Assembly: GCA_016841045.1 (NCBI GenBank) | Contig: JAENZX010000002.1 | Location: forward strand, 18,375 to 50,374 | Source of the DNA: Thermincola ferriacetica | Lineage (GTDB): Bacteria; Bacillota; Thermincolia; Thermincolales; UBA2595 | Direction: 5' to 3' | Length of the DNA: 32,000 nucleotides | In this document: one piece after another, positions 1 to 32,000 of the stretch | Layout: the number at the start of each line of letters is the position of its first letter | Numbering within the stretch: the first letter of the stretch is position 1 | Notes under the pieces: generated by a model | What the model saw: the letters and a program-made list of their open reading frames with translations, nothing else | Databases searched by the model: none | Told to the model about the DNA's origin: nothing | Program-made: the position numbers and the translations under genes

Positions 1-2
1 AA

Positions 3-350
3 GTGAAAGACAGGCTGAAAAAGCCGGCTCTTGGTTTATCCGGCGGACAACAGCAGAGACTCTGTATTGCCAGGTTATTGGCTGTAGAACCTGAAGTTCT
101 GCTAATGGATGAGCCGACCTCGGCCCTTGATCCTATTTCAACCCTCAAGATAGAAGAACTCATGGAAGAACTAAAAGCTAGATATACTATAATAATAGTG
201 ACTCATAACATGCAGCAGGCCGCCAGAGTTTCGGATTACACGGCATTTTTCCTGACCGGGGATATGGTTGAGTTCGGGGATACTGAAACTATTTTCACCA
301 AACCGGAGGTTAAAAAGACAGAAGACTATATAACAGGCCGATTTGGTTAA
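3..350 (+). CDS. pstB: Phosphate ABC transporter ATP-binding protein PstB, C-terminal part (5' end lies outside the window)
   Basis: The ORF is open to the window edge. It has the ABC signature [13 protein letters not shown], Walker [13 protein letters not shown]-loop VTHN and a PstB-typical C-terminus ITGRFG. phoU follows directly. Confidence 0.9.
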
Positions 351-373
351 ATTACAGAAAAGGAGTGGAATAT

Positions 374-1036
374 ATGAGTTCAACACGCCATGCTTTTGAC
401 AGGGCTCTTGAAGAGCTTCAACAGGAAATTTTGCGTATGGGCAGTCTTGTTGAAACAGTCATATACAATTCTGTTAAATCCCTTGCATCCCAGGATGTTT
501 CCCTTGCCGAAGAGGTAATTAAGGGTGACACGATAATAGATCACATGGAACTTGATATAGAAGATAAATGCCTCAAGCTTATTGCTACTCAGCAGCCCAT
601 AGCAGGGGATCTTAGGAAAATCAGTACTGGTTTTAAAATAATAACAGACCTTGAAAGAATGGCCGACAATTCTGTTGATATCGCCAAGGTTACCAGAAGG
701 CTGGCAGGACAGCCTTTAATTAAACCATTGGTTGACATCCCCAGAATGGCAGCTTTAACCCAGCAAATGGTTAAAGACGGCCTTGACGCATATGTCAGGG
801 GTGATGTTGACTTAGCCCGTACCCTTAATGAAAAAGATGATGAAGTAGATCATATATACGCCCAGGTTTTCAGGGAACTGCTTACTTACATGATGGAAGA
901 TCCCAGAACAATCACTCAGGCCGCACATCTCCTCTTTGTTTGCAGATATATTGAAAGGATTGCTGACCACGCCACCAACATCGGGGAACGTGTGGTGTAT
1001 CTGGTAACAGGGGAGCGGCCGGACTTAAATGACTGA
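374..1036 (+). CDS. phoU: Phosphate uptake regulator PhoU
   Basis: The protein has the two-repeat PhoU architecture (LERMADNSVDIA and IERIADHATNIGE motifs). The track ORF starts at GTG 365, which sits inside the AGGAG at 361-365. ATG 374 has proper 8-nt spacing, so it is preferred. Confidence 0.9.
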   Translation: MSSTRHAFDRALEELQQEILRMGSLVETVIYNSVKSLASQDVSLAEEVIKGDTIIDHMELDIEDKCLKLIATQQPIAGDLRKISTGFKIITDLERMADNSVDIAKVTRRLAGQPLIKPLVDIPRMAALTQQMVKDGLDAYVRGDVDLARTLNEKDDEVDHIYAQVFRELLTYMMEDPRTITQAAHLLFVCRYIERIADHATNIGERVVYLVTGERPDLND

Positions 1037-1068
1037 TCTGTTAATGAAAAATGAAATAGAAATAAAAA

Positions 1069-1102
1069 GTGAGGATGGTACTTTAGCTGTCCTCACTTTT
1101 TT
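1069..1102 (+). terminator. Rho-independent terminator after phoU
   Basis: Stem gtgagga (1069-1075) pairs with tcctcac (1090-1096), followed by a T-run at 1097-1102. Confidence 0.7.
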
Positions 1103-1229
1103 ACGTGCGGCAGGAGAATAATTTAATTGAGTTTATTGAGTTTAATGGGAGTTTCTTAGCAGGATATGCCATATTTGATGTAGAATAAAGATTTTGTTTA
1201 CAGCCTTTAAATACTGGAGGACAGCTCAA

Positions 1230-2207
1230 ATGCAGACTGCAAAAGGCGAAGCAGAAATAAGGGTTAGAGTCAGGCGGAGCCCTCGTCATTTATTGAGGAA
1301 GCTTATTTTGTCGGTGATTGCGGTTTATATTGTAGTTGTCACCTACGGGTTTATTAATGAACTTGTAATTGCCAGTCTTGTTAAGGTTGAACAGGTACAG
1401 GACGGGGTTATTCAGTCTACTGTAACTGCCGAAGGAATTTTAGTTCGAAATGAGGAAACAGTTACATCACCCCATAGTGGAACTATTAGGCGTATTGCTG
1501 CCGAAGGGGAAAGAGTCAGGGTTGGCCAAGTAGTTGCCCAGGTGGCCATCGCATCACTGGACAGTTCTAACGGAGTAACAATGTATAATATAAAAGCTCC
1601 CAGGTCCGGTATAGTCAGCTATCGTTTTGATGGCCTGGAGTCTGTCTATACATATCAGAACCTTAAGGAATTAGATTTAAATAAAGTTGAGAAACTAATA
1701 GCTGAATATTCGGAAATCAAATCTGAGGGGACTGTAGAAGAAGGAAAACCGATGTTCAGGATTATCAATAATCTGGACCCTGTTTATATAATTACAAGAC
1801 TACAAAATGGCCAGACACTGCCGGAAAAGGAATCATTTAAAATTAGCTCCGGGTCTGGTGATAAGCTATTCAAAGCATTTATCACAGAACAAACATTTTT
1901 TAATAAGCCTAACCAAATTCTATTTAAAGTTTCATATTACGATAACTGGCTTATGACCTCACGAAAAATCAAATTTAATATAATAACTGAGCGTTATGAG
2001 GGCCCGGTTATTCCTGTTTCGGCACTTGTCAAAAAAGAAGGGGAAGACGGTATATATACAATCTACAAAGAACGGGTCAAATGGAAGCCTGTAACGGTGG
2101 AAGGAAAATCAGAAGGTAAAGCGGTAATTTCTGGCGTTACTCCAGACGTAAAAGTCATTCTAAGTCCCGAATACGTTAAAGAGGGCGTTCCTTTGAAAAT
2201 AAGATAA
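1230..2207 (+). CDS. Membrane-anchored HlyD/membrane-fusion-like adaptor protein (orphan)
   Basis: An N-terminal basic stretch is followed by one TM helix (LILSVIAVYIVVVTYGF). A barrel-sandwich (lipoyl-like) segment contains GTIRRIAAEGERVRVGQVVAQV and IKAPRSGIV, and the C-terminus is a beta-barrel-like domain. GGAGG at 1216-1220 precedes ATG 1230, so the TTG at 1194 in the track is probably too early. Confidence 0.6.
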   Translation: MQTAKGEAEIRVRVRRSPRHLLRKLILSVIAVYIVVVTYGFINELVIASLVKVEQVQDGVIQSTVTAEGILVRNEETVTSPHSGTIRRIAAEGERVRVGQVVAQVAIASLDSSNGVTMYNIKAPRSGIVSYRFDGLESVYTYQNLKELDLNKVEKLIAEYSEIKSEGTVEEGKPMFRIINNLDPVYIITRLQNGQTLPEKESFKISSGSGDKLFKAFITEQTFFNKPNQILFKVSYYDNWLMTSRKIKFNIITERYEGPVIPVSALVKKEGEDGIYTIYKERVKWKPVTVEGKSEGKAVISGVTPDVKVILSPEYVKEGVPLKIR

Positions 2208-2216
2208 AGGTGGGTC

Positions 2217-2909
2217 TTGGTTTTGAACGACATTATAGATAATATTGGGGAAGTCCGGGAGCGGGTTAGGAAATCGGCAGAAAAGGTTGGCCGTGATCCG
2301 GATGAAATAAAGATAGTTGCAGTTACCAAAACGGTTCCCGTTGAAAAGATAAAATTAGCTGTAGAAAGTGGTTTAACTATTCTTGGGGAGAACAGGGTTC
2401 AGGAACTTCTTGAAAAAGACCCTGCGCTAAGTGGGGTAGAGTGGCATTTAATCGGACACCTTCAGACAAACAAGGTTAAATATATTGTGGACAAGGTTTC
2501 GATGTTACACTCCCTTGATAGCATTGGGCTTGCAGGTGAAATAAGCAAAAGAATGAATACACTCGGCCGTGTTATGGAAGTATTGGTTCAGGTTAATGTG
2601 GCTGGGGAAGAATCCAAGTTTGGGATTAAACCTTCTGAAGCTGTGGGGTTTGTGGATGCTGTACGAAAACTTCCGGGGCTGAAGTTAAAGGGATTGATGA
2701 CTATTGCGCCTATGGTTACCGACCCGGAAGAAACAAGGCCTGTTTTTCGTCAGTTGAAAAATTTAGCCGAAGAGATTAAAACAATGGGCTATCCGGAGGT
2801 GGAAATGTCTCATCTGTCTATGGGAATGTCCAATGATTATAAAGTGGCAGTTGAAGAAGGAGCTACACTTATAAGATTAGGAAGTACTATTTTTGGGTCA
2901 AGAAACTGA
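2217..2909 (+). CDS. yggS: PLP-binding homeostasis protein, YggS/YlmE family
   Basis: The protein is full length (230 aa) with a TIM-barrel alanine-racemase-N-like sequence (VAVTKT, HLIGHLQTNK, SMGMSNDY). It occupies the conserved position upstream of sepF. Confidence 0.9.
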   Translation: MVLNDIIDNIGEVRERVRKSAEKVGRDPDEIKIVAVTKTVPVEKIKLAVESGLTILGENRVQELLEKDPALSGVEWHLIGHLQTNKVKYIVDKVSMLHSLDSIGLAGEISKRMNTLGRVMEVLVQVNVAGEESKFGIKPSEAVGFVDAVRKLPGLKLKGLMTIAPMVTDPEETRPVFRQLKNLAEEIKTMGYPEVEMSHLSMGMSNDYKVAVEEGATLIRLGSTIFGSRN

Positions 2910-2934
2910 TAGGCTGTAGAAGGAGGAAGTTTAA

Positions 2935-3381
2935 GTGAGTAAAATAATGGATAAGGTTCTCGGGTTTATGGGTTTTGAAGAAGAAGAGGTAGAAATCCTT
3001 GATGAAGAAGAAATTGACGTTAATGAAGATGAGGATTTTGGAAAGAGAAAGAAAAGCGGAAATATTTTTAGCCTGCATTCCCAAAAGAATTTGAGGGTTG
3101 TTGTGTGTGAACCAAAAGTATTTGAGGACTGTCAGTCTATTTCAGACAACTTAAAAAACCGCAGGCCGGTAATAGTCAATCTGGAAAACGCCGATAAAGA
3201 ATTGTCAAAACGGGTTATTGATTTTATTTGTGGGGCTACATATGCATTAAGCGGACATACACAAAAAGTTGGCAACAACATCTTCTTGTTTGTACCCAGC
3301 AACATGGACATTGCCAGTGAATTAAAGGATGCTGAAAAAGAGAAAGAAAAAGAAAAAGGACTTTTTACCTGGGTCCGTTAA
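2935..3381 (+). CDS. sepF: Cell division protein SepF
   Basis: It has an N-terminal amphipathic MSKIMDKVLGFMGF, an acidic linker and a DUF552 core (VVVCEPKVFEDCQSISDNLKNRRPVIVNLE...YALSGHTQKVGNNIFLFVPSN). AGGAGGA lies 7 nt upstream of the GTG start. Confidence 0.9.
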   Translation: MSKIMDKVLGFMGFEEEEVEILDEEEIDVNEDEDFGKRKKSGNIFSLHSQKNLRVVVCEPKVFEDCQSISDNLKNRRPVIVNLENADKELSKRVIDFICGATYALSGHTQKVGNNIFLFVPSNMDIASELKDAEKEKEKEKGLFTWVR

Positions 3382-3396
3382 CAGGGGGCTGCTAAG

Positions 3397-4221
3397 ATGC
3401 CGTTAAGCAATAAGATTGTAGGGTTTATAGGTGCGGGAAATATGGCCGAGGCTCTCATCAAGAGTATGATTAGAGGCAAGTTAATTAAACCCTCCAATAT
3501 TTTGGCCAGTGATATTAATACAGAGCGAGGCCATAAACTTGCAAAAACGTATAAGTTTCAGTTTTTAGAGGATAATAAGGAACTAGTCAGCCAGGCCGAT
3601 GTCGTGGTTTATGCGGTTAAACCCTTCATGATGGAGAAGGTACTGGCAGAAGTATTTAATTTTGTTAAACGCCAACAGGTTCATATCTCTATTGCTGCTG
3701 GAATTTCTCTTGAATTTATTGAAATGAACCTTCCAACTGATACTCCTGTCATTCGAGTGATGCCTAATACTCCTTGTCTGGTAGGGGCAGGTGCATCCGC
3801 CTACTCGGTAGGTAAAGCCACTGGACAGGAACAAGAGGAAATAGTAAAAAATATACTGGACTGTACCGGAGTTTCTGTTAAGGTGGAAGAGCATCTTCTT
3901 AATGCGGTTACAGGTCTTTCCGGAAGCGGACCTGCCTATGCTTTTTTGATTATTGAAGCTTTAGCTGATGCCGGGGTTAAGGCAGGATTACAGCGTGATG
4001 TGGCAGTTACTTTAGCTGCTCAGACTCTTTTGGGTTCAGCCAAAATGGTTCTTGATTCTAAAGAACATCCTGCAAAATTAAAGGATATGGTTACAACTCC
4101 ATCAGGTACGACTATAGCCGGTCTTCACGTATTGGAGAATGGCAGACTTCGGGGTGTATTAATTGACGCCGTATCTGCAGCTGCTAAACGTGCTGGGGAA
4201 CTTGGTTCCGGTAAGAAATAA
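3397..4221 (+). CDS. proC: Pyrroline-5-carboxylate reductase
   Basis: It has an N-terminal Rossmann GFIGAGNMAEA and a C-terminal dimerisation-domain motif (LKDMVTTPSGTTIAGL). The length is 274 aa. Confidence 0.92.
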   Translation: MPLSNKIVGFIGAGNMAEALIKSMIRGKLIKPSNILASDINTERGHKLAKTYKFQFLEDNKELVSQADVVVYAVKPFMMEKVLAEVFNFVKRQQVHISIAAGISLEFIEMNLPTDTPVIRVMPNTPCLVGAGASAYSVGKATGQEQEEIVKNILDCTGVSVKVEEHLLNAVTGLSGSGPAYAFLIIEALADAGVKAGLQRDVAVTLAAQTLLGSAKMVLDSKEHPAKLKDMVTTPSGTTIAGLHVLENGRLRGVLIDAVSAAAKRAGELGSGKK

Positions 4222-4233
4222 GGGGGTTTTCTT

Positions 4234-4518
4234 TTGAATATCAGTTTAACTTATATTGTGTGGGTAGCCTTTAAAGCTGTTGAATGGCTTCTTTATGCCC
4301 GCATAATCTTATCCTTTCTTCCTCTTTTTATGAGAATTGACCCATATCACCCCATCATACGGTTTGTGTATGAAACAACTGAGCCGTTGATGGCTCCATT
4401 TAGAAGAATTTTGCCTCCTATGGGTGGTTTTGACTTTTCAATTATAATCGTATTTTTTGTTCTCCAGATAGTCAGGTCAGTGGTTATACAGCTATTAGTC
4501 TCGGCAGGACTTGGTTAG
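4234..4518 (+). CDS. YggT family membrane protein
   Basis: This is a 94-aa protein with two TM helices. It has the YggT-like pattern (ILSFLP...PYHPIIRFVYETTEPLMAPFRRILPPMGGFDFS) and sits in the conserved ylm cluster position. Confidence 0.85.
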   Translation: MNISLTYIVWVAFKAVEWLLYARIILSFLPLFMRIDPYHPIIRFVYETTEPLMAPFRRILPPMGGFDFSIIIVFFVLQIVRSVVIQLLVSAGLG

Positions 4519-4546
4519 AAAATGGTCTATTAACGGAGTGAGCTGT

Positions 4547-5332
4547 TTGAATAAAAAGGAGATACTTGACCGGGCAGCAAGTTCGGAAGACAGAATAGTT
4601 TTAGCCCGGGTTATTGATAAAATTGAATCAGTGGTCAAGACTCATAGTATTGAAGTGACTGAGTTTTTTGACCCTTATCAGCAGAGAATTGTTTCTCCGG
4701 TGCTGTCAAGAGTACCGGATATTTCTTTTATTTGGACCGGCGGGTTTGACAGTGCGGAGCGGAAGCGGCTTATATTATTTCCTGATTACCTTGAGCCAGA
4801 GGAGATTGATCCAGAGATAAAATACCTGGAGATTACAGGAAACCTCAAATTTCAGAATCTTTCTCACCGGGATTTTCTCGGTTCTCTAATGGGTCTGGGT
4901 ATAAAAAGGGATAAGCTGGGAGATATAATTGTCACATCCGAAGGGTGCCAGGTTGTGGCTGACCACTATATAGCGGACTATATAGAAAGAAATTTGACGA
5001 AGGTGCACAGGGTAGGTGTGAAAATCAGAGAAATAGCGGCACACAGTCTGCGGCTGCCCGAGGAAGAGGTCAAAGAAGTTTTTGCGACTGTTGCTTCGAT
5101 GCGGCTGGATTCAGTCGCTGCTGCAGGCTTCGGGACGTCACGGACTAAAATGGCTGATGAGATTTATGCAGAAAAGGTCAAGGTCAACTGGGTTGTAGTC
5201 AATGACTGTTCTCATGCTGTAAAAGAGGGCGATATTATATCTATTCGGGGGCGGGGAAGACTGGAAATTGATACTGTTAAAGGAGAAACCAAAAAAGGCA
5301 GGGTAGCTTTAAACTTAAAACGTTTTAAGTAG
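4547..5332 (+). CDS. ylmH: YlmH-like RNA-binding protein (S4 domain)
   Basis: A C-terminal S4-like segment (MRLDSVAAAGFGTSRTKMADEIYAEKVKVNW) and cluster synteny support the call. The start is uncertain: the track uses TTG 4511, which overlaps the yggT stop, whereas TTG 4547 follows GGAG at about 4534. Confidence 0.8.
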   Translation: MNKKEILDRAASSEDRIVLARVIDKIESVVKTHSIEVTEFFDPYQQRIVSPVLSRVPDISFIWTGGFDSAERKRLILFPDYLEPEEIDPEIKYLEITGNLKFQNLSHRDFLGSLMGLGIKRDKLGDIIVTSEGCQVVADHYIADYIERNLTKVHRVGVKIREIAAHSLRLPEEEVKEVFATVASMRLDSVAAAGFGTSRTKMADEIYAEKVKVNWVVVNDCSHAVKEGDIISIRGRGRLEIDTVKGETKKGRVALNLKRFK

Positions 5333-5425
5333 TTTAAGGAATTTTCCGGGGGCCAAAGGATTTTTTTTCCTTAAGGTCGAATTGTTTCGAAAAAGGTGCT
5401 TAGACTTTATTAGGAGGTGCTCCAA

Positions 5426-5929
5426 TTGTCACTGACCCCTCTTGACATTCACAACAAAGAGTTTCGGAAGGCTTTCCGGGGCTATGAAGAACAGGAAGTA
5501 GATGAATTCCTTGATTTGGTTGTCCAGGAATATGAAAGGTTATATAAAGAAAATATCGATTTAAAAGAGGCCCTGGCTGCAAAGGACAGTAATATTGGCC
5601 AGTACAAAGATCTGGAAGACACACTGAAAAAGACTTTGGTGGTTGCACAGAAAACCGCTGATGACATGAAGGAAAGCGCTGTCCGGGAAGCTGAGGTAAT
5701 TATTGGAGAAGCTCGTTTAAAAGCAGAACAAATTATCCAGGATGCCGGGGAAAAGGTGAGAACTGCTCTCTTGGATTATGAGAATATTCGCAAACAATCG
5801 CAGGAGTTTAAGGTTAGGTTCAGGGCCCTCTTAAAGAGCCAGTTGGACCTGATAGAAGAATCTGTTGATGAAAGCACCCTTGCTGAGAAACAAGTTGCAG
5901 CAGGCCAGGACTTTGTAATACAGGACTAA
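5426..5929 (+). CDS. divIVA: Cell division/polarity protein DivIVA
   Basis: The N-terminus from TTG 5426 (M)SLTPLDIHNKEFRKAFRGYEEQEVDEFLD is the canonical DivIVA lipid-binding domain, followed by coiled coil. AGGAGG at 5412-5417 lies 8 nt upstream. The track start at GTG 5417 overlaps the RBS. Confidence 0.9.
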   Translation: MSLTPLDIHNKEFRKAFRGYEEQEVDEFLDLVVQEYERLYKENIDLKEALAAKDSNIGQYKDLEDTLKKTLVVAQKTADDMKESAVREAEVIIGEARLKAEQIIQDAGEKVRTALLDYENIRKQSQEFKVRFRALLKSQLDLIEESVDESTLAEKQVAAGQDFVIQD

Positions 5930-5941
5930 GGGGGGCGTTCT

Positions 5942-6235
5942 TTGGATATCCAGGAACATCCTGATGGTGTGGTAATGAAAATAAAAGTGCAGCCTAGGGC
6001 GTCAAGAAACAAAATTGCCGGAACAATAGGTGATGCCCTAAAAGTAATGCTGACAGCTCCGCCAGTAGATGGTGAAGCCAATGCCGCCTGCATAGAGTTT
6101 TTCTCCGACCTGTTGGGTATCCCCAAAAGAGACATCGAAATCCTAACCGGCCACACCGGCAGGAACAAAACCATAAAACTTTACGGCCTAACCAAGTCAA
6201 AACTAACTGAGCAACTCCCTCAAATATTTTCTTGA
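5942..6235 (+). CDS. DUF167 (YggU/UPF0235) family protein
   Basis: It is 97 aa with KVQPRASRNKI...LKVMLTAPPVDGEANAACIEFFSDLLGIPKRDIEILTGHTGRNKTIKL, which is typical of DUF167. An AAGGGGGG RBS is present. Confidence 0.85.
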   Translation: MDIQEHPDGVVMKIKVQPRASRNKIAGTIGDALKVMLTAPPVDGEANAACIEFFSDLLGIPKRDIEILTGHTGRNKTIKLYGLTKSKLTEQLPQIFS

Positions 6236-6374
6236 GACTGAAATTAGGTTAAATTGGTTAATTTATAAAAGGCAGGGAACGTTCATCTCACTCGTTGAGC
6301 AATTACCTCAACTTCTTCCGTGGGACGGTGCTGCATTGGTTCTGGATAATGTTAAGTGCTTTATTAGTAAGTAC

Positions 6375-6686
6375 GGGTTACTCCGTCCATAGTTAGGGTA
6401 TGACTGTTTACGGAGGTTTTCATTTGGGTTACCATCGTCTGTCAACTTTCCGAATCAATTTTCAAATCCGCCGGGCGGAGGCAAGCTGCGGAGCTGTTGC
6501 CGCTTTAGCGGCTTACAGATTCGGCGTCCCCCTTGCGGGGAGACGCCGAAGCCGCCCAGCGCCATGGACGGCGCATGGGCGGGTACCCAAGGATTTGAAA
6601 ATTTATTCGGTCTAGTTGACCAGATGGTAACCCATGAAAATCGGAGTAAACAGTCATACCCTTGGCCAGAGTTTCGGAGTAACCCC
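6375..6686 (+). ncRNA. Unclassified large hairpin-like structured element (candidate ncRNA; strand not resolved)
   Basis: Perfect helices are separated by discrete internal loops.
- Paired segments: 6375-6385/6675-6685, 6396-6411/6646-6661 (16 bp), 6417-6423/6634-6640, 6426-6436/6623-6633 (11 bp), 6441-6446/6615-6620, 6450-6455/6605-6610 and 6457-6469/6591-6603 (13 bp).
- The GC-rich tip (6470-6590) carries local hairpins at 6480-6501, 6520-6550 and 6553-6581.
- No RBS-supported ORF is present.
- No motif of RNase P, SRP, tmRNA, 6S or a riboswitch class was recognised. Confidence 0.35.
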
Positions 6687-6739
6687 GGCCTGGATTAAGA
6701 CCCGAATTATTATCCAAACACAACTCACTTCACGGAAAG

Positions 6740-6768
6740 TTGACGAGCGAAGCCCTTTTGGATATAAT
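6740..6768 (+). promoter_or_regulatory. SigA-type promoter of the ileS T-box leader
   Basis: TTGACG (6740-6745), an exact 17-nt spacer, then TATAAT (6763-6768), located just upstream of T-box stem I. Confidence 0.7.
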
Positions 6769-6779
6769 TAAAAAATAGG

Positions 6780-7050
6780 TCAACTGGATAGTGCCACTAT
6801 GTGCTATGAAGGGGAGAGTAAGTATTGGGGAGGCTCCAGCGAACCCGGGGCAGTGTAAGCCGGGTGCTTGAAGCAATACCGAAAATCACCCCCGAGCTTT
6901 ACAGCTGAAACTTTAGTAAGCTGTAACGGCAGCAGCCGTTATCTGCAACCGTAAGTGCCGTGCAAATACATTGGTTCTACCGTGTTATTTGCCGGAATTT
7001 GGGTGGTACCGCGGGAATTATTCCCGTCCCTTGTGGGACGGGATTTTTTA
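6780..7050 (+). promoter_or_regulatory. T-box riboswitch leader, isoleucine specifier (AUC)
   Basis: Stem I carries GAGAGTAAG (GA/K-turn region) and an AGCGA bulge. The specifier loop is GAAA-ATC-A (about 6881-6889). The T-box sequence AATTTGGGTGGTACCGCG lies at 6996-7014. The terminator stem tcccgtccc/gggacggga (7022-7043) is followed by a T-run ending at 7049. Confidence 0.9.
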
Positions 7051-7092
7051 TTTTATGGCTTTTTTGCCGGTTTGAGGAGGAACAAATTTATC

Positions 7093-9897
7093 ATGGAAGA
7101 CAACAACAAGATTGATTACAGCAAAACCCTTAACCTGCCGCAGACAGATTTTCCGATGAGGGGAAACCTTCCTGAGAGGGAACCTGAAACGTTGAAATTC
7201 TGGGAAGAACAAAACATTTATCAAAAGGTCCAGAAACAGAATGAAGGTAAACCTAAATTCATTTTGCATGACGGACCTCCCTACGCCAATGGAGATATAC
7301 ACCTGGGTCATACCTTAAATAAGGTTTTAAAAGATATTATTGTTAAATTTAAATCTATGGACGGTTATGATGCTCCTTATGTTCCTGGCTGGGACACCCA
7401 TGGTCTGCCTATTGAACAGCAGGCTATTAAAGCCTTGGGTATTAACAGGCATGAAGTAAGCGCTGTTGATTTCCGTAAGAAATGTAAAGAATACGCCCTG
7501 AAGTACGTGGACATCCAAAGGGAAGAATTTAAGAGGCTTGGCGTAAGAGGAGACTGGGATAATCCGTATTTGACACTTCAGCCTTACTTTGAGGCTAAAC
7601 AGATAGAAGTATTTGGTGAAATGGCCAAAAGAGGCTATATTTATAAAGGGCTGAAACCTGTTTACTGGTGCGCATCATGTGAGACAGCGCTGGCTGAGGC
7701 AGAGGTTGAGTATGGTGACAAGAAATCTGCTTCAATATTTGTTAAGTTCAAAGTAAGTGAAGGCAAAGGTGTACTTCCCGAGGATAATACTTATGTGGTA
7801 ATCTGGACTACCACTCCCTGGACACTGCCGGCTAATGTAGCTATAAGCCTTCATCCCGAATATGAATATTCACTGATTGAAGCAAATGGTGAAAAGCTGG
7901 TTGTGGCGTCCGGGCTTTTGGAGGCATTTACCAAACAAGTTGGATTAGATAAGTTCGAAGTTATTAAGACCTTAACAGGTACCGAGCTAGAAGGCATCCA
8001 GTGTCAGCATCCGTTTATGGAACGCCAATCAGTACTTATTTTGGGAGAACATGTAACTTTGGAACAGGGCACAGGATGTGTCCATACCGCTCCTGGCCAT
8101 GGTGTAGAGGACTTTGAAGTAGGTAAAAAATATAATTTGGATGTAGTAACACCTCTTGATAACAGAGGGATTTTTACAGCTGAAGGTGGTTTTCTACAGG
8201 GGCAGACAACTGACCAGGCTAATAAGAGTGTAGTAGTCAAACTTGACGAATTGGGTGCTCTGATGAAAATGGGCTGGATTCAGCACCAGTATCCCCACTG
8301 CTGGAGGTGCAAAAGCCCTATTCTGTTTAGAGCCACTGAACAGTGGTTTGCATCAATAGATGGTTTCCGTAAGCAGGCCCTGGAAGAAATCGACAGGGTT
8401 GAATGGGTTCCCACCTGGGGCCGCGATCGTATTTATAACATGATCGCAGACCGGGGAGACTGGTGTATTTCCAGGCAGAGAACCTGGGGTGTACCGATTC
8501 CCATTTTCTATTGTGAAGACTGCGGTAAAGAGCTGATTAATGATGAAACTATCAATCACGTTAAGGAGCTTGTAAGAGAACACGGATCTGATGTTTGGTT
8601 CGCAAGGGAGGCCAAAGACCTGCTTCCTGAGGGAATGTCCTGTCCGGCTTGCGGAAGCGGTAAGTTCCGCAAGGAAACGGACATTATGGATGTCTGGTTT
8701 GATTCAGGTTCAAGCCATTGGGCAGTACTTACTCAAAAAGAGTACTGGCCCGACCTGTCCTGGCCTGCCGACATTTACCTTGAAGGAAGCGACCAGCACA
8801 GGGGTTGGTTCAACTCTTCACTTTGTACTTCGGTTGCAACAAAGGGAAAAGCTCCATACAAAACTGTGCTTACCCACGGATTCCTGGTTGATGAGCAGGG
8901 GCGTAAAATGTCCAAGTCTATGGGTAATGTTACCGACCCGCTGGATGTAATCAAGCAGATGGGAGCAGATATACTCAGGCTTTGGGTTTCTTCCGTTGAT
9001 TATAAATCGGATGTGGCGGTATCTCCGGGGATATTAAAGCAGATGTCAGAGGCGTATCGTAAGATAAGAAATACTGCGAGATACCTTTTGGGTAACCTTT
9101 ATGACTACAATCCAGAAAAAGACCAGGTAGAGTATGAGAAGCTGCAGGAGATTGATAAGTGGGCCCTGTTAAAACTTAATAAGCTCGTTAAGAGGGTTAA
9201 GGAAGCTTACAGTAACTATGAGTTTCATGTTGTTTACCACTCAGTCCATAACTTCTGTACAGTGGACATGAGCGCTTTTTACCTGGATATCATCAAAGAC
9301 AGGCTTTATACTTCTCTGCCTGCATCCTTTGAGAGGCGGGCGGCCCAAACCGTTATGTACGAAATTATCACAGCCCTGGTTAAGCTTTTGGCGCCGGTGT
9401 TGGCATTTACCTCAGAAGAAATCTGGCGGTATATTCCTAAAGTGGCAGGTGATGATACTAGTGTTCAGCTTTGTACAATGCCCGAGGTCAGGGAAGATTA
9501 TATCAATGAGGAATTAGAAGTTAAATGGGGCAGGGTCATTAAGGTTCGTGACGAAATTGCCAGAGCTCTGGAGGCTGCACGCCGTGAAAAGGTCATTGGC
9601 CATTCACTGGATGCCCATGTTACTGTTTACGCTGACGGTGAGCTGTTGAGTTTCCTCAGGCCGTTTGAAGGAGAACTGGCTACTCTTCTTATCGTTTCTA
9701 AAGCTGAACTTGCTGAAGCGGAAAAAGCACCTGAAGCGGCCTTTACATCCGAAGAAGTCCCCGGGTTAAAGGTTGGGGTTTGCCAGGCTGCAGGGGTTAA
9801 GTGTGAGAGATGCTGGACATACAGCGAGGAAGTTGGTCGTGACAGTGAACACCCGGCTGTTTGTGGAAGGTGTCTGGAGGTTGTCAGAAACAGTTAG
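7093..9897 (+). CDS. ileS: Isoleucine--tRNA ligase (type 1, C-terminal zinc-binding)
   Basis: The protein has HIGH ([11 protein letters not shown]), KMSKS, a CP1 editing region and a C-terminal CERCW...CGRC. GAGGAGG precedes ATG 7093. The track ORF start at 6955 runs through the T-box terminator and is rejected. Confidence 0.97.
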
Positions 9898-10022
9898 AAA
9901 TCTTATGTGTAAGCAGGAATATTGGTGTAATTGTCGAAATACAATTTCAATAAGATTTTTAACGAATTATCAACAAAATTGACTAATTTTTAGAAAATAT
10001 AAAATTAGGGGAGGGTATTATA

Positions 10023-10223
10023 ATGTCGGATTTCAAATGTACTAACTGCGAGCTTTGCGGCAAAGAAGTAGATGCCAAACTCATGTGTTCCATTATCTTA
10101 AATGACGAAGAAGAAAAAGAAAAAGCATGCTGGTGTGTATGCAAAGACTGTATGCAGAACTTCAATGAAAATATCAAAAACTACTACAAAGAAATAATCA
10201 ATGATAAACCCAACAAAAAGTAA
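10023..10223 (+). CDS. Small Cys-rich hypothetical protein (66 aa, putative zinc-binding)
   Basis: A strong RBS (GGGGAGGG) lies 8 nt upstream of the ATG, and a terminator follows immediately. There are eight Cys residues arranged CxxCxxC ... C ... CxCxCxxC, an acidic centre and a Lys-rich tail. Confidence 0.6.
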   Translation: MSDFKCTNCELCGKEVDAKLMCSIILNDEEEKEKACWCVCKDCMQNFNENIKNYYKEIINDKPNKK

Positions 10224-10249
10224 AAAAGCGCTTCTGCGCTTTTTTTTTG
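10223..10249. terminator. Bidirectional rho-independent terminator shared by convergent genes
   Basis: In aaaaaagcgcttctgcgcttttttttt, the stem agcgc/gcgct is flanked by an A-run and a T-run. It lies between the convergent genes 10023-10223 (+) and 10263-10550 (-). Confidence 0.75.
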
Positions 10250-10262
10250 GGCAATTTTTACA

Positions 10263-10550
10263 TCAGGAATTAGAAACAGGCTTACGCCTTCTCTTCAATC
10301 TTTTTTCCTGGTATTCCATAAGGTTATTCAACCTTTTCTCCCTCAGTTTGCGGGTCATGTAACCGCCGATCTGTCCAGTTTCCGCCGCACTTAAACCGGC
10401 CCAGCCCACTTCTTTTACCTTAGGCCAGAGTCCCAGTTCTTTGGCAACCTCTATTTTAAATTTGTCAATTACCGTTGGCGGCTTTTTCTTTTTTTTCTTC
10501 TTGCCCGTTTTAGCTTTTGATACCCTTTTTTTCGTCGTTGTTGTGTCCAA
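10263..10550 (-). CDS. Alpha/beta-type small acid-soluble spore protein (SASP) family member with Lys-rich tails
   Basis: The core KIEVAKELGL...GLSAAETGQIGGYMTRKL fits the two conserved alpha/beta SASP helix motifs. The TTG start lies 8 nt after AAGGAGG. A forespore-type -10-like CATACTT (complement of 10569-10575) lies upstream. Confidence 0.7.
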   Translation of the reverse strand: MDTTTTKKRVSKAKTGKKKKKKKPPTVIDKFKIEVAKELGLWPKVKEVGWAGLSAAETGQIGGYMTRKLREKRLNNLMEYQEKRLKRRRKPVSNS

Positions 10551-10685
10551 ATCATCTACCTCCTTTGGAAAGTATGACCAGACCTTAATAATTTAATTAC
10601 TTTACGGGCTGACTTTTTTTTGAATTTGTATTATACTTATATTCAGTATAGTAAACGAATAAGGTTTTTCTTTTGGAGGTTATGT

Positions 10686-11366
10686 ATGAGAGTATTAGTT
10701 AAGGATGTTATGTCTAAAGGGGTTGTCAAGCTTAAAAAAACCCAAACGATACATGAAGTCAACCAACTCTTTCTTGATCGTGTCATAGATGGTGCTCCAG
10801 TGGTGGATGACATAGGCAGGGTTATTGGGGTTTTTACCAAGACCCACCTTATGCGTGCCTTTGGAAAACCATTAGATACGCCCATCGAACGGCTGATGAA
10901 TAAAAATGTTATGACTATCAGTGAATCAATGCCTGTTGAGGAGGCTATGAATATACCTGTCGGCCGGCTTCCGGTTGTAGACAAAAACGGGAAAATGGTG
11001 GGCTGGTTAACACGGACAGACTTGGCAAAGGCATTTGTCGACCATTACAAAAGGTCTATAGAAGGACTGCTCATGGTTGTTGATTCTACAGCTCACGGAC
11101 TAATGGCGATAGATGCAGGGGGTAAAATTACTGTTTTCAATAAAACAGCTGAACAGTTGTGGGATATTGACGCGGAAGAGATAGTTGGAATGCCTGTAAG
11201 TCAGATTTTTCCTGTCATGAAGATGGATTCTATATTATTAAGCGGTGATGCGGCTAGTTACAGGCTGCAGGTTGATGAAAATATTTATCAGGTTGATGCG
11301 ACACCCATGAAGGAAGACGGCAGAATCGTGGGTGGGGTGGCTCAGTTTTATAGATTACAAGACTAA
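10686..11366 (+). CDS. CBS-pair plus PAS domain protein (signalling, function unknown)
   Basis: It has two CBS repeats (VKDVMSKGVV...VIDGAPVVDD.GRVIGVFT and LMNKNVMTISE...LPVVDKNGKMVGWLTRTDL). A PAS-like C-terminus follows (AHGLMAIDAGGKITVFNKTAEQLW). GGAGG at 10675-10679 precedes ATG 10686, and the upstream extension in the track is unlikely. Confidence 0.75.
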   Translation: MRVLVKDVMSKGVVKLKKTQTIHEVNQLFLDRVIDGAPVVDDIGRVIGVFTKTHLMRAFGKPLDTPIERLMNKNVMTISESMPVEEAMNIPVGRLPVVDKNGKMVGWLTRTDLAKAFVDHYKRSIEGLLMVVDSTAHGLMAIDAGGKITVFNKTAEQLWDIDAEEIVGMPVSQIFPVMKMDSILLSGDAASYRLQVDENIYQVDATPMKEDGRIVGGVAQFYRLQD

Positions 11367-11373
11367 TAATCAG

Positions 11374-11424
11374 GCGGCCTTGGGCCTGTGACCGAAAGGA
11401 TCGCAGTTCAAGGCTGCTTTTTTT
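11374..11424 (+). terminator. Probable rho-independent terminator after the CBS-PAS gene
   Basis: gcggccttg (11374-11382) pairs with caaggctgc (11409-11417, one G-U), followed by T7 at 11418-11424. The loop is large (26 nt). Confidence 0.45.
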
Positions 11425-11470
11425 AGCTTTTTTCTATAGAAAATTAAAATTGTTAAAGGCGAGTGGTTAT

Positions 11471-12661
11471 ATGTTTGCTAAGATACTGGCAGAAGCAGCA
11501 AAGCTGCAGCCGGGGCTGGTAAAATTAAGAAGAACGATTCATAGCAACCCTGAACTTGGCTTTCAGGAGTGGGAAACATCAAAATTGGTTCAGGAAGAGC
11601 TAGCAGCCCTTAACCTTAAGGTAACCGCGGGAATTGCCAAAACAGGTGTATGTGCTTTAATAGACAAAGGCTTTGAGAAAACTATCGCACTGAGGGCAGA
11701 TATGGATGCTCTGCCCGTTGAAGAGCAGAGTGATGCAGTATATAAGTCCTGCAAAAAGGGAGTAATGCATGCATGCGGACATGATGCCCATGTTGCAATG
11801 CTGCTTGGGGCAGCCAAAATTATCACACTTCTTAAGGATGACCTTAAGGTAAATGTTAAGTTTATATTCCAGCCGTCTGAAGAATCAAAGGGCGGGGCTC
11901 TGCCAATGATCCAGGAGGGGATATTGGAGAACCCAAAAGTTGACGGCATATTCGGGCTTCATGTAAATCCCTATATACCGACAGGCTTCTTAGGTTATAA
12001 AGAAGGGGTTTTGATGGCTGCTGCAGACCGTATTAGTATTGAAATAAGGGGCCACGGGGGGCATGGTGCAGCACCCCATCAGTCGGTTGACCCCGTTGTT
12101 ATTGCGGCTCACGTTATTCTGGCTCTTCAAAACATAGTGAGCAGACAGATGGACCCGGTGGAGCCCGTAGTTGTTTCGGTGTGCTCAATAAATGGGGGCA
12201 GTTCTCATAATGTAATTCCTGATAAGGTGGAATTAGTTGGAACGGTTAGAACCATTGACCCCAATATACAAAAAACGATGCCTGATAAAATAAGGAATAT
12301 AGTAAAGGGGATAACTTCTTCTTTTGGAGCTGACTTCAGCTTTGATTATCAATATGGGTATCCTGCACTTCATAATAACAAACAAATGGTTGAGGTCGTG
12401 CGGCAGGCTGGATATGAAGTCTTTGGCCGTCAGCGCACCTTAAGTGTGGCAGCTCCATCTATGGGAGCGGAGGATTTTGCGTGTTTTAGCTCAAAGGTTC
12501 CCGGGGCATACTTCTTCTTGGGAGCCAGACCGCAAAAGGGTGAGGTGTATCCGTGGCATAATCCCAGGTTTGACATAGATGAATCAGTATTATCACAAGG
12601 AGCAAGCCTGATAACCGCATGTGTTTTCAAGTCCCAGGAAATTCTTTTGAAAGAGGGTTAA
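11471..12661 (+). CDS. M20D-family amidohydrolase (N-acyl-amino acid / hippurate hydrolase-like)
   Basis: It carries IHSNPELGFQE, the metal-ligand motifs HACGHDAH and QPSEE, and a dimerisation-domain region. Either ATG 11471 or TTG 11450 could be the start. Confidence 0.85.
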   Translation: MFAKILAEAAKLQPGLVKLRRTIHSNPELGFQEWETSKLVQEELAALNLKVTAGIAKTGVCALIDKGFEKTIALRADMDALPVEEQSDAVYKSCKKGVMHACGHDAHVAMLLGAAKIITLLKDDLKVNVKFIFQPSEESKGGALPMIQEGILENPKVDGIFGLHVNPYIPTGFLGYKEGVLMAAADRISIEIRGHGGHGAAPHQSVDPVVIAAHVILALQNIVSRQMDPVEPVVVSVCSINGGSSHNVIPDKVELVGTVRTIDPNIQKTMPDKIRNIVKGITSSFGADFSFDYQYGYPALHNNKQMVEVVRQAGYEVFGRQRTLSVAAPSMGAEDFACFSSKVPGAYFFLGARPQKGEVYPWHNPRFDIDESVLSQGASLITACVFKSQEILLKEG

Positions 12662-12662
12662 T

Positions 12663-13412
12663 ATGACGGTTCTAACTGAGCAGGAGAAAAAAAGGTATTA
12701 CCGCCATCTGGTGCTAAATGATATAGGTGAGGAAGGTCAGCTAAAACTAAAACAGGGAAGGGTATTAGTTGTTGGCTCAGGGGGCCTGGGGTCCCCGGTG
12801 CTCTACTACCTCGCTGCTGCAGGCGTTGGAAAGTTAGGAGTTGTTGACTGTGATACAGTTGACTTGAGCAATCTTAACCGTCAGATACTGCATAATACTG
12901 AGGATATTGGAAAACACAAAACTGTCTCAGCATACGAAAAGTTAGCGAGACTTAATCCTGATATTAGCATAATAACTGCCAATGTTCGTCTTACGGAAGA
13001 AAATGCAGCAGAACTCATTTCTGGATATCAGGTAGTGGTTGATGCTACTGATAATTTCCCGACACGTTATATATTAAACGAGGCCTGCGCTAAAAAGGGG
13101 ATTCCGTTTATTCACGGGGGGATTTCCGGCTTTTTTGGCCAGGTAACCACAATTATCCCCGGACAGGGCCCGTGTTTCCGATGTCTATTCCGTGACCCCC
13201 CACCCCCAGAAGCGCTCCCTGCCGCACCAGGAGTGCTGGGAGCGGTTGCAGGAACCATCGGCACTATTCAGGTTGGGGAAGTAGTCAAGATTCTCCTGAA
13301 TACAGGAACTCTCCTGACAGGCCGTCTTATGATGTATGATGCCCTGGAGATGTCCTTTAGGGAGATAAACATAAAAAAAGATCCGGGGTGCCCTGTTTGT
13401 GGGAGTAAGTAA
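12663..13412 (+). CDS. ThiF/MoeB/HesA-family E1-like adenylyltransferase
   Basis: It has RYYRHLVL, a nucleotide-binding loop VVGSGGLGSP, DxDxVxxSNLNRQ and two CxxC pairs (CFRC, CPVC). Its ATG lies 1 nt after the upstream stop (taatATG), and there is no rhodanese domain. Confidence 0.85.
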   Translation: MTVLTEQEKKRYYRHLVLNDIGEEGQLKLKQGRVLVVGSGGLGSPVLYYLAAAGVGKLGVVDCDTVDLSNLNRQILHNTEDIGKHKTVSAYEKLARLNPDISIITANVRLTEENAAELISGYQVVVDATDNFPTRYILNEACAKKGIPFIHGGISGFFGQVTTIIPGQGPCFRCLFRDPPPPEALPAAPGVLGAVAGTIGTIQVGEVVKILLNTGTLLTGRLMMYDALEMSFREINIKKDPGCPVCGSK

Positions 13413-13464
13413 TTTAGTTAAATTTGGCTTAGGGAGTTTTCAATTATAGGTTTAAGAAGGAAAA

Positions 13465-13760
13465 AAAGATTAACCGCAGAGGGTGAAATGATTCATTTGA
13501 GGCAGAAGAAGAGGACGCAAAGTACGCAGAGAGTCACAATTCTCCAAACGTACGGTATTCTTCCAAACTATAATTAAATTATTGTTGTAAATGAATAAAA
13601 AAATTTATCACCTAATCCTAAAAATGTTGTTTGATCAAAAAAGTAATACTTCTACATGGATAGAAAAAATTAAGTTGGCGTCAGCAGTGTCTCTCTGCGA
13701 CCTTTGCGTCCTCAGACCGTTGAGTAGTGCCCGTGAGCACCTCTGCGTTAAACCATCTTT
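13465..13760. mobile_element. MITE-like non-coding element with ~75-bp terminal inverted repeats (CGCAGAG-repeat family)
   Basis: The left end aaagattaaccgcagagg...gaggacgcaaagtacgcagagagtcac (13465-13537) is mirrored by gtgtctctctgcgacctttgcgtcctc...cctctgcgttaaaccatcttt (13687-13760). The interior is AT-rich, and the only ORF (13591-13788) lacks an RBS. Confidence 0.55.
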
Positions 13761-13844
13761 CCAATTGAAGAAGATTGCTTCTACATAACGGTAATTAATT
13801 TACAAATGTTAAAAAGTGTATTAGAGTTACCATGGGGCAACGTT

Positions 13845-13873
13845 TTGTTTTTTAATCTTTTTATGGTTAGAAT
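13845..13873 (+). promoter_or_regulatory. Candidate SigA promoter for the GxxExxY gene
   Basis: TTGTTT (13845-13850), a 17-nt spacer, then TAGAAT (13868-13873). Confidence 0.35.
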
Positions 13874-13918
13874 TAATAAACTTATAAAAAAGTATTCGTT
13901 TAGAAGGTGATTACTATA

Positions 13919-14314
13919 ATGGGTGGTATTGCAGCTAGTGAAATAAACGGTCTTTCGGATAAAATTATCGGTGCAGCAATTGAAGTTCATAAAGCAATGG
14001 GGGCCGGTTTATTTGAGAGTGTTTATGAGGAATGTCTCTGCTATGAATTTAACTTACGAAATATAAGTTTTGAACAGCAAAAAGTCATCCCTATAATTTA
14101 CAAAGGTAAAACTTTTGACCATGGTTTTCGAGCTGATTTGTTAGTTGAAGACACAATAATAGTGGAACTAAAATCAGTCAGTTCTGTCCTGCCAGTTCAT
14201 GAAGCACAGCTGTTGAACTATTTAAAGTTGTCTAATTTGAAGTTAGGATTGTTAATTAACTTTAATGTACCAATTTTGAAAAATGGGATAAAAAGAATAG
14301 TTAACGATCTCTAG
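13919..14314 (+). CDS. GxxExxY protein (PD-(D/E)XK nuclease superfamily, PDDEXK_3-like)
   Basis: It has KIIGAAIEVHKAMGAGLFESVYEECLCYEF with the literal G-x-x-E-x-x-Y motif, then D...VELK and HEAQLLNYLK. Either ATG 13919 or GTG 13907 could be the start. Confidence 0.85.
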   Translation: MGGIAASEINGLSDKIIGAAIEVHKAMGAGLFESVYEECLCYEFNLRNISFEQQKVIPIIYKGKTFDHGFRADLLVEDTIIVELKSVSSVLPVHEAQLLNYLKLSNLKLGLLINFNVPILKNGIKRIVNDL

Positions 14315-14334
14315 TATATGGGTTATACGGTTTC

Positions 14335-14381
14335 AAAAGATTGAGAACACATTATGTTAGGATGACTGTGACTCTCTGCGT
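14335..14381. repeat. Degenerate short copy of the CGCAGAG-repeat family
   Basis: aaaagattgagaacac (14335-14350) and gtgactctctgcgt (14368-14381) match the two TIR sub-motifs of the 13465-13760 element. Confidence 0.4.
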
Positions 14382-14460
14382 TTTATGTTCTTGAACTGAA
14401 ATTGAATTTGTATCATTTAAAACTACTATATACAATAAATATCAAGGGGAAATGGTTTAA

Positions 14461-16359
14461 TTGATATTACTACAGGCTAAGGATATTACCAAATCTTTTG
14501 GTGTAAATAAAATATTTGAGGATGTAAGTTTTATTATCCAGACAGGGGATAAGATTGGGTTGATTGGGCCTAACGGGGCCGGTAAGACTACTTTGTTCCG
14601 CAGTATTACCGGGGAAGAACCGGCTGATTCGGGAGAAGTGGTTAAAGCTGACCAAGTAAGTCTTGGTTACTTGCAGCAGATGCCTGATTACAGTCCTGGT
14701 ACTACATTGATGGATGCAATTCTGGATTCTTTTGCTGATTGTCTGATTTTAAGGGACAAGCTCAGGCGTCTTGAAGCAGATATGGGTAAACAGGACGGAG
14801 CTGATCTGGCTGCCACGATGGAGACCTATTCGAGAACTACCGAGGAATACGAAAAGTCAGGCGGGTTTGAATGTGAAGCCCTGGTAAGAAAAGTAGCCCA
14901 TGGTCTGGGATTTTCCAGGGAGGACCTTGAACGAGATGTTGCCGAATTTAGCGGGGGAGAAAAAACTAGGGCTGGACTGGCAAGGCTTTTGGTCAGGGAA
15001 CCTGATATTTTACTCCTGGATGAGCCTACAAACCACTTAGACTTAGCAGCTGTGGAGTGGCTTGAATCATACCTGAAAAATTATCGGGGTACTCTGCTGT
15101 TAATTTCTCATGACAGGTATTTTCTTGACCTGGTTACAAATAAGACTCTTGAACTAGAGTACGGCAGGCTTGAACAGTATAACGGCGGATACAGCAGGTA
15201 CCAGATCCTTAAAGAGGAAAGAGTGCTGTCACAGTCAAGGGCTTACGAAAAACAGCAGAAAGAAATAAAGAAAACTGAAGAATATATTAACAAATACCGG
15301 GCCGGAATTAAATCCAAACAGGCGCGAGGGCGGCAGTCCCAGCTTGATAGGCTGGAAAGAGTTGAGGCGGTTAAATCCAGTTCTGGCTTAAGGCTCAGTT
15401 CCGGGCTGCATAAAGCAGAAGCCAGCGGCAATATGATCATTAGTGTAAAGAACCTTGGTTTTGGCTACAACGGGAAAAAGCTATTTGAGGGGCTTGATTT
15501 TGAAATCTATGCCGGTGAAAAGGCAGCGTTGGTGGGCGGTAACGGCACAGGCAAGTCAACCCTGCTGAAGGTCATTATGGGTCAACTCACTGCAGATGAT
15601 GGAAGTGTGGAATTCGGCTCCAGAGTTAAAGTCGGCTACTATGATCAGGAACACAGGGGACTTGATGAAAACAAAGAGGTAATCGAAGAACTCACCTATA
15701 ACTTCGGTATGCCCGAGGCAGAAGCAAGAAACCACCTGGGAACCTTTATGTTCCGGGGGGATGATGTATTTAAACGTGTAAAAAGCCTGAGCGGGGGAGA
15801 GAAGGGACGGCTGTCCCTGTTGAAGCTCCTGCTGGAGAAACCCAATTTCCTAATCCTCGATGAACCTACCAACCATCTCGATATTAATTCTCGGAATGTT
15901 GTGGAAGACTTCCTGCAAAATTTCGAAGGGACTGTCCTGACTGTATCCCACGACAGGTATTTTCTCGATATGGTAACAGATCGGACCATGGAGCTTGCTG
16001 AAGGGAGTTTAAAGGAATATCCGGGTAATTACACTTATTATAAAGAGAAAAAAGAACTGCTTAAGAGAGAGGCGGAGCTCCGGCGGGTTCAGGAGGAGAA
16101 ACCATACGCCGCGCCAAAGGAAGTAAAAAAACCGGGCATAAACAAGGCTAAGACCAAAGAGCAGATTGCTGCCCTGGAGAAGGAAATTGAGACCCTGGAA
16201 GAGAGGCTTGAGGAGTTGTCGGCTCTGTTGGCTGATCCGGATGTATATCAGAATGGGGATAGTGCAAAGAATTTGGTGAGTGAGTATAAGATGTTGGAGG
16301 AGAAGATACCGGAGGTTTATGGGGACTGGGAGAGGTTGTGTGAGTTGATTAATGGGTGA
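14461..16359 (+). CDS. ABC-F family ATPase (tandem ABC domains, no TM domain; translation-associated)
   Basis: It has two Walker A sites (GPNGAGKTT, GGNGTGKST), two signatures (FSGGEKTRAGLA, LSGGEKGRLSLL) and a basic inter-domain linker (KYRAGIKSKQARGRQSQLDRLE). The C-terminal tail is coiled coil. Confidence 0.9.
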   Translation: MILLQAKDITKSFGVNKIFEDVSFIIQTGDKIGLIGPNGAGKTTLFRSITGEEPADSGEVVKADQVSLGYLQQMPDYSPGTTLMDAILDSFADCLILRDKLRRLEADMGKQDGADLAATMETYSRTTEEYEKSGGFECEALVRKVAHGLGFSREDLERDVAEFSGGEKTRAGLARLLVREPDILLLDEPTNHLDLAAVEWLESYLKNYRGTLLLISHDRYFLDLVTNKTLELEYGRLEQYNGGYSRYQILKEERVLSQSRAYEKQQKEIKKTEEYINKYRAGIKSKQARGRQSQLDRLERVEAVKSSSGLRLSSGLHKAEASGNMIISVKNLGFGYNGKKLFEGLDFEIYAGEKAALVGGNGTGKSTLLKVIMGQLTADDGSVEFGSRVKVGYYDQEHRGLDENKEVIEELTYNFGMPEAEARNHLGTFMFRGDDVFKRVKSLSGGEKGRLSLLKLLLEKPNFLILDEPTNHLDINSRNVVEDFLQNFEGTVLTVSHDRYFLDMVTDRTMELAEGSLKEYPGNYTYYKEKKELLKREAELRRVQEEKPYAAPKEVKKPGINKAKTKEQIAALEKEIETLEERLEELSALLADPDVYQNGDSAKNLVSEYKMLEEKIPEVYGDWERLCELING

Positions 16360-16414
16360 GTGTGAGGCTGTCGTGCGTCTAGCCAGCTGCCATCTTCCCA
16401 TTCTGGGATCGTAG

Positions 16415-16646
16415 AAAAGATTGAAACCGCAGAGGACGGAGAGAAAGAGTTTGGGGAGTGGCGTTGTGGGTCGGGATATATTGTCGAATAATGTCGGAAT
16501 TTTTGTCAAGGAAAGTGTTGATTTTTATCGAAGAATTAACAGTAGAACAAGAAAATGGAAGTTGGTAAATGAGAAATGTGTTGGATATGAGTGCAGTGAT
16601 GCCAGGGTAGGAAGGAAGGTTTTTAATCGCGGTTTAATCTCTTTTT
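16415..16646. mobile_element. Second MITE-like element of the same repeat family
   Basis: aaaagattgaaaccgcagagg (16415-16435) faces the inverted copy cgcggtttaatctcttttt (16628-16646). It lies directly 3' of the ABC-F gene. Confidence 0.45.
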
Positions 16647-16693
16647 CCTTTTCTTTGATGAGGCCAGCTTTTTTACTGTTCCTTTTTATTGGT

Positions 16694-17007
16694 GTCCATC
16701 CGTGTAATCCGTGGCTGATTTTTTATAGCCCCCGGATTTTCTGAGACTTTGTACCTTTGTAGTTGGGTTGTATAAGTAAATATGTATGTGAGGGAGGCTG
16801 TTTTGGTTGACGGTCTCCTTTTTATTTTGGGCAGGGCTTTAGGGGTTGGAATAGATTACCACAGGGCACAGAGGGCACAGAGAAAAAATTGTATGGGATG
16901 GGCTTTAGGGTCGATACAGCTGATGATGGCGCGGATGAACACGGATACAAGAGAGTGACGGGGTAGGGAAATGTTGTGGGGGGGCGGAAAAGATTGAACC
17001 GCAGAGG
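16694..17007. repeat. Cluster of short related repeats (CACGGAT / CACAGAG / CCGCAGAGG words)
   Basis: gtccatccgtgtaatccgtggc (16694-16715) is the inverted match of gcgcggatgaacacggatac (16929-16948). The tandem accacagggcacagagggcacagag lies at 16858-16882. A third aaaagattgaaccgcagagg lies at 16988-17007. Confidence 0.5.
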
Positions 17008-17543
17008 ATGAAAAAGTACGATGTAATGCTGAAAAATTTAATCAATACCGTACTTAACACAAATATTGGCCACCTATTTTTGAAGTGACCCTAAAAAGTT
17101 AAACAAAATTTATTAAGCAACCATACAGGAATGACTGCCAGCCTTGGTCAAAATGAATAATAAAGTCATATTGACCATTGACATACGTGGACGCGGACAT
17201 GTAGGAGCATATCTTCTCATGTAAATAACACATATTTGTTTAAATCTAATCTTATAAAAAGACTTTCTTCATGTAAGAAACTAAAATGTTTCATAATTGA
17301 AAAAAAGAGCGTTCATTAGGTGAATGTTACCCCTGACCGGTAGATTTATGGGAGTTAGTGGAATTTGCCGTATTGTAGATTTATATTTTCCGGTTCTTAA
17401 TGGTCAAAATTGAGGCCCGAATAACATTGTAATTGGTAGATTGAGGTGGTAAACTTAAACCGTACTATATGAACGAACAATATTCTATAATATTAAACGA
17501 AAGGGGTGAATATATTAAAGCAAATGTACTTAGGAAGGTAAAT

Positions 17544-17620
17544 AAAAAACCGCTATTAAGTCCGCCTCGCCAAAGACCAACTTAATAACGGCAGCAGCCC
17601 GGCACTTGACAGTGCCTAGC
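17544..17620 (+). repeat. Conserved ~75-nt block, copy 1 (upstream of iclR): hairpin with conserved loop
   Basis: Stem 17550-17561/17580-17591 (11 of 12 pairs) encloses the loop CCGCCTCGCCAAAGACCA, followed by GCAGCAGCCC and the palindrome GGCACT-N4-AGTGCC. It is about 75% identical to 18436-18510. Confidence 0.5.
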
Positions 17621-17690
17621 TTCCATAGCTATTTTAATAAAAAGAGTAACAAGTGTCAATTAAAAATTAACTAAGATTGGAGCAATCGAT

Positions 17691-18434
17691 ATGATTTTAT
17701 CAGTCAAAAAAGCTATGGATATTTTAGATTGCATTGACCAAAAAGGCAGAATGAGTCTTAAGGATCTAAGCAATCAGCTGGGCATGCCCAAGAGTACCGC
17801 CTGCCAACTGGCCCAAACACTTGAGGCCTGTGGGTATCTCCAACAGGATTCAGGTACAGGAGATTATTTTCTCTCGTACAAATTCTTCCGGATTGGTTAT
17901 GATATTCTGGAAAAGCTTGGTATTCGTGAATGTGTCTTGCCGGTTATTGAAAAGCTCAGCAAGGAAACCCAAGAAACCATTAATTTAAGCGTTCTGGATG
18001 AAGCTAAGGCATTATATATCGAAAAGATTGAGACTTCGCTAATTCATACCGGGATTAAGGTAGGCAGCCATGCACCGCTGCATTGTACAGCTTCCGGAAA
18101 AGCTATGTTGGCCAGCCTGCCCCGGGAAAAGATATCTGATGTCCTGGAGAAATGTGTACCTTTTGAAGTGTTCACGGAAAAAACTATAGTAACAGTTGAA
18201 GACCTGTTGAATGAATTGGAAGTGTGCCGCGACCAGGGTTATGCGTTATGCAAAGACGAGATAGCCAAGGGTGTTTATGCAGTTGGGGCAGTCATCCATG
18301 GTTATCCCGGCAGGGAAGCGGCGGCTCTGAGCATAGCAGGACCATCCAACAGGTTTACACCGGAAAGAATGTCTGAATTAATAGATCTCATTCTTGAAGC
18401 CTGTGAAGCAATATCCCGGAAATTCAAGGCCTGA
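17691..18434 (+). CDS. IclR family transcriptional regulator
   Basis: It has an N-terminal winged HTH (MSLKDLSNQLGMPKSTACQLAQTLEACGYLQQD) and a C-terminal IclR effector domain (HCTASGKAMLASLP...ALSIAGP). Confidence 0.9.
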   Translation: MILSVKKAMDILDCIDQKGRMSLKDLSNQLGMPKSTACQLAQTLEACGYLQQDSGTGDYFLSYKFFRIGYDILEKLGIRECVLPVIEKLSKETQETINLSVLDEAKALYIEKIETSLIHTGIKVGSHAPLHCTASGKAMLASLPREKISDVLEKCVPFEVFTEKTIVTVEDLLNELEVCRDQGYALCKDEIAKGVYAVGAVIHGYPGREAAALSIAGPSNRFTPERMSELIDLILEACEAISRKFKA

Positions 18435-18435
18435 T

Positions 18436-18510
18436 AAAAACCGTAATTAAGCCCGCCTCGCCAATTGACCGGCTTATTTACGGAAGCAGCCCAATACTGA
18501 CAGGGGCCTG
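18436..18510 (+). repeat. Conserved ~75-nt block, copy 2 (between iclR stop and the UbiD-family gene)
   Basis: Stem 18441-18453/18471-18483 (12 of 13 pairs) encloses the loop CGCCTCGCCAATTGACC. Two base pairs are compensatory relative to copy 1 (U-A to C-G and U-A to A-U). Confidence 0.5.
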
Positions 18511-18643
18511 GTTTCTTATTGCCATTTTGCTTCATTAGCTGATATATAAACACCCCGTATATACACTACCTGAACGAAAGGGGGGTAAATTTACTGGCTG
18601 CAAAAATGAGGCGGGCAGACAAAAACAAAAAGGAGGAATTCTA

Positions 18644-20116
18644 GTGAAAAGTCTTAATGACTGGTTAAAAAAAGTTGAAGAAATTGGTGAGTTGGTTAGG
18701 GTAAAAGCAGAAGTAGATCCGGTATTGGAAATGTCCACGGTAACTTATTTAAACGGTAAAGAAGTCGGCGGGCCGACACTTCTGTTTGAAAATGTTAAGG
18801 GACATCCCGGACATAAGTGTCTCTTTAATCCTTTTGGCAGCAGCTTAAACAGGTTTGCTCTGGCTATCAGGGAAGAACCTAATAAAAAGCCCATTGAACT
18901 GGTTAATATTTTAAAAGGAAAAATGAACAAGAAAATTGCGCCCAAAGAAATTGATGCTGCTAAAGCCCCTGTAAATCAGAATATAGACATCGGTGACGCA
19001 GTTGACGTTACCATATTCCCGGCTCCCCATATGTGGCCCCATGATGGTGGCAAATATATTGGTACCGCTGACTCTGTCATTACCATGGATCCCAATACCG
19101 GTAGAGTTAACCTGGGGACTTACAGACAGATGATCGAAGGCACTCAGCAGGTCGGTTACTATTCTTCTCCTGGTAAGGACACCCTGTTAGACAGGGAATT
19201 ATGGTGGGCTAAGGGTAAGCCGGCACCGGTTGCTGCAGTATACGGCAATGATCCGCTGATGTTCATGGTTTCAGCCACCTCCTTCCCCAAGGATGTGTCG
19301 GAATATGAATATGCCGGCGGAATTGCCGGAGAACCTATTGAAGTATTCAAGAGTGATATTACAGGACTCTTGCTGCCAGCTAACGCAGAGATTATTATTG
19401 AAGGTTTCTGTTACCCCGATAAGAATGCTGAGGAAGGTCCTTTTGGTGAGTTCCAGGGCTATTACGGCCGTCCAGGCGGTCCCACTCCCTATATCGAAAT
19501 CAAGGCTATCCGCTACCGTAACAATCCTGTTCTGACATCTGCCTTAATGGCTGATTGGCCTTCTAACGAATGCGGAGTAATGTGGGGCATGGCTAAAGCA
19601 GCTAAGGTTTGGCAAGATTTGGACCTCATGGGAGTTCCGGGAATCAAAGGAGTATGGTCACCTCCGGAAGCAGCTGGCTGGGGCTGGACAGTAGTCTCCA
19701 TTGAGCAAAGATATGCCGGACACGCTGCTCAGGTAGGAGCGTTGGCGGCACAATGTATGGGAGGGGCATATTTCAGCAAATATATAGTGGTCGTTGACGA
19801 AGACATAGATCCTTCAAACCTTTCCGACGTCATTTGGGCGATGGCTACCCGTTCGCGTCCGGCACAATCAATTGATATTTTGCGCGAAACCTGGAGTACT
19901 TACCTGGATCCCAGCTTAAATCCGGCTGAAATCAGACCGTGGGGCTCAAAGATCATCATAAACGCCTGTAAAGAATTTAAGTACATTAACAGCTGGAGTA
20001 AGCGTACCCGGTTAAGTAAACCTGTGTACAAAAAGGTTGCTGCAAGGTGGACGGAACTGGGTCTTAAAGGACAGGCTCCAGAAATTGAAGTCTTTGAAGA
20101 GGATGATAAGTACTAA
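18644..20116 (+). CDS. UbiD-family prFMN-dependent (de)carboxylase, paralogue 1 (490 aa)
   Basis: It shows UbiD-family hallmarks: GGPTLLFENVKG, VNLGTYRQ (N-x-G-x-Y-R) and EEGPFGEFQGYYG (E-x4-E acid/base motif). AAGGAGG lies 7 nt upstream of the GTG start. Confidence 0.9.
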   Translation: MKSLNDWLKKVEEIGELVRVKAEVDPVLEMSTVTYLNGKEVGGPTLLFENVKGHPGHKCLFNPFGSSLNRFALAIREEPNKKPIELVNILKGKMNKKIAPKEIDAAKAPVNQNIDIGDAVDVTIFPAPHMWPHDGGKYIGTADSVITMDPNTGRVNLGTYRQMIEGTQQVGYYSSPGKDTLLDRELWWAKGKPAPVAAVYGNDPLMFMVSATSFPKDVSEYEYAGGIAGEPIEVFKSDITGLLLPANAEIIIEGFCYPDKNAEEGPFGEFQGYYGRPGGPTPYIEIKAIRYRNNPVLTSALMADWPSNECGVMWGMAKAAKVWQDLDLMGVPGIKGVWSPPEAAGWGWTVVSIEQRYAGHAAQVGALAAQCMGGAYFSKYIVVVDEDIDPSNLSDVIWAMATRSRPAQSIDILRETWSTYLDPSLNPAEIRPWGSKIIINACKEFKYINSWSKRTRLSKPVYKKVAARWTELGLKGQAPEIEVFEEDDKY

Positions 20117-20281
20117 ACATTTGATTGATTGACAGCACCCCGGGATTCAGGAATTTCTTCTCCCGCATCCCGGGGGAATTACCTTATCCCAATAAATAGC
20201 GCCAGGGGGTTATTTGCAAACCGGCCCCAAAGAGTGGATTACCTTTGATAAATTCCAAAAGGCAAATTGGGGGGAATAGTG

Positions 20282-21586
20282 ATGAATGGTGGTATAGACA
20301 CAAAATCAAATGGTAATGTTTATTTTGAACGTGGCTACGGGATTGTCGATAGTCTGAAGAACCTCCCGCACAGTTTCAATATCAAGAACATTACGGCAGC
20401 TTTAATTGCCACAGTATTTAGTTTGGCCGGACCGATAATTTTATTAATTAAAGTAGCTAATGAGGCTCATTTAACTAATGAACAAACCGGTTCCTGGCTG
20501 ATGATGATTTATCTTGTCAGCGGTATCCTGATGGTTACACTAGCCCTGTATTACAGGCAGCCTATAGCTATTGCCTTTTCGTTACCGGGCATTGTAGTTA
20601 TTGGCGGCCTATTGAAAGTGTTTTCCCTGGAACAAATGGTCGCAGGTTATGTTTTTGGGGGGGCGATAATGCTTTTCCTGGGAGTGTCCGGTTTAATTAA
20701 AAAGGTAATCAAGTATTTGCCTGTACCAATTATCATGGGTATGATTGCTGGCGCGTTGTTTAGTTACGCCACCGGAATCATTACCTCAGTTCAAAAGGAT
20801 CCCCTGGGTGCTGGTTTAACATTAGCTGCCTTTTTAATAGGAGGTCTGTTGTTTAAACGTATACCCCCTCAACTTTTAGCTTTGGCAGTTGGTATAATCG
20901 TCAGCATATTCATTATGAAGTCAAAAATAGCTTCCGATGCAATGGGCTTCTATACTCCGGTCTTTTTTAAACCAGATTTTAGTTTTGCTGCGATAGTATC
21001 TGTCAGTGTACCGTTAGTCATGATGGAACTCGCTGATTTTTTAAAAGGTTACGGTATCCTGCGAGCTAACCAATACGATCCGCCTGTTAATAGCATGATA
21101 AATTCTACCGGGATATTCACAATGATTGCTTCCTTTTTCGGGGCGCATACCATTACTGTTGCCGGTCCGGTAACTGCGATAACTTCCTGTGAAGATGCCG
21201 GGCCACTGGAACACAGGTGGGTTGGAGGGTTTTTAAAAGGGGTAATCCAGATTTTGGTTGCCTTGCTCGGTGGAATTTTAGTTCCTTTTTTAAGGGCACT
21301 TCCTTCAACTGTTGCCGCTGTTTTGGCCGGTTTAGCAATGCTCAGCTTGTTTTTAGGGGCATTTGACGTAGCCTTTAATAAGGGCAGCAACTTTAAAGTA
21401 GGTGCATTTACCGCTTTTATCGTTGCATATTCGAATATCAGTATTTACAGCATTGGCTCTCCGGTATGGGCGTTAATATTTGGTGTGATAGTTTCCCTGA
21501 TTTTTGAAAGGGAAAACATCAAGTCTTTTTTAAATCCCTCTAGCTCAACGGAAGTACCAGCTGTACCGGTTATTAATGTGGATTAA
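20282..21586 (+). CDS. benE: BenE-family benzoate/aromatic-acid:H+ symporter-like membrane protein
   Basis: It is a polytopic membrane protein. Segments recall E. coli YdcO/BenE from memory (SWLMMIYLVSGILMVTLALYYRQPIAIAFSLPG; FKPDFSFAAIVSVSVPLVMM). ATG 20282 follows a G-rich RBS. Confidence 0.75.
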   Translation: MNGGIDTKSNGNVYFERGYGIVDSLKNLPHSFNIKNITAALIATVFSLAGPIILLIKVANEAHLTNEQTGSWLMMIYLVSGILMVTLALYYRQPIAIAFSLPGIVVIGGLLKVFSLEQMVAGYVFGGAIMLFLGVSGLIKKVIKYLPVPIIMGMIAGALFSYATGIITSVQKDPLGAGLTLAAFLIGGLLFKRIPPQLLALAVGIIVSIFIMKSKIASDAMGFYTPVFFKPDFSFAAIVSVSVPLVMMELADFLKGYGILRANQYDPPVNSMINSTGIFTMIASFFGAHTITVAGPVTAITSCEDAGPLEHRWVGGFLKGVIQILVALLGGILVPFLRALPSTVAAVLAGLAMLSLFLGAFDVAFNKGSNFKVGAFTAFIVAYSNISIYSIGSPVWALIFGVIVSLIFERENIKSFLNPSSSTEVPAVPVINVD

Positions 21587-21754
21587 TTATTTCCGCTGCC
21601 TTCAGGTAATATCAGACGTGCTTTCCTGGCAGCGAACAGAACCGACTGCTGCTGTTCGACTGCCCGGAAATTACCGCAACCAAATATACAAGGCACAGAA
21701 GTATATAACTTTGTCGTCAATGAATGAGGAAAAATAAACGAGGTGATATAGCTT

Positions 21755-22357
21755 ATGAAACGAATTGTTATTGCTATTTCAGGTGCTACAGGAGCTATTT
21801 ACGGAGTACGTCTGCTAGAAGCGCTGCAGTTACAAAAAAGCTTGGAAGTTCACCTTGTTATGAGTCCGTGGGCGGAAAAAACCATTGCCTTAGAGACTAG
21901 GTACGGAATTGACCAGGTGAAAAAAATGGCTGCACACGTCCATGATTACCGGAACCAAGGTGCCCCCATTGCCAGCGGCTCTTTCGGTGTGGATGGAATG
22001 GTAGTCATCCCTTGCAGTATGAAAACCCTGTCCGGTATAGCTCATGGCTATGCTGATAACCTTATCGGCCGAGCTGCCGATGTAATGCTTAAAGACAGAA
22101 AACGGTTGATTCTTGTTCCCAGGGAAACTCCGCTCAATGAAATTCACCTGGAAAATATGCTCAAACTCACCAGAGCAGGTGTTATAATGGCCCCGCCGAT
22201 GCCGGCATTTTACAACCTGCCCACCAGTTTAGACGACATTATTAACCATCAGATTTCCCGGATTCTTGATTTATTAAATATTGAAAATCAACTGACCCGA
22301 CGCTGGGGAAATGTTTATATAGCCGATGATGAGCAAAAAGAGGCTTTGAATTATTAA
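21755..22357 (+). CDS. ubiX: Flavin prenyltransferase UbiX (prFMN synthase)
   Basis: It has MKRIVIAISGATGAIYGVRLLEAL, VIPCSMKTLSGIA and LILVPRETPL. The length is 200 aa, and it is the only UbiX gene in the window. Confidence 0.93.
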   Translation: MKRIVIAISGATGAIYGVRLLEALQLQKSLEVHLVMSPWAEKTIALETRYGIDQVKKMAAHVHDYRNQGAPIASGSFGVDGMVVIPCSMKTLSGIAHGYADNLIGRAADVMLKDRKRLILVPRETPLNEIHLENMLKLTRAGVIMAPPMPAFYNLPTSLDDIINHQISRILDLLNIENQLTRRWGNVYIADDEQKEALNY

Positions 22358-22408
22358 TAAAAAGAAAAAGTAGAAAATTTTACTAAGCTGGTTAAGGAGG
22401 CGTCAAAA

Positions 22409-23983
22409 ATGAGTGAGACCGAATTGGTAATCCCTGAAAAATTAAATATAGCCGTAGAGTTGGTCGATAAAAACCTTCAAATGGGTAGAGGAAAAAAGGT
22501 CGCAATTTATTACAAGGATCAAACATTAACTTATGAAGATGTCTACAAGTCGGTAAATAGAACCGGTAACGCTTTGAAAAATCTGGGTATTGGTATGGAG
22601 GACCGGGTGTTACTTCTGCTTTTTGATAGCCCGGAGTTTGTTGCCAGTTTTTTGGGGGCAATAAAAATTGGGGCAGTACCAATTCCTACTAATACTCTCT
22701 TAAAAGCCAGGGACTATCTGTATTTGTTAAATGACAGCCGGGCAAAAGTAGCTGTAGTCAATGAAGCTTTGGCACCGTTAATTGAAGAAGTGAGGAGTGA
22801 ACTCCTGTATCTGCGGCATTTAGTAGTAGTTGGTAACGCAGGTCCTAACCAACTGTCTTATGAACAATTGGTGGACGATGCCTGCGATGAATTAGTACCT
22901 GCGGATACCAGCAAAGATGATCCTGCGTTTTGGCTGTATAGTTCGGGTACTACCGGTTTTCCCAAAGGAACAGTCCATTTACAGCATGACATCCTGGTAG
23001 CATGCGAACTATATGGTAAAGGAATTCTAAAAATTAATGAAAACGACATTACTTTTTCCATTGCCAAACTCTTTTTCGCATATGGTTTGGGAAACGGATT
23101 ATATTTCGCTTTTTATGTGGGCGCTTCAACCGTGCTTTATCCCGACAGGTTCCTTCCACTAGTATATTTCGATATAATCAAACAATATAATCCGACTTTG
23201 TTCTTCGGTGTCCCTACCGCTTATGGTGCGATGCTCCAGGTAGCTGAAAACATTCTGAATCTAGATTTGAGTTCTGTACGGTACTGTGTTTCTGCCGGGG
23301 AAGCTTTGCCAAAGGCGATTTTTGAAGCGTGGAAGAAGAAATTTAATTTACTTATTTTAGATGGTATTGGGTCTACTGAGATTACTCATATCTTTATTTC
23401 CAACAGACCCGATGATTACAAAGGAGGGACTTCCGGTAAGCCTGTGCCGGGGTATGAAGCCAAGATTATAGACCAGGATGGCAACAAGTTACCTGATGGA
23501 GAGATGGGCACCCTGATGGTTAAAGGTGATAGTATAGCAGCTTATTATTGGAACAGGCATGAGAAAACCAAAGAAACTTTCTTCGGTCCCTGGATAAATA
23601 CCGGAGATAAATATTATGTGGATGATGAAGGCTATTACACATATGTAGGCCGGGGCGATGACATGATTAAGGCTGGTGGGATTTGGGTATCTCCCATTGA
23701 GGTAGAAAACACAATTATGGAGCATAAGGCTGTTCTTGAATGTGGGGTTATTGGTGCAGTTGATAATGACAGCCTGGTGAAACCCAAGGCTTTTGTAGTA
23801 CTAGAAGAAGGGTTTAAGGCGTCAGAGGAATTGACCACGGAGATTCAGAAATATGTTAAGGAACGGATAGCACCGTATAAGTATCCCCGCTGGATAGACT
23901 ATGTCACAGAACTGCCTAAAACAGCTACAGGTAAGACCATGAGGTTTATGCTGAGGAGACTTGATGAAGAAAAACAAAGTTGA
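22409..23983 (+). CDS. Benzoate-CoA ligase family (aromatic acid:CoA ligase, AMP-forming)
   Basis: It has the AMP-binding motif LYSSGTTGFPKGTVH, then GEALP, NTGDKY...GRGDDMIKAGGIWV and a C-terminal PKTATGKTMRF. The N-terminal pattern IPEKLNIAVELVD is typical of benzoate/hydroxybenzoate-CoA ligases. Confidence 0.85.
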   Translation: MSETELVIPEKLNIAVELVDKNLQMGRGKKVAIYYKDQTLTYEDVYKSVNRTGNALKNLGIGMEDRVLLLLFDSPEFVASFLGAIKIGAVPIPTNTLLKARDYLYLLNDSRAKVAVVNEALAPLIEEVRSELLYLRHLVVVGNAGPNQLSYEQLVDDACDELVPADTSKDDPAFWLYSSGTTGFPKGTVHLQHDILVACELYGKGILKINENDITFSIAKLFFAYGLGNGLYFAFYVGASTVLYPDRFLPLVYFDIIKQYNPTLFFGVPTAYGAMLQVAENILNLDLSSVRYCVSAGEALPKAIFEAWKKKFNLLILDGIGSTEITHIFISNRPDDYKGGTSGKPVPGYEAKIIDQDGNKLPDGEMGTLMVKGDSIAAYYWNRHEKTKETFFGPWINTGDKYYVDDEGYYTYVGRGDDMIKAGGIWVSPIEVENTIMEHKAVLECGVIGAVDNDSLVKPKAFVVLEEGFKASEELTTEIQKYVKERIAPYKYPRWIDYVTELPKTATGKTMRFMLRRLDEEKQS

Positions 23984-24125
23984 TGATTAATACCTAAACC
24001 TTAAATACCTCATAAAGCCGCTTAAGTATAAATTTTAACCTTTTATCCAGTGAATTGTTGACAGTAGCGTAATAATAGAATGGTTTAATGACAGGTATAC
24101 TTAGATTACGCTGGGAGTGACTAAA

Positions 24126-26093
24126 TTGGAAAGTGTAATCTCCATTGGTGTTATCTCAACGCATTCTGACCTGACATCTATGTGTCGTCAAGTTGGGGAT
24201 GCACCGGGGTATAGAATAATGCTCTATGAAGGAGCGCTGGATAGTTCACTGCCCGGGCTGGAATACTTCGAGAAAAAGGGTGTCGAAGTTGTAGTAACCA
24301 CCAGGGGCAATAATTTATTTGTTAAGGACCGTACTAAAATACCGGTTATAGCCGTACCTGAAAACAATTTTGATATTTTTGTTCCGTTGGCCAGAGTTCT
24401 GAAACAATACGGGACCAAAGCAACAATATTTTTTTACCGGGAATACCCGAAAGGCTTTTCTGAAATACCGGAAATCCTAGGCTTTGAGCCAAAGGTTAAA
24501 GTATTTCAGGATTCCAGCCATTTGGAAGGCATATTGGAAGAACTGCAGGGTAGTGATCAGGTCATTGTTGGGGGCGGTTACGTTTGCCAGGCGGCCTCTG
24601 CAGTGGGGTTTATTACAGAGCAGGTTAACCTGAGCAGAGAATCATTTGTTTCCGCGCTGGAGACTGCCAAAGAACTGGCAATGGTACGCCGCCAGGAAAG
24701 GAGAGAGTCCTTCCGGTTAAAAGCCATTTTAGACTGGGCGCATGAAGGAATAGTGGCCACAGATGAAAACGGGGTTATTACCCTGTTTAATAAGGCTGCG
24801 GAGAAGATTTTCAGTTTGACCGGTGAAGTTTTGGGGCATGGCTGTCAGGAGGTGCTCCCTGCCGCAAAACTACAGGAAGCAATTAGCACCGGAGAGGCAT
24901 CGATTGGGGAAATTATCCGGATAGGCAACGATGATGTAGCTGCCAACCGGGTTCCTATAATTAATGATGAGCAAATTTCCGGAATGGTTGCGACTTTTCA
25001 ACCGGTTAAGGCTATTCAGGAGATTGAGCAGAAAATCAGAAGAGGACTCTTGCCTGAAAAAAAGGGCACCCGTTACAGCTTTTCAGATATCAAAGGCCGC
25101 AGTCCGGCTATCCGTATTGCGGTAAAATTGGCCACCAGGTATGCTGATACTGATGAGGCTGTTCTGATTCTTGGGGAAAGCGGTACCGGCAAAGAATTAT
25201 TTGCTCAAAGCATTCATGGCGCATCGAAGCGGAAAAATAAGCCGTTCATGGCAGTTAACTGTGCGGCCATACCAGGGAATCTGTTGGAGAGCGAGTTGTT
25301 TGGCTATACCGAAGGGGCCTTTACCGGAGCTCGAAAAGGCGGCAAACCGGGGTTGTTCGAGCTGGCCCACGAGGGCAGCTTATTTTTGGACGAAATCGGT
25401 GATATGCCAATTGATACCCAGGCTAAACTATTGAGGGTAATTCAGGAGAAAGAAGTACGCCGGGTAGGCGGAGAACAGACGGTCAGGATCGATGTCCGTA
25501 TAATTGCTGCTACTCATAAAAATTTATTGGAGTGCGTTAGGTCTGGCGAGTTCAGGGAAGATTTATTTTATCGATTGGATGTCCTGCGCTTAAACACACC
25601 TTCATTGCTTGAACGTAAGGAAGATATACCTCTCCTGATAATGGAGATCTTAAACCGGATTGCTGACCTCTCCGTAAAACAAAAACGAGCCATTGTTGCA
25701 GCATTATCCCAGCGCTCAGATTATGAATGGCCGGGAAATGTCCGGGAACTGGAGAACATCGTCCGGCGGCTTGCTGTTTTAACTAATGGTCTGACTGAAC
25801 CGGAAGCAAGAGCAGTGGCCAGGCAGGCCCTTAACCGGTTCTATGGGGGTAAGGTAAGATATTTGCCACAGAATAACAGTCATCTTACCTTTCAAGTGCC
25901 GGTAGACGATAAACTAAATCAAATTATTTCAAAAGTTGAGAAGGAAGTCATCCGGCAAATGGTCCTGCTCTGCGGCGGAGACCGGAAACTGGCCGCCAAA
26001 AGGTTAGGGATCGGCCGTACTACTCTTTGGCGTAAAAGTGCTGAAGATCAAGAGGAAGATAATGCTTTTGAAATAGAACAGGGTAAGACGTAA
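24126..26093 (+). CDS. Sigma54-dependent transcriptional activator (PrpR_N-like sensor, PAS, AAA+, Fis-type HTH)
   Basis: It has Walker A GESGTGKE, the GAFTGA loop, Walker B LFLDEIGDM, a PAS segment (HEGIVATDENGVITLFNKAAEKIF) and a C-terminal HTH AAKRLGIGRTTLWRK. TTG 24126 is better spaced from GGGAG than the track's GTG 24117. Confidence 0.9.
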   Translation: MESVISIGVISTHSDLTSMCRQVGDAPGYRIMLYEGALDSSLPGLEYFEKKGVEVVVTTRGNNLFVKDRTKIPVIAVPENNFDIFVPLARVLKQYGTKATIFFYREYPKGFSEIPEILGFEPKVKVFQDSSHLEGILEELQGSDQVIVGGGYVCQAASAVGFITEQVNLSRESFVSALETAKELAMVRRQERRESFRLKAILDWAHEGIVATDENGVITLFNKAAEKIFSLTGEVLGHGCQEVLPAAKLQEAISTGEASIGEIIRIGNDDVAANRVPIINDEQISGMVATFQPVKAIQEIEQKIRRGLLPEKKGTRYSFSDIKGRSPAIRIAVKLATRYADTDEAVLILGESGTGKELFAQSIHGASKRKNKPFMAVNCAAIPGNLLESELFGYTEGAFTGARKGGKPGLFELAHEGSLFLDEIGDMPIDTQAKLLRVIQEKEVRRVGGEQTVRIDVRIIAATHKNLLECVRSGEFREDLFYRLDVLRLNTPSLLERKEDIPLLIMEILNRIADLSVKQKRAIVAALSQRSDYEWPGNVRELENIVRRLAVLTNGLTEPEARAVARQALNRFYGGKVRYLPQNNSHLTFQVPVDDKLNQIISKVEKEVIRQMVLLCGGDRKLAAKRLGIGRTTLWRKSAEDQEEDNAFEIEQGKT

Positions 26094-26115
26094 ATAAATA
26101 TGTATCTATTTTTAA

Positions 26116-26154
26116 GGCGGCAGGTATGCAAAACGGTACCTGCCGCCTTTTTTT
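26116..26154 (+). terminator. Strong rho-independent terminator after the sigma54 activator gene
   Basis: ggcggcaggta (26116-26126) pairs with tacctgccgcc (26137-26147), followed by T7. Confidence 0.85.
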
Positions 26155-26384
26155 GGCAACCGGTTGGTATGGTACGGGCAACTCATTGAACCTGCTTTGA
26201 GCTGATACTGTCGCAGCGTCGACGCCTGGTACAGAACTAAACTGTGAAGAGCTTAGCGGTCAGATAGTGATTATTATTGGTCCGAAATCTCCCTTTTTTG
26301 AATTTCCTCTTAATTCAATTCCAGCATTAGAACACTTTACTTTTAAATCTGACAAAAATGCTAATTAGTTCCATTAATGGGCTG

Positions 26385-26408
26385 ATGTGTTTATAAGATG
26401 AAACACAT
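26385..26408. promoter_or_regulatory. Candidate upstream activator site (palindrome) for the sigma54 activator
   Basis: This is a perfect inverted repeat, ATGTGTTT-N8-AAACACAT, centred about 140 bp upstream of the -24/-12 element. Confidence 0.4.
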
Positions 26409-26532
26409 TTCATGCTAGTCACGGAAGCCTTTGGTTGGAAATTTTCAGCCAAACCTTTTGGGCATGTAAAAACGTTATCTGAATACCGATATTTGTTTTT
26501 TGAGGTTCGTTAAAGGCCTTTCTGAATTTAGT

Positions 26533-26548
26533 TGGCATCAGGCTTGCT
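26533..26548 (+). promoter_or_regulatory. Sigma54 (-24/-12) promoter of the TAXI-TRAP / UbiD2 operon
   Basis: TGGCAT-caggc-TTGCT has the exact consensus GG-N10-GC spacing (consensus TGGCAC-N5-TTGCW). It lies about 155 nt upstream of ATG 26704 and next to a sigma54 activator gene. Confidence 0.75.
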
Positions 26549-26703
26549 ATTATTAATAGTTGTCATTAAAACTTAAACGAATGGGAGGTCTTCGAACAAT
26601 GGGAATGAACCATCGTATTTTTAAATCTTGAATTTAATTAATACCGAAAATTAATTATTCCTCATTCAGGAAACTGCAGTTATTTATGAAGGGAGGCTAA
26701 AAT

Positions 26704-28638
26704 ATGACTTGGCTGAGAAGAATTTTTGGTTTGTTGGAGGCTGGCTGCCACCGTAAACCTACCGGTTATTGGTGGCATATAACGGCGGGGTTAGCATTAA
26801 TTACTGCCGTTTTTGAGGCCTGGTCGTTGAGTGTTGGCAAGTTGAACCCATATATCCAAGGTGTGATATTCTTAAGTCTTATGCTGCCGATAGTCTTTGT
26901 TGCCCATGGTGTACGACCGGATAGCAAGGCAGCACCTTCAGTGGTAGATATTTTTCTGGTGGTCTCTTCATTAGCAGCTGGTTTATACATTTTTGTCAAC
27001 CGCGAATATTACCTTAACCGGTGGCCGCTGGCCAGCCAACTGACGGCGTGGGACCTGATTATTGGCGCCTTATTGATCATAATCGCTTTTGAGGCCTGCC
27101 GTCGTACTTTTGGAGCAGGTCTGACAAGTGTGGTGACCCTTATGATACTCTACGCCTTGTTCGGTCACCTTCTGCCTGGAGCGTTTTCTCATTCTTATAT
27201 CTCCTGGGAAGGCTTTATAGACCAGATAGCCTTCACCATAAACGGGATAATGGGCTCACCTGTACAGACTGCAGCGACGTATATCTTTGTTTTTGTCAGT
27301 TTTGGTCTTTTCCTCGATGCCTGCGGAGGTGGAGACTTTTTCTTCCGGCTGGCTAATGCCGCCGCTGCCAGCACAATAGGGGGGCAGGCTAAAGTTACCG
27401 CCATTGCCTGTGGGTTGTATGGAATGATTTCGGGCAGCCCTACCTCTGATACAGTAACTATAGGTTCCTTTGCAATTCCGAATTTGAAACGGGCAGGTTA
27501 TGATCCAATATATGCCGGGGCGGTAACAGCCGTTGCGGCTACCGGTGGGGCGGTAATGCCTCCTGTTATGGGAGCGGCAGCGTTTTTGATGGCTGAGCTT
27601 ACCGGAATCCCGTACATGGAAATCGTTGTTGCGGCAATCATACCGGCAATGTTCTATTACCTGGGAGTTTTGATGCAGGTTCATTTTCATACCTTAAAGT
27701 TTAATCTTCATAGCTCTACATCCGCTGAGTCCCCAACCCCTCTAAGGGAAGTCCTAAAGCAAAGTTACTACTTATTGCCCCTGGTCATTCTGGTCGTTTT
27801 TATACTAAAAGGCTTCACACCCATTTTTGCGGGTTTCATTGCCATCATCTCCACTGTATTGATTAGTTGGGCCAGAAAAGAAACCCGGATGGGTCCGCGC
27901 AAAATTTTGGATGTTGTTATCAGGAGCGGGTATGGGGTAGCCCCTCTGGCAGCAGTTACGGCCGCGGCTGGCATAGTAGTAGGTGTAATCATGATAACAG
28001 GGCTGGCAAGTAAGTTTATGGTGTTAATAACTGCTTTATCCGGTGGATTTATCCCCCTGGCCCTGGTTGTTGGCGCAGTGGTACTAATTATTTTAGGAAT
28101 GGGCATGCCTGTATCTCCGGTATATATTCTGGGGGCGGTGCTGGTTGCTCCTGTCCTAATAAATCTTGGATTCCCCCTAAAACTCAGCCACTTATTCATC
28201 GTATATTTCGCCTCTCTCTCGGCAATAACCCCGCCGGTTGCCGTAGCGGCCTATGCGGCAGGGGGGATTGCCAAAGCAGATCCTATGGCCATTGGATGGC
28301 GAGCCTGTCGTTTAGGGATTGTGGCATACCTGGTACCGTTTTTCTTTATGTTTGAACCTGCCCTGATACTGGAGGGTAACCCAACTGAAGTGGTCTGGGC
28401 CGTATTTACTGGAATTATCGGTGTTATCGCAATTTCAGCAGGGATAGAGGGATGGCTGAGAAAGAAAATGGGTACATGGGAGCGGGTTTTGGTGATTTGT
28501 GGCGCCTTACTGGCCATGTACCCAGGAATTATAACTGACATTATTGGGTTTGTTTTACTAGCTGTTGGTTTTTTCCGGCAGTTTGCCGGCCCACGTCATA
28601 TAACAATAGCTACAGGGGGTGAGAAAGTAAACGAGTGA
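26704..28638 (+). CDS. TAXI-type TRAP transporter fused permease (4TM/12TM DctQ-DctM fusion)
   Basis: This is a 644-aa polytopic protein. The size and architecture match the fused permease that partners TAXI receptors. GGGAGG lies 7 nt upstream of the ATG. Confidence 0.85.
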   Translation: MTWLRRIFGLLEAGCHRKPTGYWWHITAGLALITAVFEAWSLSVGKLNPYIQGVIFLSLMLPIVFVAHGVRPDSKAAPSVVDIFLVVSSLAAGLYIFVNREYYLNRWPLASQLTAWDLIIGALLIIIAFEACRRTFGAGLTSVVTLMILYALFGHLLPGAFSHSYISWEGFIDQIAFTINGIMGSPVQTAATYIFVFVSFGLFLDACGGGDFFFRLANAAAASTIGGQAKVTAIACGLYGMISGSPTSDTVTIGSFAIPNLKRAGYDPIYAGAVTAVAATGGAVMPPVMGAAAFLMAELTGIPYMEIVVAAIIPAMFYYLGVLMQVHFHTLKFNLHSSTSAESPTPLREVLKQSYYLLPLVILVVFILKGFTPIFAGFIAIISTVLISWARKETRMGPRKILDVVIRSGYGVAPLAAVTAAAGIVVGVIMITGLASKFMVLITALSGGFIPLALVVGAVVLIILGMGMPVSPVYILGAVLVAPVLINLGFPLKLSHLFIVYFASLSAITPPVAVAAYAAGGIAKADPMAIGWRACRLGIVAYLVPFFFMFEPALILEGNPTEVVWAVFTGIIGVIAISAGIEGWLRKKMGTWERVLVICGALLAMYPGIITDIIGFVLLAVGFFRQFAGPRHITIATGGEKVNE

Positions 28639-28673
28639 TATTTTAAAAATTATTAATGAAGGGGGAAGGGTTT

Positions 28674-29723
28674 ATGAATAAAAAGAAATTAAGCATTTTT
28701 TTGGCCTGTCTGGTACTGATACAGCTGCTAATGTTCGGTTGCAGCGGCAATGGCAGCAGTGGAGCCGGGAATACAGGCTCATCTTCAAAAGGGCAGCAAA
28801 AAGATACCTCGTCAGGAAAGGGTTTACCGCCGGTTAAAATAACTCTAGCTGGTGGTTCTGTTGGGGGCAGTTGGGCGGCTATTGGGGAAGGGATCGGAGA
28901 AGCAATTCGCAGAGTTGCCCCGGGCTCAGCCTTTGGCTACCAACCGGGACAGGATGGGGCTAATGCGATTACTGTCAATACCGGTCAGACAGAATTAGGA
29001 TTTCTGTTTAGTGTTATGGCCAAGGCGGCATATGAGGGAAATGAACCCTATAAACAAAAAATCAGTGATTTAAGGGCCATAGGGACCATGGGCCCGCTCA
29101 CTTATCAAATGATAGTTTCAGAAAAGTCGGGTATAAAAACTTACGCAGACCTGAAAACGAAGCCGGTCACCCTGGCAGTTAATACCAGGGACGGTACTAT
29201 GGAACTTGCCAGCCGTATAGTTTTGGAGGAACACGGAATTACCTATGAGGATATTGAAAAAAGAGGAGGTATAGTCCTCTACCTTCCCAGCGGCAATGCT
29301 CTGGATCTGATAAAAGACGGCCGTGCAGATGGACGAACGGGAATAACTAATGCTCCGGAGGCAAAGGTTAACGAAGCTGCAGCCACAACCAAGCTTGTAC
29401 TGGTACAGCCTGACCCCGCGGCTATTGAGAGAAGTATTAAAAGGCTGGGAGTTACACCTAAGTTAATTAAGAATGGGACTTATCCGTTCCAAACAGCTGA
29501 CATACCTAGTTTTGATGTGCCGATTACTATTGTCGCCAGTAAAACTTTACCTGACCAGGTAGCTTATACTGTTGCCAAGGCACTTGTGGAGCAGCTGCCT
29601 TATTTAAAAACAGTGGTTCCCAAACAGTTGGCAAATGATACCCCGAAAAGCATTGTACAGGCCAATATCCCCCTGCATCCTGGCGCAGAAAAATTCTACA
29701 GGGAAAAAGGCCTGATTAAATAA
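28674..29723 (+). CDS. TAXI-family TRAP solute-binding lipoprotein
   Basis: A signal peptide with lipobox LMFGC is followed by a Gly/Ser-rich linker. The TAXI-like core contains ITLAGGSVGGSWAAIGEGIGEAI...ELGF and LHPGAEKFYREKG. ATG 28674 follows a GGGGGAAGGG RBS. Confidence 0.85.
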   Translation: MNKKKLSIFLACLVLIQLLMFGCSGNGSSGAGNTGSSSKGQQKDTSSGKGLPPVKITLAGGSVGGSWAAIGEGIGEAIRRVAPGSAFGYQPGQDGANAITVNTGQTELGFLFSVMAKAAYEGNEPYKQKISDLRAIGTMGPLTYQMIVSEKSGIKTYADLKTKPVTLAVNTRDGTMELASRIVLEEHGITYEDIEKRGGIVLYLPSGNALDLIKDGRADGRTGITNAPEAKVNEAAATTKLVLVQPDPAAIERSIKRLGVTPKLIKNGTYPFQTADIPSFDVPITIVASKTLPDQVAYTVAKALVEQLPYLKTVVPKQLANDTPKSIVQANIPLHPGAEKFYREKGLIK

Positions 29724-29746
29724 AAAAAAAAAGAAAGGATGGTCTT

Positions 29747-31351
29747 ATGAAAGGGTATTATGATTTACATGAACATCTTGAAAATCTAGAAAAGAAAGGC
29801 TTACTCATTCGGGTAACCCGGGAAATCAACAAAGATACCCAGTTACACCCCCTTGTGCGCTGGCAGTATCGGGGAGGATTAAGTGATGCTGAACGCAAGG
29901 CATTTCTCTTTGAAAATGTTGTGGACAGCAAAGGTAAAAAATACTCAATTTCCGTGGCGGTGGCTGCTTTGGCAGGAAACAGGGAGATATATGCAGCCGG
30001 TTTGCAATGCTCATTGGAAGAAGTAAGGGAAAAATGGGAAAGGGCAATGGCCGGTCCTATAAAGCCTATTCTGGTGGAAAATGCACCGGTAATGGAAGAA
30101 GTCCATATGGGAGCAGAACTGCTTGCCGAAGGAGGGGGATTTGACGAATTTCCGGTACCTATCTCCACCCCCGGTTTTGACAATGCTCCCTATACAACCT
30201 GCACCCACTGGATTACGAAAGACCCGGATACCGGAATCCCTAACATCGGTAACTATAGGGGGCATATTAAGGGCCGTAACAAAATTGGCGTTTTCCCCTG
30301 CGGATTAGGTCAGGATATTTTGGTACACTGGCAAAAATGCAAGGACAGGGGAATTCCTTTGCAGGCTGCTTTGGTTGTAGGGGCTCCACCGGTAGTTTCA
30401 TATGCCGCGGTTCAAAAAGTTCCTTACGGACTGGATGAAATATCCATTGCCGGTGGGTTGGTAGGAGCCCCCATTAGAATGGCAAAGTGTAAAACAGTTG
30501 ACCTGGAAGTTCCGGCTGATGCGGAAATTGTTTTTGAAGGCATTATTCGTACTGATGTAATGGAACCTGAAGGACCCTTTGGGGAATCTCATGGCTACAT
30601 GCATCCCCGCCAGTTAAACCCCTTTATGGAAATTAGCTGTGTTACCCATAAGAAAAAACCAATCTGGGTATCCTTCATCAGCCAGGTTACTCCAAGCGAA
30701 AGCAGTGTAATTAAAAAAATCGGTTATGAGCCATTATTTACAGAGTATTTACAGAAAACACTAAGTATCAAAAGCGTTATTAAGGTATCGATGCATGAAC
30801 CTCTTACCAATTTACGTAAGGTGATTGTTATTCAGATGCGCAACCCCAAAGAAGTTGATGTTTGGCGGGCTCTGAACGCTTCCGCGATCTTTCATCAGGG
30901 TGTTGGCAAGATTATCATTGCTGTTGATGAGGATATTGACCCGGAAAACATGGATGCTGTCATGTGGGCTATGAGCTACAGGATGAAACCTCATAAGGAT
31001 GTGGATATTGTCAAAGGTTTGGTCAAGGGGCATGCTCCCCCGTTTAGCGGAGCCAGTGACAGCCAGGATGTGGCAGTACACGCTGACCCGGCCAATGAAT
31101 CTGCTCTATTGATAAATGCCGTGTTAAAGGAGCCCTTCCCACCGGTTTCACTTCCGAAAAAGGAATTTATGGAGGAAGCAAAAAAAATATGGGAAGAATT
31201 AGGACTGCCTAAAATTACTCCTGAGGCCCCCTGGTATGGATATTCCCTGGGCCAGTGGGACAGTGAACTGGAAGAAGAGGCAGAGTTGGCGCTTAAAGGG
31301 GATCACTATCTTACCGGCGAGAAGTTAGCAAAAAGACAGGTCAAAGTATAA
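29747..31351 (+). CDS. UbiD-family prFMN-dependent (de)carboxylase, paralogue 2 (534 aa)
   Basis: It has DLHEHLENLEKKGLLIRV, FLFENV, PNIGNYRG (N-x-G-x-Y-R) and PEGPFGESHGYMH (E-x4-E). It is about 44 aa longer than paralogue 1, with an extended C-terminus. Confidence 0.9.
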   Translation: MKGYYDLHEHLENLEKKGLLIRVTREINKDTQLHPLVRWQYRGGLSDAERKAFLFENVVDSKGKKYSISVAVAALAGNREIYAAGLQCSLEEVREKWERAMAGPIKPILVENAPVMEEVHMGAELLAEGGGFDEFPVPISTPGFDNAPYTTCTHWITKDPDTGIPNIGNYRGHIKGRNKIGVFPCGLGQDILVHWQKCKDRGIPLQAALVVGAPPVVSYAAVQKVPYGLDEISIAGGLVGAPIRMAKCKTVDLEVPADAEIVFEGIIRTDVMEPEGPFGESHGYMHPRQLNPFMEISCVTHKKKPIWVSFISQVTPSESSVIKKIGYEPLFTEYLQKTLSIKSVIKVSMHEPLTNLRKVIVIQMRNPKEVDVWRALNASAIFHQGVGKIIIAVDEDIDPENMDAVMWAMSYRMKPHKDVDIVKGLVKGHAPPFSGASDSQDVAVHADPANESALLINAVLKEPFPPVSLPKKEFMEEAKKIWEELGLPKITPEAPWYGYSLGQWDSELEEEAELALKGDHYLTGEKLAKRQVKV

Positions 31352-31361
31352 CTAAAAGCCT

Positions 31362-31390
31362 AAGGGCCGTCCTGCATGGACGGCCCTTTT
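31362..31390 (+). terminator. Rho-independent terminator after UbiD paralogue 2
   Basis: aagggccgtcc (31362-31372) pairs with ggacggccctt (31378-31388), with a T-run at 31387-31390. Confidence 0.7.
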
Positions 31391-31429
31391 CGACTCCGTT
31401 TTGATGTTTACCGGGAAGGTGGCTTTCTA

Positions 31430-31988
31430 ATGAACGTTAGAATGGAGGATAAACATCAAAAATCATTTAGGGAAATGGTTTTGATTACAATTGGGCACAG
31501 TTTAACTCACTGGTACCCGGCAACATTTTTTCTTTTGCTCCCCCTGATCGGAAAGGAACTGGGATTGAGCTATGGCCCAATTGGCTTTAGTTTGACTCTT
31601 CAGTACGTCGTTAGTTCACTTTTTAATCTGCCGGGGGGGAATGTTGGCGGATATTGTAGTAAAAAAAGGGCTATTTAATGGCGGAAGCTTTATTCTGGGT
31701 AGTATTCCATATTTTTTCATGAGTTTTACCAACAGTTTTTTGATGTTGCTACTGTGTGTTGCGTTGGTAGGCATGGGAAATAATTTGTGGCATCCCACTG
31801 CAATCTCCACATTATCACGACAATACCCTAAACAAAAGGGATTCGTACTTTCCATCCATGCAATGCGGGCAAACATCGGGGATGCTGTAGCGCCATTAAC
31901 CATCGGTGTTTTGTTAGGGTTTCTCAGTTGGAAGCAGGTGGTTGTTTGGAATGTGATTCCAGGAGTGGCTCAGCCTTCCGGTCAATGA
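31430..31988 (+). pseudogene. MFS transporter gene interrupted by a +1 frameshift in a G7 run (possibly also truncated)
   Basis: ORF 31430-31678 ends ...LFNLPGGNVGG..*, and ORF 31641-31988 starts MLADIVVKKGL. Deleting one G from GGGGGGG (31633-31639) gives LPGGMLADIVVKKG, an MFS motif-A-like loop. The stop at 31986-31988 comes after only about 186 codons. Confidence 0.6.
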
Positions 31989-32000
31989 CCCAAAATGCAG

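Follow-up and report, generated by a model that had tools for sequence, protein, structure and literature searches.

A lineage-specific palindromic insertion upstream of ileS in Thermincola ferriacetica, and a covarying two-hairpin unit that it shares with phages

Introduction

Between the ylm-divIVA cluster and ileS of Thermincola ferriacetica lies a lineage-specific insertion of ~500 nt (positions 6236-6735 of the window, that is, of the whole 32,000-nt stretch of DNA that was analyzed). It is a mosaic of modules arranged around the centre of a long foldback. The modules are dispersed, each recurring apart from the other at unrelated loci, and the innermost, a unit of ~57 nt, covaries among its copies as a paired structure. 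The explanation that we favor, with a probability of about 0.55, is that the segment is noncoding, non-autonomous mobile DNA built of nested palindromes and belonging to a new sequence family. An earlier note, written from the letters alone, had read the hairpin as a candidate large structured RNA, an interpretation that is partly supported by what follows.

Results

The left neighbor of the segment is the DUF167/YggU gene (5942-6235, + strand; Pfam DUF167, 3e-26), the last gene of the ylm-divIVA cluster, whose gene order is kept in relatives. The right boundary of the insertion is the ileS leader promoter, TTGACG-17-TATAAT (6740-6768, + strand), with its -35 box TTGACG at 6740-6745 and a spacing of 17 nt to TATAAT; this promoter is also kept in relatives, as judged from an alignment by eye. 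It is followed by the ileS T-box leader (6797-7034, + strand; Rfam RF00230, 125.2 bits).

We compared the DUF167-ileS junction in nine relatives (IleS 79-84% identical) and found the element in none of them. At some junctions (L006, L007, L008, and L012/13), AAGTTGACT-17-TATAAT is reached within 0-30 nt after the DUF167 stop; at others, a PNP_UDP_1 gene (L004, L005, and L018/19) or a 232-aa ORF (L014-17) stands between DUF167 and ileS. As all nine are either empty or filled otherwise, with nothing or another gene at this place, the ~500 nt are lineage-specific. Descent from a decayed PNP_UDP_1 gene was ruled out, since neither tblastn nor blastn detected similarity. Divergence at the closest empty sites is too great for the junctions to be placed or a target-site duplication to be defined. 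In P0024, with an IleS that is 90% identical, the contig starts inside ileS, and the contig with the closest ProC homologue (83%), 1.5 kb in length, does not extend to the insertion site.

Searches for coding or known RNA content within the element were negative. Neither of its two internal ORFs has a Pfam domain, a six-frame translation of 6300-6750 matched none of 5.8 billion proteins at E <= 10, a tRNA/tmRNA search returned nothing, and neither plasmids (PLSDB) nor phages (GenBank) gave a blastn match to 6280-6755. Among Rfam 15 families searched at gathering threshold, including 6S, RNase P, SRP, tmRNA, OLE, GOLLD, ROOL, HEARO, raiA, riboswitches, small ribozymes, and Intron_gpII, none hit the element, and the sole pass was the T-box at 6797-7034. 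The best score within 6200-6800, 22.6 bits (E = 0.47), fell short of its threshold of 40, and the remainder was noise. We found no sigma-70 promoter or intrinsic terminator belonging to the foldback in the window, and no intrinsic terminator (GC-rich hairpin plus U-tract) on the + strand of 6236-6796, the region just after DUF167 included. The 3' arm of the stalk runs into CCGGCCTGGATTAAG; as no U-tract follows, the stalk is not an intrinsic terminator. The element, present once in the 32-kb window, is probably transcribed only passively, by read-through from the ylm/divIVA operon, and probably has no dedicated function.

The foldback itself is built around a stalk of ~310 nt (6375-6686), with weaker outer pairing that reaches 6308-6744. 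Folded as + strand RNA, 6300-6750 has a minimum free energy (MFE) of -222.9 kcal/mol versus -138.6 +/- 6.0 for shuffles (z = -14.0), and as - strand RNA, -214.5 (z = -13.3). The folding is far beyond chance but symmetric between the strands, and the G-U pairs of the stalk (7 on the + strand and 9 on the - strand) show no wobble bias. An inverted-repeat scan located the arms. From the base inward, these consist of a perfect basal helix of 11 bp (6375-6385 / 6675-6685; inverted repeat I9), a pair of 29 nt at 86% (6395-6423 / 6634-6662), a perfect pair of 12 bp (6425-6436 / 6623-6634), and an inner pair of 20 nt at 95% (6450-6469 / 6591-6610). Outside the stalk, the MFE structure pairs 6308-6351 weakly with 6709-6744, a region that includes inverted repeat I6 (6336-6350 / 6709-6723, 80%); the 3' partner, 6709-6744, overlaps the ileS -35 box, and no homologue of the 5' partner, 6308-6351, was found.

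In terms of sequence, the arms and tip fall into parts of different relationship. The outer part of the stalk carries what we call module A, which reads GTATGACTGTTTAC-GGAGG-TTTTCAT-TGGGTTACCATC in the 5' arm (6395-6436) and GATGGTAACCCA-TGAAAA-TCGGA-GTAAACAGTCATACCCT in the 3' arm (6623-6662; I1 and I7). The inner stalk is AT-rich and specific to the window on both its 5' side (6441-6469, with its partner at 6591-6620; I2, I5, and a k-mer census) and its 3' side (6591-6620; I2). Within it, GTCAACTTTCCG (6441-6452) repeats exactly, in inverted orientation, the sequence CGGAAAGTTGAC (6733-6744) of the native ileS -35 region. The apical domain (6470-6590), delimited by composition and fold, holds three hairpins and has a GC content of 0.62-0.66 versus ~0.40-0.45 in the flanks. 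Its core is the ~57-nt two-hairpin unit, CTGCGGAGCTGTT-GCCGC-TTTA-GCGGC-TTACAGATTCGGCGT-CCCCC-TTGC-GGGGA (6486-6541, + strand), and its third hairpin, CCGCCCAGCGCC-ATGGAC-GGCGCATGGGCGG (6553-6581), is window-specific, with no homologue found.

Much of the physical description in the earlier note is borne out by these data. The long stalk at 6375-6686 is recovered by both the inverted-repeat scan and the MFE structure, the internal loop of GGAGG opposite TCGGA is present in the fold, as are the GC-rich apical hairpins at 6499-6512, 6520-6550, and 6553-6581, the outermost 3' arm does enter the -35 box of the ileS leader promoter, the T-box lies downstream, and the covariance-model search likewise matches the element to no Rfam family. 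That mismatches cluster in discrete loops is also correct. The note attributed this pattern to selection on RNA structure, and here we offer an alternative, as the edges of module A adjoin at least two of the internal loops (6386-6394/6663-6674 and 6437-6440/6621-6622).

Approximately 40 nt of each arm, corresponding to module A, recurs in a second foldback (L009:2380-2650), which lies downstream of the minD-minE-rodA terminator on a metagenome contig, at an unrelated locus of an unrelated organism. BLAST aligned 6398-6427 with L009 2388-2417 at 87% and 6613-6659 with L009 2604-2648 at 79%, so that both L009 arms match module A in inverted order, ~230 nt apart. The centers of the two foldbacks differ, and L009 has the stalk module without the core unit. 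The window pair GGGTTACC/GGTAACCC is replaced by GGGCGGC/GCCGCCC in L009, which is a compensatory change of a helix, and the internal loop is kept. This comparison rests on two sequences, with one compensated helix and one wobble favoring each strand. Similarity between the window and L009 flanks outside module A, first seen by eye, did not rise above shuffled controls and was discarded. Neither 185,579 species-representative genomes nor IMG/VR contained the arm motif. A looser arm pattern matched a single genome, that of a cyanobacterium (L011), by chance and with no foldback there; two loci from a 17-mer scan of IMG/VR (L001 and L002) and one metagenome locus (L010) were likewise dismissed as chance matches.

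The ~57-nt core behaves differently. Its covariance model (R1) scores 74.9 bits on the window (E = 2e-14, over 6480-6547). The lower stem of the unit is 9 bp long and includes a G-A mismatch that is conserved; the other parts are a U/UU internal loop, a covarying upper stem of 5-6 bp with a U-rich loop, and a CCCC-(C)UUGC-GGGG hairpin. In the alignment, 95.4% of cells are paired, and 10 of the 19 core pairs show double changes versus 3.6 +/- 1.2 in shuffles, a number reached in 0 of 500 shuffles (slid controls gave 0-5). The sequences of the U-rich and CUUGC loops are conserved, and wobbles favor the window + strand, whose ~20 G-U cells correspond to A-C mismatches on its complement. The suggestion that helices are maintained by compensatory change therefore holds for this part of the tip, the stalk offering two sequences only. 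A universal closing stem around the core was rejected (flank pairs with z < -2 in 5 of 23, mean z = -0.9), although such a stem does flank the unit in L007b, L032, L040, and L047. A literature search with sequence strings turned up only unrelated CRISPR repeats and primers.

Copies of the unit were found in both chromosomes and phages. In the relative L007, it occupies 14372-14439 (- strand) inside a foldback at 14283-14555 whose arms are unlike those of the window, 8 kb from the empty ileS site and in opposite orientation. In L014, it occupies 9786-9853 (+ strand) inside a foldback at 9783-9962, again with different arms; the right end of this foldback supplies a promoter-like TTGAAC-17-TATAAT upstream of the RBS, beside a degenerate T-box. 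L015-L017, which encode the same IleS as L014, lack this foldback but otherwise match L014 at 100% identity across the 260 nt aligned. This junction is not clean, in that 27 nt to the right of the foldback differ as well, and it is thus possible that the allele was replaced by recombination. Two of the three core-bearing foldbacks in Firmicutes lie upstream of ileS; this could be a hint of function, but our sampling was centred on ileS.

Elsewhere, the unit is found in 28 IMG/VR loci, against ~0.04 expected by chance (our own estimate), and in 10 GenBank phage records. No phage copy matched an Rfam family at threshold, and only noise appeared at E <= 10. One locus of related phages has 1, 2, or 3 tandem copies with a period of 57-58 nt, and L047 has three dispersed copies. 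In L030, the unit lies in frame and antisense within an uninterrupted 3,284-codon ORF for a polyvalent protein. Two viral candidates (L020 and L021), in which the remainder of the motif is missing, were discounted as chance or terminator pairs. With phage genes oriented by GC3-based gene picking together with PHROG and Pfam, the unit was antisense in 8 of 12 lineages, sense in 3, and convergent in 1; in the window and L014, its strand is sense to the flanking genes. It therefore has no consistent orientation relative to genes. The unit has a GC content of 66%, compared to 43.6% for the source genome and 58-67% for the phage hosts.

Discussion

The element has much in common with bacterial MITEs and foldback repeats, such as bcr1 of Bacillus cereus and the Correia elements of Neisseria, which are often co-transcribed passively with their neighbors (PMC10969869, PMC3184786). 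It is short, noncoding, and intergenic, with inverted arms (6375-6469 / 6591-6686; ~310-440 nt in all) that can form a long hairpin in DNA or RNA, as expected for the size and structure of a MITE, and its distribution among close relatives is patchy: it is absent at nine junctions, and the related L014 foldback is absent from L015-17. Unlike MITEs, however, the arms are ~95 nt long and paired from end to end instead of being short repeats at the termini, and the mosaic is nested, with a core that is GC-rich and foreign. The arm motif, and with it any sign of ends shared with an autonomous IS or transposase-encoding partner, was absent from the representative genomes and IMG/VR, and the rarity of module A is odd for an active MITE. 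The earlier note had taken many near-identical copies in the same genome, with target-site duplications, as the mark of a foldback MITE. Our results agree with this in spirit, through dispersed modules and presence/absence polymorphism, rather than in that strict form.

Other repeat families resemble the element in part. The pneumococcal BOX, RUP, and SPRITE repeats, of which BOX is a modular mosaic of boxA, boxB, and boxC with a varying number of modules and a high copy number within one genome (PMC3049150), are, like the element, modular, strongly structured, noncoding, and intergenic in a Firmicute. The sequence of BOX is unrelated, and its modules are arranged linearly, whereas those of the element are nested around the palindrome centre. 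REP sequences and REPINs, which are mobilized by RAYT transposases, are thought to move as folded single-stranded DNA, and are mostly proteobacterial and vertically inherited (PMC3116915, PMC3337134), share with the core the form of small GC-rich imperfect hairpins that are kept by compensatory change and dispersed in intergenic DNA, and REP doublets in inverted orientation form longer hairpins. In contrast to REP, the unit consists of two different hairpins instead of one palindrome and occurs in phage contigs and inside an ORF, and its consensus lacks a 5' tetranucleotide of the GTAG/GTGG type (GTAG or CTAC). The core also contains an 11-mer, GGATGCGGCGT, that may likewise be present in the Y-type REP of E. 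coli. Rickettsia palindromic elements (mentioned in PMC1166351 and PMC1458961) are small selfish palindromes that can sit in frame within protein-coding genes, much as the 57-nt unit (19 codons) does in the polyvalent-protein ORF of L030; they differ in sequence, host, and size (100-150 bp), and the copy in the window is intergenic. Finally, a superficial likeness to domains V-VI of group II introns (hairpin 1 of ~36 nt, an AGCCGU...ACGG lower stem, a 2-nt bulge on the 3' strand, and, in hairpin 2 of the window, a bulged A on the 3' strand) was not upheld: there was no Rfam match to Intron_gpII or D1-D4 even at E <= 10, the G-A mismatch occupies the position of the triad G-U wobble, an extra 5' bulge is present, there is no GNRA loop on that strand, and an arrangement of 57-nt copies in tandem does not fit the 3' end of an intron.

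These features suggest that three or more layers are nested in the mosaic, including an outer basal helix, arm module A, and a GC-rich foreign tip with one copy of the unit. Each layer would have entered an earlier hairpin at its tip or centre, through insertion or recombination. Such layer-by-layer insertion would leave internal loops at the seams. The ~57-nt unit would spread independently, into other Firmicute foldbacks and many high-GC phage contigs, with variable copy number. Hairpins may be maintained because the mobilizing machinery reads folded single-stranded DNA, as in REP/RAYT or IS200/IS605-type systems. To our knowledge, this Russian-doll manner of building palindromes has not been described for bacteria.

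Alternatively, the element might be a structured noncoding RNA, in which the ~57-nt core, phage-derived or mobile and acting in cis or as a small RNA from the + strand, is the functional part, and the stalk a variable closing stem. We regard this as unlikely, albeit deserving of serious attention, as the covariation of the core (10 double-change pairs against 3.6 +/- 1.2), its conserved loops and G-A mismatch, and wobbles that pair on the forward strand only are signals that a functional RNA would also give. Also in its favor are the sense orientation of the unit to its neighbors in the window and L014, the closing stems in the four loci named above, and the absence of the core from Rfam, which means that it would be new. 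Weighing against it, in 8 of the 12 phage lineages the unit runs antisense to genes that are validated or GC3-supported, one copy lies in frame within the 3,284-codon ORF, tandem copy number varies, and most lineages have no closing stem, while the stalk is strand-symmetric and occurs in L009 without the core. As for the conserved ~300-nt RNA gene proposed for this locus in the earlier note, our data do not support it: an independent ncRNA gene would be conserved at the syntenic locus in related genomes, but all 9 junctions lack the element, its fold is strand-symmetric, it has neither promoter nor terminator in the window, and pieces of the mosaic lie elsewhere.

It is improbable that the palindrome is instead young, immobile, and of local making, formed when a fold-back or template-switch replication error produced an inverted duplication of promoter-proximal DNA around a small GC-rich insert. 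The match of GTCAACTTTCCG to the ileS -35 region CGGAAAGTTGAC is better than to its own stalk partner, the region contains four occurrences of AGTTGAC/GTCAACT, the near-perfect arms suggest a recent origin, and the window holds a single copy. Yet homology to both L009 arms extends over ~40 nt of each arm, with the loop kept and one helix compensated, and the core is clearly imported, which leaves a local origin possible for the innermost 30 nt of each arm only. Least probable of all, in our judgment, is a role as a cis element, whether as a read-through barrier or RNase III-type processing site that shields the ileS T-box leader from the ylm/divIVA operon, or as a regulator that pairs with the -35 region and so modulates the ileS promoter. 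Its precise placement between the end of the operon and the ileS promoter, with no intrinsic terminator after DUF167, the outer pairing that overlaps the -35 box, and the second core-bearing foldback in the L014 ileS leader with its promoter-like site would accord with such a role. However, no U-tract follows the stalk, relatives do without the element and have a promoter that overlaps or abuts the DUF167 stop, related foldbacks lie at unrelated loci (L009 and L007b), and the association with ileS may reflect ileS-centred sampling.

For annotation, a lineage-specific palindromic insertion is the fitting description of this locus, which should not be entered as a candidate large ncRNA gene. More generally, repeat modules nested into a mosaic can imitate the signature of helices with discrete loops that is read as a sign of selection at the RNA level. 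Further attention is best given to the ~57-nt core, which is discrete, covarying, absent from Rfam, and present in dozens of phage contigs and in Firmicute chromosomes of very different GC content. We tentatively entertain, with considerable doubt, the idea that it represents an undescribed class of structured nucleic acid (RNA or folded single-stranded DNA) common to phages of high GC content (gut and environmental) and Peptococcaceae-like chromosomes of low GC content. If this were true, the 300-nt hairpin would be either an extended closing stem or the outcome of serial nesting of elements that target hairpin tips. Should a mobilizing enzyme or an RNA function of the core be found, it would establish a new small mobile or structured element linking phages and their hosts.

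Fold and composition of the foldback element

The foldback between the DUF167 gene and ileS is a real and strand-symmetric structure. As RNA, window positions 6300-6750 have a minimum free energy of -222.9 kcal/mol on the plus strand (-138.6 ± 6.0 for 100 dinucleotide-shuffled sequences; z = -14.0) and -214.5 kcal/mol on the minus strand (z = -13.3), with 7 and 9 G-U pairs, respectively. An inverted-repeat scan recovered the helices described in the earlier note, namely, an 11-bp basal helix (6375-6385/6675-6685), repeats of 29 nucleotides (nt) (6395-6423/6634-6662), 12 bp (6425-6436/6623-6634), and 20 nt (6450-6469/6591-6610), and an outer repeat (6336-6350/6709-6723). The GC-rich, multihairpin tip that it proposed was also borne out: positions 6470-6590 fold into three hairpins and have 62 to 66% GC, with flanks at ~40 to 45%. 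That it saw no diagnostic motif of RNase P, SRP, tmRNA, 6S, or any riboswitch agrees with Rfam, where the sole match is the ileS T-box (6797-7034, 125 bits) and the element itself gave just noise at E ≤ 10. No tRNA or tmRNA was detected in the region, nor any Pfam domain in either of the two ORFs inside the element. The ileS leader promoter (TTGACG-17-TATAAT) lies at 6740-6768, and the DUF167-to-T-box interval contains no further promoter-like site and no plus-strand terminator-like site.

Comparison with related loci

By its IleS homologues, the source falls among relatives of Phosphitispora, HGW-Firmicutes-14 and -8, and Thermincola (best full-length identity, 84%), and the syntenic DUF167-ileS locus was compared in nine relatives. 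In L006, L007, L008, and L012/L013, the DUF167 stop overlaps the conserved promoter AAGTTGACT-17-TATAAT or precedes it by at most ~30 nt, and the whole spacer (347 to 429 nt) is essentially the T-box leader alone. A PNP_UDP_1-family gene whose 3' end overlaps the promoter occupies the junction in L004, L005, and L018/L019, and a 232-aa ORF without a Pfam match does so in L014 to L017; counting the window foldback, this is a variable spot with four states. The window spacer measures 849 nt. None of the nine relatives has a counterpart of 6236-6735, and these roughly 500 nt are therefore lineage-specific, with junctions that are fuzzy because the nearest relatives with the locus are ~84% identical in IleS. 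The same absence from nine syntenic loci leaves the idea of an RNA gene conserved at the junction unsupported. An origin as a remnant of the PNP-like gene was rejected, as there was no residual similarity.

Searches with the whole element found no match in plasmids or GenBank phages, its six-frame translation had no match to a called ORF in a set of 5.8 billion proteins, and a pattern built from the most symmetric arm segment gave no genuine match in 185,579 representative genomes or IMG/VR. In JGI metagenomes, the arm pattern led to the locus L009, where a foldback of 270 to 370 nt (z = -10.1) follows a minD-minE-rodA cluster with its terminator. Both arms of this foldback match those of the window over ~40 nt (6398-6427 and 6613-6659), a two-sequence comparison that takes in the internal loop G(G/A)AGG/(U/C)CGGA and in which the window helix GGGTTACC/GGTAACCC becomes GGGCGGC/GCCGCCC. 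The remainder of the L009 foldback, GC-rich center included, differs from the window, the covariance model of the tip core (R1) did not match it, and similarity of the flanks beyond the common module (module A) was not above chance.

A core unit in Firmicutes and phages

Within the tip, positions 6471-6547 are 86% identical (BLAST on the compared loci) to the opposite strand of L007:14372-14449. This stretch is the center of a ~270-nt foldback (z = -11.1) with arms unrelated to those of the window, located between two convergent terminators, 8 kb from the empty ileS site. A third copy (L014:9786-9853) is part of a foldback of ~180 nt that follows the T-box terminator and precedes the ileS ribosome-binding site. 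R1 scored the three copies at 74.9 (window, 6480-6547), 63.5 (L007), and 56.5 bits (L014) and had no other match in 221 kb of compared loci; no core copy reached the threshold of any Rfam family. L015, L016, and L017, from other samples but with the same IleS protein, lack the L014 foldback in an otherwise identical alignment, a presence/absence polymorphism among near-identical strains. Sequence differences also cover ~27 nt on the right side of the insert, however, and recombinational allele replacement could account for the polymorphism as well.

Comparison of L014:9636-10000 with L015 to L017 showed that the ileS T-box leader of these relatives is truncated (39 bits versus a gathering score of 93), with the Stem I region missing, and that the right end of the L014 foldback gives TTGAAC, 17 nt, and TATAAT directly upstream of the ileS ribosome-binding site, possibly a bypass promoter made by insertion. 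Of the three core-bearing foldbacks in Firmicute loci, two lie upstream of ileS: that of the window (6236-6735) is 5' of the promoter, and that of L014 (9783-9962) is 3' of the T-box terminator. This clustering may reflect target preference, function, or an artifact of ileS-centered locus sampling. Further intergenic foldbacks of 150 to 250 nt in relatives (L012:20206-20420, L014:372-614, and L014:21462-21613) combine AT-rich arms with small GC-rich tips and are unrelated in sequence, and two of them lie between convergent genes. Long palindromes seem to be common in this clade.

A two-hairpin pattern retrieved the phage contigs L022 and L023 from IMG/VR, and a refined version retrieved 28 loci, versus ~0.04 by chance according to our own estimate. 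In GenBank, a 60-nt core consensus matched 10 "Bacteriophage sp." records from the gut, all of them unannotated; plasmids gave no match. The core is a discrete 57-nt unit (CTGCGCAGCCGTTGGCAGCTCTGCTGCCTTACGGATGCGGCGTCCCCCTTGCGGGGA), and its copy number varies at one locus of related phages, with a single copy in L025 and others, two copies spaced by 58 nt in L043, and three copies with an exact 57-nt period in L029. The 12-kb, 67%-GC viral contig L047 carries three dispersed copies (132-195, 10347-10410, and 11914-11977); their similarity extends beyond the unit by ~40 nt at both ends (..TGCGTCTGTAGCGGCGNTCA-unit-GTGANCGCC.TGTAC..), and thus the repeated block in that phage exceeds the unit. 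In L030 (IMG/VR 3300029686_000018), the unit (5918-5978) is embedded, in frame and antisense, in an ORF (927-10781) of 3,284 uninterrupted codons for a phage polyvalent protein with LPD3, LPD23, and ART-PolyVal domains, directly after the ART domain, and encodes ...PQGARRIRKTAEPSTAAQ.... As the phage contigs have 58 to 67% GC and the window 43.6%, the tip, at 66%, is compositionally foreign in its Firmicute host.

Covariation in the core

The two-hairpin structure was imposed on a 23-sequence core alignment (A5). Pairing was found in 95.4% of cells, versus 86.7 ± 0.8% in column shuffles, and 10 of 19 pairs had changed on both sides, versus 3.6 ± 1.2, a count reached by none of 500 shuffles. 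Because the search pattern had fixed part of the 3' half, conservation, though not covariation, is inflated. When the 3' partners were slid by 1 to 3 columns, pairing fell to 33 to 48% and double changes to 0 to 5. Most phages have CGCAGCCGT/ACGGATGCG as the lower stem, L023 has CGTGGTTGT/ACAACCACG, and the window has CGGAGCTGT/ACAGATTCG; the upper stem varies among GGCAGC/GCTGCC, GGCGGC/GCCGCC, GACGGC/GCCGTC, GGGGC/GCCCC, GCCGC/GCGGC, and AGCGC/GCGCT. A lower-stem G-A mismatch and a U/UU internal loop are kept; a closing stem is present in the L007 foldback, L032, L040, and L047 and absent from most lineages. Of the structural selection first proposed, the core thus shows the compensatory changes; a stalk-wide conserved RNA at this site is not supported. 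A superficial resemblance between the core and domains V-VI of group II introns found no support from Rfam models.

Mobile DNA or functional RNA

In the window, the element reads best as a nested mosaic in which outer weak pairing (6308-6351/6709-6744) encloses the 11-bp basal helix, module A (6395-6436/6623-6662; shared with L009), a window-specific AT-rich inner stalk (6441-6469/6591-6620), and a GC-rich tip made up of the unit (6486-6541) and a private third hairpin. The two edges of module A coincide with internal loops (6386-6394/6663-6674 and 6437-6440/6621-6622), which offers a non-RNA account of the mismatches clustered in loops. Within the inner stalk, GTCAACTTTCCG repeats the native -35 region CGGAAAGTTGAC (6733-6744) exactly in inverted orientation, and inverted duplication of local sequence may thus have produced part of the stalk. 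AGTTGAC/GTCAACT occurs four times in the window (6441-6452, 6614-6620, 6738-6744, and 6779-6785); one copy is the ileS -35 box, and another, inverted just downstream of the -10 box (GGTCAACTGG), is not in relatives.

The element most resembles bacterial MITE/foldback repeats (PMC10969869, PMC3184786) and the modular BOX elements of pneumococci (PMC3049150). Its core recalls REP/REPIN sequences mobilized by RAYT transposases, which are small GC-rich hairpins with structure-preserving evolution (PMC3116915, PMC3337134), although their GTAG signature is missing from the unit, and the in-frame L030 copy recalls Rickettsia palindromic elements. These likenesses do not establish membership in any of these groups. 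Elsewhere in the window, inverted repeats with a CGCAGAGAGTCAC-type motif (13511-13537/13687-13713, 89%; 13524-13561/14344-14381, 79%) flank a PD-(D/E)XK ORF of the PDDEXK_3 (GxxExxY) type (13907-14314; Pfam, 4e-44), and 13511-14381 looks like a separate small selfish cassette.

A functional structured RNA centered on the core is a less likely reading of the element than mobile DNA. The ~20 G-U cells of the core all fall on the strand corresponding to the window plus strand, which favors a single-stranded function of that strand. Relative to codirectional flanking genes (GC3-based calls backed by PHROG and Pfam matches to portal, terminase, replication initiator, polyvalent protein, and Tail_P2_I), this strand is antisense in eight phage lineages, sense in three, and convergent in one; of the three Firmicute cases, two have it as sense and the third places it between convergent genes. 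Because of this inconsistent orientation, the in-frame intragenic copy, the tandem copy-number variation, and the foreign base composition, selfish DNA read as a folded single strand fits better than a cis-acting mRNA element, and a small independent RNA would still be compatible with these observations. Smaller weights are given to palindrome formation by local events alone and to cis regulation of ileS. We favor, with a probability of roughly 55%, nested, non-autonomous, palindromic mobile DNA that would have no dedicated function at this site.

Follow-up and report, generated by a model that had tools for sequence, protein, structure and literature searches.

Two neighbouring UbiD-family gene modules in Thermincola ferriacetica, possibly for the use of (hetero)aromatic acids

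Gene content of the region

What could two divergent UbiD-family enzymes be doing beside one UbiX, an aryl-CoA ligase and several uptake systems? An earlier note on the window (the whole stretch of 32,000 nucleotides of Thermincola ferriacetica DNA analysed here) took this array for a two-module funnel that imports, CoA-activates and decarboxylates an aromatic acid. The host is a spore-forming anaerobe from a strictly anaerobic lineage. Gene content was read up to the end of the window at position 32000, and Pfam and NCBIfam matches bear out the inventory, the positions and the common + strand of the genes from iclR to the MFS gene. With these E-values, chance is ruled out as an explanation of the gene content. 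The genes are as follows.

17691..18434, + strand: IclR-family transcriptional regulator, 247 aa (Pfam HTH_IclR and IclR_C, 1e-41)
18644..20116, + strand: UbiD1, UbiD-family (de)carboxylase, 490 aa (Pfam UbiD_N, UbiD and UbiD_C; core 1e-58)
20267..21586, + strand: BenE-family benzoate/H+ symporter-type transporter, 439 aa (Pfam BenE, 4.5e-65)
21755..22357, + strand: UbiX flavin prenyltransferase, 200 aa (NCBIfam UbiX models, 262 and 252 bits, above cutoffs; 188 for the 262-bit model)
22409..23983, + strand: aryl-CoA ligase of the benzoate-CoA-ligase family, 524 aa (TIGR02262, 638 bits; cutoff 375)
24117..26093, + strand: sigma-54-dependent activator, 658 aa (Pfam PrpR_N, PAS, AAA+ and HTH_8)
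26704..28638, + strand: TAXI-TRAP fused permease, 644 aa (TIGR02123, 569 bits; cutoff 321)
28656..29723, + strand: TAXI-family solute-binding lipoprotein, 355 aa (TIGR02122, 169 bits)
29747..31351, + strand: UbiD2, UbiD-family decarboxylase, 534 aa (Pfam domains; UbiD core 2e-51)
31376..31988, + strand: disrupted MFS transporter gene (weak MFS matches in two frames, 31376-31678 and 31641-31988)

The first five genes form module A. Module B comprises the activator gene, a strong terminator, a -24/-12 promoter, the genes for the TAXI permease and binding protein, ubiD2 and a terminator hairpin, in that order. The UbiX, the only one in the window, lies between the two UbiD genes; on the VdcB model it scores 279.6, slightly below the cutoff of 290. 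The closest PDB match of the ligase is the anthranilate-CoA ligase 4WV3 (506 bits), and benzoate-CoA ligases score 440-455 bits. BenE remains below the TIGR00843 cutoff (177 versus 203), IclR is below every NCBIfam equivalog cutoff, and the TAXI binding protein has 1US4 as its best PDB match (96 bits). Of the three uptake systems that had been proposed, BenE and TAXI-TRAP stand. The MFS transporter does not, since its gene shifts frame at a G7 run near 31632-31639, runs into a stop at 31986-31988 and lies beyond the hairpin that follows ubiD2. This gene is no orthologue of the intact MFS gene found after the UbiD2 homologue of P. ferrireducens (locus L004).

Two UbiD-family enzymes outside the characterised clades

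The two UbiD proteins are 28% identical to each other. Both carry the N-x-G-x-Y-R and E-G-P-F-G-E motifs, as had been claimed, the former as NLGTYR in UbiD1 and NIGNYR in UbiD2. The Arg/Glu/Glu network of Fdc1 (R173/E277/E282) has its counterpart in R161/E264/E269 of UbiD1 and R171/E275/E280 of UbiD2, each set being invariant in the alignment of its own family. Both enzymes retain the R-Xn-E-X4-E catalytic network.

UbiD1 finds its best PDB match in PhdA (7PDA, 1.4e-79), and its structure model (pLDDT 79.8) has HudA and PhdA as nearest folds. Its identity to characterised enzymes does not exceed 36%, a value reached with PhdA and PpcB. The top NCBIfam equivalog match is phenylphosphate carboxylase beta, at 278 bits against a PpcB cutoff of 469, far under both the PpcA and PpcB cutoffs; the VdcC model gives 274 bits for a cutoff of 650. 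Members of the UbiD1 family are 60-84% identical to one another, come from many phyla and form a distinct clade. Outside the genus, many of them adjoin housekeeping genes, and their neighbourhood is not constant.

UbiD2 falls just short of the generic UbiD model TIGR00148 (228.5 bits, cutoff 244.85). HmfF is its best match both in the PDB (6H6V/6H6X, 1e-47) and by fold (model pLDDT 81.7; TM 0.82 on the target), and also marks its highest identity to a characterised enzyme, 29-30% (none exceeds 30%). A C-terminal extension of about 95 aa is conserved in the UbiD2 family, for which a genome scan returned at least 595 matches. Across phyla the neighbourhood of this family is very varied, with no constant partner; other UbiD paralogues, molybdenum hydroxylases and di/tricarboxylate transporters occur beside its members. 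Homologues in L001, L003, L004, L091, L092 and L094 adjoin TAXI or TctABC transporters, a hint that the substrate may be a dicarboxylate. A benzoate-CoA-type ligase is found within 10 kb of a UbiD2 homologue in just 8 of 83 loci.

In a tree built without IPCD, AbcA, the naphthalene carboxylases and XCDC, neither UbiD falls inside a characterised clade. Judged from this tree, the UbiD1 clade, like the very large and deep UbiD2 clade, appears to be without a characterised member. None of the nearest characterised relatives of the two enzymes uses CoA esters; their substrates are free acids or phenylphosphate. Sequence and modelled fold would thus favour free-acid over CoA-ester chemistry for the two.

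Regulators and transcription signals

The earlier division into two modules with different regulators is upheld. The signals found in the window are as follows.

17545..17635, + strand: operator/promoter-like element, copy 1, about 90 nt, upstream of iclR (direct-repeat search, four-copy alignment)
18436..18525, + strand: the same element, copy 2, upstream of ubiD1 (repeat of copy 1)
26114..26149, + strand: intrinsic terminator 3' of the activator gene (14-bp stem with 8 G-C pairs, T-run)
26533..26548, + strand: candidate sigma-54 promoter TGGCATcaggcTTGCT, -24 GG / -12 GC, about 155 nt before the TAXI permease start
31362..31388, + strand: terminator-like hairpin after ubiD2 (11-bp stem, -23 kcal/mol, then UUUU)

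Copy 1 combines an inverted repeat, CCGCTATTAAG...CTTAATAACGG, with a downstream TTGACA-18-TATTTT; these sigma-70-like hexamers lie at 17606-17635. The first 29 nt of copy 2 are 90% identical to it. A congeneric contig, L090, carries the element at both positions, before iclR and before ubiD1, and these copies together with the two in the window make up the four-copy alignment.

The candidate sigma-54 promoter has one mismatch and is the single match in the window at no more than one mismatch. Such matches are expected 1.1 times over 64 kb (both strands), and the chance of one in the 550-nt gap on the right strand is roughly 0.01. The element is not conserved in the leader of L091. The hairpin after ubiD2 closes the TAXI-UbiD2 unit and stands between it and the MFS gene; its z-score is -4.4, and none of 200 shuffled sequences folds equally well. 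The ligase and UbiD2 genes belong to different transcription units.

Conservation among relatives

Two congeneric contigs are the most informative. L090 carries a UbiD2-family gene, nadC, ubiX and an ABC transporter, followed by genes for the activator, IclR, UbiD1 and BenE. The order in L178 is activator, IclR, UbiD1, ligase. Orthologues in the two are 77-86% identical to the window proteins. IclR (83% in L090, 78% in L178) is encoded immediately 5' of UbiD1 in both, and the activator (80% and 77%) immediately 5' of the IclR-UbiD1 pair. BenE (86%) follows UbiD1 in L090, where no ligase accompanies them, and the ligase (83%) lies directly 3' of UbiD1 in L178. Congeneric contigs thus retain the sigma-54 activator, IclR and UbiD1 plus BenE and/or the ligase. 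They also retain the TAXI-UbiD2 linkage, with 79% identity for the permease and 76% for the binding protein in L091; the values in L004 of P. ferrireducens are 69% and 62%. Cluster composition is nevertheless shuffled even among congeners. The gene orders of L090 and L178 would count in favour of a link between the modules. Because the activator gene adjoins IclR-UbiD1 in both, the target of the activator is uncertain.

Proposed function and alternatives

The reading that we prefer, which taken as a whole has about an even chance of being right, is that of two neighbouring, separately regulated catabolic modules, each built around one prFMN-dependent UbiD-family enzyme. Free (hetero)aromatic acids would be imported and decarboxylated, the ligase acting on a monocarboxylate, and the one UbiX would supply the prFMN cofactor to both UbiDs. 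In module A, IclR may control its own gene and the ubiD1 unit through the repeated operator/promoter element. BenE would import a benzoate-like monocarboxylate, UbiD1 would (de)carboxylate a free (hetero)aromatic acid, and the ligase would thioesterify a benzoate-type acid, either imported or made by UbiD1 or UbiD2, to give a CoA ester for a pathway encoded elsewhere. In module B, the PrpR_N-PAS activator may sense an effector and fire the -24/-12 promoter, which would drive the unit of three genes for the TAXI-TRAP permease, its binding protein and UbiD2. The organic anion brought in by the TAXI system would most likely be a dicarboxylate, either (hetero)aromatic or conjugated, and UbiD2 might take one carboxyl group from the free acid, as HmfF does with furan-2,5-dicarboxylate. 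Reaction direction, the pairing of regulators with units and any flow between the modules are what we infer here. A funnel is plausible for UbiD1 and the ligase because their linkage recurs in L178. This adjacency fits equally well with acid formation and then CoA ligation, carboxylation and then CoA ligation, or decarboxylation of a CoA ester.

UbiD1 might instead carboxylate an aromatic compound, whether phenolic, amino-aromatic or unsubstituted, with the ligase trapping the acid as its CoA ester and BenE handling the free acid. This is unlikely, if the best placed of the alternatives. Phenylphosphate carboxylase followed by 4-hydroxybenzoate-CoA ligase is a known precedent, and carboxylation with CoA-ester trapping has been proposed for benzene (AbcDA/BzlA). 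The match of UbiD1 to phenylphosphate carboxylase beta, its adjacency to the ligase in L178, the name 4-hydroxybenzoate-CoA ligase borne by ligase homologues in related genera and the strict-anaerobe host lineage all agree with it, as does the published Peptococcaceae cluster, UbiX-BzlA-AbcA-AbcD. However, the window holds no phenylphosphate synthase and no AbcD, PpcD or PpcG-type subunit, and UbiD1 scores far under the Ppc cutoffs. Conservation of the AbcDA cluster across benzene cultures exceeds 96%, whereas the UbiD1 family is far more diverse and in part sits beside housekeeping genes, and UbiD1-BenE occurs without the ligase in L090.

Improbable in our judgement is the absence of any common pathway, that is, a variable region in which independent catabolic genes for unrelated substrates have gathered, with UbiX alone shared. 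Gene order and content do differ in each relative examined, neither UbiD has a constant partner across phyla, the ligase orthologue of P. ferrireducens belongs to a beta-oxidation-like cluster without any UbiD, and the MFS gene has decayed. Yet in three congeners the genes for the activator, IclR and UbiD1 have remained clustered, L090 has a UbiD2-family gene and ubiX within 10 kb of UbiD1, and the single UbiX of the window sits between both UbiDs.

Slightly more doubtful still is a phthalate/isophthalate-type route (TAXI importing an aromatic dicarboxylate, the ligase making the mono-CoA ester and UbiD2, of about 60 kDa, or UbiD1 yielding benzoyl-CoA): the parts match published anaerobic clusters, the terephthalate pathway is still unassigned and CoA transferases occur in the clusters of some UbiD2 homologues, but those in L003 and L084 directly adjoin a PCD-clade UbiD rather than the UbiD1 or UbiD2 homologue, the ligase is of the benzoate/anthranilate type and not PaaK-type like the isophthalate ligase, and it is transcribed apart from UbiD2.

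Comparison with known systems

That the set maps onto no characterised system, as the earlier note held for those it named, is supported for the enzymes included in the tree; the note's analogy with phthalate and isophthalate degradation is not supported. The phthalate cluster of Aromatoleum aromaticum EbN1 (TAXI-TRAP, SptAB CoA transferase, PCD and UbiX) has a similar parts list, a resemblance that is superficial for both modules. Both window UbiDs share 22-23% identity with PCD, which branches separately, and PCD-clade UbiDs, and no others, directly adjoin CoA-transferase pairs. In the PDB searches PCD scores 51 and 81 bits versus 271 for PhdA and 166 for HmfF, and it is missing from the top 50 fold matches of both models. 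EbN1 has a CoA-transferase pair where the window has a CoA ligase, outside the UbiD2 unit, and the two TAXI binding proteins are just 31% identical.

The VdcBCD/ShdBCD/BsdBCD hydroxyarylic acid decarboxylases resemble the window in using UbiD and UbiX on free aromatic acids. The VdcC model gives 181 bits for UbiD2, again far from 650, and a small subunit of the VdcD/PpcG/AbcD or BsdD/PpcD type is absent from the window, as had been stated.

In the putative benzene carboxylase cluster of Peptococcaceae enrichments (AbcDA-BzlA-UbiX), the genes for UbiX, a UbiD-like protein and a ligase of the benzoate-CoA-ligase family are adjacent on one strand in a Gram-positive anaerobe, as they are here. That cluster has an AbcD-type small subunit, unlike the window, and MarR and MRP where the window has IclR and BenE. 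In contrast to AbcDA, the multi-phylum UbiD1 family is not confined to benzene degraders.

Closest to UbiD1 are PhdA (phenazine-1-carboxylate decarboxylase), HudA (pyrrole-2-carboxylate decarboxylase, 7ABN; with PhdA the best fold match) and PpcB, all of them CoA-independent enzymes of (hetero)aromatic substrates. Phenazine genes and the Ppc accessory subunits are missing from the window. UbiD2 is most like HmfF, the furan-2,5-dicarboxylate decarboxylase of Pelotomaculum thermopropionicum. HmfF lacks the C-terminal extension and falls in a separate clade, no hmf genes lie near UbiD2, and UbiD2, unlike HmfF, has TAXI-TRAP genes beside it and would be under sigma-54 control. The two share the prFMN/UbiD fold and the R/E/E network, and the substrate of HmfF is a free heteroaromatic dicarboxylate.

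Gene inventory and host setting

The window opens with 16.4 kb of Firmicute housekeeping genes. Among them are pstB/phoU, the last part of the division cluster (ylmE, sepF, proC, yggT, ylmH, divIVA), ileS preceded by a T-box, and genes for a small acid-soluble spore protein and an ABC-F ATPase. This set identifies the host as a spore-forming Gram-positive bacterium. The closest named genome is that of Paradesulfitobacterium ferrireducens. The T-box leader upstream of ileS (6797-7034; 125 bits, gathering score 93) is the sole match of an Rfam search of the window. The mechanical start of the ileS ORF, at 6955, falls within this leader, and the real start is probably downstream of 7034. No convincing ORF was found in the roughly 1.3 kb between the ABC-F gene and iclR (16360-17690). 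This stretch, in which there are short direct repeats (16401/16974 and 16828/16894) and a hairpin resembling a terminator (16790-16821), may be a remnant or junction of a variable region.

The UbiD/UbiX cluster follows, with this gene order:

+ strand, IclR regulator
+ strand, UbiD1 (490 aa)
+ strand, BenE
+ strand, 21755-22357, UbiX
+ strand, benzoate-CoA-ligase-family enzyme
+ strand, sigma-54 activator (PrpR_N-PAS-AAA+-HTH_8)
+ strand, TAXI-TRAP fused permease
+ strand, TAXI binding protein
+ strand, UbiD2 (534 aa)
+ strand, 31376-31988, MFS remnant

All the genes listed in the earlier note are present, on one strand and with unambiguous family matches. The cluster is real and was correctly described, and it is a variant of the known UbiD/UbiX type of catabolic module. 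The MFS gene is there too, but not intact. Its reading frame shifts within a G7 run (about 31632-31639), and translation would stop at 31986-31988; because of these two defects it is probably decayed or mis-sequenced, being either a pseudogene or the product of a homopolymer sequencing error. The true start is likely the ATG at 31430, 3' of the UbiD2 terminator hairpin. Orthology to the MFS gene that follows the P. ferrireducens UbiD2 homologue was rejected (33% identity over 45 aa).

The UbiD proteins, UbiX and the ligase

UbiD1 and UbiD2 are 28% identical to each other. In both, the Pfam domains UbiD_N, UbiD and UbiD_C score above their cutoffs, and AlphaFold models of both have the UbiD fold (pTM 0.82-0.85, pLDDT ~80). 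The catalytic network of the family is R-Xn-E-X4-(E/D), represented by R173/E277/E282 in Fdc1 (PMC5818171). The equivalent residues, R161/E264/E269 of UbiD1 and R171/E275/E280 of UbiD2, are invariant in family alignments of 27 and 25 sequences, and the two motifs that had been quoted as catalytic do hold this network. By domains, modelled fold and residue network, both proteins are thus predicted members of the UbiD superfamily. The single UbiX scores above the NCBIfam UbiX cutoffs and could make prFMN.

The best solved relative of UbiD1 is PhdA, phenazine-1-carboxylate decarboxylase (1.4e-79), and that of UbiD2 is HmfF, furan-2,5-dicarboxylate decarboxylase (1e-47). Fold searches returned HudA and PhdA as best matches of UbiD1 and HmfF as that of UbiD2. 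A tree was built with the phthaloyl-CoA decarboxylase (PCD) of Aromatoleum aromaticum EbN1 and its paralogue, PpcA, PpcB, VdcC, E. coli UbiD, HmfF and PhdA as references, taken from annotated plasmid records and PDB alignments; among these references, which do not include IPCD, AbcA, the naphthalene carboxylases or XCDC, each window UbiD forms a compact clade with its own relatives, and long branches part it from every characterised enzyme.

Placement of the window UbiDs (amino acid identity)
UbiD1: own sampled clade, 59-84%; nearest characterised, PhdA and PpcB, 36%; PCD, 22%
UbiD2: own sampled clade, 48-79%; nearest characterised, HmfF, 30%; PCD, 23%

The database matches of the ligase mark it as a true aryl-CoA ligase. 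An anthranilate-CoA ligase leads its PDB matches (506 bits), with benzoate-CoA ligases next (440-455 bits). The window ligase is 63-68% identical to homologues from Paradesulfitobacterium, Acididesulfobacillus and Desulfosporosinus, one of which is annotated as 4-hydroxybenzoate-CoA ligase. For the TAXI binding protein, a PDB search and a comparison with EbN1 gave no close characterised relative; it is 31% identical to its counterpart in the EbN1 phthalate cluster.

Transcription signals

Two features separate the sigma-54 activator gene from the TAXI permease gene:

26114-26149, + strand, terminator with a 14-bp stem, 3' of the activator gene
26533-26548, + strand, -24/-12 match TGGCATcaggcTTGCT with one mismatch, ~155 nt upstream of the permease start

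The element TGGCATcaggcTTGCT is the window's sole match to the -24/-12 consensus and lies in the 560-nt gap that follows the activator terminator. Directly 3' of UbiD2 there is a GC-rich hairpin of 11 bp with a U-run (-23 kcal/mol), and no shuffled sequence folds as well. Given the terminator, the -24/-12 match and this hairpin, the permease, binding protein and UbiD2 genes look like one sigma-54-driven unit. The activator is an enhancer-binding protein by its AAA+ domain, Sigma54_activat; rpoN is not within the window. The -24/-12 element is not kept in the congeneric contig L091, where the leader fails to align across it. Among the related loci, a strict -24/-12 pattern matched once, on the - strand of a Desulfuromonadaceae locus (L084) and away from UbiD1 and UbiD2 homologues.

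An element of ~90 nt occurs twice, upstream of iclR (17545-17635) and upstream of ubiD1 (18436-18525). It contains an 11-nt inverted repeat, CCGyTATTAAG...CTTAATAACGG, which covaries, and after it a TTGACA -35 box. In the congeneric contig L090 it is present at the two corresponding positions (about 8990-9080 and 9861-9950). It has no Rfam match. Because it folds no better than shuffled sequences (z -0.4 to -1.9), it is read as a shared DNA operator/promoter and not as RNA, and it is likely the operator/promoter of IclR; ubiD1 and iclR would therefore be under common control. The transcription units and operators assigned here are predicted from the window's sequence.

Related loci

Closest relatives of the cluster (identity to the window proteins; gene content)
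L090, congeneric contig: 80-86%, five shared proteins; (UbiD2-family gene, true nadC, UbiX, ABC transporter), activator, IclR, UbiD1, BenE, tryptophanase-family lyase
L178, congeneric contig: 77-83%; activator, IclR, UbiD1, ligase, thiolase/DUF35 genes, corrinoid O-demethylase-like set
L091, congeneric contig: UbiD2 89%; SdhAB-like flavoprotein pair, TAXI permease, binding protein, UbiD2
L004, P. ferrireducens: UbiD2 79%; another UbiD, TctCAB and a cupin between TAXI and the UbiD2 homologue

Two cores are stable, namely activator, IclR and UbiD1 together with BenE and/or the ligase, and, in the close relatives, TAXI-UbiD2. The nadC gene of L090 (within 1-3128), for quinolinate phosphoribosyltransferase, is bona fide (340 bits versus a cutoff of 198) and stands between the UbiD2-family gene and UbiX. 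A tryptophanase-family lyase gene (13232-14680) lies 3' of UbiD1-BenE in the same contig. Together these two genes hint at pyridine-dicarboxylate or tryptophan-derived metabolites. In L178, from a rock-porewater relative, the region downstream of IclR-UbiD1-ligase (6274-13794) holds two thiolase/DUF35 (zf-ChsH2) pairs and a set of URO-D, B12-binding and pterin-binding genes typical of corrinoid O-demethylases, which suggests a link of UbiD1 to methoxylated or hydroxylated aromatic acids.

Multi-UbiD clusters with up to four UbiD paralogues occur in anaerobes (L092 1-21605, L003 1-21611, L004 1-21602). Their further genes are for TctABC transporters, OCD/mu-crystallin, a TPP enzyme, aldehyde:ferredoxin oxidoreductase and ThiS, as well as for pairs of CoA transferases and small cupins, of which there are two or three; no assigned pathway was found for this recurrent set. 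On a Neorhizobium petrolearium plasmid (L094 4302-15453), a UbiD2-family gene whose product is 48% identical is flanked by genes for two molybdopterin subunits of xanthine-dehydrogenase-family molybdenum hydroxylases, for FAD and 2Fe-2S subunits, and for CoxG, GntR and UbiX. Homologues (47-51% identity) are found on Sinorhizobium and Paraburkholderia megaplasmids; such hosts are genetically tractable and suited to finding the substrate of the UbiD2 family.

In the Desulfuromonadaceae MAG locus L084 (1-9527), a distance of 4.5 kb separates a UbiD1 homologue of 77% identity from a full PCD-type set of UbiX, a PCD-clade UbiD and two CoA transferases. A sigma-54 activator gene is also there, and a perfect -24/-12 motif, TGGCATgttggTTGCA, lies on the - strand at 4483. 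Beside the known phthalate cluster on EbN1 plasmid 2 (L093 18092-26001) there is a second PCD-like UbiD, accompanied by UbiX and IclR genes, and also another UbiD, WP_011255029, which follows an ABC transporter and shares 37% identity with UbiD1. No assigned function was found for either of these UbiDs.

Distribution and gene neighbourhoods

Both UbiD families are very large, with thousands of matches at E <=1e-20 and 60-80% identity across phyla. At least 595 UbiD2-family matches come from species-representative genomes and at least 589 UbiD1-family matches from metagenomes. When ORFs from 80 loci of each family were clustered, no neighbour family, one antisense artefact aside, was present in more than ~11 of 80 loci. 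The neighbourhoods are heterogeneous, and guilt by association therefore yields hints only. Besides additional UbiD paralogues (as many as four at one locus), transporters of the TctABC or TAXI kind recur near UbiD2 relatives, as do OCD/mu-crystallin, small cupins and a TPP enzyme. Only 8 of 83 UbiD2-family loci have a benzoate-CoA-type ligase within 10 kb. Many UbiD1 relatives (62-64% identity) adjoin CarD and a helicase, which is no catabolic context.

Proposed function

The best-supported reading, to which we give about an even chance, is that of two regulated modules for uptake and decarboxylation of free (hetero)aromatic acids. One would comprise UbiD1 with IclR and BenE, the other UbiD2 with the sigma-54 activator and the TAXI system. 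A single UbiX would be common to both, and the ligase would activate a benzoate-like monocarboxylate.

The main rival takes UbiD1 to be a carboxylase coupled to the ligase, as proposed for AbcA/BzlA of the putative benzene carboxylase cluster, or as in Ppc followed by 4-hydroxybenzoate-CoA ligase. The adjacency of UbiD1 and ligase in L178 would fit such a coupling, whereas the window holds no accessory subunits and the UbiD1 family is broadly distributed; we regard it as unlikely, if the strongest of the alternatives. A mere juxtaposition of unrelated genes is ranked as improbable: in L090 a UbiD2-family gene and UbiX lie near UbiD1, which speaks for a relationship between the two modules beyond mere proximity.

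Several indirect observations hint at the acids concerned: the di/tricarboxylate transporters (TAXI, TctABC) that partner the UbiD2 family, the molybdenum hydroxylase genes flanking the Neorhizobium homologue, nadC in L090, and the OCD/mu-crystallin and cupin genes recurring near its members. Taken loosely, they suggest that the UbiD2 family may act on di/tricarboxylic and N-heteroaromatic acids. The fuller proposal is tentative, and we hold it to be rather doubtful: that the clade's substrates are N-heteroaromatic or aromatic di/tricarboxylates (e.g. quinolinate), and that the modules with UbiD1 and the ligase form an undescribed anaerobic route in which decarboxylation precedes CoA activation.

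Interest in UbiD/UbiX enzymes is twofold, as catalysts of reversible (de)carboxylation and as keys to anaerobic aromatic-acid breakdown. Substrates are known for few UbiD clades; the route of anaerobic terephthalate degradation, for instance, is still unassigned, and new specificities keep appearing, such as xanthine-carboxylate decarboxylase in 2025. The UbiD2 clade is a very large group of unstudied prFMN decarboxylases, often in several copies per locus. The present locus ties two large, highly conserved orphan clades to a compact, experimentally tractable context with a dedicated binding protein, two sensors and one UbiX, and the binding protein and regulators could be used to fish for substrates.

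Comparison with known UbiD systems

The phthalate analogy drawn in the earlier note fails, and a phthalate-type CoA-ester route is accordingly ranked as quite improbable. Both UbiDs are only 22-23% identical to EbN1 PCD, which scores 51 and 81 bits in phmmer searches with them, is absent from the top 50 fold matches of either, and forms a separate clade with L084_522 and L003_523; this clade includes the UbiDs of L003 and L084 that immediately adjoin pairs of CoA-transferase genes. In the PCD and IPCD (isophthaloyl-CoA decarboxylase) systems, the decarboxylase is accompanied by an enzyme dedicated to activating the dicarboxylate, namely the paired CoA transferases SptAB or an isophthalate-CoA ligase of PaaK type (IPCL); the window has neither. 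A Pfam search of the window found no CoA_transf_3 gene, and its ligase, of the benzoate/anthranilate-CoA-ligase type, belongs to a different family from the PaaK-type IPCL of Syntrophorhabdus and lies in a separate predicted transcription unit from UbiD2. No locus from Syntrophorhabdus, whose species S. aromaticivorans is the IPCD host, is among the best 80 of at least 595 UbiD2 relatives, all of >=51% identity.

The remaining systems differ in score and in subunits. The best NCBIfam equivalog matches of UbiD1, PpcB and VdcC, are far under their cutoffs. The cutoff of the VdcC model (NF041204) of VdcBCD/ShdBCD/BsdBCD is 650, and UbiD1 reaches 274 and UbiD2 181. In a real VdcBCD locus, C is followed at once by a D gene of 86 aa, whereas the + strand gaps flanking ubiD1 (150-210 nt) hold only ORFs of 39-58 aa. 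The lack of a small subunit, remarked on earlier, thus extends to VdcD, PpcG and AbcD types. UbiD1 scores 278 with PpcB (cutoff 469) and 200 with PpcA (cutoff 565). The phenylphosphate carboxylase system (PpcABCD) also has gamma and delta subunits and a phenylphosphate synthase, but ppcD, ppcG and PEP-utilising genes were not found in the window by Pfam. In the AbcDA benzene carboxylase cluster the small subunit AbcD is co-encoded with AbcA (PMC5852087); the window has no AbcD candidate ORF, and the multi-phylum spread of the UbiD1 family argues against orthology to AbcA. HmfF is the best characterised match of UbiD2, yet it is only 29-30% identical and groups with other proteins in the tree, outside the UbiD2 clade. 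XCDC of the lumazine pathway was rejected as the identity of either clade, the window being without molybdenum hydroxylase or amidase genes, and serves as an analogue only.

Identities, tree, folds and missing small subunits agree with the earlier statement that the set fits no known system: the cluster is a member of none of the characterised UbiD systems compared here. Even if the dicarboxylate reading is false, the locus is no phthalate, phenol or benzene system of known type; if it is true, anaerobes would have an entry by free-acid decarboxylation beside the CoA-ester route of the phthalates.

Follow-up and report, generated by a model that had tools for sequence, protein, structure and literature searches.

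A predicted sigma-54-driven operon combining a TAXI-TRAP transporter with a UbiD-family decarboxylase of an uncharacterised clade in an anaerobic Bacillota

Introduction

The closest described counterpart of the locus reported here is the o-phthalate cluster of Aromatoleum aromaticum EbN1, which encodes UbiX, phthaloyl-CoA decarboxylase (PCD), CoA transferases, a TAXI receptor and a fused TRAP permease (PMC13040137). A second point of reference is the furan-2,5-dicarboxylate decarboxylase HmfF/HmfG of Pelotomaculum thermopropionicum and Cupriavidus basilensis, in which HmfF converts the free di-acid to the mono-acid that is next activated by a CoA ligase. UbiD enzymes, whose Glu-Arg-Glu network has been defined (PMC5818171), also act in the lumazine pathway, where xanthine carboxylate is turned into xanthine (PMC12391406). 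On the regulatory side, sigma-54 activators of the PrpR_N type in Firmicutes, PrpR among them, share the domain order PrpR_N, PAS, AAA+ and HTH.

Here we describe an operon, module 2, in a window of 32 kb (the whole stretch of DNA analysed) from an anaerobic Gram-positive host, a Thermincola/Phosphitispora-related member of the Bacillota. The first-pass annotation had regarded the arrangement as undescribed, which goes too far: TAXI-TRAP with UbiD is known from the EbN1 cluster, and the sigma-54 layer is the only part that appears to be unreported. No TRAP or decarboxylase regulon was found in a catalogue of sigma-54 regulation in Clostridiales (PMC6615313). The parts of module 2 are of known kinds, and its decarboxylase, UbiD2, comes from a large, widespread and uncharacterised branch.

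Results

Layout of the locus

Module 2 consists of an activator gene and its terminator, a -24/-12 promoter, the genes for a fused TRAP permease, a TAXI lipoprotein and UbiD2, and a second terminator (Table 1). All of these elements, as listed by the first-pass annotation, are present, at most a few bases away from where it had placed them. The activator is an intact gene transcribed alone, stopping at its own terminator (-27.2 kcal/mol, z = -4.7), and the promoter follows ~380 nt beyond. The three genes downstream of the promoter are closely spaced, UbiD2 starting exactly 23 nt past the TAXI stop codon, and end at a terminator of -23 kcal/mol (z = -4.6). The layout supports a transcription unit of its own, driven by sigma-54 and a bEBP, that encodes TAXI-TRAP and UbiD. 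As had been noted earlier, genes for UbiX and a CoA ligase are both missing from the module; within the window prFMN could come only from the UbiX of an upstream gene group, module 1, which lies 7.4 kb away and is presumed to act in trans. A BenE transporter gene also adjoins module 2. In the broken MFS gene, residues 11-89 of an orthologous-locus MFS protein (L031) match frame 2 and residues 77-186 match frame 3.

Table 1. Features of module 2 and its surroundings (positions within the window)
Feature	Position	Strand	Basis
UbiX flavin prenyltransferase, module 1	21755..22357	+	TIGR00421 251.6 bits, NF004685 261.8 bits
Benzoate-CoA ligase family enzyme, module 1	22409..23983	+	TIGR02262 638.5 bits (cut-off 375)
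Sigma-54 enhancer-binding activator, 658 aa: PrpR_N sensor, PAS, AAA+ (GAFTGA), Fis-type HTH	24117..26093	+	Pfam and motifs
Intrinsic terminator of activator gene	26114..26155	+	14-bp stem 26114-26149, then seven U
Palindrome ATGTGTTT-N8-AAACACAT, candidate activator site	26385..26408	.	Perfect 8-nt arms
Palindrome TTTGGTTGGAAATTTTCAGCCAAA, candidate activator site	26430..26453	.	15-nt overlapping arms, 87% complementary
Sigma-54 -24/-12 promoter TGGCAT-N5-TTGCT, TGGCATCAGGCTTGC at 26533-26547	26533..26548	+	Motif match
Fused TRAP permease (DctQ-like and DctM-like), 644 aa	26704..28638	+	TIGR02123 TRAP_fused
TAXI solute-binding lipoprotein; likely true start ATG 28674	28656..29723	+	TIGR02122
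UbiD2, prFMN-type decarboxylase, 534 aa, uncharacterised clade	29747..31351	+	UbiD_N, UbiD, UbiD_C
Intrinsic terminator of operon	31362..31392	+	11-bp GC-rich stem 31362-31388, then UUUU
MFS transporter gene, frameshift near 31640-31675, runs off window	31439..31967	+	tblastn

Activator and promoter

The activator opens with a GTG codon, in frame with the TTG at 24126 chosen in the first-pass annotation, and its translation displays the Pfam domains PrpR_N, PAS, Sigma54_activat, AAA_lid_14 and HTH_8 as well as the motifs GESGTGKE, GAFTGA and LFLDEIGD. It scores below the equivalog cut-offs for both PrpR (376 vs 499 bits) and PrdR (402 vs 795 bits). Among 5.8 billion proteins the sensor half has just four homologues at E <= 1e-10; two only are close, one of them from Pelotomaculum isophthalicicum. 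At one locus (L096) the orthologous activator lies downstream of a UbiD1-like/UbiX pair, and the activator may thus belong to module 1 as much as to module 2. No rpoN was seen within the window, and the gene would lie outside it.

The promoter is the sole match in the window with at most one mismatch; by chance ~1.83 such matches are expected over the whole window on both strands, and ~0.02 in the 610-nt gap on the promoter's strand. Transcription is predicted to start at ~26559, giving a leader of ~145 nt that matched no Rfam family. TTGGCA at the promoter can also be read as a weak sigma-70-like -35 element (9/12), of a kind no commoner here than in shuffled sequence. The GG-N10-GC spacing of the promoter and the TATTAAT after it are both found again in L096, where the element (3680-3694) comes after the orthologous activator. 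No promoter match with at most one mismatch was found in L005, the closest TAXI-UbiD2 relative, or in the Paradesulfitobacterium locus (L003); sigma-54 control is restricted to the lineage. The two palindromes sit ~125-150 and ~80-100 nt upstream of the -24 element, and the distal one showed no conservation in the L096 alignment.

Transporter

Permease and receptor both score well above their family cut-offs (568.8 bits, cut-off 320.65, and 169.3 bits, cut-off 84.35, respectively). By hydropathy the permease has ~16-17 hydrophobic segments. The N-terminus of the receptor, MNKKKLSIFLACLVLIQLLMFGC-SGNGSSG, is consistent with a lipoprotein signal, in which a Ser/Gly linker comes after the lipobox LMFGC. 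The permease is 79% identical to its counterpart in L005, 69% to that in L003 and 39% to the EbN1 o-phthalate permease; the corresponding values for the receptor are 76%, 63% and 31%. The order TAXI-TRAP-UbiD2 recurs in L005, where UbiD2 is 89% identical, and in L003 the TAXI receptor adjoins UbiD genes. Compared with any receptor whose ligand is known or whose gene context is informative, the window's receptor reaches just 25-35% identity.

UbiD2

UbiD2 belongs to a clade of its own. Its members share 50-89% identity among themselves, as they do with the window protein, whereas no other UbiD compared exceeds 33%. The residues N166, R171, H194, E231 and E275-GPFG-E280 do not vary among 37 orthologues; since they comprise the ligands of the metal and of prFMN together with the Glu-Arg-Glu network, the enzyme is, judged from its sequence, likely to be catalytically competent. 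With an AF2 model of pLDDT 84.3, the top Foldseek match is PtHmfF, which is also the nearest solved relative (E = 1e-47, 32% identity). Sequence comparison places UbiD2 nearer to HmfF, VdcC and UbiD, members of the hexameric (hetero)aromatic branch, than to Fdc1 (E = 3e-27). The HmfF substrate is not transferable to UbiD2, however, because identity is only 32% and the HmfF specificity histidine (H296/297) is replaced by Ser319, inside the invariant clade motif ISQVTPSESS. A conserved C-terminal extension of ~95 residues is absent from the 448-aa HmfF chain.

Identification of UbiD2 as a phthaloyl-CoA decarboxylase was not supported. The ~60-kDa size had earlier been noted as fitting phthaloyl-/isophthaloyl-CoA decarboxylases, but this link fails: identity to the Aromatoleum PCD is 24-28% with 13% gaps, the match to PCD (8oz5) gives E = 7e-22 as against 1e-47 for HmfF, and PCD is missing from the top 50 Foldseek matches.

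Neighbourhoods of orthologues

The census covered 42 non-redundant loci with UbiD2 orthologues of at least 60% identity, and neighbours within 6 kb. Half of the loci (21/42) have a transporter gene, TTT or TAXI-TRAP in 14/42, and MFS genes occur in nine of the 42. Class II aldolase-like proteins (12/42 loci) have as best named relatives the 3,4-dihydroxyphthalate decarboxylase PhtC and Mlr6791 (PhtC/HMPDdc-like). Cupins resembling gentisate dioxygenase were found in 10/42 loci, and PcaR-type IclR regulators also occur. The window operon itself is without the aldolase-like and cupin partners. UbiD paralogues are PCD-like in four loci and UbiD1-like in seven; the former are true PCD orthologues (49-70% identity) encoded as separate genes adjoining UbiD2 orthologues, which implies a different role for UbiD2. 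In L005 and L007 the neighbours are fumarate-reductase-like flavoproteins, in L005 together with an Fe-S subunit. More distant relatives in soil bacteria (47-56% identity) stand beside xanthine-dehydrogenase-family molybdenum hydroxylases in seven of 34 loci and in a Neorhizobium locus.

UbiX was near the UbiD2 orthologue in only 1/42 loci, which indicates that supply of prFMN in trans is the norm for the clade, and supports the earlier proposal that module 1 provides the cofactor. A CoA ligase or transferase was likewise present in only 2/42.

Discussion

We are confident that the locus is an operon of this architecture, with a general function in uptake plus decarboxylation. The fuller statement, that it is a substrate-inducible operon for uptake and decarboxylation of a free aromatic acid, we consider about evenly balanced. 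According to this proposal the PrpR_N/PAS sensor would bind a carboxylate effector, either substrate or product, and the activator would bind the palindromes lying 80-150 nt ahead of the promoter and would remodel sigma-54 RNA polymerase. The TAXI lipoprotein would take the acid outside the cell for ion gradient-driven import by the permease, UbiD2 with prFMN from the module-1 UbiX would strip one carboxyl group off the free acid, and the mono-acid product could pass through the adjacent benzoate-CoA ligase into benzoyl-CoA-type metabolism. Module 1 would then supply UbiX and perhaps the ligase.

HmfF, which decarboxylates furan-2,5-dicarboxylate, serves as the model here and points to a free benzene or (hetero)aromatic di- or polycarboxylate as the most likely substrate. 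The substrate evidence for UbiD2 is nearly all guilt by association through its orthologues. An aromatic di-acid had been thought plausible before, and it remains so on other grounds: the PhtC/HMPDdc-like proteins, true PCD modules and TTT transporters near orthologues, and the sensor homologue in Pelotomaculum isophthalicicum.

Alternatively, UbiD2 could act on a (hetero)aromatic mono-carboxylate (hydroxybenzoate, pyrrole-, indole- or purine-type) to give a neutral product, or could work in the carboxylating direction. Most characterised UbiD enzymes use mono-acids (VdcC, AroY, HudA, InD), TRAP and TTT systems can also transport aromatic mono-acids, and the molybdenum hydroxylases beside the soil relatives resemble the lumazine pathway (PMC12391406). 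However, the nearest relative, HmfF, takes a di-acid, orthologues are recurrently accompanied by ortho-dicarboxylate decarboxylases, TTT family transporters and PCD modules, and a benzoate-CoA ligase and BenE adjoin the operon, so that we regard a mono-acid substrate as unlikely.

Decarboxylating unactivated phthalates as free acids is chemically hard, and known anaerobes use CoA esters (PMC13040137), which counts against the free-acid reading. A phthalate isomer imported by TAXI-TRAP could instead be activated by the module-1 ligase, with UbiD2 as a phthaloyl-, isophthaloyl- or terephthaloyl-CoA decarboxylase yielding benzoyl-CoA. In its favor, the EbN1 cluster couples related TAXI-TRAP components with UbiD and UbiX, UbiX and an aromatic CoA ligase adjoin module 2, Pelotomaculum isophthalicicum carries a sensor homologue, and PCD modules share loci with UbiD2 orthologues. 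The distance of UbiD2 from PCD in sequence and structure, the separate PCD genes next to its orthologues and the scarcity of CoA-activating genes around them make this route improbable, and with it the earlier suggestion that the module-1 ligase makes the substrate of UbiD2. Moreover, the characterised isophthalate ligase is phenylacetate-CoA-ligase-like (PMC9516798); as a member of the benzoate-CoA ligase family, the module-1 enzyme is better suited to activating the product than the substrate, and we infer that it is a possible consumer of the monocarboxylate.

An aliphatic, alpha,beta-unsaturated acid with two or three carboxyl groups (akin to aconitate, mesaconate or fumarate), decarboxylated by Fdc1-type 1,3-dipolar cycloaddition, would suit the tricarboxylate-type TTT transporters that often adjoin orthologues, the flavoproteins in L005 and L007, the PrpR_N domain of PrpR, which senses the tricarboxylate 2-methylcitrate, and the ligands of structurally solved (if distant) TAXI receptors, which we take to be amino acids and C4/C5 acids, but it too is improbable given the greater proximity of UbiD2 to HmfF, VdcC and UbiD than to Fdc1 and the aromatic-catabolic neighbours (PcaR-type IclR regulators, gentisate dioxygenase-like cupins, PhtC-like decarboxylases, PCD and benzoate-CoA ligase).

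For the preferred reading, a free aromatic di- or polycarboxylate, HmfF offers the proposed parallel of decarboxylation before CoA activation. Its catalytic and cofactor residues are the same as those of UbiD2; their similarity is below the level of orthology, and unlike the HmfF system the window is without furoyl-CoA dehydrogenase genes. Like PrpR-type activators, the window's activator adjoins its presumed target operon and presumably responds to a carboxylate. Unlike them it has a very rare sensor half, and its target is a transporter-decarboxylase operon rather than prpBCDE or prd genes. With the EbN1 cluster, located on plasmid 2, the locus has in common a TAXI receptor and fused TRAP permease beside a UbiX-dependent UbiD-family decarboxylase, and a common scheme in which an aromatic acid is taken up and then loses one carboxyl group. 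In contrast to EbN1, the decarboxylase is of another UbiD clade, the operon has no CoA transferase (SptAB in EbN1), three genes form one operon in the order permease-receptor-decarboxylase, sigma-54 and an enhancer-binding protein exert control, and the receptor, in a Gram-positive anaerobe, is a lipoprotein.

Results

Operon structure and promoter

For 24117-31351, an ORF map and profile searches bore out the gene content of the first-pass annotation. The activator gene is closed by its own terminator, and it is followed by a second unit in which permease, receptor and UbiD2 stand between a -24/-12 element and a further terminator (Table).

Table. Positions of module 2 and related features in the window
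Feature	Position	Strand	Properties
T-box leader	6797-7034		5' of ileS; 125 bits; sole Rfam hit of the window
UbiX flavin prenyltransferase, module 1	21755-22357	+	profile match
Activator, 658 aa	24117-26093	+	PrpR_N (71.5 bits), PAS, Sigma54_activat PF00158 (234.9 bits), AAA_lid_14, HTH_8
Activator-gene terminator	26114-26155	+	14-bp hairpin then seven U; -27.2 kcal/mol, z = -4.7
Sigma-54 -24/-12 element (GG-N10-GC)	26533-26548	+	in 610-nt gap after activator, upstream of target genes
Fused TRAP permease	26704-28638	+	TIGR02123 568.8 bits (cut-off 320.65); ~16-17 hydrophobic segments
TAXI receptor	28656/28674-29723	+	TIGR02122 169.3 bits (cut-off 84.35); lipobox LMFGC and Ser/Gly linker
UbiD2	29747-31351	+	start 23 nt 3' of receptor stop codon; UbiD_N/UbiD/UbiD_C
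Operon terminator	31362-31392	+	11-bp GC-rich hairpin then UUUU; -23 kcal/mol

The promoter sequence TGGCATCAGGCTTGC (26533-26547) has one mismatch to TGGCAC-N5-TTGC and is the sole match with at most one mismatch in the window. From shuffled sequences, 1.83 such matches would be expected by chance on both strands of the whole window, and about 0.02 in the 610-nt gap on the strand concerned. The same GG-N10-GC element lies in TTGGCAAGAAGATTGCTATATTAAT, 3' of the orthologous activator of L096 (a locus from another genome or metagenome), and because the promoter is kept there, we favor the sigma-54 reading over that of a weak sigma-70 promoter. Two further loci, L005 and L003, had no element with at most one mismatch 5' of their transporter genes, nor could their intergenic regions be aligned; it follows that the TAXI-UbiD2 lineage as a whole has not kept sigma-54 control. 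Two palindromes 80-150 nt upstream of the promoter are candidate activator binding sites, being placed as such sites usually are, and the upstream DNA of the window and of L096 held no convincing shared palindrome. The 145-nt 5' leader gave no Rfam match to a riboswitch or leader RNA. A catalogue of sigma-54 regulation in Clostridiales makes no mention of TRAP transporters or decarboxylases (PMC6615313). No rpoN gene lies in the window itself.

The activator and its sensor

Going by its domains and by the Walker A (GESGTGKE), GAFTGA-loop (EGAFTGA) and Walker B (LFLDEIGD) motifs in its translation, the sigma-54 activator appears intact. It is not PrpR, since it scored under both equivalog cut-offs (TIGR02329, 376.4 bits against 499.2; NF011953, 349.9 against 703) and has only the PrpR_N domain type in common with it; PrdR was rejected likewise, the score again lying under the equivalog cut-off and only the sensor type being common. 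Its sensor half (residues 1-320) is rare, with just four homologues at E <= 1e-10 among 5.8 billion proteins. One of these, from Pelotomaculum isophthalicicum (57% identity), is encoded at a contig end next to a CitMHS/MatC-type carboxylate carrier. The L096 activator is 59% identical to that of the window in the sensor half. Its gene is preceded by UbiD1-like and UbiX genes, and the L096 UbiX is 77% identical to the window's. Positions 1-3500 of L096, with these three genes, form a partial counterpart of module 1 (17691-23983). L096 thus shows that the activator travels with the UbiD1/UbiX module, and modules 1 and 2 therefore probably constitute a single functional island.

The transporter

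Adjacent genes, 17-35 nt apart, encode the TAXI receptor and a fused Q-M permease, as in TAXI-TRAP systems. The receptor was 25-35% identical to its best matches with known structure or informative gene context. Among plasmid records its third-ranked match was the TAXI receptor of the o-phthalate cluster of Aromatoleum aromaticum EbN1 (31% identity), and the permeases of the two clusters were 39% identical; such levels of sequence identity are too low for a transfer of specificity. On first reading, a sigma-54-controlled operon of TAXI and UbiD was not known to be described; the pairing of TAXI-TRAP with UbiD as such has a precedent in that EbN1 cluster (PMC13040137). The order of permease, receptor and UbiD2 recurs in L005, with identities of 79%, 76% and 89%, respectively, and with a fumarate-reductase-like flavoprotein and Fe-S pair upstream; no activator was visible on its 10-kb contig. 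In L003 (Paradesulfitobacterium ferrireducens) the receptor is 63% identical, and the genes after it are, in order, a UbiD1-like one, TctCAB, one for a cupin and the orthologue of UbiD2. The orthologous permease of this locus (1623-3232) is in two ORFs of 418 and 135 aa, which may reflect either a pseudogene or faulty assembly.

Just 3' of the UbiD2 terminator, an MFS transporter gene (31439-31967) has a frameshift near 31640-31675; the two frames correspond to successive stretches of a single MFS protein that is encoded near the UbiD2 orthologue of another locus, L031. The broken gene could be a decaying older importer superseded by the TAXI-TRAP system, or a sequencing error.

UbiD2 and the characterised decarboxylases

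UbiD2 has the three-domain architecture of its family, with Pfam scores for UbiD_N, UbiD and UbiD_C of 25.6, 174.4 and 51.6 bits, all over the cut-offs, and with 228.5 bits against TIGR00148, slightly under the cut-off of 244.85. Its AlphaFold model, for which 37 orthologues were used, has high confidence (pLDDT 84.3, pTM 0.85) and matches UbiD structures at E ~1e-33 to 1e-37. Unlike HmfF, members of the clade share a C-terminal extension of some 95 residues; in the model it forms three helices, joined on by a flexible linker. In the alignment, residues of UbiD2 correspond to the family's metal and prFMN-phosphate ligands and to its Glu-Arg-Glu network: N166, R171, H194, E231, E275 and E280 (the last two in E275-GPFG-E280) align with their HmfF and VdcC counterparts and are invariant in the 37 orthologues. 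The ionic network is E277-R173-E282 in Aspergillus niger Fdc1 (PMC5818171). A source of prFMN is at hand, UbiX being encoded in the window.

Among solved structures the best match in sequence searches was HmfF of Pelotomaculum thermopropionicum (PtHmfF; 6h6x/6h6v, E = 1e-47, 32% identity), followed by VdcC (3e-33), Fdc1 and UbiD (~1e-26); phthaloyl-CoA decarboxylase (PCD; 8oz5) reached only 7e-22. Foldseek also ranked PtHmfF first (E = 8e-37), and PCD was absent from the top 50 matches of the model. PtHmfF is a furan-2,5-dicarboxylate decarboxylase in which a specificity histidine gives furan specificity (PMC7976604). This residue, H296/297, aligns to Ser319 of UbiD2, in an ISQVTPSESS motif that is invariant in the clade. 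With the histidine lost and only 32% identity, we rejected HmfF orthology; no xanthine-dehydrogenase-type furoyl-CoA dehydrogenase, the link to hmfABCDE, was found in the window.

A phthaloyl-CoA decarboxylase, one of the two kinds to which UbiD2 had at first been likened by size, is not what the comparisons indicate, as UbiD2 has no orthology-level similarity to characterised PCD. It is 28% identical, with 13% gaps, to EbN1 PCD (WP_011255033, plasmid NC_006824) by BLASTP, and 24% in a multiple alignment. Membership of the PCD group was rejected on these identities of 24-28% and on the E value of 7e-22 against the Thauera chlorobenzoica enzyme 8oz5 (references 8oz5/8pmk). True PCD orthologues, 49-70% identical to the EbN1 enzyme, are separate genes in four loci (L001, L006, L011 and L029).

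The UbiD2 clade and its gene neighborhood

A homologue search at E <= 1e-20 returned at least 8000 UbiD-family matches, the best 120 of which were all clade members 62-89% identical to UbiD2. When 104 UbiD proteins of 90-odd loci were aligned, the clade was set off by a clear gap, its members being 50-89% identical to UbiD2 and every other UbiD compared at most 33%. Numerous close relatives of the same length occur in Desulfobacterales, Chloroflexota, Bacillota, Tectomicrobia and others, and the clade as a whole is represented in Desulfobacterota, Chloroflexota, Bacillota and soil Proteobacteria. No entry of the public sequence collection matched UbiD2 exactly.

A single-protein scan of a genome collection gave four loci, and the census used an alignment-based metagenome scan. 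ORFs were called and clustered in all loci, and clusters were named with Pfam and NCBIfam. The census covered 42 non-redundant loci in which the orthologue was 60% or more identical and two or more neighbors lay within 6 kb. Half of them (21/42) had a transporter gene within 6 kb (14 TTT or TAXI-TRAP; 9 MFS). Further UbiD paralogues (16/42), class II aldolase-like proteins (12/42), cupins (10/42) and DMSO-reductase-family molybdenum enzymes (7/42) were also neighbors, while a CoA ligase or transferase lay within 6 kb in only 2/42 loci and UbiX was near in only one. Among named proteins, those most similar to the aldolase-like protein were the 3,4-dihydroxyphthalate decarboxylase PhtC (NCBIfam, 81 bits, under cut-off) and Mlr6791 (PDB 2z7b), the 3-hydroxy-2-methylpyridine-4,5-dicarboxylate decarboxylase. 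Both enzymes decarboxylate (hetero)aromatic ortho-di-acids. For the molybdenum enzyme, a role in the route from gallate through pyrogallol to phloroglucinol was rejected, its best solved relative being acetylene hydratase (2.5e-72), with pyrogallol transhydroxylase at 1e-13.

The extra UbiD paralogues fell into two main groups, PCD orthologues and UbiD1-like proteins, the latter in seven loci and 36-41% identical to the window's UbiD1. The PCD gene adjoins two family-III CoA transferases in L011, and UbiX and a succinyl-CoA-synthetase-like ligase in L001. This last locus, on a Bacillota MAG contig (2139-6437), has an 82%-identical UbiD2 as well as UbiX, and its PCD orthologue shares 69% identity with that of EbN1; the ligase has two subunits, the alpha frameshifted. 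The locus resembles an o-phthalate module of a Gram-positive bacterium in which the ligase would be of the ADP-forming type.

Soil relatives of UbiD2 (47-56% identity) usually have xanthine-dehydrogenase-family hydroxylases, TctC and UbiX as neighbors. On a Neorhizobium petrolearium plasmid (L097, 2302-15267) a 48%-identical relative lies between two molybdenum hydroxylases of that family, together with GntR, UbiX and TctC genes, which suggests N-heteroaromatic carboxylates as substrates for the clade's aerobic branch. This relative, like the soil group in general, may be akin to XCDC (LA1_0150), a decarboxylase of the lumazine pathway; an amidase-type isomerase was absent from the plasmid locus. 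In several sediment contigs (L021, at 1509-1940, L045 and L057) a gene for an archaeal-type CTP-dependent riboflavin kinase stands directly 5' of an IclR regulator and the UbiD2 orthologue; the kinase may be a local source of the FMN from which prFMN is made.

Module 1 and the host

Module 1 comprises genes for IclR, UbiD1, BenE, UbiX and a benzoate-CoA ligase. The best solved relative of UbiD1 was 7pda (E = 1e-79). With UbiD, UbiX and a benzoate-CoA ligase in a Thermincola-related host, module 1 recalls the putative benzene carboxylase cluster abcA-bzlA-ubiX. Between an ABC-F gene and module 1, a non-coding region (16360-17020) has an unusually high GC skew of 0.41 and carries two copies of AAAAGATTGAA(A)CCGCAGAGGA, spaced by about 575 nt, as well as a tandem pair of GGGCACAGAG. 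Further upstream are ylmH, ileS and others typical of the tail of the Firmicutes dcw (cell-division) cluster. These genes, the T-box leader of ileS and the lipoprotein nature of the TAXI receptor indicate a Bacillota host; the nearest named relatives of IleRS were from HGW-Firmicutes-14 (81%), HGW-Firmicutes-8 (80%), Phosphitispora sp. TUW77 (79%) and Thermincola potens (74%).

Discussion

Where oxygen is not used, carboxyl groups are added to aromatic rings or removed from them mainly by UbiD enzymes, which are also wanted as biocatalysts for CO2 fixation and the upgrading of plastic monomers. The sequence shows the architecture of module 2, and from it and the comparisons we infer the effector, ligand, substrate and metabolic hand-over. 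The best supported reading is an inducible import-and-decarboxylate operon, in which UbiD2 would remove a carboxyl group from a free (hetero)aromatic di- or polycarboxylate. Module-1 UbiX would provide the prFMN for UbiD2, and the mono-acid product would probably pass to the benzoate-CoA ligase of module 1.

Three other substrates have to be weighed. The first is a CoA ester, as the first-pass annotation had it, and true PCD genes do accompany some clade members. No CoA-activating enzyme (SptAB transferase, phthalate or isophthalate CoA ligase) is encoded in the UbiD2 operon; the earlier remark that module 2 has no CoA ligase of its own held, the nearest one belonging to another transcription unit and to the benzoate-CoA ligase family (TIGR02262, 638.5 bits). 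The second is a mono-acid, the kind of substrate on which VdcC acts; the nearest relative, PtHmfF, uses a di-acid. An unsaturated aliphatic polycarboxylate, the third, would suit the TTT transporters near orthologues and the fumarate-reductase-like flavoprotein of L005, and is less well supported than an aromatic substrate, to which the neighbors of the clade and the match to PtHmfF point.

Within the free-acid reading, a bolder version, which we regard as improbable, is that the clade, with an internal identity of at least 50%, represents the missing CoA-independent decarboxylase of benzene or pyridine polycarboxylates in anaerobes. Here the enzyme would be combined with a TAXI-TRAP importer of high affinity that serves it alone and with a rare sigma-54 activator that senses carboxylates, and the product would go to the neighboring benzoate-CoA ligase. 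Candidate substrates would then be terephthalate or isophthalate, giving benzoate, benzene-tricarboxylates, giving phthalates, and dipicolinate from spores. It would explain why the clade is found beside, and is nevertheless distinct from, PCD modules, and why the nearest relative of UbiD2 acts on furandicarboxylate, a structural analogue of terephthalate. It would also explain why the anaerobic terephthalate pathway has so far had no genetic definition (PMC13040137). If the substrate is indeed a free-acid phthalate isomer or aromatic polycarboxylate, current schemes of anaerobic aromatic-acid pathways would need revision.

The operon points to a large, conserved, uncharacterised and readily testable UbiD clade that is repeatedly found near importers of carboxylates, near true PCD modules and near another type of decarboxylase for aromatic di-acids. 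Moreover, the unit of importer, receptor and enzyme with its dedicated activator offers a direct way to the substrate, insofar as the ligands of the TAXI receptor and of the sensor should coincide.

In comparison with known systems, the logic of uptake and decarboxylation is common to module 2, the phthalate cluster of EbN1 and the HMF/FDCA clusters, and the operon itself is an ordinary, unsurprising type of catabolic module. Module 2 belongs to neither the PCD nor the HmfF enzyme family, whose defining features were sought and are lacking. What is new is the uncharacterised UbiD clade, the compact transporter-enzyme operon and its control by a rare PrpR_N-type sigma-54 activator.
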